DNA of 38,126 nt. Origin: a virus. Taxonomy: Duplodnaviria; Caudoviricetes. Below, piece after piece: positions 1 through 38,126 of this stretch; position 1 is the stretch's first letter; each line of letters starts with the position of its first letter. The DNA is taken from the IMG/VR virus record IMGVR_UViG_3300037420_001437, positions 1-38,126 of that record, one strand, 5' to 3'. Position numbers and translations under genes: made by a program. Under the pieces are notes generated by a model. It was not told where the DNA came from. It made no database searches and saw nothing but the letters and a program-made list of their open reading frames with translations.

Positions 1-238
1 TTTTTTCGATCTTGCGCAGGAAGTCGGGGTGACTTACGGAGTAACCGCCTTCACCTACATCAGGACTTGTGTACAAGCCATATAAGAGTTCAATAGCGCA
101 TAGGTCTATCTGCTTTGCACTGCCTGATACGTAGATGTCCGTTCCTGTTATATTAGCATCAAGTAGGACTTTATCTGCTGTCAAATCAGGTACGGTAACA
201 TCCTGCAAGACTGCTAAAAGGGCTTCTTTGTTGGTCAT
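1..238 (-). CDS. Putative head-tail connector/head completion protein (partial, runs off window)
   Basis: Manual translation MTNKEALLAVLQDVTVPDLTADKVLLDANI...EGGYSVSHPDFLRKIEK; directly downstream of the capsid gene. Confidence 0.6.
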   Translation of the reverse strand, partial: MTNKEALLAVLQDVTVPDLTADKVLLDANITGTDIYVSGSAKQIDLCAIELLYGLYTSPDVGEGGYSVSHPDFLRKIEK

Positions 239-253
239 CAAAGAACTAGTTTA

Positions 254-1339
254 TTAGTACGCCAAAGTGGTGCTCAGTAAGTAGACCTGGTTGATGGCTT
301 CAAAGCCTGGGAAGGCGTTGAATTCAGCCTTGGTGTACTCGCCAAACGGCTCATTTTGGCTCCATTTAGAGATCAGCGCCCGATTGAACGTAGCGTAGCT
401 AACATTCGATACGGGGGTCAGTTGCTCCTGTGCAAGTGCGTTGTGAATCTTACCCAGCGGGCCAGCCGGAACAAAGACCGCATTGGTCTGAGAGAACGGC
501 TTGGTCGCGGTGGTCACACCGTCTTTTTCCACGCCCACCTGCTCGTTGACAATCGTGATGGGGGGCAGTTGCATGGCCTGCAAATAGTCGTTGACCCTTT
601 GCAGTGTGGCTACGGCAGCGCCTTTCTGTAACTGGTTGTAGGCGGTTAAAGAATCGGTCACCTGCTTACAGGCGGCGAACTTCAGCCATACGGCCCTGGA
701 CATCAGAATTTCCGCGAAAGAAAGACCTACAGCTTCTGCGGCTTCCACTACGGTTTGAATATCCGTAATCGGGGTAGCGGTGGCAGAAGTAGCCCAATTG
801 ACGGCGGCGTTAGATTTATTGCCGGAAGGCATCCCTAAGTCAACCGCTACGCTGGACACGTAACCATCGGGGTTCGTGTTGACATCAATAGTGATTTGAC
901 CGGTGGAAACGGCTTGCAGGGCCAGTTGATCCAGTTTTTTATGCACCGAGTTACCGGCCTTTTGCACGTCCCCAAAGAGAAGGTCCAGCAGTTGTTGCTT
1001 TTTGGCGGCTTCGTCCAAGGGCAGTTGCTGGATGGCGTAGAAGTTGCGATAGTCATTTTCGTCCATCTTGAACTTCTCGGCGATTGCTGGGATTTCCCCG
1101 GAGAGCTTGTCTAAAGTGGCCCTGCTGCGAAGCGGGGCTGCGCTGCCACGGGCGATAATAGAGGCGGCGGCTTCAATTCTGGAAGCGCCCAGCACACTTA
1201 CATAGGTAAGATTGAACTGAGGGGTGCCGAAGGTGAAATACTTGGGATACCAAACAGGAGCAAATTTGTCCAGGCTGTTATCCACGATGGTTTGCAGCTT
1301 ATCGCCGTAGGGACCAAATACAGATTTAATTTGTGCCAT
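254..1339 (-). CDS. Major capsid protein (phage major capsid E-like, HK97 fold)
   Basis: 361 aa, follows scaffold and decoration genes; 'NWATSATATPITDI' segment resembles lambda gpE-like capsids. Confidence 0.85.
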   Translation of the reverse strand: MAQIKSVFGPYGDKLQTIVDNSLDKFAPVWYPKYFTFGTPQFNLTYVSVLGASRIEAAASIIARGSAAPLRSRATLDKLSGEIPAIAEKFKMDENDYRNFYAIQQLPLDEAAKKQQLLDLLFGDVQKAGNSVHKKLDQLALQAVSTGQITIDVNTNPDGYVSSVAVDLGMPSGNKSNAAVNWATSATATPITDIQTVVEAAEAVGLSFAEILMSRAVWLKFAACKQVTDSLTAYNQLQKGAAVATLQRVNDYLQAMQLPPITIVNEQVGVEKDGVTTATKPFSQTNAVFVPAGPLGKIHNALAQEQLTPVSNVSYATFNRALISKWSQNEPFGEYTKAEFNAFPGFEAINQVYLLSTTLAY

Positions 1340-1354
1340 TGTTTATAGTCCTGT

Positions 1355-1711
1355 TTAGAATGAGTTAGAAAATGTGATTCGAGGTAATTTGGCGATGATG
1401 GCCGAGGTCTTGGAAGCGGCGTGAGAGATGCGGCGTTTGTAGACCACACCCTCCAACACTACGACCACTTCGGCGTCATCCGCAATTGTGACATCCGAGG
1501 CTAACAGGCCGGTGGGAGTGTCTGTATCAGCGTCCACTACGGTCGCCTTGCGGGTCGCTTCATCCACGATGATGGCGGTGCCAGCGGCCAGCGTGTCGCC
1601 TGCCGTAAGGCCGGTAGCATCCAAAGACGCCCCGCCCTGAAGGACAGTATCGATCCTTTGAAAAACCACCACGCCGTTAGAGGCGGTTGTTTTTACTGGA
1701 ATTAAACCCAT
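1355..1711 (-). CDS. Head decoration protein
   Basis: 118 aa, Gly/Ala/Thr-rich ('GGASLD..GDTLAAGT'), between scaffold and capsid. Confidence 0.7.
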   Translation of the reverse strand: MGLIPVKTTASNGVVVFQRIDTVLQGGASLDATGLTAGDTLAAGTAIIVDEATRKATVVDADTDTPTGLLASDVTIADDAEVVVVLEGVVYKRRISHAASKTSAIIAKLPRITFSNSF

Positions 1712-1735
1712 TGTTACTTATTTTTTTTAGGTGAT

Positions 1736-2335
1736 TTACTTTTTGTCCTTTCCAGCCCAGGCTTTGATGTCTTGATCAATGCTTTCCGACTTAATCGTAC
1801 TGACCCCACCCACTGGAGCAGAGGTTTGGGAAAATCCCTGGTTGACGAGTTCCTGCTTGTAGGCGGTGTGGTCGGCTTCGATCTCTGATAAGACCTGGTC
1901 TAACTGGTCTTCGCTCTCCACTTGGCGGCCTTTAAGGAGGATGGACGGAATTTTCTTTTCGGCCATCTTTTCCTGAAGTTTCTTTTGCAGGTGAGATTGG
2001 GTTTTCTCTTTTTCAAAGGAGGAAACCTTTTCCGTTAGCTGCTGCATCTGCGCTAGGAGTACCTTCATAGGGTCGTCTTCCGTAGGCTCGTTTTTGGGCT
2101 GGGCTTGTGGCTTTTTGTCCTTTGCTTCCAAAGTCCTGAGTCGGTCATCATTTCTTGCGATGTCCGCAAAGGGCATGATGTCGTTGAGTTCGTCCAGCTT
2201 TTCGTCGATTTGGGATTCCTCTGTAATCTTTGAGCTAAGTTTATCCGCTATAGCGTCTATCCTTGCCTGTGAGAGGTTCTTCACACCTAAAGTCTGTAGC
2301 TTCGCCTTTAGTTGTGCTTTGATTTTGTCTACCAT
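1736..2335 (-). CDS. Capsid scaffolding protein
   Basis: Highly charged coiled-coil protein upstream of decoration/capsid; likely start MVDKIKAQ at 2335. Confidence 0.7.
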   Translation of the reverse strand: MVDKIKAQLKAKLQTLGVKNLSQARIDAIADKLSSKITEESQIDEKLDELNDIMPFADIARNDDRLRTLEAKDKKPQAQPKNEPTEDDPMKVLLAQMQQLTEKVSSFEKEKTQSHLQKKLQEKMAEKKIPSILLKGRQVESEDQLDQVLSEIEADHTAYKQELVNQGFSQTSAPVGGVSTIKSESIDQDIKAWAGKDKK

Positions 2336-2457
2336 AGAATTGAAAAGAACTTTTTGATTTGAAGTGTAAATTAGAAGGGAGTTAATGGAGGATAAAATCA
2401 GTAATTGCAACTTAGAGGGAAGTTGAATAGAAAGTAATATTTTACTACATTAGAGGT

Positions 2458-2769
2458 ATGATAAAACAACTTAAATACGCACTACCGGAAATCGAAGTAA
2501 AGACACTAAATGGTGATGCAGAAAGAATGGTAAGAGATAAAATGTCTCGAACTTTATCTGAAGATTTAAGCCAAATGCTTACGATTGACAAAAGAGAAGT
2601 AGAAGGATATACGGGCAATAAGGACTGTATTTTTTCTTCTGAATTAGTGGTTCTAACCTTGGATCATTGGCGGCACATAGAAGGGCTGCTAAAAATCGTA
2701 AAAATGAATTCCACAAGAGAAATGCAAGTTCTGATTGATGAAATCAGAAATGAGGTGTTAAATAAGTAG
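2458..2769 (+). CDS. Hypothetical protein (counter-oriented accessory cassette)
   Basis: 103-aa ORF with ATG, preceded by a TACATTAG promoter-like box; AT-rich. Confidence 0.65.
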   Translation: MIKQLKYALPEIEVKTLNGDAERMVRDKMSRTLSEDLSQMLTIDKREVEGYTGNKDCIFSSELVVLTLDHWRHIEGLLKIVKMNSTREMQVLIDEIRNEVLNK

Positions 2770-2778
2770 TTTAGAGCC

Positions 2779-2979
2779 ATGAATTTTAGCGGAACAGCGA
2801 CCATTACTATCAATATGTCGGCCAGTTGGTTTGACAACTACCCGCCCTGTAAGTTTCCCGTTAACCTTCTTAAAGGGTGGTTACAGGAATCCATTAGGCA
2901 GGAGAACTATGAACGGGCTGCAAAAATTCGGGATGAAATCTTACAACGGGATCTTAATACAACTTCTACACAGATGTAA
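2779..2979 (+). CDS. Small UVR (UvrB/UvrC) motif protein
   Basis: 'LQESIRQENYERAAKIRDEI' matches the UVR coiled-coil motif. Confidence 0.7.
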   Translation: MNFSGTATITINMSASWFDNYPPCKFPVNLLKGWLQESIRQENYERAAKIRDEILQRDLNTTSTQM

Positions 2980-3004
2980 CAACTATGCTTGCTATCTTTA
3001 GGGT

Positions 3005-3196
3005 ATGCTTCATTATTACGGAAACCAGCTTGCTATGGAGTTGGGGCAAGCGGCTAAATTTTATATCACGCTTTATCAAAAACCAGGGGAACAGACGGTC
3101 TTGGTGCCGTTTATGGATTTGAGTAAGAATCGTAAACGCTTTGTGAAGTTTGAACTGCTGGCGGGGGTATGGTGCTTTGTGGATTTGGTAGATTAG
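3005..3196 (+). CDS. Hypothetical protein
   Basis: 63-aa ORF with ATG, immediately after a TATCTTTA promoter-like box. Confidence 0.55.
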   Translation: MLHYYGNQLAMELGQAAKFYITLYQKPGEQTVLVPFMDLSKNRKRFVKFELLAGVWCFVDLVD

Positions 3197-3324
3197 GTGT
3201 ATATAAATTCAATAGGGCCTTCCCATGTCATGATAGTAGCTTTCTTTTGCCTGTTCTTTCTGATTTTATTTGCTTGCTTTTTTACGTTTTTTATAAAAGG
3301 CTTGTTGAATTTATTCTTTCTCAT
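3193..3324 (-). CDS. Small basic hypothetical protein (43 aa)
   Basis: Manual translation MRKNKFNKPFIKNVKKQANKIRKNRQKK...; ATGA overlap with the minor head gene stop. Confidence 0.4.
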   Translation of the reverse strand: MRKNKFNKPFIKNVKKQANKIRKNRQKKATIMTWEGPIEFIYT

Positions 3325-4358
3325 TTTAGTAAATGTTTGTTGTCGGCATACCAATACGGGGTACTACTCCAGCCCTCTATGCGCTTTTTATTTTCCTTGA
3401 CGTAATTGGTAAATTCAGCGGGCATTTTATCCAATCCCTTCACCTCCGGTAAGAGGTCTCCCGAAAGTATCTTTTCTTCGTACCGCTCGTATTCCTCATC
3501 ACTCATTTGGATGGCCGTTTGATAGCAGATGCAGAACGGGTGCCACCGTTTCCAGACAAACGATTTGGGATAGTCGCCCTGAAGGGTATCACAAATATCA
3601 AATTCAGGATGGTTGTGTGAGGTTTTAATACGTATGCCGATAACAAAGGGAAGCTGCTGCCATCGGTGCCAGTCACTCATAGCGTAGGAAATGTTGGTCT
3701 CTGAAGCGGTGAGGCGCAAAGCGTTTTTATAGGAACTTCTATACACGCCCTGCCCCGGTTTATACTCTTTGGCGGCTTTACTTAGTTTGAGTTCCCCTTT
3801 TGCGTCCCGTACCCTGCGAAATAAGCGGTCAGGTTCGTTAAGGAAAACTTTTAAATCCCTTGCCATTGCAGCGGCGCTCTTGCCCTCCGAGATACCCACC
3901 GCAAGCCCTGTTTCCAGTTGGGTTTTAAAAGGTTCCAGCGTATTCCAGACCCGTGTCGACAGATTTAAACCCTGCTCCTTTCTTTTTAGAAAAGCCTCTA
4001 AAGCCCCCCTATTGGGGTCGTACAAGATCTGCCGTCCTTTACGGGTGGGTTTCCTGCCCGCCAGCCTTCTGTCTACAAAGAGGTTGTTTTTTTGGTTGGC
4101 AAGATCCCAGCTTTCTTTTATGGAGTTGATAAGGGTGGCATAAATACCCGTGTGTAGTTTTTTTAGCTCCCGTTCCACTACCTTTTGCAGCGCAGGGTAT
4201 TTGGAGAGCTTAAAAACGCCTTCTTTTAGCTTAATGGTCACACCTACGAGGGAGATTTCAATGATCGCACCCTGGTACAAGGCCCTAATCTTTTGGGCAT
4301 TGCGGGCGATGATGCGCAGGTTACGGGCTTCAAAGTCTTTAAAGAGGTCTTCAGGCAT
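3321..4358 (-). CDS. Minor head morphogenesis protein (SPP1 gp7/Mu F-like)
   Basis: 'NALRLTASETN', 'CDTLQGDYPK..WKRWHPFCIC' motifs; located in the head module. Confidence 0.85.
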   Translation of the reverse strand: MPEDLFKDFEARNLRIIARNAQKIRALYQGAIIEISLVGVTIKLKEGVFKLSKYPALQKVVERELKKLHTGIYATLINSIKESWDLANQKNNLFVDRRLAGRKPTRKGRQILYDPNRGALEAFLKRKEQGLNLSTRVWNTLEPFKTQLETGLAVGISEGKSAAAMARDLKVFLNEPDRLFRRVRDAKGELKLSKAAKEYKPGQGVYRSSYKNALRLTASETNISYAMSDWHRWQQLPFVIGIRIKTSHNHPEFDICDTLQGDYPKSFVWKRWHPFCICYQTAIQMSDEEYERYEEKILSGDLLPEVKGLDKMPAEFTNYVKENKKRIEGWSSTPYWYADNKHLLK

Positions 4359-4596
4359 GGAATGTATTCAATAAATGCTCAAAATCCTTTACCGACAAAT
4401 ACACCGAAAACGGCTCTCGGTTTTTCACCGTGACAATAACCGAGGCCTCGCTGTCCACGTCGGGCCTATAGGTTTGAATTTCAAAGGGGTTGACCTTTTC
4501 CCAGCTGTCGGTCAGTTCGCCTTCCTCCCCGGTCAGTTCCTTGACCTTGGTGTTATAGACTTTTATGGGAAGGGTTATAAATCGATCGGTAAACAT
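4351..4596 (-). CDS. Hypothetical protein
   Basis: 81-aa ORF overlapping the start of the next gene. Confidence 0.65.
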   Translation of the reverse strand: MFTDRFITLPIKVYNTKVKELTGEEGELTDSWEKVNPFEIQTYRPDVDSEASVIVTVKNREPFSVYLSVKDFEHLLNTFHA

Positions 4597-4609
4597 TTTG
4601 GATTAAGTT

Positions 4610-4777
4610 TTACGGTATGCCTTCGGTTTTTTCGTCCATGCCACTACGCAGCGGGTTGCTCTCGTCTTTTTGTTTTTGTAGTTGCTCATTCCATAGCTTT
4701 AGAGATTCATAGGAGAGCTTTTTTAGCACTTCTTCGATCTGCTCTTGTGGGGTGGTATCGTGCGCTTCATTAGGCAT
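4610..4777 (-). CDS. Hypothetical protein (55 aa)
   Basis: Manual translation MPNEAHDTTPQEQIEEVLKKLSYESLKLWNEQ...; fills the gap in the operon. Confidence 0.5.
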   Translation of the reverse strand: MPNEAHDTTPQEQIEEVLKKLSYESLKLWNEQLQKQKDESNPLRSGMDEKTEGIP

Positions 4778-4787
4778 TGCACAAGGG

Positions 4788-5576
4788 TTAAAACACGTAT
4801 TTAAACAACCTCACCACGTCGCCGCCAATAGACAAGAGAATCAGTAGCGCAATCGGTACAATCGTTATTAACATAAAGTATTTTCTTACTGCCTTACGCT
4901 TTGAGTAAAACACGGTTTCTAAAATCTTGGAAGCTATATTGCCGCCATCCAAAGGCGAAAAAGGCAGGCAGTTAAATAACCCCAATCCAATAGAGCATAA
5001 CCCGCCTGTTTCCAGAACTTTTATCCATGATATACTACGCTGAACGACGAATTCCCCCGCCTGAACTATGGAGCCTTGGCTGGTTACAAATCCTTTAGGA
5101 TCGGTAAACAGGCCCTTTAAAAGAATGTACACAATTAAAATTCCAAGTACAGGAATGATGTAAAAGGAGTACCTAAGAAAAACGACAAATAACACGGAAA
5201 TAAGGCAGACTATCAGCAATCCTTGGCTCACCTGTCCACGAAACATATCGGCGGCTAATAAAAGGATGGTCCCAAATAGAAAGTTCAGGGCAATACCCGC
5301 CCCCATGATCTCACCGTACTTGGAAAGTGACAGGAATTCTGCCTTTTTTGCACCATAATCCGTAGGCATTACATAAGCACCCAGCGGAATGATACGGGCT
5401 GTAATGGGAGTAGCACCAAATAATTTTGGAAGCCTGAAGGTAAATAGCCTGTACCCACTTATCCCTATCAAACTGATTTCCTTTATGCCTATGTTGTGCT
5501 TACGCATGAAAAAGGCGTGACCTAATTCGTGAAGTGAAATACTGAGAATTAAAAATAAAATTGCTGTTATTGCCAT
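4788..5576 (-). CDS. Site-2 protease family (M50) intramembrane zinc metalloprotease
   Basis: HELGH at the end of the first TM helix, 'IIPLGAYV', 'NCLPFSPLDGG'; multiple TM segments. Confidence 0.9.
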   Translation of the reverse strand: MAITAILFLILSISLHELGHAFFMRKHNIGIKEISLIGISGYRLFTFRLPKLFGATPITARIIPLGAYVMPTDYGAKKAEFLSLSKYGEIMGAGIALNFLFGTILLLAADMFRGQVSQGLLIVCLISVLFVVFLRYSFYIIPVLGILIVYILLKGLFTDPKGFVTSQGSIVQAGEFVVQRSISWIKVLETGGLCSIGLGLFNCLPFSPLDGGNIASKILETVFYSKRKAVRKYFMLITIVPIALLILLSIGGDVVRLFKYVF

Positions 5577-5586
5577 ATAGTTGGTT

Positions 5587-5775
5587 TTAGTTATTGTCTC
5601 CTTTCCTTTCCCGTTGGTTAATAACGATCTGCTCTATAAACTCCCGCTCTCTAATCCAGTCCTTACCGTAGTAGCGGGTCTTGATTCTTTGCTTTCCCTC
5701 ACTGTGATAGAAGCGGTTCGCCAGGTACAGCCCCATTAAAAAGCCTACGATGACGCCTGCACAGAGTTTATCCAT
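5587..5775 (-). CDS. Small membrane-anchored hypothetical protein
   Basis: N-terminal hydrophobic helix, 62 aa. Confidence 0.55.
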   Translation of the reverse strand: MDKLCAGVIVGFLMGLYLANRFYHSEGKQRIKTRYYGKDWIREREFIEQIVINQRERKGDNN

Positions 5776-5830
5776 ACACCCTCCTTTTTACAAGGCCCAC
5801 CACTATAAATAAGAGTAGACAGGTGAACAT

Positions 5831-6028
5831 TTATTTAAAAATTTCCTTTAGTTTTTGAAATATCTGTTCTACATCACTACTGTTCATGTCCTCTGACATT
5901 ACCTTGTGGATTGTTATACTGTCTTTTACTATATCCTTTGCTTTTTGTTCGCTGGCTGCCATCACGTCGGTCTTCATCTTTTTGCCGTACACTTCAAAAA
6001 AGACGGTATATTTTTTATATCCAAACAC
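5831..6028 (-). CDS. Hypothetical protein
   Basis: 65-aa ORF abutting the upstream gene. Confidence 0.65.
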   Translation of the reverse strand: MFGYKKYTVFFEVYGKKMKTDVMAASEQKAKDIVKDSITIHKVMSEDMNSSDVEQIFQKLKEIFK

Positions 6029-6454
6029 CTAGAGTTGGTTTTGATCCGTTTCCCCTTCAACACTAAAAACAGGTTCTGCACAATAATCATTTTCATGTGC
6101 CTGATCGCTCATTACTCCTTCCAACTTTTCCGCCTCTTCTTTTTGCTTTGTCTTCTCTGCCAACTTTTGAGCCATCATGTGACGGTTAACCGCCTGTATG
6201 TAGGCGCTCACCCCCTTTACGCCCTGCTTATTGTACATCCGCTTCATTTTGCGATTATGGTTCAGGGTCACTGCCACTACGTGCTTTTGTTTGTAGGTCG
6301 CACCTGCATCAATTGGGCGGCCTTGCACTTCTTCCACACCGGACTTAAAGAGTTCGGCCCCGCTTACCCGCTCGCCCTGAACATGGCCTACCATGATTTG
6401 AGGCATTTGAGCGGCTATTTTTCTGATCTTTTTTAGTTTAGCTTTCTTACCCAT
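6029..6454 (-). CDS. Hypothetical protein
   Basis: 141-aa ORF starting 2 nt after the portal stop. Confidence 0.7.
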   Translation of the reverse strand: MGKKAKLKKIRKIAAQMPQIMVGHVQGERVSGAELFKSGVEEVQGRPIDAGATYKQKHVVAVTLNHNRKMKRMYNKQGVKGVSAYIQAVNRHMMAQKLAEKTKQKEEAEKLEGVMSDQAHENDYCAEPVFSVEGETDQNQL

Positions 6455-6456
6455 AT

Positions 6457-7872
6457 TTAGAGTTGGTTTTGATTCATGATCTCGTTTAAGGCTCCGGCAC
6501 TATTAGCCTCCTGTTCAATCTGCGCTAGCTCCGCCTGCACGTCTTCTGCAATACCCAGCTGGCGCACCCCCGTGTCTTTGGACATGATGCCTCCGCTGAC
6601 CGCCGTGGTCAGCGTGTTCACCAACCCCTCCATGTCTTTGGGCAGGAAAAACTCAAACTGCGGCTTGATCTTTAAGCTAATTCCTTTTTTGAGCGTTAGG
6701 TCAATGGTGGACAGCGCCGCTTTTAAGTAGTTGATCCTACGCTGCACCCCTTCACCAAAGATGCCCGCTTTTTTGGCCGCTTTGAGGTGCGCTCCCATGA
6801 ACATACACTCCATCGCAAAGCCGGAGGTCTGCCCCATCCCTTTTAAGGCATCAAAGGAGATGTCCGGGGTAAAGGTGCAGGCATAGATCACTTTAAAGAG
6901 GTTGTCGATCTCCATTTTAATGGATTCGGGGGCGTGGTCCCAGGAGAGGAACTTGGCGTCGGCCTTCTCATCGGCCTGGATGGCCTTGCCGTCCTGCTCT
7001 TTTTCCGGTAGCGAGGTGATCTCTCCGGAGGTAAACAAAATGGGTGAGCCCGAATAGTCGTTGGTGTCGGCGTGGCGCGAAAGGACGGTTTCCAGCCGGT
7101 CGATAGCCGTTTGTACGTCGGCCCATTCCGGCGTGGGCTGGGCGTAGTAGATCACGGGGATCTTCTGTACCATGTTGGCTACGGGCGGGTCGATTAGCCA
7201 GCCTTGGTCGGTCTTTACACCGTGGTAAAAGAACTTGTCGGTATATACGTCAAAGTGTTGTTCCGTCTTTCCTTCGCTTTTTAAGGTATAGCCTCTTCCA
7301 AAAGCGATCATATTGCCCGTAGGGTCGAAGATGGGCCTAATCTGATCCCCCAGCGAGTGGGCAAGGACTTTCATGCGAAGGCGGAACTTGCCGTTAATTT
7401 TGGTCTCCCCCCAATACTCTGCGGGGTCTTCCAATTCTTCGGTGTACCACAGTTCCGCAACTTCGGTTTCCGACATCATCTTTTCCGAAAGGTCCATACT
7501 CTTATAATCCAGCTTGTTGTCATCCCATACTTTTTCTATGCCCTCTAAGAGTGTTTTTTCCACGGTGTCCTCTTCTGCGTTGGCGACCAGTTTAATGGGG
7601 TTGCCACACAGGAAAGCTGCCGCCGTTTGGGTGATGATCTTTTGCATGGGCACACCAATGCGGGCTACTTTTTTGGTGTCCACGATGCTGCCGTTTTCGT
7701 CTTTGATGGGTTTATCCTTGCGCTTTACGGGGTCAAAGACATCGTGCAGGGACACTTCGTACTGCTTTTGGTAGGTGTCCAGCTCCGGTTTTTCGCCCAC
7801 CTCCTGGTCGAAGGCGTCCTTTAATTTATCGGTATCCGAGGTAAGTAACTCTTGTAAGCGTTCTGTTTTCAT
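6457..7872 (-). CDS. Portal protein, SPP1 gp6-like
   Basis: 471 aa after TerL; 'AAAFLCGNPI', 'KIPVIYY', 'GEGVQRRINY', 'GGIMSKDT'. Confidence 0.93.
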   Translation of the reverse strand: MKTERLQELLTSDTDKLKDAFDQEVGEKPELDTYQKQYEVSLHDVFDPVKRKDKPIKDENGSIVDTKKVARIGVPMQKIITQTAAAFLCGNPIKLVANAEEDTVEKTLLEGIEKVWDDNKLDYKSMDLSEKMMSETEVAELWYTEELEDPAEYWGETKINGKFRLRMKVLAHSLGDQIRPIFDPTGNMIAFGRGYTLKSEGKTEQHFDVYTDKFFYHGVKTDQGWLIDPPVANMVQKIPVIYYAQPTPEWADVQTAIDRLETVLSRHADTNDYSGSPILFTSGEITSLPEKEQDGKAIQADEKADAKFLSWDHAPESIKMEIDNLFKVIYACTFTPDISFDALKGMGQTSGFAMECMFMGAHLKAAKKAGIFGEGVQRRINYLKAALSTIDLTLKKGISLKIKPQFEFFLPKDMEGLVNTLTTAVSGGIMSKDTGVRQLGIAEDVQAELAQIEQEANSAGALNEIMNQNQL

Positions 7873-9326
7873 TATGGGGCTATGTTTGAAAGATTCTTTT
7901 TAGGTTGTTTAGATATTGTTTCTTCTTCCACGATCATGGTCAGGGCATCGGGGGCGTCGTCGTGCTTGTTCTTTCCTGTCGCCATATACCCCGTCACGGC
8001 ACTATAGAACTCCGGCCACATCAAATCCCATCCTTCGGGGTAGTAGATCATATTCTGCACTTCAGCGGCCTTTGTGAATATCCGAACCTCCTTATTGTGG
8101 GTCTGATGGAACCACGAAAAGGCGGTTTTTCGGTTGTGTAGCTCCCGGCACTTCTTTTCCACGTTGCGGGCAAAGCCCCGGCCCCCGTTATTGGACTCCA
8201 CTTTTACCCTATCTACCAAAAACTTGGTCAACTGCCTTGCCGTAGCGTCTTCGGTGGTTTCCATGCCCTGAGCGGTATAGTACACATCCAAAAGATAGTA
8301 ACCGTGGGGGGTAGGGCTATACACGATAGAACACAGGTAATCCTCGCCGGTATCAGCGGTATCAATGACCGCCTTTTTCGTCCCAGCCTCTACGGGAAGG
8401 GTTCTGTATAGCTTGTACTCTTTATACAAAAGCCCTTCTTTTGGCTTTGGATTCTGCTGGTACAGCGATTCGAAAATGTGGCTATCCCTTTGCCGCGACT
8501 TTATTAGCTTCTCCAGCCCGTGGCGCTCCGGCCATAAGGGAGTTCCTTCCTCTCTCGGGTCATACTGATTAGGAGGGCCAATCTTAAGGGCAGGGAACAC
8601 AAATACAGCCCAATCACCGCCCTCTTCTATCCTCCCTTCCTTTCTGAGTAAATAGCCAGCCAGGTCGTTTTCGTGCCAACGGGTAAAGACGATAAGTTGT
8701 TGGCTATCGTTATGAAGGCGGGTGTCGGCTACCGTACCATACCAATCCTGGATGCTGTCCCTGACCGTTTCGCTCCAGGCTGTCTTGGCATCCTTGTAGA
8801 TGTCGTCCATAATCAATACATCTACCGGCTCCCCTGTGAGCGGGCCGCATACTCCCACCGTCTTAAATCCGCCGCGCCTGCCTACGATCTCGCATTCGTC
8901 TGAATTTCTAAGCCAGCTTCCTGCCACTGTAATGACATTAGAAGCGTTTAGGCGGGTGTTCGGGAACACTTCCCGGTATTCGGGGGTATCTATGACCCGT
9001 TGAATTTCCCGGTTAAATTTTCGGGCTTTGGGTGCCGAATAACTCACTACTGCTATCTTCTTGTCCGGGTCGTGTCCTAACAGGTAAGCGGGCAGCCTAC
9101 GGGTAGACCCTTCCGATTTGCCGTGTTGCGGTGGCACAAAGACCATCAGCTTTTTTATGTTCCCCTCTGCAAACTGTGAAAGAACTTCGTAGTATTTCTC
9201 ATGGAACCAATTGGGCTGAAAGGTGGGCATAGTCCACTTGGCAAACCCCAGCAAATCCTTTTTAGCCCTTAGCTTCGCCTTTTGCTCCAATAGGTATAAA
9301 AGCTCCCTTTTATCACTTATGGTCAT
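7872..9326 (-). CDS. terL: Terminase large subunit
   Basis: Walker A 'PPQHGKS', Walker B 'LIMDD', 'TRWHENDL', nuclease motifs 'DTADTGED' and 'HDDAPD'. Confidence 0.96.
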   Translation of the reverse strand: MTISDKRELLYLLEQKAKLRAKKDLLGFAKWTMPTFQPNWFHEKYYEVLSQFAEGNIKKLMVFVPPQHGKSEGSTRRLPAYLLGHDPDKKIAVVSYSAPKARKFNREIQRVIDTPEYREVFPNTRLNASNVITVAGSWLRNSDECEIVGRRGGFKTVGVCGPLTGEPVDVLIMDDIYKDAKTAWSETVRDSIQDWYGTVADTRLHNDSQQLIVFTRWHENDLAGYLLRKEGRIEEGGDWAVFVFPALKIGPPNQYDPREEGTPLWPERHGLEKLIKSRQRDSHIFESLYQQNPKPKEGLLYKEYKLYRTLPVEAGTKKAVIDTADTGEDYLCSIVYSPTPHGYYLLDVYYTAQGMETTEDATARQLTKFLVDRVKVESNNGGRGFARNVEKKCRELHNRKTAFSWFHQTHNKEVRIFTKAAEVQNMIYYPEGWDLMWPEFYSAVTGYMATGKNKHDDAPDALTMIVEEETISKQPKKNLSNIAP

Positions 9327-9742
9327 TTGTTTAAGAGCTTTTGGATCCTATCGTTAATATCTTCTTCCGATAGGTTTCGGAACAGGTCCTTGCCATCCTT
9401 GCCGGTTACTTCCTGGTTTACTTTGGAGGTCTCTATCAGGTCGTGGTAGGCTTTTAAGATGAAGATCCCCAGTGAGGGTATGATGTCACCTTTAGCCGTT
9501 TTTTTGACCACAATAGCCTCGCATTTGTTATACATCCTTTTTATCGCGTCGAAAACTTCTTCGTCTTCCTTGAACTTTTCCAGCACGTAATTGAACTTGG
9601 TGCGGTAGGTTTCGCACTTTTCAGCCACTTCGGAAAGGAAGTAGCAATTGTCATTTATAGCCGCTAGCGCCCTTTGTGCCAACTCTAAGGCCACTTCTTT
9701 AGTAATCGTTTCGGCGTACTTATTTCCCTGTTCTGCTGCCAT
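9323..9742 (-). CDS. Putative terminase small subunit
   Basis: Overlaps the terL start; N-terminal 'GNKYA' and C-terminal 'EVTGKDGKDL' are typical of TerS. Confidence 0.75.
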   Translation of the reverse strand: MAAEQGNKYAETITKEVALELAQRALAAINDNCYFLSEVAEKCETYRTKFNYVLEKFKEDEEVFDAIKRMYNKCEAIVVKKTAKGDIIPSLGIFILKAYHDLIETSKVNQEVTGKDGKDLFRNLSEEDINDRIQKLLNK

Positions 9743-10248
9743 TATGCTACCTCCTCCTCAAATAAAGTACATGGGTAGCCGTCCTTTAAACTGATCAGCC
9801 GGGTGGACAGTTGGTTGACCCTTTGGGAAAAGTCCTGCCAGTTGTGGTTATAGTAAGCGGTGACCTCCTCTAAGATCTTGCTCATCTCACCGGAGTCTAA
9901 CCGAAGTACGATGCACAGGGACTCTGATAGACCGGACTTTAGGTTCACATCATAGGTGAACAGCTGGGGGTGGAAGATGCGAATCATCGAAGCGATGAAC
10001 AGCTTTCTTGCCTCGGTCTTCTCCCGTTTTTTGATGGCGCCTAAGTAGTCGGTGGCGAGGTACCCTTTTAGCTTGCAATAGCTCAAAAAGTAAAAGTTTA
10101 GGTTGTGAAGGTCGGTGTCTAAGGACCTGGACTGCTCCTGCCGGTAGCCCTCAATGAGTTGCCTCGCTTCATCCGGATTATTACGGGCGTGGAGCTTGCC
10201 TATCAGGGCGTAGTCTTTGGGGGCTATGGGGGCGTCTAGTACCAGCAT
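9742..10248 (-). CDS. Hypothetical protein, possible DnaA domain IV/TrpR-like HTH
   Basis: 'EARKLFIASMIRIF...LCIVLRLDSGEMSKI' pattern; weak resemblance only. Confidence 0.5.
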   Translation of the reverse strand: MLVLDAPIAPKDYALIGKLHARNNPDEARQLIEGYRQEQSRSLDTDLHNLNFYFLSYCKLKGYLATDYLGAIKKREKTEARKLFIASMIRIFHPQLFTYDVNLKSGLSESLCIVLRLDSGEMSKILEEVTAYYNHNWQDFSQRVNQLSTRLISLKDGYPCTLFEEEVA

Positions 10249-10270
10249 ACGTTAGGTTTAAAAAGGGGAT

Positions 10271-10292
10271 GCCCGGTGTAAAAACACTGGGC
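10271..10292 (-). terminator. Hairpin, putative intrinsic terminator/attenuator
   Basis: GCCCGGTGT-AAAA-ACACTGGGC; a T-run follows a few nt downstream on the - strand. Confidence 0.5.
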
Positions 10293-10514
10293 GTTACGAT
10301 TGCTTGCTGTATGAGAAGGCGTTCGTTTGTTCGTAGGAAGTGGTTTTTTTGGTGGCTTGTCCTACTAAAGTAGTCAGAGTAACAGGGGTAGGGAAATAAC
10401 TGCGCCCTTAGAATTATGTTGGAATTGTGTTAAGGGGGGTAAGAAGATTATGTAACCGGCTGTAGAATAAAAATGGAGCATCGGTGGCGACGCTCCGTTC
10501 AGGGTTCGGTAATT

Positions 10515-10991
10515 CTATGGGGCTAAGGCTTCGCTTATTTTTTCATACCTAAATTCCTCAAAGCTGTCTATTTCGCTACATACTGGACAGGTAAGCCAGC
10601 AACCATTATCATCACAATCTTCCATAATATCATTCAAGGGTACTTCATGGCCTCCGTTGCACTTAATTGTCGGATTATCGTATTCATATAAATATTCCGG
10701 CTCTGGTATGAGGTGGCGAACGATTTGGAAGTCTTGCGACCAATCTACTTGCGCCCCATCTTTTAACAATTGTTCTGAAAGTGAAGGGTCTATCAGAATA
10801 CCTTTATAAGTTTCACTTTCCGATGAAAAGATTTGATCGGTAATATGAACATTCTTACCATCAATTAAGTAGGAGGGCAATTTATCTTTAATGATAAACC
10901 GCACCTCTTGATTTATAGGAACCCGAAAGGAAGTACGACCGGCATCAGGATTTTTGCGTATAGTGTCCTGTAATATTTTAACAACTTTCAT
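10515..10991 (-). CDS. Hypothetical protein with C-terminal zinc ribbon
   Basis: 'CNGGH' and 'CPVC' motifs. Confidence 0.7.
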   Translation of the reverse strand: MKVVKILQDTIRKNPDAGRTSFRVPINQEVRFIIKDKLPSYLIDGKNVHITDQIFSSESETYKGILIDPSLSEQLLKDGAQVDWSQDFQIVRHLIPEPEYLYEYDNPTIKCNGGHEVPLNDIMEDCDDNGCWLTCPVCSEIDSFEEFRYEKISEALAP

Positions 10992-11002
10992 GGATTACAA
11001 AA

Positions 11003-11407
11003 TTACACCGCTATATCTTGAATGATTAAGTAATACTGTGAAAAGATTTCATCATTGGTTTCTATGTGGTTCTTAGCCTCCTGAACATGATAGCCTACGT
11101 TTTGCTGGTTTAAGGCAAAAAACGGGGCTAAGGTCTTTTGGCTGACTTTGGTGGTTTGGGTCAGGTGGTAGATTACGGCCTGCTTAACGGCTGGTATCTG
11201 GTGGCCCTTGATGGTGCCCTTTCCCGGCTGGCTTAAGATGCCCAACGGGAGCTGAAGGGAGTCCTCTACTTTGATGATGAAGTTTCTGATGTCCTCATCG
11301 GATAAGATTTTCTTTTCTTCCGAGAGGGCGGGTTTTCTCCACTTGTCCGGGTCGTTTTGGGTCTGGCAGGATAGGATCTGGCCCAGTGTCTGTTCTGTAA
11401 AGCTCAT
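11003..11407 (-). CDS. DnaA C-terminal (domain IV)-like HTH protein
   Basis: 'IPAVKQAVIYHLTQTTKVSQKTLAPFFALNQQNVGYHVQEAKNHIETN' parallels the Bac_DnaA_C pattern. Confidence 0.7.
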   Translation of the reverse strand: MSFTEQTLGQILSCQTQNDPDKWRKPALSEEKKILSDEDIRNFIIKVEDSLQLPLGILSQPGKGTIKGHQIPAVKQAVIYHLTQTTKVSQKTLAPFFALNQQNVGYHVQEAKNHIETNDEIFSQYYLIIQDIAV

Positions 11408-11488
11408 AAGGTTTAAATAATTAGTTTTAGGTTTTAAAATAAAATAATAGAGGTGTTTTTCTGAGGGTAGGAAAGGATTTTTGGTTGT

Positions 11489-11532
11489 CAGCTTTTGTAC
11501 TACTATTGAGCGTCTGTTGTGTCACTCACTTG
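11489..11532 (-). repeat. Dispersed 45-bp site, copy 1 (spacer CAGACGCT)
   Basis: - strand CAAGTGAGTGACACAA-CAGACGCT-CAATAG-TAGTACAAAAGCTG; 31 bp identical (inverted) to copy 4. Confidence 0.9.
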
Positions 11533-11546
11533 GGGGGTTCGGGGTT

Positions 11547-11846
11547 CTAATCATCAATCCATGTAAAGGAGGGCATCTTTATAGCGTCCTGTGGTTTCAT
11601 TTCAAGTTCAACTCCCTCCTTTTTGACCTTTTCTTTGGCGATGAGATAGGTTAACTCCCGTAGGTGAACGGATGCCGCCATTGCGGTTTTAAAGTCTTTG
11701 AAAAAGCGGTTCATATTTTCAGGTGTGAGGGCATTGAAAATATCTTCAATGGTTTTAAACTCATACTGCGGGTAGTCGGTTTCTCCCTTCTTTAGTTTTC
11801 TTTTTTTGATCTTATCTAAATGAAGGCCGTAATCATTTTTACTCAT
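11547..11846 (-). CDS. Hypothetical protein
   Basis: 99-aa ORF with AT-rich leader. Confidence 0.7.
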   Translation of the reverse strand: MSKNDYGLHLDKIKKRKLKKGETDYPQYEFKTIEDIFNALTPENMNRFFKDFKTAMAASVHLRELTYLIAKEKVKKEGVELEMKPQDAIKMPSFTWIDD

Positions 11847-11880
11847 ACTTACTTGTTTTAGTTTAAGAGGTTTTATAATT

Positions 11881-12210
11881 CTACTCAGCTACGTTTTCCG
11901 AGCTCCTACCGGCAAGAAGGGTTAGTATAAATAGGATTAAGAAGATGAAGAACAGCACTTTAGAAATACCTTCTAAGTGGGGGGCAATACCGCCAAACCC
12001 AAAGATGGCCGTGATAATAGACAACACTAAAAAGATAACGGCCCATCTTAATCCATCTTCCCCCGCATCACTCACATCTATACCCTCATAAAAGTCTTTT
12101 GCAGATTGGTTGTGCTTTAAGTTGAAATGCCATAGAAGAATAAAAAATTGGCAAAGCGCCCAAAGGAATAGGGTGAACAGTTTTCCAATTCCGATAAATA
12201 GATACTTCAT
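11881..12210 (-). CDS. Membrane protein with C-terminal DUF1328 (YtjA/UPF0391) domain
   Basis: 'LRWAVIFLVLSIITAIFGFGGIA...ISKVLFFIFLILFILTLL'. Confidence 0.8.
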   Translation of the reverse strand: MKYLFIGIGKLFTLFLWALCQFFILLWHFNLKHNQSAKDFYEGIDVSDAGEDGLRWAVIFLVLSIITAIFGFGGIAPHLEGISKVLFFIFLILFILTLLAGRSSENVAE

Positions 12211-12282
12211 AATTTCTTGTCTTTTAAGTTAAAAAGGGTTTTTGGTTCAGGGCTTTTTCTTTGGGTTCCATTAGTTTATTGA

Positions 12283-12690
12283 TTAGATTTCAACACACTT
12301 TTTACTGACAACCTCCCGAATCTTCTCTACCACCTCAGAGACATACGCGTTCATAGCTTCGTGACTGCGCTTAGAGGCAGGGTGGGCCACTTTTAAAATT
12401 TTAGGCCATACCAAAGGATGTACTGAATTTTTAAAACCCTTTTGAACTTCAGCACCTAACATGACAATTACATCAGCCTCATTAGGCTTGAGCCTGACCC
12501 ACCATTGCCAAGCGTGCCAGTCGGCTTCCTCATTTTTGGGCAAGTATTCGGTAGGGTATAAATTGGTTTTCTGCCAGCTTTTGAAGCCGCCTTCTTCAAT
12601 AATTCGATCAATCAACTTTCCTGTTTTTGTAGAAGAACATAGCGCCTCTTTGCCGGGCTTATGATGTAGGCCAACGAAGATTATTTTCAT
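12283..12690 (-). CDS. Minimal uracil-DNA glycosylase superfamily-like protein
   Basis: 'KIIFVG', 'TGKLI', 'TNL', 'VIVMLG', 'VAHPAS' in UDG-fold order; likely start MKIIFVG. Confidence 0.65.
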   Translation of the reverse strand: MKIIFVGLHHKPGKEALCSSTKTGKLIDRIIEEGGFKSWQKTNLYPTEYLPKNEEADWHAWQWWVRLKPNEADVIVMLGAEVQKGFKNSVHPLVWPKILKVAHPASKRSHEAMNAYVSEVVEKIREVVSKKCVEI

Positions 12691-12758
12691 ATAAAATCGT
12701 TTTTTGAATTTTATTTTATTGTGGTTGATTAGGATTGCCCACTGGTACGCTTTGATCG

Positions 12759-13031
12759 TTATTGAGCTTTTCTTGCAGGAGTTTCTATTTGTTCCATTGC
12801 ACATACGGCCATGCTAGCTACCTTACGCATTATACGCATAGCTTTAGGGTAAGCCGTTTGGACGTTCTGTCTGGATAAAATATGCTTTGCCTCGTTTATG
12901 TAATCTTCGATATACATAAACCACTCTTCGGGGGAATGAATACCTTTTGATGCAGTGGTATTCTCATTCCAACGACTATCCTGATAATCTCTTTCGCCGT
13001 TAATCAAATCGAAAACTTCTTGTCTTGTCAT
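12759..13031 (-). CDS. MazG-like all-alpha NTP pyrophosphohydrolase
   Basis: 'INGERDYQDSRW...EEWFMYIEDYINEA...RKVASMAVCAMEQ'. Confidence 0.55.
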   Translation of the reverse strand: MTRQEVFDLINGERDYQDSRWNENTTASKGIHSPEEWFMYIEDYINEAKHILSRQNVQTAYPKAMRIMRKVASMAVCAMEQIETPARKAQ

Positions 13032-13044
13032 AAACTGTTTTATT

Positions 13045-13986
13045 TTATTGATTAGAATTGTTGTAGCTGGTAATATTCCCATGCTCATCTTCTTTAGTAT
13101 CAATAGGAGTGCTAACAAATGGTTGGTGGGCGGCTTCACAGGGTAAAGTGCCCAAACCTACCAACCGTTTAAGTATCATTACTACATCCTTTGTCCACAT
13201 CTTAGGAAGGTTTTCGCCTTCTGCTTCCAAACCAGTTATGAACTGATTGATTTTAGAAAGAACAAGAGCCCCCTCTTGCTTTAATACATTTCTTTCTGCA
13301 TTAGCTATATCAAACTGTTCTTTCCAGAAAGCAGCGGTATCTGCTGCTATCAAGAGCTCTTGATAATGCTGGTACATTTCTATCCACTTTTCAGGAGGTG
13401 CTATTTTAGCTAACACACTCCAATCAGCCAGCGGGGTCGGAGATGGCGCTTCTTCTAACCATTCGATTGACCATAAATCCTTTTGGGGAATTATAAAGGA
13501 AGGATACATTTCAGTTCCGCAAATGGAAAGTTTAATCTCTCCATCTTCTTTAAAGAAGTTGCCAAGTCTTTTACAGCCAACATTATCCCGGATATGAAGA
13601 AACTTTTCAAGCGGCAGTCTGTCCAGAGATTCAGCAGCATTGACCCATTTTAGCTGAGAGGCCGGGGCTTCCTCTAACCATTCCTCCGGCAGTTGAAAAT
13701 ATTCCTGAATGGCTTGTTTTATTTTTTCTGCGCTTCCCAAATGAAATAAGCGGCCATAGTGCCATGCAAAATCATAGATGTATTCAATTAACCCGTCTTT
13801 TAGAACAAGACCCTTATCAGAGGCTCCTGCCTCAAACATCTCTATCATAGCGGAAATTAGAATATCGCTTAAAAGCATCCCTCCGTCCCTTCTTTGTTGG
13901 GTATTTCGGAAACCTATAAAATGGTCCTCTCCTAAATGTTTTTTCAGGATTTCTTCGGCTAACTGTTGGATTATTTTATTGTCCAT
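13045..13986 (-). CDS. Hypothetical mosaic protein
   Basis: 313 aa; 'EWLEEAP' occurs twice. Confidence 0.75.
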   Translation of the reverse strand: MDNKIIQQLAEEILKKHLGEDHFIGFRNTQQRRDGGMLLSDILISAMIEMFEAGASDKGLVLKDGLIEYIYDFAWHYGRLFHLGSAEKIKQAIQEYFQLPEEWLEEAPASQLKWVNAAESLDRLPLEKFLHIRDNVGCKRLGNFFKEDGEIKLSICGTEMYPSFIIPQKDLWSIEWLEEAPSPTPLADWSVLAKIAPPEKWIEMYQHYQELLIAADTAAFWKEQFDIANAERNVLKQEGALVLSKINQFITGLEAEGENLPKMWTKDVVMILKRLVGLGTLPCEAAHQPFVSTPIDTKEDEHGNITSYNNSNQ

Positions 13987-13988
13987 AA

Positions 13989-14183
13989 TTATTGATTTTT
14001 ATGCTCTGTGTTTTTTTCTGGATTAGTAGTATACTGGTGTCGTTCATCGGCCTTAGAAGACTTTGGTGATGGCGGTACCTCGCCAGCCATATTATTAAAC
14101 CTTTCTTCAGCCTGTCTCAGCCACCGATCTAATTGAGCGTTCCATTCTCTTTGTTGTGGGGATAAATGATTGTTATTGTCCAT
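13989..14183 (-). CDS. Hypothetical protein
   Basis: Likely start MDNNNH, coupled to the upstream ORF. Confidence 0.55.
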   Translation of the reverse strand: MDNNNHLSPQQREWNAQLDRWLRQAEERFNNMAGEVPPSPKSSKADERHQYTTNPEKNTEHKNQ

Positions 14184-14334
14184 TGTTTTTGGTTTGTTGA
14201 TATTTTGATTTGTTAAGATGAATAGGCTCATACCCTGTTATCTGCCCTTCTTTAAGGCACCTTTCTGCATCATCAGTATAATGCTTACACAGAATAGATT
14301 CCGCTAAGGCTCTTATTTGTTCTACTGTATTCAT
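14173..14334 (-). CDS. Hypothetical protein
   Basis: MNTVEQIRALAESILCKH; N-terminus resembles that of 13045..13986. Confidence 0.5.
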   Translation of the reverse strand: MNTVEQIRALAESILCKHYTDDAERCLKEGQITGYEPIHLNKSKYQQTKNNGQ

Positions 14335-14347
14335 TGTTATTGATGTT

Positions 14348-14518
14348 TTATCTATTATCAAACATTTCATAAAGACCTTCAATAATTTCATCTTCAGCAT
14401 CTATTGTGTAGCCCATTTGTTCAATGAACTCAAAAAACTTTTCTTCCTCTTCTATATCCAAACCCAAATGGTTTATAATAGCATCTTTTCTGTTTTCACC
14501 CTGGAATTGTGGTATCAT
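14348..14518 (-). CDS. Acidic hypothetical protein (56 aa)
   Basis: Manual translation MIPQFQGENRKDAIINHLGLDIEEEEKFFEFIEQ... Confidence 0.55.
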   Translation of the reverse strand: MIPQFQGENRKDAIINHLGLDIEEEEKFFEFIEQMGYTIDAEDEIIEGLYEMFDNR

Positions 14519-14572
14519 TGTAATTGATATTTTGATTTGTCAAGATGAGGTTAACGTGTAGGGGAAGCATAT

Positions 14573-14923
14573 TTATCGTACATTTTTCTCATTATTATTG
14601 TTTTGAGTTTGTTGGTTAAACCATTTAATATTTTCTACCAATACTGTCCACAAGGGTTCGATTTCATAAAGGGAAGCCACCCGGTCTAACTCATCACACC
14701 TTTGCTCGTATTCTGGATTGCCTAAAAGTTCATTTAGATTATCCCATTTATAGCAGACGGGCATCAGCCAATCCCAGCTTACATGATAATAAAGGCTTTC
14801 TGGGAAGAGTAAATCTTCATCCGAACGCATAAATTCGCTTTTATCATCCGTCCATTTCTTCCCGTCAAAGTCGGCTATTAGTTTATTTCCTTCTTGTATC
14901 TGTTGGGTTGTTTTCTTATCCAT
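14573..14923 (-). CDS. Hypothetical protein (paralog of 15317..15655)
   Basis: 'IQEGNKL', 'SWDWLMPV', 'IKWFNQ'. Confidence 0.75.
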   Translation of the reverse strand: MDKKTTQQIQEGNKLIADFDGKKWTDDKSEFMRSDEDLLFPESLYYHVSWDWLMPVCYKWDNLNELLGNPEYEQRCDELDRVASLYEIEPLWTVLVENIKWFNQQTQNNNNEKNVR

Positions 14924-15320
14924 TGTTTAAGTTTTGCTGGTTAAGAAATTCGGCTTCTGTGGCAGGGAGTAATTGCCTTGATGGTAGATGGTCTCTGCTG
15001 TTTCTCTCGTTTATTTTAATAAACCCGTAACCCATCCGGCTTTGATGTGTCTTAAATACCTGACCCGTCTGTATATGTTTTACATACGGGGGCCTTTCTT
15101 CCTCTGTGCGTTCTTCCCACCATTCAAGTTTTCGGAAAATATGCGGGTACTTATCAACTTCATGCCCACCTCCATCACAGTAAACTTTGAGCGGGGCGGA
15201 ACTGCCAAACTCAATGATTGTTCCTACCGCATTCCAGTTGCCGGGAAAGTCAGCTATGACTTTATAGCGGGGAAGTAAAAGCTCTTGGACTTGTTGCTGT
15301 TCTACTACTTCTTTATTCAT
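14916..15320 (-). CDS. Hypothetical protein
   Basis: 134 aa, overlapping both neighbours; 'PRYKVIADFP...YPHIFRKLEWWE'. Confidence 0.75.
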   Translation of the reverse strand: MNKEVVEQQQVQELLLPRYKVIADFPGNWNAVGTIIEFGSSAPLKVYCDGGGHEVDKYPHIFRKLEWWEERTEEERPPYVKHIQTGQVFKTHQSRMGYGFIKINERNSRDHLPSRQLLPATEAEFLNQQNLNNG

Positions 15321-15655
15321 TTGTTTTGAGTTTGGTTATCCCATTTAATGAAGTCAACGACGGCCAGCCACGCCGCCTCAATCAGAGGCCCGTTAATTAT
15401 ATTCCAGTATGGCTTAACAGCGTTCTTCGTGGTGAAGATTCGACATTGTTTGGAAGTAGTTATTTCAACAATGCAGTTCATCGTGCCTATCTTTTCTGCT
15501 ACTGGCATAACATCATTCCATGTCACCCATCCCGATAAATAGCCATCAGCATAGCCCATGAAAGCCTCAACCAATTGCCGGTGTTCTTTTGATACCTTCA
15601 GTTTATTCCCTTCTTGTATGGTGGGTATTAATGGTTGTATTTTCTTTTGTGCCAT
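15317..15655 (-). CDS. Hypothetical protein (paralog of 14573..14923)
   Basis: 'IQEGNKL', 'TWNDVMPV', 'FIKWDNQ'. Confidence 0.75.
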   Translation of the reverse strand: MAQKKIQPLIPTIQEGNKLKVSKEHRQLVEAFMGYADGYLSGWVTWNDVMPVAEKIGTMNCIVEITTSKQCRIFTTKNAVKPYWNIINGPLIEAAWLAVVDFIKWDNQTQNK

Positions 15656-16032
15656 AACGTAGTTTGTTTTAGAGAGGTAGCATCAAGGGCAAGGCCAGCG
15701 TCAATCAAGCCGAAAACGTCAAAGTGCTTTGATAGAAGGAATAAGGTTGCTTCGGCTTCCATTATGGCTGTTTTATATTTATCGGCGTTCGGATAGCTTA
15801 ACCCGATTAATTCCCAATCCATTCTCTCATCGTCTGTTATGGAACTTAATGGGCGCAGGATGAGCTTTATCCATTCTATAGGGTATTTAACCCTTTCGGC
15901 TATAGCTTGTTCTAAATTCCAATCGTAGCCTTCTAAATAATGCCCAACGGGTTCAATGCCTGGTTCACAAATAGCAATAGGCACTTTGGGATACAGGTGT
16001 ATATAATTTTTTATGTTCTTTTCCTGTGTCAT
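15628..16032 (-). CDS. Hypothetical phage protein
   Basis: 'IKLILRPLSSIT...LLSKHFDVFGLIDAGLA' pattern, familiar from Bacteroidota phage proteins. Confidence 0.75.
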   Translation of the reverse strand: MTQEKNIKNYIHLYPKVPIAICEPGIEPVGHYLEGYDWNLEQAIAERVKYPIEWIKLILRPLSSITDDERMDWELIGLSYPNADKYKTAIMEAEATLFLLSKHFDVFGLIDAGLALDATSLKQTTLWHKRKYNH

Positions 16033-16082
16033 AACTAACTTGTTTTTACATCGTTGTTTGCTCTTATAAGGTAACAAGGCTA

Positions 16083-16517
16083 TTAGGCGTCTTCAAACAG
16101 CTTTTCGTTCAACGTTTCAATTAGTTCCCGGTATTCCGCTTCGGTATATTCGCTTTCTTCTTCATTGAAATAGGCCACGCCCCGGTAATCACTGCGTAGT
16201 TGCTGCGCAATCAAAATGACCGTTTGCAGTAATTCCTTAACTGTACCCACCCCACCATAACTTACACCGTGGCAACCCTCGCCAAAGTCTATATACTCAT
16301 TGGACAAGGACAAGCACCGGCTATCATCCACCTGCGCCTTTACCAGATACGTTCTTCGATAATGCACTTCGTAAGATTGGGAAGCACTTAAAGCCGCTTT
16401 GTAGTATTCTTTTAACTTAAAGCCAAGCAGGGCGAATACTTCTTTGATTTCCATTTCATTGGCTAAGACTGGCTTTTGTTCCAGTATACCGATTAATTGA
16501 GTAGTTGTTAGTTTCAT
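16083..16517 (-). CDS. Hypothetical protein
   Basis: Likely start MKLTTT after an AT-rich leader. Confidence 0.7.
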   Translation of the reverse strand: MKLTTTQLIGILEQKPVLANEMEIKEVFALLGFKLKEYYKAALSASQSYEVHYRRTYLVKAQVDDSRCLSLSNEYIDFGEGCHGVSYGGVGTVKELLQTVILIAQQLRSDYRGVAYFNEEESEYTEAEYRELIETLNEKLFEDA

Positions 16518-16631
16518 ATATTTTTCGTTTTTAAGCGTTTTTAAATCTAATGTGTGGTCTAACCCTATTTTTGGGTTTGAGGCGAAATTTGCCGCCACGT
16601 ATTAGCGAATTCGGGCACTCCTGCCATAATC

Positions 16632-16976
16632 CTACACCGGACGTATCTCAAACTCAATACGTGGTTCATCCCGGCTCACAAACTTTTGCGCTACGATTTT
16701 TATGCAGTTCCGATCGTTTTTGATCGCCCCTACGTGCTGCAAACAATCCAGGGTCACTTTGAGTGAATTATCCAAATCGGCCCTATTTGCCGGGTAGTAC
16801 ACATCCAGATACAGTTCAAACAAGCCCGTTATATTCAGATTCCGGTAGTGGTTGCACTGTAGGTAAAAGGCTTTTTCATAGTCGGTTAAGGCTTTAGTTT
16901 TATACATCGAACCGTTAGGACTGAACCGGTACATATTGCTTTTGGAAGGACATACCCCCTGAATTATTTGTTTCAT
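16632..16976 (-). CDS. rusA: RusA-family Holliday junction resolvase
   Basis: 'PSKSN', 'RADLDNSLKVTLDCL..GAIKND', 'PRIEFEI'. Confidence 0.9.
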   Translation of the reverse strand: MKQIIQGVCPSKSNMYRFSPNGSMYKTKALTDYEKAFYLQCNHYRNLNITGLFELYLDVYYPANRADLDNSLKVTLDCLQHVGAIKNDRNCIKIVAQKFVSRDEPRIEFEIRPV

Positions 16977-16978
16977 TT

Positions 16979-17257
16979 TTAGCTGGCTTTTAAAAGGTTT
17001 TCCTTTGCTACAAATCCCGTTTTATTCATCTTCGATTCAAAACAAAGAGCAAACGTTAGTTGCACCGATTCTTTGAACAGGTAGCTTTTAAGTAAGGGCC
17101 TTAGTTCTTCTTTGATTGATTCGAGTTCCTTTTGAATGATCCGCTCCCGGCGCTCACAGTTCTGCTGCCAGGTGTCCTCTTTCCAGTTGGGAAGATTGTA
17201 GGCAGGTACCTGGCGCTCCCCGATTAGTTTCCCGTTTAAATAGATTTCGATGGTCAT
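16979..17257 (-). CDS. Hypothetical protein
   Basis: 92 aa, ATGA-coupled. Confidence 0.7.
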   Translation of the reverse strand: MTIEIYLNGKLIGERQVPAYNLPNWKEDTWQQNCERRERIIQKELESIKEELRPLLKSYLFKESVQLTFALCFESKMNKTGFVAKENLLKAS

Positions 17258-17613
17258 ACGCTCTCAATTAATATTTCACCTTTACGGATGCCTTCGGCGC
17301 ACAGTTCCAACAGCTCCCGTTCTTTGGGGGTCATCCTAGAAAAGTGGGCTTTGATGTTATCTAAGATCAGGGCGTCCGCCTGCTTTATCTGAAGGGAAAA
17401 GTCCTGCCACTTGGATTTGGGAATGCGTTTTTCAATCCGGTTAATAGGGCTTGAAAGGGAGGCCGCTACGTCCAAAAAGTCCACTTGTACCCTTCGGGGG
17501 CAGTCCGGGTCGGAGGCGATGCTTCTTGCATATTCACGGGCCGCCTCTAAGTTGTTGTAGCAGAGGGCCACCATTTGGGCGATCATCGGGGGAATCTTTA
17601 TCTCTTGTGTCAT
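17254..17613 (-). CDS. Hypothetical protein
   Basis: 119 aa, ATGA-coupled. Confidence 0.7.
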   Translation of the reverse strand: MTQEIKIPPMIAQMVALCYNNLEAAREYARSIASDPDCPRRVQVDFLDVAASLSSPINRIEKRIPKSKWQDFSLQIKQADALILDNIKAHFSRMTPKERELLELCAEGIRKGEILIESV

Positions 17614-17879
17614 AAGTTTTCGATTTCTTGTTTTACTTCATTCCAGTAAGCAATAGCACTATCGTCTATGATACGACAAATCTTATCTTCTGTTAATTCA
17701 CCATCCTTTCTCAACATCACTCCTATTGTGCTTGAATTAAGTAAGATTTCATCAACGGCTAATAAGGCGCCTTGCTTGGCTACCGGATAAGGGATAGACG
17801 TATATGGTTCGTACTCTCCGGACGCCTGCATCAGATAAACTTTTTCAACTAACTCTTTGGCTTTTTCTTTGGGGGTCAT
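17610..17879 (-). CDS. Hypothetical phage protein
   Basis: 'MTPKEKAKELV...ALLAVDEIL...YWNEVKQEIENL'. Confidence 0.75.
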   Translation of the reverse strand: MTPKEKAKELVEKVYLMQASGEYEPYTSIPYPVAKQGALLAVDEILLNSSTIGVMLRKDGELTEDKICRIIDDSAIAYWNEVKQEIENL

Positions 17880-17989
17880 AGCTTTTCTGCTTTTAACTTT
17901 AAAAGGGCTTTAATCGAATAGTTTTTAAGGGTATCGTTGCGCTTTCTCCAGGGATGGGTTTTGGTTTGTTTGGGTATGGAGTTTTCCAT
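17876..17989 (-). CDS. Small hypothetical protein (37 aa)
   Basis: Manual translation MENSIPKQTKTHPWRKRNDTLK...; ATGA-coupled to the next gene. Confidence 0.5.
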   Translation of the reverse strand: MENSIPKQTKTHPWRKRNDTLKNYSIKALLKLKAEKL

Positions 17990-18002
17990 CTTTCCTTTGG
18001 GC

Positions 18003-19481
18003 TTAGAAGGGGTCTTGTTCATCGTCGGTGCCGGTGGGTTTTAAAGGTGTTAAATTGCTATAAGAGAGCCTTCGCTGATAAAGGTTGTAGTAGTCTTCTT
18101 CCATAAACTTTTGAATCTCCAAAACAGCGTACAAGGCCACATCTTCCAACGGCCCTTGCCGGTTCTTGCGAAAGTGAATGTCTACGGCGTGTTTTAAGGC
18201 TTCGTCGATTTGATCGTCTGTCTTTTCATAGGAAGGACGGGTAAGGAAGGCTACTACATCGGCGTCCTGTTCGATGGAACCCGATTCCCTAAGCATTTTT
18301 AAGGAAGGCACCACCCCGTCAGCTTCCCGGTTCAGTTGGGAAAGGGCAATAATGGGAATCTCCAGTTCCTTACACAGCGCCTTTAGTCCTCTGGAAATTT
18401 CAGCGACTTCGTTTTCCCGGCTCTGCCCCCGGCCACCGGCCCCGTTCATTAACTGTAAATAGTCGATAATGACAAGCCCTATGTTTTCCTGCGCCTTTAA
18501 CCGTCTGACCTTAGAGCGTAGTTCAAATACATTCAACCCGCCGGTATCGTCGATAAAAATGGGGGCATTCGCCAGGGGTTGAATCCCTTTGATATAGAGC
18601 CGCTTCATGTCGTGTTCCTCAATCTTACCCTTACGGATACGCTCTAACCAGATTTCACTTTCTGCCGCCAGCAAGCGTTGGGTTAATTGCTGTTTGCTCA
18701 TTTCCAGGGAAAAGAAAGCCACCGGCACCGGCCTATGAGGATCTAAGGCAGCGTTACGGGCCAGGTTCAGCGCAAAAGCGGTCTTGCCTACACTTGGCCG
18801 GGCCGCCAGTATGATCAGGTCAGGGGCTTGCCAGCCGGTAGTGATCTTGTCCACCGTCTTAAATCCGCTGGTTACCCCTGTGGTGTCTTCGCCACTTAGC
18901 CTTAGCTTTTCAATGGTTTGCACCGTTTTAAGCAGTTCTACATCAAGGCGTGTTACTTCGCCCCGTTGGTGCTGGATGGACAGTTCCATGATCTTGGCTG
19001 CGGTTTCATCCAGGGAAGTATACCCGCTTGCCGCTTCCTGGTAGCACTGTAAAAGCGCCTCCCCGTATATGCGTATCTGTTCGCGCAGCAAAAATTTATC
19101 ATGGATCAAATCGGCGTGGTATTCGATGTGGGCCGAAGAAACCACAGCGTTGGTCAGTGTAACCAGGTAATAGTCGCCACCTACCGCTTCAAGTTGCCCT
19201 TTGCTCTTTAAAAGGGCTGAAACGGTAAACAGGTCTATGGGGTTGGCTTGTTTTGCCAGTTCCACCATAGCCGCGAAAACCTTTTGGTGGGCGTCGAGGT
19301 AAAAACACTCTGCCGATAGTTTTTTACTTACCAGGTCCAGCGCCCCTTTTTCCAGCAAAATGGCCCCTAAAACCGCTATTTCCAAATTGGTGTCGTGGGG
19401 TTCCACTTTCCCGTATACCAACGGGTTAGAGTCGGGAGGCAAGGCGTTCTTTTGCTTTTTGTCTTTGTTGTAAGTACTCAT
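18003..19481 (-). CDS. dnaB: Replicative DNA helicase DnaB
   Basis: 'LAARPSVGKT', 'FFSLEMS', 'IIDYLQL', 'LSQLNR', 'LRESGSIEQDAD', 'KNRQG'. Confidence 0.97.
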   Translation of the reverse strand: MSTYNKDKKQKNALPPDSNPLVYGKVEPHDTNLEIAVLGAILLEKGALDLVSKKLSAECFYLDAHQKVFAAMVELAKQANPIDLFTVSALLKSKGQLEAVGGDYYLVTLTNAVVSSAHIEYHADLIHDKFLLREQIRIYGEALLQCYQEAASGYTSLDETAAKIMELSIQHQRGEVTRLDVELLKTVQTIEKLRLSGEDTTGVTSGFKTVDKITTGWQAPDLIILAARPSVGKTAFALNLARNAALDPHRPVPVAFFSLEMSKQQLTQRLLAAESEIWLERIRKGKIEEHDMKRLYIKGIQPLANAPIFIDDTGGLNVFELRSKVRRLKAQENIGLVIIDYLQLMNGAGGRGQSRENEVAEISRGLKALCKELEIPIIALSQLNREADGVVPSLKMLRESGSIEQDADVVAFLTRPSYEKTDDQIDEALKHAVDIHFRKNRQGPLEDVALYAVLEIQKFMEEDYYNLYQRRLSYSNLTPLKPTGTDDEQDPF

Positions 19482-20397
19482 CTTTTTGGGTTTGAGTTTT
19501 TTGTTTTGGATCGTAATTGCCCTCTAGCACTTTTACATAGTTTGTGTCGTTTTCCAATAGCCAGTCAAACGTTAGCCAGCCCTTTGTCAAGTCGAAATTT
19601 GAGGCTCTGGCTTTTTCTATGATTGCCACAAAGTCAAAGGGGGCTTCTCTGATCCGTGTTTTTATCTTCTTTCTGCGGTGGTCATTTAGGGTAACGATTT
19701 TGGGGAAGTTGTTTTCTGCTGCAAAGAGGTTCCAATACTTTGCATAAGGTTCAGCGAAACTTGGCTTTTGGGTTTGAATAAAAGTTTTTAGTTGCTCCTT
19801 ATCGTTGGCAATGGCTTTATACGAATCCCTTAACTCTTTTTCCGTTAAACTACCGGAGGCGGTAGCCTCCACAGAACCGATAGGTTCTATATCCTTATTA
19901 TCATTATTATAATTATTAGCATTATTGTTTGTGTTGTCTTGCGTTTGCTCAGCGTTTGCTTGGCGTGTGTCCAGCGTGTCTTTATCGTGTCTCTTTTGCT
20001 GGTAACTATCATAATTACAAACAGTTATCCGTGTCGTTTTTGCTAACGGTTCTGTTACGATCATGGCGTCCGATTGTAGAAGTTTTAAAAAACGCCTGAC
20101 TGTACTGATGTCCACCCGCCACCGCTTCGACCACTCCAAAAGACTGTGTAAGGTTTGGCCTCTTTTACAATCTAATAGCTCAAAACCAATGGATACTTTC
20201 TTATCTGCATGGTTGCATTCCATAAGAATATCAACCCACCACTGAAACTTTCTTGGGTCTTCCCAAATCCAATGTTCACGAATTGATCGAAACAGGGATA
20301 TATAGCCGGTAGAATAGTTTTCCTGGATGTCCTTTACTAAAGCACCTTCGTTATCGTTCACAGGGTAGAGTTTTGGTTTTTCTGCTGCCATTGCCAT
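19426..20397 (-). CDS. Phage replication initiator (replisome organizer, lambda O-like role)
   Basis: N-terminal 'GYISLFRSI..HWIW' winged HTH, Asn-rich linker, C-terminal 'FDWLL..NYVKVLEGNYD'; directly upstream of dnaB. Confidence 0.85.
   Translation of the reverse strand: MAMAAEKPKLYPVNDNEGALVKDIQENYSTGYISLFRSIREHWIWEDPRKFQWWVDILMECNHADKKVSIGFELLDCKRGQTLHSLLEWSKRWRVDISTVRRFLKLLQSDAMIVTEPLAKTTRITVCNYDSYQQKRHDKDTLDTRQANAEQTQDNTNNNANNYNNDNKDIEPIGSVEATASGSLTEKELRDSYKAIANDKEQLKTFIQTQKPSFAEPYAKYWNLFAAENNFPKIVTLNDHRRKKIKTRIREAPFDFVAIIEKARASNFDLTKGWLTFDWLLENDTNYVKVLEGNYDPKQKTQTQKDEYLQQRQKAKERLASRL
19895..19995. other. Putative replication origin inside the initiator gene (11-bp iterons plus AT-rich tract)
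   Basis: Five tandem 11-mers GCGTTTGCTCA/GCGTTTGCTTG/GCGTGTGTCCA/GCGTGTCTTTA/TCGTGTCTCTT (19941-19995) next to an AT-rich tract (19895-19930). Confidence 0.6.
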
Positions 20398-20402
20398 AGG
20401 GG

Positions 20403-20597
20403 TTAGATAGATTTGAATTGCTTGTCAATAAACCTTTTAATATCCTTCCATTCATCCAGGGAAATGGTAGTACAGAACAGGCAGGGATTTTCGTTTATAT
20501 CGCCGACTTCGCCGAAATAGATTTCGTCTTTATCGTTTAGGAAGATTTCAATGGTTTGATTACCCCCTTTGATGAGGTGTAAAATTTGTGCGGTCAT
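20403..20597 (-). CDS. Hypothetical protein
   Basis: 64 aa, ATGA-coupled. Confidence 0.65.
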   Translation of the reverse strand: MTAQILHLIKGGNQTIEIFLNDKDEIYFGEVGDINENPCLFCTTISLDEWKDIKRFIDKQFKSI

Positions 20598-20839
20598 AAT
20601 GTGGTTGTTTTTGGAGTGTGTAGAAAAGCAAAACCGGAGGCATCAAACATGATGAACAACCACGAACACCAATGCTGACGTTTAGACCCTCCGGCGGCTC
20701 TAATATAAATAAATCTAAATTGCTTGTGGAATACAGCATTTTGTATCGTGTTCGTGGTTATGTACAAGGTACGAACAAAACGCTGTTTCAGCAAGGATTC
20801 CAGCCACTTTTTTTTGCAATATTTGATACCTTTTTTCAT
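20594..20839 (-). CDS. Hypothetical protein
   Basis: 81 aa basic ORF coupled to the next gene. Confidence 0.55.
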   Translation of the reverse strand: MKKGIKYCKKKWLESLLKQRFVRTLYITTNTIQNAVFHKQFRFIYIRAAGGSKRQHWCSWLFIMFDASGFAFLHTPKTTTL

Positions 20840-20879
20840 AGTTCGTTATTTGCTTTTATTTTCCTTTTCTTAGGTGGGT

Positions 20880-21947
20880 TTATTTTTCACTCAGTAAGTA
20901 ATTGTTGTTGATCACTTTAAAACTCAGGTTGTCTTCCACGCACCGCCACACTAATCCTTCGGCATGGGCGTTAGGGTTCAGTAAATCCTTTATTTCAGCC
21001 TCTTTTAAGATTTCTTCCAACGTTGAAGGCAAGAGAAGCACATCATATTTAGGGCAATGGGGAATGTTCATTTTAAGGCACACTTCCAAAAAGTCTTTTT
21101 GGTTCAGGCGCTTTCCATTGACGTAGATGTTAAACAACCTTATTTGCTCCCTTTCTAAGTTGTGGTGGTTGCCGTTAAACTTGCCAATAGCTTCCCCCTG
21201 AACGATTATATCATTGGTTTGAAAGTGCCGAACAAGTTTTAAGATTTCATACTTAAAGTCCGTGTCCCGAAAAACCCTATACCAATCGTTCTTTTTGTCG
21301 TGCAGTTCAAAGCGGCGGCTGCATATCCTGAATTTGGATTTCCCTAATACCTTACTGTGAATAATGGTGATACTGGAACCGTCTAACTTATAGCTTACTA
21401 CAAATTCCTTCCCTGCGTGTGTTCTTAATACGTGTGGTATATTCTGTATCCTTTCTTCATCGGTAATGCTCACCAAATGCGTAGGAAAGGGGCTGCGAGA
21501 CTTCCTTTTTAAGCCAGGAAATAGCTTATAGAGGAAATTGTATTTAAAAATGTAGAACCATTTTTTATACCACACCTTCGGCATCCGGGGCTTTTCAAAT
21601 CGTTCGGGGTTATTATCCGGCTTTTCGTATTTCTTTACACCTATAACCTCCGTGACATCGTCGCCTTCCTTCCACTCTCCTTTAGGCAGGGGTACAATCA
21701 AACCTTGCGAGATTTGCTTACGTAGTTTAATGGTTCTAACCCGGTACTTGCGTTCCCTTAGAAAATCGAACTGTTCTGTTTCAGGAACAACCGTGTCAAT
21801 CTGGATATAGCACACTATATCACCAACGGCATATTCATTTTTCTTTATCACTATTTCCCATCCTAAAACGCCACATACCTGTATATTATCAGCATTGGGA
21901 ATGTCTCTAATCCATAGAATTTTTTCGGCAGTGGCCAACTTACTCAT
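20880..21947 (-). CDS. RNA ligase, DRB0094/Rnl5-like
   Basis: N-terminal 'IPNADNI..GW.IVIKK..Y.VGD'; ligase motifs 'KLDGSS', 'QGEAIG', 'LFNI', 'EGLV', 'SFKVINNNYLL'. Confidence 0.9.
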   Translation of the reverse strand: MSKLATAEKILWIRDIPNADNIQVCGVLGWEIVIKKNEYAVGDIVCYIQIDTVVPETEQFDFLRERKYRVRTIKLRKQISQGLIVPLPKGEWKEGDDVTEVIGVKKYEKPDNNPERFEKPRMPKVWYKKWFYIFKYNFLYKLFPGLKRKSRSPFPTHLVSITDEERIQNIPHVLRTHAGKEFVVSYKLDGSSITIIHSKVLGKSKFRICSRRFELHDKKNDWYRVFRDTDFKYEILKLVRHFQTNDIIVQGEAIGKFNGNHHNLEREQIRLFNIYVNGKRLNQKDFLEVCLKMNIPHCPKYDVLLLPSTLEEILKEAEIKDLLNPNAHAEGLVWRCVEDNLSFKVINNNYLLSEK

Positions 21948-22425
21948 TGTGTAAATAATTTATACAGTTTTTAAAAAGTTGAATATTATCTTCAAACAAA
22001 CCCAAACCAGTATTACATCTTCTACAAAGCAAGTGTCTTATTTCCCCGGTCTTATGGCAGTGATCAACATAAAGCCTGTTCTCTTTATCATCTTCTACAT
22101 GAGGCTTGCCGCATATTTTACATTTGTAGTTCTGCTTTTGAAGCATTAGGTCAAAATCTTCTAAGGAGATACCGTATTTATATTTAAAAAAGTACCCTCT
22201 TTGTGTCCTCTTATCAATTTTAGGCTTATGCTTTCTTCTCTCAAGAATTGCATCTTTATTCTTTTGAAAGTATTCGGCTTTATATTTCCTTCTCTTTTCA
22301 TGTTGTTCTTCTAATGGAACTCTTATTTTCCCGAACCGTTTTATGGAGTAACAGTCCCTGCATAACTCTGCATCATTTCTTGATGTTTCTTTCAGGCAAT
22401 TACTGCAAATACCTTTAGTTGGCAT
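21940..22425 (-). CDS. Endonuclease VII-family (His-Me) homing endonuclease
   Basis: 'YGISLEDF..ML.KQ..KCKIC', 'LYVDHCHKTGEIRHLLCRRCNTGLGLF.DN'; N-terminal CxxC pairs. Confidence 0.9.
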   Translation of the reverse strand: MPTKGICSNCLKETSRNDAELCRDCYSIKRFGKIRVPLEEQHEKRRKYKAEYFQKNKDAILERRKHKPKIDKRTQRGYFFKYKYGISLEDFDLMLQKQNYKCKICGKPHVEDDKENRLYVDHCHKTGEIRHLLCRRCNTGLGLFEDNIQLFKNCINYLHNE

Positions 22426-22430
22426 ATTTG

Positions 22431-22592
22431 TTATTTTGGGTTGTTTTTTATTTCGATGGTACACAGGTCGCCAATCCTATATTCTCCTTTTTTGATAACA
22501 ACCTGCCATCCTAAAACATGGGCTGTTTCGATGGCATCCGCCCCTTCGATGGGAGTAATGTCCAGTATTTTTTGTACGCTTGCTAAATTCAT
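22431..22592 (-). pseudogene. Truncated N-terminal copy of the RNA ligase (53 aa)
   Basis: MNLASVQKILDITPIEGADAIETAHVLGWQVVIKKGEYRIGDLC aligns with residues 1-46 of 20880..21947. Confidence 0.85.
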
Positions 22593-22602
22593 ATATGGTG
22601 GT

Positions 22603-22899
22603 TTATTTGTCGAGTAGACTTGTTTCAGCCAACGAGTGCGACGCAACAGGTTCTGAACAGAGTTCCTTAGCTGGGTTCATAATCCTATCGACTAATTTTT
22701 GTTTCACCTCCTCCCCCAAAGAATAATTAATAGGCTGTAAAGACGCTAACCATACCCTTCTTCTTTCATTCTCCTTTACAGTTTCAGGAATCACTAAACA
22801 GTAGCTTTCATTAAACTCTATGAGTTCATCGGGCGTTACCCTGTAGTAATACCCAAAGGCGTAGTAGTATTTTACCGGCTCTGTCAGATTGAGGGTCAT
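22603..22899 (-). CDS. Hypothetical protein (C-terminus reads through dispersed site 2)
   Basis: 98-aa ORF. Confidence 0.65.
   Translation of the reverse strand: MTLNLTEPVKYYYAFGYYYRVTPDELIEFNESYCLVIPETVKENERRRVWLASLQPINYSLGEEVKQKLVDRIMNPAKELCSEPVASHSLAETSLLDK
22630..22673 (+). repeat. Dispersed 45-bp site, copy 2 (spacer CAGGTTCT)
   Basis: AACGAGTGCGACGCAA-CAGGTTCT-GAACAG-AGTTCCTTAGCTG. Confidence 0.85.
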
Positions 22900-22904
22900 A
22901 GCTT

Positions 22905-23282
22905 TTATTTTTCCCGTTTATAATTAGCGTGCTTGGATAGCTTCCATCCGTTGGCCCTGGCATAAGCATCGTTCTGCTCGATAAACTGATTGCATAGGTT
23001 GCAGCAGGGAACTTTCTTTTTACCCACCAGGTTCTTTCCTTCCCTGCCTTCGAGGTGGTGAAAGCCCTGCGCTACTCCGGTACAGACCGGGCTTTTAATA
23101 GCGCACCGGGTTCCCGCTTCTACCATTTCCTTTACCTGTGGCCGATACTCCTTTTTCATGACCTGTTCCATCTTTTTACTGCGTGGCGCTATGGGCTTTG
23201 GCTTTTTTAAAGAGCCTTCAGGATGGTTTCTGCAATAATTTCTTTCCACAAACGGACACCAGGAAGGGCAGTTCTTACTCAT
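22905..23282 (-). CDS. HNH-like zinc-binding protein
   Basis: 'CAIKSPVC...FHHLEGR...CCNLCNQFIE...ARANGW'. Confidence 0.7.
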   Translation of the reverse strand: MSKNCPSWCPFVERNYCRNHPEGSLKKPKPIAPRSKKMEQVMKKEYRPQVKEMVEAGTRCAIKSPVCTGVAQGFHHLEGREGKNLVGKKKVPCCNLCNQFIEQNDAYARANGWKLSKHANYKREK

Positions 23283-23287
23283 ACGGC

Positions 23288-23725
23288 TTAGGCTGTTTTT
23301 GTTTTAAACTGTTTATAAACGTCCAGCTTTAGCTTGGTCAGGTTAATGATGGAGTTTACATTGTTGTTTATTGAGGTGGCCTGTGGGATGTACTTCGGAT
23401 CATCCTGCACTTTGGTAATATTGTCCATCAATACTTTTGTCAGGGAATCCACAAGGGTTATCTCTTCGCTTTTAAACGTTACCGGCAATCGGTCAGCTAT
23501 AGCCGGGGCAAGATCTTCGGGCATCTCCTCCACTTCCCTGAAATAGGATAAAAATTCAAGGGCGGATTCCAGGTCTTTTTCAAACGTCCGTTTATCAGTG
23601 GTGAGGCTTATCCTATTCTTTTGCTGGTTAATCACATAATCCTTTACCAAATACTGCTTATTGGAATAAGCAAAGGTTCTCCCCTTCATTTTTTCTAAGG
23701 TTTCACGAATTGTTTTGATGCTCAT
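23288..23725 (-). CDS. Hypothetical protein
   Basis: 145 aa, overlapping the upstream HNH gene. Confidence 0.75.
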   Translation of the reverse strand: MSIKTIRETLEKMKGRTFAYSNKQYLVKDYVINQQKNRISLTTDKRTFEKDLESALEFLSYFREVEEMPEDLAPAIADRLPVTFKSEEITLVDSLTKVLMDNITKVQDDPKYIPQATSINNNVNSIINLTKLKLDVYKQFKTKTA

Positions 23726-24401
23726 AAATGATATTTTTTAACCGGTTGTTTAATTTGATTAGCCGTTTTAGTTCCAATGGGTAGCGGTGAAAGGAGTTCC
23801 TTTGTGCCAGTTGGCAGTTGGAGATACATTCCAGGTTGGTAATATCCCCGGCGCTCTTTGTCCTGTCCTTTATGACCACGTTGTAGTCTTTGGGAATAGC
23901 CCCGTAATGATCCATCCATACCCTTCGGGCTAAGATTTCAAAGCCCTGTTTGGTTTTGATGTATTCCCGGCCCTTCCATATCCTGACTTCTCCTACCCTT
24001 GCCTCCCCTCTGGTTTGCCAGGTGTTTTTACTGCCTACCATCCAGCAGCCAAAAAGTTTGTTTCGCTGCTTGATCCTTCTTAGCTGTTCAGGGGTGCGTT
24101 TTAAGCCCAAATACAACCGCTTCTTTTCGATGTGTTTCAGTGTCCAGCCTTTCCTTTTCGGGTAGGCTTCATTGAAAATTTGGGCTATTTCCAGGTCTCC
24201 TACGTGGGGATAAAGACGGCGCAACCATTTTACCTGTACCTCTGTCCAGTATTCCAGTTCCAGTTTCTTCACCCCTAGCCTTCTTCTTGTCCAGGCAACG
24301 GTTGAAAACGGCATCCCGAAAAGACACTGGTATTCACTGATGGACATTATATCCATGCGGATCAGTTCCTCTACTTCTTCTATGGTAAAGCCGTTATACA
24401 T
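23703..24401 (-). CDS. HNH endonuclease-family protein (HNH_3-like, His-degenerate)
   Basis: 'LARRVWMDHYGAIPKDYNVVIKD...ITNLECIS...RNSFHRYP'; start uncertain (the ORF extends to 24488). Confidence 0.7.
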   Translation of the reverse strand: MYNGFTIEEVEELIRMDIMSISEYQCLFGMPFSTVAWTRRRLGVKKLELEYWTEVQVKWLRRLYPHVGDLEIAQIFNEAYPKRKGWTLKHIEKKRLYLGLKRTPEQLRRIKQRNKLFGCWMVGSKNTWQTRGEARVGEVRIWKGREYIKTKQGFEILARRVWMDHYGAIPKDYNVVIKDRTKSAGDITNLECISNCQLAQRNSFHRYPLELKRLIKLNNRLKNIIYEHQNNS

Positions 24402-24507
24402 TGAATTTTTGAACCTCTTATATTTTCCTTTCGGATTGTTTAACAAAAATTGATTGGGCGTAAAAAATGACCGTTGCCGGTCTGACAAGTTTTCAATAGG
24501 TTGGGAT

Positions 24508-24762
24508 TTAGGCTACTACTATTAGGGAAGCCTCCAACTCCTGTTTTAACTCCCGAAGGATTCTAAGTTCACTTTCGTTCCTTACCTGGTATTCTTCCTT
24601 TCCCAATAACTTAAAGGAGTAGTGCTCACTTTGGGTGGTGACTTCGATTTCCAATTCCGCCCTATGGAGGTTTACCGAGACTAAGGTGCCTTGCCTCCCT
24701 GCAATAGAGAGAGCCAGGGTAAAGGCTTCCAGGAGTTGTTGGGAGTGAAAGAGACGTTCCAT
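24508..24762 (-). CDS. Hypothetical protein
   Basis: 84-aa ORF with A-rich leader. Confidence 0.65.
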   Translation of the reverse strand: MERLFHSQQLLEAFTLALSIAGRQGTLVSVNLHRAELEIEVTTQSEHYSFKLLGKEEYQVRNESELRILRELKQELEASLIVVA

Positions 24763-24797
24763 AAGATTTTATTTTTTGGTTTAGTTTTTTGGGTACT

Positions 24798-24844
24798 GAG
24801 CTTTGGAATATCTATTGGGCTTTACTTGCGTCGCACACTTGTAC
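24798..24844 (-). repeat. Dispersed 45-bp site, copy 3 (spacer GTAAAGCC)
   Basis: - strand GTACAAGTGTGCGACGCAA-GTAAAGCC-CAATAG-ATATTCCAAAGCTC. Confidence 0.9.
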
Positions 24845-24854
24845 GTCCTGATCG

Positions 24855-25049
24855 CTATTCAACAATTGACCAATCTTCTTCCCAAAACTTATCCTGTCTG
24901 TAGCTCCAGAATTGATTAGCCGATACACAATACCCTTCCTCTGTAACTATTTTTCCTGCCAGCATAGTAATCCACTCGTAAGGCTCAAAGAATCTATGGG
25001 CTACCTTTTTGCCCTGTTCCATTACTTTTATAGCTTCTTGCTTTGTCAT
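24855..25049 (-). CDS. Hypothetical phage protein (DUF2829-like pattern)
   Basis: 'EAIKVMEQGKKVAHR...EEDWSIVE'. Confidence 0.7.
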   Translation of the reverse strand: MTKQEAIKVMEQGKKVAHRFFEPYEWITMLAGKIVTEEGYCVSANQFWSYRQDKFWEEDWSIVE

Positions 25050-25088
25050 GCTGCTTTATTTTTTTCGTTAAACAAACTGGATTAGGGG

Positions 25089-25442
25089 TTACGGTAATTC
25101 CTGTTTAACCAGGTTTATAAATTCTTCCATCCGGCCCCGGTAGTAAGAATCAAAATTTTGATATCCTTTTGAATCGTTGGAGAAGGCCACGTACAGCACA
25201 CTTCTAAGCCTCTTGCTTGGTGTTTTATTTTGGTCTTCCTCCAAGTCCTCTGCTTCCGAGATGGCTTTCTTTTCCGCCTCTTTTAGCTGTGAGGTCTTAA
25301 AGGCCAGGTAGCCGAATTGCTGCGCTGAGGTGCCAATGCCCAAAAACTGTTCAGGGGTTGGCTCTATGGTTTCAAAGACTACTTTGAGGGTACGGTCCTT
25401 TAGCGAACGATAGCTTTCGAGGGTTGCTCCTATGATTATCAT
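25089..25442 (-). CDS. Hypothetical protein in the recombination module
   Basis: 117 aa, ATGA-coupled; 'KTPSKRLRSVLY'. Confidence 0.75.
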   Translation of the reverse strand: MIIIGATLESYRSLKDRTLKVVFETIEPTPEQFLGIGTSAQQFGYLAFKTSQLKEAEKKAISEAEDLEEDQNKTPSKRLRSVLYVAFSNDSKGYQNFDSYYRGRMEEFINLVKQELP

Positions 25443-25951
25443 TTGATTTGAAGGTTTTGTTTGGTGACTAACTGCGCTCCCGGTACCTGAAGACCCTGTT
25501 TTATATCTTCTTTGATCTTGGTCTTGGAAATGGTCTTTACTACCTTTTCCTCCACATAAGCAAAAGGCACTTTGCTTTCGTCTGTGAGTTCAATGGATTC
25601 CGATTTTCTAAAGGATAATTTCAGTGTGGGGGTTTCGATCTTTTCCACACCAAATTGTTGCATGGCATCGGAAAGGGTTTGCTTAAATAGTTCCTTTCTT
25701 TTCTTAGCCTGGGTGAGAATCTTGGAAAGGCGCTCGATTTCTTTTTCAATGATTTCTGCCTGATCGTCAAAGTGCTTAACGACCAATCCATAACTCAAAG
25801 CCTTTTCCTGGAAATCCTCTGCTGTAAGGGTAAGTGCCTGTTCAATTTCAGGTGTTATTTCGCCTTCATTATCTTCAATGATTTGCATGAGGATAACATG
25901 GTCCTGTTTAATTTGGTACATTGACCGTTGGGTGAGTGCCAGTGTTTGCAT
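25439..25951 (-). CDS. Siphovirus Gp157-family protein
   Basis: 'IEKEIERL', 'KIETPTLKLSFRKSES', 'KIKEDIKQGLQVPGAQLV...LQIK'. Confidence 0.9.
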   Translation of the reverse strand: MQTLALTQRSMYQIKQDHVILMQIIEDNEGEITPEIEQALTLTAEDFQEKALSYGLVVKHFDDQAEIIEKEIERLSKILTQAKKRKELFKQTLSDAMQQFGVEKIETPTLKLSFRKSESIELTDESKVPFAYVEEKVVKTISKTKIKEDIKQGLQVPGAQLVTKQNLQIK

Positions 25952-25953
25952 GA

Positions 25954-26847
25954 TTAATTGTTTACAGGTTGGTTTAATTTGTTGTAGACCTCCATTGCAG
26001 CGGCCTTAAACTCAGGGTGAACGATGACCTCTTTGGGTTGGTAGGCTTTTATTTCACTTAGATTTTCAACCGTTTTGGCCTTTTTAATTTGTTTAATGCT
26101 GCTCTCCAAGACCTCCCTAAAGGCCTTTTCTTTAGCCTCCTTAAAGGCTTTTTGGGCCGCTTCGCCGTATATGCCTAATTCACACCACTGTTTAATTTGT
26201 CTGCCGGTTTCCTGGTCTGGAACAAACTCCGGCTTACCATCAAAAAGCCGGGTTCTATCTTTGGACGTTTTAGCCAAATGCGTATCGGTAATGATTTCAA
26301 AGGCGACGGTCATTTCGTAATCGTAGCCATCCCTGATTTCATCTTCTAGCCCCTTTTTTTCTACTTTGGTTTTGCCGCCTTCCTGTACCACGGCATAGGC
26401 CTGTTTTTTCCGCATGGTGGTAATGACATGGCAGGAAGAATGCAGGATCTTGTTAAGCCATTTTTGATAAAGAGGCGTGGTTTTGGCCCAATCCTGGTAT
26501 TTACCGCCCAGGGAATTTTGATATTCCAAAAGCCCCCCCTGTCCCTTCCAAACGTGGGTAACGGAATCAATAATGATCACCTCAATTCCGGACTTTTCAC
26601 ACAGTTCAATCGCCTGGATATATTTTTCAGTCGTAAAAGGCGGTTCAATGGGAATGGTGTAATAGGTTCCTAAATGGGCATATAAAGAAGCCGACCTGTT
26701 TTCCGTATCAATGACCGCTATCTTAGACCAATCATCTGTCATGCCGTGGGCAATGAGCAGGGCACTGAATGTTTTGCCAAATCCCGTAGGGGCAGATATG
26801 CTCATTCTTATTTTTACTTTTTCTCTCGATGCTATTTGTAGTTCCAT
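25954..26847 (-). CDS. AAA_24 / Sak4-like ATPase (recombination)
   Basis: 'APTGFGKT', 'AVIDTE', 'IIIDS.TH.W', 'HVITTMR'. Confidence 0.88.
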   Translation of the reverse strand: MELQIASREKVKIRMSISAPTGFGKTFSALLIAHGMTDDWSKIAVIDTENRSASLYAHLGTYYTIPIEPPFTTEKYIQAIELCEKSGIEVIIIDSVTHVWKGQGGLLEYQNSLGGKYQDWAKTTPLYQKWLNKILHSSCHVITTMRKKQAYAVVQEGGKTKVEKKGLEDEIRDGYDYEMTVAFEIITDTHLAKTSKDRTRLFDGKPEFVPDQETGRQIKQWCELGIYGEAAQKAFKEAKEKAFREVLESSIKQIKKAKTVENLSEIKAYQPKEVIVHPEFKAAAMEVYNKLNQPVNN

Positions 26848-26851
26848 ATAC

Positions 26852-27130
26852 TTAAGCGGTTTTTAAATGTTTAGAGTAGCGTTTTTCCAACAGCTTCATT
26901 CGTTGATAGAGGGAAGCGATCACTAAGTGGTGGTGTTCGTGGACCTGGTGCCAGGTTTGGTTACTATCCATGAGGTACACCACTCCCTTTCCCCTGGCGC
27001 ACACGGCCCACATAAAAAGGGTGTGTTCGTCATGGGGGCTTTTCTTGACCTGTAATTCGGTGTCGAAGTAGAGGTATTCCTCCCCCACTAAGGTGTTTAC
27101 GATGTGGGCGATTTCTTGTAATTGGTTCAT
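26852..27130 (-). CDS. Hypothetical protein
   Basis: 92-aa ORF. Confidence 0.7.
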   Translation of the reverse strand: MNQLQEIAHIVNTLVGEEYLYFDTELQVKKSPHDEHTLFMWAVCARGKGVVYLMDSNQTWHQVHEHHHLVIASLYQRMKLLEKRYSKHLKTA

Positions 27131-27162
27131 AGCTGTTTTATTTTTTTGGTTAAGAGTTCTCG

Positions 27163-27516
27163 CTATTGAGCATTTTTGCTTGTGAGCTTCACTAATTCAA
27201 TTTTCCTTTCTATAGAAGTATTCGGGTCGTTGGCTTCTTCGTATAAAAATTTATGCGCCTTAGCCCTCGCTTCTTTTACTTTTTTCATTCCAGAAGGACT
27301 TAGGCCAACACTGTATCCAGACCTGATTTCTTTACAAAGGCCATAGATATATGCTGCGTTATCCTGCGTAACAATAATTTCCATTGTTTCAGGCTTGTCG
27401 TAATCCCACTTAGAGCCGCATAGGACTGAAATCCTATGCAAATCCCATAGGTAGTACCCGCTTATAAGGCCAAATGCCTCTTCAAACATTCGGCTATTCT
27501 CATCTAAATCTTTCAT
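27163..27516 (-). CDS. Hypothetical protein
   Basis: 117-aa ORF starting ~40 bp from site 4. Confidence 0.7.
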   Translation of the reverse strand: MKDLDENSRMFEEAFGLISGYYLWDLHRISVLCGSKWDYDKPETMEIIVTQDNAAYIYGLCKEIRSGYSVGLSPSGMKKVKEARAKAHKFLYEEANDPNTSIERKIELVKLTSKNAQ

Positions 27517-27557
27517 AAAGACTGTTTTTTGTTTTGCTCAATAAGGTTCTGAACCTT

Positions 27558-27602
27558 GAAGGGAGTGACACAACAGACGCTCAATAGTAGTACTACTGCT
27601 GG
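27558..27602 (+). repeat. Dispersed 45-bp site, copy 4 (spacer CAGACGCT)
   Basis: GAAGGGAGTGACACAA-CAGACGCT-CAATAG-TAGTACTACTGCTGG. Confidence 0.9.
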
Positions 27603-27607
27603 CTTCC

Positions 27608-27724
27608 TTATTCCTCTCCTTCTGCCTCCGAGGGTGTATCATTCCACTCATCAAAGCCGATGTCTTCAAAGCCACTTTCGATTACTTCTATATCCAGGTG
27701 TTCTGTAGGGTCCAAAGTTTTCAT
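27608..27724 (-). CDS. Small acidic protein (38 aa)
   Basis: Manual translation MKTLDPTEHLDIEVIESGFEDIGFDEWNDTPSEAEGEE. Confidence 0.5.
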   Translation of the reverse strand: MKTLDPTEHLDIEVIESGFEDIGFDEWNDTPSEAEGEE

Positions 27725-28035
27725 AGCGTGTTTATTTTAGAGTTCATTAGTTGTTTTAAAAAAGAGGCCCAAGTAGAGGGACAAGGGCCGTCCATATTTC
27801 TATGAATTAAACCGATGGGGGCTAGTAAAGACAAGCCCCGTTACTAAACCCAAGCCTTAACTTGGATGCTCTTTTAGTAAGGTTCTTATGTAAAAGAACG
27901 TTTCAAATAATTTCCATGTGGGGTTAAGGATGGTGGCCTGGTTTTCCAATAATTCCGTTTTATCAGTGGTTTAAAAAGGGCCCTGGGAACAGAGCCCCGC
28001 TAAAACAAAACCATACTGATTATGAGAAAGAGCGT

Positions 28036-28305
28036 TTATAATTCGTTTAAAAGACTAACCGCTTCCCTGCCAATAATCCACGTCATTACCTCTTCATCGT
28101 CCTTCATCTGGCTTTTCAGCTCTCGGATTAGTTTTCTAAATATTCCAGGTGATCCTGTAGCCAGCACTTGCTCGATTGCCGTTCCCCATAAGGTATCTGG
28201 GTTGGCTTTTTGAAGTAGCGCATGGGCTTTTCTTTCCGTTTCACTGAGGGCCTGGTTTCCATCTTCGGCAGAAAGGCGGCTATGATTAAAAAGTAGATGA
28301 CCCAT
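28036..28305 (-). CDS. Hypothetical protein
   Basis: 89-aa ORF. Confidence 0.6.
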   Translation of the reverse strand: MGHLLFNHSRLSAEDGNQALSETERKAHALLQKANPDTLWGTAIEQVLATGSPGIFRKLIRELKSQMKDDEEVMTWIIGREAVSLLNEL

Positions 28306-28306
28306 A

Positions 28307-28540
28307 TCATTTCACCTCCTTTTGGTTTACATACCCTGAAAGCTCCGGTGGCAGGCACTTAAGCAATACGGTTTTTTGCATACGCCTAGCACCCCACGTG
28401 TAGGTATAGGTGACCTGATAGAGTGTTTTAATGTCCGAAACGGCGTAATCTTTTGATCTCTTGGATGGATAGCAGCGGCTTGTTTGGCAGCTACTCGTAA
28501 GCAGAATGATAAGGGTACACGAAAGCAGAAGCATTTTCAT
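28307..28540 (-). CDS. Putative small lipoprotein
   Basis: 'MKMLLLSCTLIILLTSSC' lipobox-like signal. Confidence 0.65.
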   Translation of the reverse strand: MKMLLLSCTLIILLTSSCQTSRCYPSKRSKDYAVSDIKTLYQVTYTYTWGARRMQKTVLLKCLPPELSGYVNQKEVK

Positions 28541-28723
28541 AACAAGGTGATTTAGTCGTTTAACAATGGGTGCTTAGGTTAGGTCTTAGTTTCTCAGGGC
28601 TCCAAAGATTTCATAGGCCGATATTGCTTTACGCATTTCACGGTAGGTAAAGAATTTGTATCCGTTAGCCAGGGCGAATTGCCGTACACAGTTCATATAG
28701 GATATGGCGGGTATGTTCATAGC

Positions 28724-28954
28724 TTATTTACTTTTAGGTTTTAAAAGGGCTTTAAATCTTCGATGGATATATGCACCCACCAGCACCGGGCCTACCACTT
28801 TTACGGTTTCTTCGGGTTGGGTTAGGATTTGCTTTAATACCCAGAACATACAAAAGCCGTAGAGTAAAAGCATGACCACGAAATAGGCTGCGGTCACAAC
28901 CATCAGTTGGCGGGGGCTTAATTCGAAGTGCAAAAAGCGGTTGAGGGTTTTCAT
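28724..28954 (-). CDS. Small membrane protein
   Basis: Two hydrophobic segments; ATGA-coupled. Confidence 0.65.
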   Translation of the reverse strand: MKTLNRFLHFELSPRQLMVVTAAYFVVMLLLYGFCMFWVLKQILTQPEETVKVVGPVLVGAYIHRRFKALLKPKSK

Positions 28955-29346
28955 GACAAGCCCTCCTCTCTTTCGTACAGTTCGTTAGCAAATGGTTCAT
29001 CAAACAGACGCTCTTCGGTTATAGTCTCATGGTAGATGTTGGGGTCTTCTTCCCTATCTACTACAGGGTTTTCGGCTTGTTCAGGAAACAAGATGGCTAA
29101 GGCCTTTTGTTTAGCCGCCTCAAATTCTCCCCTTGTAATGGCAGTGGCCTTAGTGATCTCTTCTTTGGTTCTTTCTACCAAAGAACACTTGGAAATACGG
29201 GTATAACCGTGGGTAGTCAAGCATACATCAGTAACTTCTTCTTCTGATTCAACACAAAAGAAACTATCATCATTTTGGCAGTAGTAAGGAAGCTGAATAT
29301 CCAGTTCTACCACATCATATACTTTTACGGTTGTTTGAATTTTCAT
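28951..29346 (-). CDS. Hypothetical protein
   Basis: 131-aa acidic ORF. Confidence 0.7.
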   Translation of the reverse strand: MKIQTTVKVYDVVELDIQLPYYCQNDDSFFCVESEEEVTDVCLTTHGYTRISKCSLVERTKEEITKATAITRGEFEAAKQKALAILFPEQAENPVVDREEDPNIYHETITEERLFDEPFANELYEREEGLS

Positions 29347-29364
29347 ACCTATGGTTTTGGGGGG

Positions 29365-29607
29365 TTAAGCGGTTTGATTTTTACGTTCGCGTTGGCGGGC
29401 ACACCAGACCCTGTAGTTAATGGAGGCTACCCTAAGTTGGGAGCGGTCCAGGCGTCGAACCATATCTTCCCAGAGCTTGCGAAGCTGTTCTTCTTCATCT
29501 ATGAGGGGGGCAGGCTCAGCGTAGGCCTGTTGAGCCATTTTAGTGAGTAGGTCCATGTTCGGTGGAGGTTTGGTGGTGTCAGTTTTGTGGTTTAATTTTG
29601 GTGCCAT
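29365..29607 (-). CDS. Hypothetical protein
   Basis: Likely start MAPKLNHK. Confidence 0.6.
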   Translation of the reverse strand: MAPKLNHKTDTTKPPPNMDLLTKMAQQAYAEPAPLIDEEEQLRKLWEDMVRRLDRSQLRVASINYRVWCARQRERKNQTA

Positions 29608-29698
29608 CTTATTGTATTTAAGATTTTTTTGAGGCCGTTGGGAAAGTTTACGAGGCAGACCCAACGGCCTTATTTATGTTGTTAGGCGCTTATTAGGT

Positions 29699-29944
29699 TC
29701 AATGCTTGATAAATTTTTCGTGAATGGAATTCAGATCGTAAAACCATTCGTACGCCCCCTCGCCCTTCTCTCTTTTTTCAAAGCGGATGTAACCGTTCTC
29801 CCTGGCTTGGTACATCTTGGTTTTATCCCACCCGGTCAGGGAGGTGATAACGGAAGCCTTCACCCAAAAAGGCTTTTTGTTCTGCTCCAACTGCTTAGCC
29901 AGTCGGTCAATCTTTCTCTCTAGTCTTTGGATGTCTGCGTCCAC
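29699..29944 (-). CDS. Excisionase-like winged HTH protein
   Basis: 'WVKASVITSLTGW..TKMYQARENGYI.F...WFYDLNSI' resembles the HTH_17/Xis pattern; directly after the Cro-like gene. Confidence 0.65.
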   Translation of the reverse strand: MDADIQRLERKIDRLAKQLEQNKKPFWVKASVITSLTGWDKTKMYQARENGYIRFEKREKGEGAYEWFYDLNSIHEKFIKH

Positions 29945-30002
29945 GGTTTAACGTTTTATTGCTGAGTTGTTTATAAAATTTTAAGCAATGAGGGTATTAC
30001 CT

Positions 30003-30239
30003 TTATGCTGCGGCCGCCTCGGCTACCAATATCTCTGAGTCGCTTAGATCTGTATCTTGACGGATTACTTCAATAGCCGCCATTTTAGTAAGCGGTCCAT
30101 TATCCTTATTCTCTTGAATACATTTTAAAACCCAACGTTCTGTGCAGTTGAGCGCCAGAGCAATTTTTGTCCTGATGGCTTTAGCCTCCCTGGTTTCTGT
30201 ATCGCCTATTCGAGCTATTGCGGTTGTAGATAGTTTCAT
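30003..30239 (-). CDS. Cro-like early regulator
   Basis: 'KIALALNCTERWVLKCI' HTH; divergent from the repressor. Confidence 0.65.
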   Translation of the reverse strand: MKLSTTAIARIGDTETREAKAIRTKIALALNCTERWVLKCIQENKDNGPLTKMAAIEVIRQDTDLSDSEILVAEAAAA

Positions 30240-30358
30240 GTTTAACTATATTCGTGTGTACGATTGTGAGAACTAAGATACGAAGGATTCGCGAAGTTTT
30301 CCAAATATTTCGCGAAGTATTTTTTAGGTATTTCTAAAATCGAGTATTTCTACGCGAA
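30240..30358. promoter_or_regulatory. Lysis/lysogeny switch with TWCGCGAA operator-like repeats
   Basis: TTCGCGAA at 30288 and 30309, TACGCGAA at 30351; TATCTTAG promoter-like box on the - strand near 30273-30280. Confidence 0.65.
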
Positions 30359-30838
30359 ATGACACAACCAACAGCATACAAAGAGCAATTAAAAGAGCTT
30401 TACCAAACCTATACGGGTAAAGAGTTAGAGCAGGCTATCGGAGTTTCCACCCGTTCTATCCAAAACTATTTAAAGGAGGAAAAGCCCAGCCTTCCAGGTC
30501 CCGAAGTGGTGCGTAAAATACGCGAAGCCTACGCGAAACATCAAAAAGAAGGGGTGATACTTAATAAAGAATCCACCCCCGAAGGAGTGGATTTAAAGGA
30601 TAAGTACATTACACTACTTGAAGCAACCGTCAGGGAAAAATCGGAGCTGATCCATAAGGTAGAGACTAGTTTAGCCCTACTGCCTGAAAGTATGCAAATG
30701 TTGACGGATCTGATTCTACAAGGGCAGACGGCACTACTTCGAAGGATGGAAGAAAATTTTGAGGCATTGACCCGGAAACTTTCTGAATCTCCCGATACCG
30801 CTGGCAACAAAAAGCCTTCACGGATGGGAAAACATTAG
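30359..30838 (+). CDS. CI-like XRE-family repressor (no peptidase domain)
   Basis: 'GKELEQAIGVSTRSIQNYLKEE..P' HTH, C-terminal coiled coil. Confidence 0.75.
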   Translation: MTQPTAYKEQLKELYQTYTGKELEQAIGVSTRSIQNYLKEEKPSLPGPEVVRKIREAYAKHQKEGVILNKESTPEGVDLKDKYITLLEATVREKSELIHKVETSLALLPESMQMLTDLILQGQTALLRRMEENFEALTRKLSESPDTAGNKKPSRMGKH

Positions 30839-31091
30839 CGGAAGCATACTTGCAATCGGCTTTCAGAGGGCATAAAGAGCAAATTCTCATAGTTCTCGCA
30901 GTTTTAATCGTGCTTTAAAAAATTAATAATGGAGGGTAAACTTACTAAAGGATTTAGCAAAAAGGAAGCCTTTCGGAAAGAAAAGTTTTCAACATAGCAG
31001 GGCATGATCAGTTAGTTTAAAAGGTTGGGGAAAAAAGTTACGCAATGGTTAGGGGGAAGTAAAAAATATGGCGCAACTCAGAGCCTTTACC

Positions 31092-31199
31092 TCACACAGG
31101 CTCTTGGGAAGCCGCACAGAAGCAAAGGATGAGCGCGCCACTACGGGCCGCCACCCAATGCACTGCTTCTGTGCTACAAATTTCCCAAGATTTGTGTGA
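31092..31199. ncRNA. Candidate structured RNA (long interrupted hairpin)
   Basis: Nested helices TCACACA/TGTGTGA, TCTTGGGAA/TTCCCAAGA, GCACAGAAGCA/TGCTTCTGTGC. Confidence 0.5.
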
Positions 31200-31346
31200 A
31201 GCAATACGATTGGAGTACGAATATTTTACTTATCGCAATATATGCGAAATTTCCTTACAGTAAGTGGCCTTTTCCGAAATTTTACATTTATTACTAAGTA
31301 GTTGTACGTAAGCGAGAAAGGGAAATACCCCTGTCCCCTGGAAAAA

Positions 31347-32531
31347 TTATAAATCTTTCCAGGCGGCTGACGTTTCCGCTTTGATTTTTTGAGGGGTAAC
31401 TTTGGAATAACTCTTCACAAATACCGCAAGGGTAATGCCCATTAACTCCGCTGCCGTTTCCGAGCTGATGCCCCTTTCCAGGCAAATCGTTACGGCAAAT
31501 GATTTTCTTCCACAATGCGAGGACAGATATTTATCTATGCCGGCTTCCCTGGCTACTGTTTTAAAGGTCTTATTTAACGTTGGTTCCGGCTCTGTCAGCG
31601 GGGTTTGCTTCATTAGTTCTATGGTCCTAAGTAGCCTAGCATGGTGCGGCGTGGATACCCACTGGCCGTTTTTCTTGGCCCGGATATTAATATAGTCCTT
31701 ATGCACCCGTTTTTTTATATCGAAGCGATACCAGTCTGAAATCCTTAGCCCCGTATAGCAACCAAAAAGAAAATAAATGGCTGCCTGTTTTTTTAGGGGA
31801 TTTGTAACTGTCTTAGCGTACTGCTCCCATTTATCTAGCTCCGCAAGCGATAAATGATCCTTATTGCCGTGGGTTTGCTCCGGCATCTCATAATCTGAGA
31901 ACGGGTAAGGAATCGAAAGTTTCTTTTTATTTCTTGCGTAGTTAAACAATCCCCTGATGGTTTTCATGATGGCAAAGACATAGTTATTGGTGTCCTTCCC
32001 CTGTCTATGCTTCACTCCCTTATTTCTTAGGTAGTATTCAAAGTCGGTTAAAAAATCAGGCGTGATTTGTTCGAAGGAAAGCCTTACAACGTCCTCTTCC
32101 CCTGCATATGGATTGAGATAGAGCTTTAGCTTTTTTAAGTGCTTCCGCCAGTTTTTGAAAGTGCCTTCAGTGCGCTTGCCGGTGAGTTCCTTAATTACTT
32201 TTTCTGCAAACTCAAAAATGTCGTGTAGTTTCTCTAATGATTGCTCTTTAACCTCAATGGCTGAAATGGATCTCTTTTTCACCCCGGCATCAATGATGTT
32301 TTCCAGAGCTTGTTTTTTCAGGCCTGCAATATCCAGGTTGATTTGCTCATGCAGCCAGTGTGCCTCTCTTACCAATTGCGCTTTCGGGTCCCAATATTTG
32401 GGGTTGATGTAGTGGCCGGTCGAGGTAAACACACTTTGCCGGTCAATGGTGACCCGCAGGTAAATGGGCATCTCTCCTTTTTTGTTTTTCTTGTTTTTTT
32501 TGAGAAGTAAGGTGATGGTATTCTTTTGCAT
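31347..32531 (-). CDS. int: Tyrosine integrase (Arm-DNA-binding, SAM-like and catalytic domains)
   Basis: 'GEMPIYLRVTID...STG', 'FGCYTGLRISD', 'SHCGRKSFA', 'KSYSKV'. Confidence 0.95.
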   Translation of the reverse strand: MQKNTITLLLKKNKKNKKGEMPIYLRVTIDRQSVFTSTGHYINPKYWDPKAQLVREAHWLHEQINLDIAGLKKQALENIIDAGVKKRSISAIEVKEQSLEKLHDIFEFAEKVIKELTGKRTEGTFKNWRKHLKKLKLYLNPYAGEEDVVRLSFEQITPDFLTDFEYYLRNKGVKHRQGKDTNNYVFAIMKTIRGLFNYARNKKKLSIPYPFSDYEMPEQTHGNKDHLSLAELDKWEQYAKTVTNPLKKQAAIYFLFGCYTGLRISDWYRFDIKKRVHKDYINIRAKKNGQWVSTPHHARLLRTIELMKQTPLTEPEPTLNKTFKTVAREAGIDKYLSSHCGRKSFAVTICLERGISSETAAELMGITLAVFVKSYSKVTPQKIKAETSAAWKDL

Positions 32532-32634
32532 GGTACACGATTTGGTACAACAAATAAAAGGTATTTCTAACTTTCTCTGACTTTATTAAACTTTACCATT
32601 TCTGCGAAAACCTTTACCAGTCGTGGTTTTAAGC

Positions 32635-32661
32635 AAAAACCCCCGACAAGCGGAGGTTTTG
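32635..32661 (-). terminator. Intrinsic terminator downstream of the restored tRNA 3' end
   Basis: - strand AAAACCTCCG-CTTGT-CGGGGGTTTTT. Confidence 0.7.
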
Positions 32662-32673
32662 AAAAATGGTCTT

Positions 32674-32693
32674 TGAGGTACCGAGCAGATTTG
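32674..32693 (-). other. att core = tRNA 3' fragment (probably tRNA-Cys)
   Basis: - strand CAAAT-CTGCT-CGGTACC-T-CA: T-loop end, T-stem, acceptor strand, U73 discriminator. Confidence 0.7.
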
Positions 32694-32849
32694 TTTTTTC
32701 TCGACACTACCCCGTTTTAGCGTTTAAAATCAATTAGTTATACATTATTTATGAAAGTTGGTTCTGATTTGGTACAACAACTCTTCTGTACACATCGCTA
32801 AGATAAGGGTGAGATTTTGGTAAAATTAGTTAAAGTAAAAAATAGAGAG

Positions 32850-33480
32850 GACAACGGTTTATATCCCTGCACCAAAACAGGAGGTGACTGTATCTTCGTT
32901 AGCTTCCTATACAGACTATCCCATTATTTCATCCTCTATCCCAAAGGCCAGCAAGAAAAAAGTTTTGAAGGTGCAGGTCGTATGTTGTCACCGTTAAGAC
33001 ATTGCATACACTGGGTACTTGCTGTTTTTCATAGGACAAAGAAAGTCCGGTGAAGGCGAAAACTTGTGTCCTACTAAGAAATAATGAGCGAAAACTTTTA
33101 TTGACCGGCGTGGAAGTGGACGGCGTGGGTAAAATCGTTTAAAACCACAGACGAGGGATTGAGGGAGTTAATAGCTTAACACACAGGAAAAACAAGGGCG
33201 TACTACCAAGCAGGCTACCTCCAAGTATTTAAGGCGTAATTCACTCGCATTTATGTGCTAAAACGCTACTATCGCCGCACTGTGGTTTCTGCCCATGTTT
33301 ATTAAAGCCTTACCCTGGGGCGCTGTTCTTATGGATAGCGTGGTAAGTTCTGTTTCAAAGAAAAAGCCCAACTCACTGTAACGGGTCAATGAAATTGGGC
33401 TGGCTGTAATGCCTTCTTACGAAGATAAAACAATAGCCCGAATCTGTACCCGTTACTTTACAAAATCGGTTTATCGTCTG
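32850..33480 (-). ncRNA. Candidate structured non-coding RNA / leader region
   Basis: No credible ORF; several long-range helices; TTGACA...TAGTTTTA promoter-like element at 33515-33485. Confidence 0.4.
33361..33401 (-). terminator. Intrinsic terminator/attenuator
   Basis: - strand AGCCCAATTTCATTG-ACCCGTTA-CAGTGAGTTGGGCT-TTTT. Confidence 0.7.
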
Positions 33481-33650
33481 ATCGTAAAACTACGATTTGC
33501 TAAAGCCTTTGTCAAGTTTTTACTAATAAACTTATCAACGATCTTTTAGTACTTATCCACTAAAAAGCCTCGCTGCGTATAGATTTGGACCTCGAATGGA
33601 GTGACACTAAACCAAAGAGTATATAATAAACCAACCCTGTTTATTATCCA

Positions 33651-33683
33651 AAAAAAAAGCCCCACCTATAGACATAGGGAGGC
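33651..33683 (-). terminator. Intrinsic terminator ending the post-lysis operon
   Basis: - strand GCCTCCCTATGTCTATAGGTGGGGC followed by a T-run. Confidence 0.7.
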
Positions 33684-33711
33684 GTAACCAACTGCATGAG
33701 AAAAAGAGATT

Positions 33712-33990
33712 TTAAGTACTGCCATCCTGAAGCGGTTGGGATTCGTCATGGTCGCACCGCCTGTACCCATCCCCCCACAGGGTATTGGCCATCAGCACTG
33801 ATTTTCGAATGACCTGTTCTTCACTTAGTTCGGGGCAGACCACGTGCAGCAGTTCGTGTAGCATGATTTCCAGGTGCTTTTTACCCCTAAGCCGGGGGTC
33901 AATCTCGATATAGTCATCATAGGCGATGCCCCACGACTTTTCGCGCAATAGCTTTTTATACACCACTTTTATTTTGCGTAGTCTTGCCAT
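33712..33990 (-). CDS. Small HEXXH zinc-metallopeptidase-like protein
   Basis: 'WGIA...IEIDPRL...EIMLHELLH...SEEQV'. Confidence 0.75.
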   Translation of the reverse strand: MARLRKIKVVYKKLLREKSWGIAYDDYIEIDPRLRGKKHLEIMLHELLHVVCPELSEEQVIRKSVLMANTLWGDGYRRCDHDESQPLQDGST

Positions 33991-34172
33991 CCTTCAAAGG
34001 GGATTTGGTGTCCACAGGTGTTTTTCAGGGGGTGGTACGGTCCCCACGCCAGATGATTGGTTTTGGTTTTATCCAGCTCCCCCCGAAAGCGTTCACAGTA
34101 ATTGGTCAGGGGGCAGCGACTGCCGTCCTTTAACACACCATCACAGAGGTCATAGTTCTTTTTGGGCTTCAT
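33969..34172 (-). CDS. Small Cys-rich hypothetical protein
   Basis: 'LCDG...CPLTNYCERF...C'. Confidence 0.65.
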   Translation of the reverse strand: MKPKKNYDLCDGVLKDGSRCPLTNYCERFRGELDKTKTNHLAWGPYHPLKNTCGHQIPFEGWQDYAK

Positions 34173-34253
34173 AGGCCACGGTTTTTAAGGGGTACTGTGT
34201 CCATTCGCCTCTTTAGTCGAATCTTTAAAATATTCGCCTTTTTAGGAGGTACT

Positions 34254-34300
34254 GAGCTGTTGTACTACTATTCGGCTTTACTTGTGTCACTCCCTTGTAC
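34254..34300 (-). repeat. Dispersed 45-bp site, copy 5 (spacer GTAAAGCC)
   Basis: - strand GTACAAGGGAGTGACACAA-GTAAAGCC-GAATAG-TAGTACAACAGCTC. Confidence 0.9.
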
Positions 34301-34338
34301 GTCTTGTAATTCTACTCGGCATTTTGTATCTTCACTTT

Positions 34339-34530
34339 ATGGATAAACTAATTCTTTGTAAATACTTAGATGTTTATTTTTACGAAAACCATTTACCTGT
34401 CTATACAGCAGCAAAGGAAAACCCACTTTGCACCCAACGACTTTCTTATGAATTAGCTTCAAGCGTTGCCAACCCTCCTGAATTATATAGGAACAGAAAA
34501 ACAACCTGTATTTTAGTGTGGTTGAATTAG
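34339..34530 (+). CDS. Hypothetical 63-aa protein, cassette between sites 5 and 6
   Basis: MDKLILCKYLDVYFYENHLP...; AT-rich; TATCTTCA promoter-like box just upstream. Confidence 0.5.
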   Translation: MDKLILCKYLDVYFYENHLPVYTAAKENPLCTQRLSYELASSVANPPELYRNRKTTCILVWLN

Positions 34531-34550
34531 TGCCCCATAGCGTGACAGCC

Positions 34551-34597
34551 GTACACGAGTGCGACGCAAGTAAAGTCCAATAGATATTCTTAGCTGG
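34551..34597 (+). repeat. Dispersed 45-bp site, copy 6 (spacer GTAAAGTC)
   Basis: GTACACGAGTGCGACGCAA-GTAAAGTC-CAATAG-ATATTCTTAGCTGG. Confidence 0.9.
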
Positions 34598-34606
34598 GCT
34601 CATAAT

Positions 34607-34804
34607 TTATACACCCTCCTTCTGGATTCCTGGTACAGTAGCTTCAGTTCCCTTTCCTTTTTCTGAATCATCTCCCGAATCTGTGCATCCGTCCAGTGCG
34701 TCAAAGAAGTTGGGTAGCTTTGGGTCTGGGAAGGGTTTTCTTCGTTCTTCTCTCGTTCTGGTTCCCTCTTCATAGAGTTCTTCGATTTTTGTAAGGATAT
34801 TCAT
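34607..34804 (-). CDS. Hypothetical protein
   Basis: Likely start MNILTKIEE, 1 nt after the upstream stop. Confidence 0.55.
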   Translation of the reverse strand: MNILTKIEELYEEGTRTREERRKPFPDPKLPNFFDALDGCTDSGDDSEKGKGTEATVPGIQKEGV

Positions 34805-34805
34805 G

Positions 34806-35813
34806 TTAGTAGATTTTCCCTTTGATGATCCTTTTATTTTGGACATGGAAGCCCTTGCCCTCTACGGTGATGATGGCAAAGCCGTGGTTCCAGGAATTGA
34901 TTGGTAGATATGCCGGATGCAGTTCACAAAGGCAGCCGGTCGACCAGGTGGTGGTGATCTCGCCGTTGATGTTCTGCTCGGTATGCTCTGAGCTTCTATG
35001 GTGGTGGCCGCCGATCGTGTTGGCCTTGGCCCGTAAATAAAACCCCCGGGCGATATTGACCGGTGAAAAGATGGAGCCCCCGAATTCATGGCCGTGGATC
35101 ACGTTTAAATTGCGCACCTTGATAATGCGCTTGTCGTCTACGATGGTGATGGGCACCCCTTTTAGCCGGGCCTGTAATACCTTATGGAAGTCGAGGCTTT
35201 TGATCTCTTCCAAATCCTGGAGTTGCTCAAACTCCCCCAGCTTCTGCCACAAATAGTGCATCCAGCGTTCATCGTGGTTGCCCAACTTAAAATAGATGGG
35301 GCATTTTAATTCCCGGTAAATGATGCGAAAGATCTCACAACCGATTTCCAGTTCCTCCCACAGCTTGCGCTTGCGGGGGTCTTTTAGGTATTTGGAGCCC
35401 CCGTGAAAATCAAACATCTCGGTTACGATCACACAGTCCACTTTTTGCCGTTTTAGTTCCGAGATGGCGGCACTAAGGGCTTCGATGTTATGGTAGGGAG
35501 CGTGCAAATCGTTTAAAAGGCCAATGGTCTTGTATTTACTTAAAATCACCGGCTCGTAGCAAGCCTCGTCTGAGGCGGGCAGGTGGTAGGGATTGTAAGG
35601 GCGTGGGTCAGAGCGTAAAAACTCACTGTCCTTGACGGATTTTCTTCTCAGCGCCCCTGCCTTCCCCTCGATGTAACGAAGGACGGAACGGGCGTTTTCT
35701 ATGTCTTTAAACAGCAGGCGGTTTTCCTTATACATGACCCTTGCTAGGGCCAATGTAGGCTTCTCGGGGTAACGGGCACGATACTGTTTAGCGGTTTGGG
35801 TTTTTAAACTCAT
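34806..35813 (-). CDS. Calcineurin-like metallophosphoesterase
   Basis: 'NDLHAPYH', 'GNHDER', 'IHGH', 'GHHH'; motif II reads TEMFD rather than GDxxD. Confidence 0.88.
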   Translation of the reverse strand: MSLKTQTAKQYRARYPEKPTLALARVMYKENRLLFKDIENARSVLRYIEGKAGALRRKSVKDSEFLRSDPRPYNPYHLPASDEACYEPVILSKYKTIGLLNDLHAPYHNIEALSAAISELKRQKVDCVIVTEMFDFHGGSKYLKDPRKRKLWEELEIGCEIFRIIYRELKCPIYFKLGNHDERWMHYLWQKLGEFEQLQDLEEIKSLDFHKVLQARLKGVPITIVDDKRIIKVRNLNVIHGHEFGGSIFSPVNIARGFYLRAKANTIGGHHHRSSEHTEQNINGEITTTWSTGCLCELHPAYLPINSWNHGFAIITVEGKGFHVQNKRIIKGKIY

Positions 35814-35823
35814 AAGGATTTAG

Positions 35824-36408
35824 TTAGTTAGTTGAAGCTTTGTATTTTAGGTAGGCGGTATTGAGTTTTAAGTGATAGCGGTTCTTCTCATAGCTGGCCC
35901 CGTTATACCCATAGGCAAAGCCCCGCCAGTCCTTGCGCCTCAGTTCGTCCACCAGTCCTTTTGTCTTAATGAAGTTGCAGAACAGCCGCAGGTGTTCGCC
36001 TTCGTCTTTATAGATCGCGTTGATAAACTCCTGAAGGGTTTTACACCCACACAGCCTATAGTTAAAGCCCATGATCTGAAATCGTCCCCAGGAGGCTGAA
36101 CATAGGGCGTCTTCCCGGTGAATCTGACAGGCCCGTTCTAAAAGTGCGTGCTGTTTGGAAGCTGGTTGATAGGGTCGTTCGCCCCAATGCTCGTAGAGAA
36201 TATCTTCGTTGCCATGCACGAATTGATGCGGGTCGATTTGCCGGTTTTTAAGTTCCCGCCAAAAGATGTGGGGTTCAAAAAGGATTACGGGTTCACCCGA
36301 TGATAAAAACCCACTACCACCCGATTCTACTTCAGCCACGGCTTTTAGGGTGGCTACGTCCACACCTAAACTTTGGGCGCTGTCTAAAAACTGCTGGCTG
36401 GTAATCAT
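35824..36408 (-). CDS. Endolysin, N-acetylmuramidase (DUF3380)
   Basis: 'AVAEVESGGSGF', 'PVILFEPHIF', 'SASWGRFQIMGFNY', 'FAYGYNG..Y..N.Y'. Confidence 0.93.
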   Translation of the reverse strand: MITSQQFLDSAQSLGVDVATLKAVAEVESGGSGFLSSGEPVILFEPHIFWRELKNRQIDPHQFVHGNEDILYEHWGERPYQPASKQHALLERACQIHREDALCSASWGRFQIMGFNYRLCGCKTLQEFINAIYKDEGEHLRLFCNFIKTKGLVDELRRKDWRGFAYGYNGASYEKNRYHLKLNTAYLKYKASTN

Positions 36409-36417
36409 AAGGAGGTT

Positions 36418-36747
36418 TTAAATGATTTTATAGTCGGTGGCCCGTTTGACCAGTTGCACATTGTTTTTACAATTAAATAACCGCTGCAAGGCGCCAAAAT
36501 GATATTCTACGGTTCTTTTGCTCAAATGCACCTTGCCCGCGATCCGCTTGGCGCTGTCCCCCTCGCCTAAGAGTTCCAATATCTTTAGATTCTGCTCGGT
36601 CAGCCTACTTACTATCTGCATCTTTATAAAGCAGTCCATTGCTGCATCTACGGCTTGCTCCCGTACTTTTAGCCTTGTCTCTCCGGGTACTTTGGAGAGG
36701 TCAAAGACAGCGTTTACGATTTCGGTACAGGTGTGTTTTAGGTCCAT
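36418..36747 (-). CDS. LuxR/GerE-type HTH transcriptional regulator
   Basis: 'LTEQNLKILELLGEGDSAKRIAGKVHLSKRTVEYH...LFNCKNNVQLV'. Confidence 0.88.
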   Translation of the reverse strand: MDLKHTCTEIVNAVFDLSKVPGETRLKVREQAVDAAMDCFIKMQIVSRLTEQNLKILELLGEGDSAKRIAGKVHLSKRTVEYHFGALQRLFNCKNNVQLVKRATDYKII

Positions 36748-36842
36748 TTCCTTTGGTTTTTCAAGTGATAAAAGAAAATGGGTACGGATAATTTCTTAGG
36801 GTTGGGGCTTTGGTGGTTCATAGGAGTGGCGGCTTTACGGGG

Positions 36843-37466
36843 TCAAAGGCCCGTAAGGAGCTTTACCACAATCATTTTTAAGCGTTGGTATATCTTCCAT
36901 CTATTCTTGTAAATCCACGCCCCTACAGGGATTACCAAGAGCCAAAGGAGCCATAGCAGGTTAAAGGCATACTTGGCCTTCTCTACTTTCTTTTCCTCTT
37001 TTTGCACCTCTGAGACTTCAATCTTCGAATGGTTCTCTGATATGGCATCTTTTAAGGCTATAGAATCGCTTATTTTGGCCTGTCTTAAGTTTTTAATAAT
37101 TACCTTTGTGGGCACTTTAGAGGCCCGGATTTCGCCTGTACTGGATAGGGTGAAGTACTCCGAAGGGCTGACGTAAATCCCTCCATCCTGAAAACCGGAA
37201 TCGGGATTGGGTTTATAAATACCCGTATCGCCAAAGTCAATGACGATGGTATTATCTTCTTGGCTATCTGCTTTTTTTACCTGTGTTGACTCTTTAACCC
37301 CTGCGCTATCGGAGTGTTCTGCTTTTAAGTGGGTACTATCAAGTAAAACTTGACTGCTGCTTTTTACTTTTGAAGAAGCGCAGGAAAAGCATAAGACCGA
37401 CAGCACGGCCAACAGCCAGAGGCTCACCAAAATCCATGCATCGTAGCGGTATTTGTCTTTTTTCAT
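36843..37466 (-). CDS. Putative unimolecular spanin (N-terminal lipoprotein, C-terminal TM)
   Basis: Signal ending 'VLCFSC', periplasmic region, C-terminal TM 'LLWLLWLLVIPVGAWIY'; in the lysis cassette. Confidence 0.7.
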   Translation of the reverse strand: MKKDKYRYDAWILVSLWLLAVLSVLCFSCASSKVKSSSQVLLDSTHLKAEHSDSAGVKESTQVKKADSQEDNTIVIDFGDTGIYKPNPDSGFQDGGIYVSPSEYFTLSSTGEIRASKVPTKVIIKNLRQAKISDSIALKDAISENHSKIEVSEVQKEEKKVEKAKYAFNLLWLLWLLVIPVGAWIYKNRWKIYQRLKMIVVKLLTGL

Positions 37467-37467
37467 A

Positions 37468-37692
37468 CTAAGAGGTTTTACTATCGCCCTTGGAAGAGCC
37501 AAAGAAGTACGCCAGTATCAATCCCAGCCCCCCGATCACACTACCCCCCAGCACGTTCACCAAGTCCTTGTTTTCCGGGGGTACTTTCACAAAGGCCAAA
37601 ATGTAGATATACCCCAGACATAGTAGGATATAGGTCAGGGCAATGATGTTTCTTACTTCGGTTTTTGAGAAGGTTTCCAGAATCTTTTTCAT
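37468..37692 (-). CDS. Putative holin (2 TM)
   Basis: Two TM helices, 'P.ENKDL..VLGG...AYFFGSS'. Confidence 0.7.
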   Translation of the reverse strand: MKKILETFSKTEVRNIIALTYILLCLGYIYILAFVKVPPENKDLVNVLGGSVIGGLGLILAYFFGSSKGDSKTS

Positions 37693-37877
37693 TTTGATTT
37701 TAAGTTTTTACGCTTTTCCTGAATCGAGTACCACCAGTTCACCCCCGCCAGCGTTCCGGATAGGGCGGCTACAATGGAGGCTACAATAGCGGCCAGTACC
37801 TGCATATTCTGCAAGGAAATCCACGAAAGGCCCGTAAAGAGAATCGAGACGAAGGTTTGTAGTTGCGGCTTTTCCAT
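37689..37877 (-). CDS. Putative holin/antiholin-like membrane protein
   Basis: Hydrophobic helices, basic C-terminal tail, ATGA-coupled. Confidence 0.6.
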   Translation of the reverse strand: MEKPQLQTFVSILFTGLSWISLQNMQVLAAIVASIVAALSGTLAGVNWWYSIQEKRKNLKSK

Positions 37878-37957
37878 TTTTATTTGTAAGGGGTGCTTAC
37901 CCTTTTTTTTAGTTGAAAGGAGGGCCCCACTTAGAGCAGGGCCAAGGGAGTGTAGGG

Positions 37958-38126
37958 TTACAGGTCTACTATGGAATAAAACACGGTGACTTCTAAGGTG
38001 TTCGAAGCATCGCCGCCCGTGAAGTTACCCGCCGTATTGGAGCATCTAAGGGCGAATCCACGATTACTTACATCGTCATAGGCATACGTACCATTGTCTC
38101 CTAAAGAGGATGACGCGGGAAGTAGC
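37958..38126 (-). CDS. C-terminus of a probable virion/tail-associated protein (partial)
   Basis: Open frame to the window edge: ...LRCSNTAGNFTGGDASNTLEVTVFYSIVDL*. Confidence 0.55.
   Translation of the reverse strand, partial: LLPASSSLGDNGTYAYDDVSNRGFALRCSNTAGNFTGGDASNTLEVTVFYSIVDL

Follow-up and report, generated by a model that had tools for sequence, protein, structure and literature searches.

What are the six short, oriented sites that recur across this phage genome, and do they delimit the units by which it exchanges genes? The first-pass annotation of the window, which is the whole 38,126-nt stretch analysed here, had described ~45-bp sites in strictly alternating orientation and proposed that a recombinase swaps whole functional modules there through matched 8-bp spacers. 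The six sites exist: CAAGNGWGYGACRCAA, allowing up to two mismatches, has six matches in the window compared to a chance mean of 0.36, and at least six matches arose in 0 of 100 shuffles. Their cores are located at 11517-11532 (−), 22631-22646 (+), 24826-24841 (−), 27558-27573 (+), 34282-34297 (−) and 34554-34569 (+). The quoted 8-bp spacers, the two arm types and the position of the sites at gene boundaries are all as described; copy 2 reads GAACAG instead of SAATAG and copy 4 reads TGCT instead of AGCT.

Each site is a portion of a longer, polar repeat (the arm) that measures ~72 bp rather than ~45 bp. An arm begins with R1, a repeat-like 9-mer (GYYSARTAG) located 13–14 nt ahead of a 16-bp core of type I or type II, which is followed by the segments R2 and R3. 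The core is near-invariant, the segments next to it are variable, and there are phased G positions. In the window, the complete arms are site 1 (type II, 11483..11555, −), site 2 (type I, 22609..22679, +), site 3 (type I, 24792..24863, −), site 4 (type II, 27536..27607, +), site 5 (type II, 34248..34320, −) and site 6 (type I, 34532..34602, +). We found two additional copies: a degenerate seventh arm (10451..10523, −) and a decayed eighth copy (33572..33609, +) that has two mismatches in its core and is missing R2 and R3, and in whose place contigs from three runs (X1-X3) carry a full arm. Along the window, the eight copies follow the order − − + − + + − + and so do not alternate strictly; for six sites, alternation has a chance probability of p = 0.03, and the pattern holds for the six strong sites but not for the full set. 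Among relatives and hosts, 7 of 11 neighbouring copies alternate in phage G001, five consecutive copies share one strand in L042, and the count for the host genome G295 is 29/50.

Genes end at R1 with high precision. The TAG of R1 provides the stop codon of gene 11547-11846 at site 1, of gene 24855-25049 at site 3 and of gene 10515-10991 at the degenerate arm, where the ortholog has a different upstream gene, and site 2 is read through by the minus-strand gene 22603-22899. R1 remnants without a core terminate four further genes. Those at 11881..11889 (−) and 16080..16088 (−) end genes 11881-12210 and 16083-16598, and full arms begin at these positions in the relatives G002 and G001, respectively; the remnant at 12759..12767 (−) ends gene 12759-13139 and is followed by a decayed core; the fourth (27163-27171) is the source of the stop codon of the cargo gene next to site 4. 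Altogether, of the 38 phage genes whose ends lie on the R1 side, 31 either stop no more than 3 nt from R1 or at its TAG (12 genes), or read into the arm (14 genes), compared to 13 of 101 host genes by the same criterion. Among 120 homologs of one cargo, 57 end no more than three residues from the motif that precedes the arm-coded tail. The compactness of phage genomes makes any insert abut genes.

The arms showed no sign of acting as individually structured elements. Folding z-scores fell below −2.5 in just 2 of 15 copies without a common fold, long-range covariation was absent from 315 copies, where covariation was confined to the inside of the two core types, and Rfam yielded no match for the sites; a structured RNA or hairpin per site was rejected on these grounds. 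Adenine mutagenesis of the DGR type was also rejected, as the variable columns are not restricted to A on either strand.

The units enclosed by arms are small. The boundaries had been assigned to modules of 2–11 kb, but site 4 and the remnant at 27163-27171 bracket a single 117-aa gene (27163..27516, −), and sites 5 and 6, the arms of the one intact slot, bracket 211 bp (34321..34531). The latter holds a 63-aa ORF (34339-34530, +) that stops 1 nt short of the R1 of site 6 and for which we found no homologs; an alternative 88-aa ORF occupies 34337-34603 (−). The unit is a small slot of one or two ORFs, with a type I arm on one side and a type II arm head-to-head with it on the other. Across phage contigs, we counted 13 distinct head-to-head pairs, 9 of which combine type I with type II.

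We compared these slots among related phages. In L056, the slot between sites 6 and 5 is replaced, with an 80-aa ORF as cargo and kept flanks that are 88–90% like the window; run contigs join position 34296 to 34550 and have several loose ends at 34551. Phage G001 carries the same arm as site 4 with different cargo behind it, and the variable slot beyond site 2 (20880..22464, −; endonuclease VII-like and RNA-ligase-like genes) has the same flanks in G001 and G002, where they enclose different cargo. Replacement is polar. The R3 side was kept and the R1 side replaced at 22 of 24 junctions, although these counts are non-independent, with orthologous slots recurring and most phage relatives forming one close group; likewise, in 17 of 17 discordant arm pairs (~10 loci), the shared flank is that of R3. 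Where the arm points in gene direction, it is the downstream gene that is retained (13:2), and where the arm is reversed, the upstream one (9:0), compared to 46:61 at control junctions (p = 4e-5). The switch points do not coincide at one bond but scatter over ~22 nt that extend from R1 as far as the core; R2 is replaced patchily, and a rare variant of the core remains tied to its locus. The proposal that the sites mark differences between related phages is borne out, and one slot (sites 6 and 5) has been exchanged between kept flanks, but breaks are not enriched at arms overall (36 of 48 arm junction comparisons versus 242 of 299 other junctions, p = 0.33), contrary to the swapping of whole modules.

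What recurs in the window is a polar repeat of two types that populates the intergenic DNA of Chitinophagaceae chromosomes and is similar in kind to REP/BIME repeats. This short, multi-copy and mostly intergenic repeat is present in 69 of 121 genomes of the family, with 0 to 1,672 exact cores per genome (0–1 for a reversed-pattern control); Segetibacter aerophilus is one arm-rich laboratory strain. We estimated ~11,000 stretches in GTDB, where 73 of 80 among the matches listed were named as Chitinophagales. The suggested scan of chromosomes, plasmids and phages found at least six copies in 12 of 401 Bacteroidota genomes, but no real match in the isolated phages and plasmids searched. Single arms evidently amplify, as genome G547 has 243 near-identical arms that share one R1 and form zero close pairs. 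At one orthologous locus, the rpsD-rpoA spacer, 8 of 18 relatives have an intact arm, which in two of them is met head-to-head by another arm on its R1 side; the arm is interrupted in 2 relatives and decayed or absent in 8. A tree of this locus (16 of 18 rows used) had strong support for 1 of 13 branches. No neighbour family recurred among 391 proteins adjacent to arms.

Close host pairs have a fixed geometry. They are scarce, numbering 77 among ~9,000 copies in 10 genomes and absent from three of these. At gaps of 20–50 nt, 21 pairs lie at 30, 38 at 36/37, 15 at 44–50 and 3 elsewhere, such that 59 of 77 have a gap of 30 or 36/37. Mixed-type pairs account for 57 of 77 (p = 3e-5 against one half), and the centre of gap-30 pairs is a conserved palindrome around TA. 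Mixed-type pairs would form a long, mismatched stem. Among the matches listed from 40 pairs, we found no position-fixed direct repeat that would indicate target duplication, and R1 equals R2 in 1 of 315 copies.

We searched for an enzyme that could act on the arms. Y1_Tnp genes (PF01797 search) occur at 36 loci in 10 genomes, zero of which have an array of the repeat; the RAYT-like loci inspected are flanked by other hairpin REPs, and G295, with its 1,672 copies, has a single Y1_Tnp match. An IS91 transposase exceeded the cut-off in 1 of 5 and a resolvase domain, marking serine recombinase candidates, was found in 3 of 5. R1-N13-CAAG bears a likeness to the IS91 ori end; the IS91 ends observed are unlike the arm. 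No co-occurring recombinase emerged: 25 of 50 arm-rich genomes have an IntI-like recombinase, as do 25 of the 71 others (p = 0.13), with an exact core near 3 of 30 loci, and we found no evidence that the phage's tyrosine integrase (31347..32531, −; Arm-DNA-bind_5 and SAM_5 domains) acts on arms. None of the candidates searched (RAYT/IS200, tyrosine recombinases, the IntI-like family, IS91 and serine recombinases) was linked to the repeat.

In the best overall explanation, to which we give an even chance, arms serve as cassette ends and a candidate host enzyme, acting in trans, would cut at R1. That repeat pairs in phages serve as cassette ends, in a gene-cassette mechanism not described before, is likely in itself, as is the phage's acquisition of this non-autonomous mobile repeat from its hosts. 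Type I and type II arms would then face each other around one or two small genes, and the enzyme would cut and rejoin DNA at R1, the end of each arm that faces the cargo, swapping the latter and leaving the R3-side backbone in place. In view of the family's REP/BIME-like behaviour, without target duplication and with mixed-type pairs, our best guess for the enzyme is a single-strand nuclease (HUH, RAYT-like); a site-specific recombinase that uses the R1 quasi-palindrome with its central TA would be the next. Homologous patch conversion among the many copies probably adds to the mosaic look beside the core. A more elaborate form, possible but doubtful, is gene capture: with type I ahead of a gene's start and type II at its stop, the arms would form a polar site with two ends, on which a dedicated host enzyme would act to trim genes to their ORF and trade them as cassettes between Chitinophagaceae chromosomes and phages, and the thousand chromosomal copies would be the reservoir of ends.

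Alternatively, the arms could be passive anchors. Single arms would insert by gene ends, and short-homology recombination between cores, by RecA or a Sak4-like protein, would swap cargo without a dedicated enzyme. The window encodes a candidate driver of such swaps, an AAA_24/Sak4-like annealing protein (25954..26847, −), and this account, which we hold to be somewhat unlikely, is favoured by the scattered switch points, the patchy R2 replacement with its locus-bound core variant, the presence of type I and type II cores at a single orthologous host locus, the lack of a break excess at arms and the precedent of PeSL repeats in T4-like phages, for which such swapping has been proposed (PMC2839356). 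However, if equal repeats simply crossed over, neither flank should be kept more often than the other, whereas R3 is kept at 22 of 24 junctions, and passive anchors do not predict the fixed gaps, the mixed-type pairing or the precision of ORF ends.

Two further accounts fare less well. If a host protein of the nucleoid, transcription or mRNA processing bound the arms, with a 20-bp core under selection, phage copies would mimic host DNA or tune expression and their variability would be a by-product. The contrast between a near-invariant core and the variable segments beside it fits such a site, as do the phased G positions, host copies that adjoin housekeeping genes with R3 near gene ends and the 44-kb stretch of G295 that is copy-free; but the copy-number range inside one family, the decay or absence at rpsD-rpoA, the occurrence of host arms in both orientations relative to genes, and zero sigma-70 promoter or terminator hits in a scan not tuned to Bacteroidota make it improbable. 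The original proposal, that a tyrosine recombinase exchanges functional modules at alternating arm-8bp-arm sites, is the least credible by far. Although two spacer pairs match in the window and the six alternating sites lie at mosaic boundaries, the extra copies, relatives and hosts depart from strict alternation, paired sites never share a spacer (0 of 13 pairs in phages, 0 of 40 in hosts), orthologous copies differ in theirs, the spacer has no dyad, and the changes fall on the opposite side of the core.

If arms are cassette ends, a host repeat shapes phage mosaicism, and a very abundant but unexplained repeat, from a family common in soil and freshwater, becomes a candidate recombination site. 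The exact excision of small genes at their start and stop is an open question for integron cassettes and phage morons; here, a defined 72-bp site with two end types, fixed geometries and naturally swapped alleles offers a direct assay. Should the swaps be plain homologous recombination, they would still be a host-derived counterpart of PeSL shuffling.

Known systems share parts of this arrangement. Integron cassettes are trimmed near the ORF, whose stop codon often overlaps the attC site, and arm cargo is likewise closely trimmed; unlike them, arms have no attC-like hairpin or adjacent integrase, and form two inverted ends instead of one site per cassette. In pdif modules, small modules lie between inverted sites and the host enzyme XerC/D acts in trans, as proposed for arms, but the column frequencies of arms, set against the dif consensus, show no 11-6-11 anatomy or XerD arm, there is no strict alternation or compatibility of spacers, and arms have hundreds of chromosomal copies. 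MITE and IS ends moved by DDE enzymes differ in that we saw no target-site duplication around inverted pairs; as for an autonomous partner with the same ends, the pairs inspected enclose ordinary genes. According to PMC2839356 and PMC4122927, the PeSLs of T4-like phages are likewise repeats (~70–100 bp) at gene boundaries, with single ORFans that vary between close relatives; they combine a phage promoter and terminator, and when they recombine a single chimeric copy remains, whereas arms are host repeats in both orientations with head-to-head pairing and polarity. The closest parallel is REP/BIME/REPIN with RAYT, which, according to PMC6006769, PMC3116915 and PMC3733652, are also short intergenic repeats of patchy distribution that reach hundreds to thousands of copies and form inverted pairs at preferred spacings, among them two-type pairs, with no target duplication seen. 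The refuting possibility named at the outset, that the sites are a known REP motif, holds as to kind, but the openly accessible literature searched gave no description of this repeat. Compared to REP, the arm lacks the GT(A/G)G foot and stem-loop, having GTAC before the core and a stem of at most 3 bp; no REPtron (a cognate RAYT flanked by the repeat) was found among the 36 Y1_Tnp loci in 10 genomes; and the arm is longer, with a three-repeat anatomy in which singles dominate and amplify and the doublet is not the main replicating unit. Arm pairs in phages, moreover, carry protein-coding cargo, and what is new here is the small head-to-head slot as the unit of exchange.

The window, a whole virus record of 38,126 bases, is a temperate tailed phage. 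Its genes, almost all of them on the - strand, include head genes, DnaB, RusA, a Sak4-like protein, a repressor, an Arm-DNA-bind_5 integrase and an endolysin. An M50 peptidase gene (4788-5576) lies amid the head genes, and an RNA-ligase-like gene (20880-21947) lies inside a variable slot. Next to the integrase, contigs from four sequencing runs diverge from the phage at 32655 and 32691, and positions 32655-32800 are the likely attachment site.

The first-pass annotation described six strictly alternating ~45-bp sites, each with arms around an 8-bp spacer, and proposed that a recombinase swaps whole phage modules there. We found six matches to its pattern (0.36 expected; cores at 11517-11532(-), 22631-22646(+), 24826-24841(-), 27558-27573(+), 34282-34297(-) and 34554-34569(+)), with the spacers and two arm types as described. 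The ~45-bp site is present, but its flanks show it to be only part of a longer arm of ~72 bp, composed of R1 (GYYSARTAG), 12-14 nt, a 16-nt core (..GTGCGACGCAA in type I, ..GAGTGACACAA in type II), 4-5 nt, R2, which resembles R1, 9-10 nt, R3 and an A-rich tract. The alternation breaks down because a degenerate seventh arm (10451-10523, - strand) and a decayed eighth (near 33594, + strand) disrupt the order. In related phage contigs, which carry up to 12 arms apiece, it is partial: alternating neighbours number 7 of 11 in G001 and 5 of 6 in G002, while L042 has five consecutive same-strand copies. The original observation is thus partly confirmed, and its interpretation partly supported. Four further window genes end in solo R1 motifs; at two of these, a full arm in a relative begins at the same G.

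The arm is a host repeat of Chitinophagaceae chromosomes. An estimated 11,000 stretches in GTDB match the 19-letter core pattern and, among the 80 loci listed, 73 are titled Chitinophagales or its genera (which we take to belong to that order) and 7 are unclassified Bacteroidota. Since these loci are mostly Chitinophagales, the phage probably infects Chitinophagaceae. Exact cores occur in 69 of 121 Chitinophagaceae genomes (maximum 1,672), at 27-504 per genome in five genomes, and at least six occur in 12 of 401 Bacteroidota genomes. Across 200 kb of the arm-rich genome G295, 60 copies on either strand separate ordinary genes; neighbours more than 400 bp apart alternate in 29 of 50 cases, and close pairs are head-to-head with R1 inward in 8 of 9. 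One arm-free stretch of 44 kb in this genome (C1:59.2-103.4 kb, versus one arm per ~3 kb genome-wide) contains two large serine recombinase genes, and missing arms may mark recent islands. In a second arm-rich genome, G547, 243 copies share the same R1 and near-identical linkers; therefore, single arms amplify. Among 18 relatives compared at the rpsD-rpoA spacer, 8 have an intact arm, 2 an interrupted one and 8 a decayed one or none, and both core types are found at this one place. Two relatives (L256 and L263), one with a type I and the other with a type II core, carry a second, small hairpin of ~26 bp inserted at an identical position inside the core, and a third (L254) lacks exactly the R1-to-R2 part, retaining one R and R3.

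Ten arm-rich genomes hold 77 head-to-head pairs with cores 20-50 nt apart, all in seven of them, with gaps of 30 nt (21 pairs), 36 (12), 37 (26), 44-50 (15) and other lengths (3). Type I is paired with type II in 57 of 77 (P = 3e-5 against one half). In 40 selected, mostly mixed-type host pairs, gap-30 centres form a palindrome around TA from overlapping R1s (20 pairs) and gap-37 centres read GCTSAGC (14 pairs). The ten pairs folded form long mismatched stems, single arms did not fold, and no target duplication was seen around host pairs.

In phages, the unit is a small slot between head-to-head arms. Fifteen pairs under 1.5 kb were listed, or 13 without two duplicates (9 mixed, 2 I + I, 2 II + II); 12 enclose one or two ORFs and one is empty (gap 30). 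The ORF runs from type I to type II in 7 of 8 mixed slots with cargo. The exception is the window's slot (arms 34248..34320(-) and 34532..34602(+)), provided that its 63-aa + strand ORF, on record for the window sequence only, is real. The same flanks in L056 enclose an 80-aa ORF starting 1 nt past R1. Contigs from four soil or rhizosphere runs, placed at 90% likeness so that other phages or hosts may contribute, join 34296 to 34550 (X1) or 34244 to 34597 (X2-X4), with loose ends at 34551 in X3 and X4.

Phage genes that terminate on the R1 side commonly do so at the arm. Of 38 such genes, 5 have their stop no more than 3 nt from R1, 12 take R1's TAG as the stop and 14 read into the arm, giving 31 of 38 versus 13 of 101 host genes. 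In the one read-through family compared, which is methylase-like, a conserved motif precedes the arm-coded tail, and 57 of 120 homologs terminate no more than 3 residues from it; one homolog has a tail from a different arm variant. An arm-coded C-terminal tail, N/S-S-D/E-Q-N-x-x-x-S-D-T-T, is common to unrelated phage proteins (L054:9442-10047, L007:18149-18718, L007:8337-8534, four more, and P0003) and could serve as a marker when protein databases are searched for cassettes.

Comparison of 61 distinct phage arms gave 17 pairs alike in the R3 flank alone, 3 alike in both flanks and none alike in the R1 flank alone, representing about 10 loci. Across junctions, it is the downstream gene that is retained at arms oriented with the genes (13:2) and the upstream gene at reversed arms (9:0), compared to 46:61 at plain junctions; a stricter threshold gives 12:2 and 9:2. 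Polarity therefore tracks the arm and not transcription. Breaks are not in excess at arms (36 of 48 arm junctions versus 242 of 299 others), so the phages' mosaicism, seen almost everywhere, does not require arms. Nor does the 8-bp spacer behave as a crossover region: it differs in orthologous copies with nearly identical outer flanks, and spacers are identical in 0 of 13 phage slots and 0 of the 40 host pairs. Switch points spread over ~22 nt, from R1 to the core start. The core-to-R3 segment also varies patchily, even where a rare core variant is retained at its locus; this pattern suggests that arm copies convert one another.

In our preferred reading, to which we give about even odds, the arm is a REP/BIME-like repeat that is non-autonomous, has ends of two types and is copied by a host enzyme in trans; the same enzyme would cut and rejoin DNA at R1, and inverted arm pairs in phages would thereby become the ends of single-gene cassettes. 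Its main rival, passive homologous swapping between arms, is possible but distinctly less probable. For the enzyme in the copying and rejoining reading we lean, by analogy, towards an HUH-type nuclease that would act on single strands when folded, rather than a recombinase that would use the TA-centred dyad of R1. No enzyme was found among the candidate families and arm neighbours examined, the neighbours being ordinary genes. Neither IS91 nor serine recombinases nor an IntI-like family follows the distribution of the arm; RAYT-like genes do occur, but those inspected are flanked by hairpin REPs of other kinds. The IntI-like tyrosine recombinase, which has ~380-400 aa and an additional N-terminal part, is found in 50 of 121 family genomes and shows no linkage to the arm (L309, L310, L336-L365). 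Adjacent to one RAYT-like gene, a hairpin REP of the classical kind (L210:478-600) opens with the same 7-11 letters as do some arm cores, which hints weakly at a common origin.

The arm fails defining tests of pdif modules and integrons. A literature search, including the supplements of PMC6006769, did not find the repeat described, although other supplements and subscription papers could describe it. For REP/BIME repeats, PMC3733652 reports mixed-type dimers and conserved spacers. The arm works similarly to REP/BIME repeats (PMC6006769, PMC3116915, PMC3733652), whose defining tests it does not all pass, and to PeSL shuffling (PMC2839356, PMC4122927), from which it also appears to be distinct.
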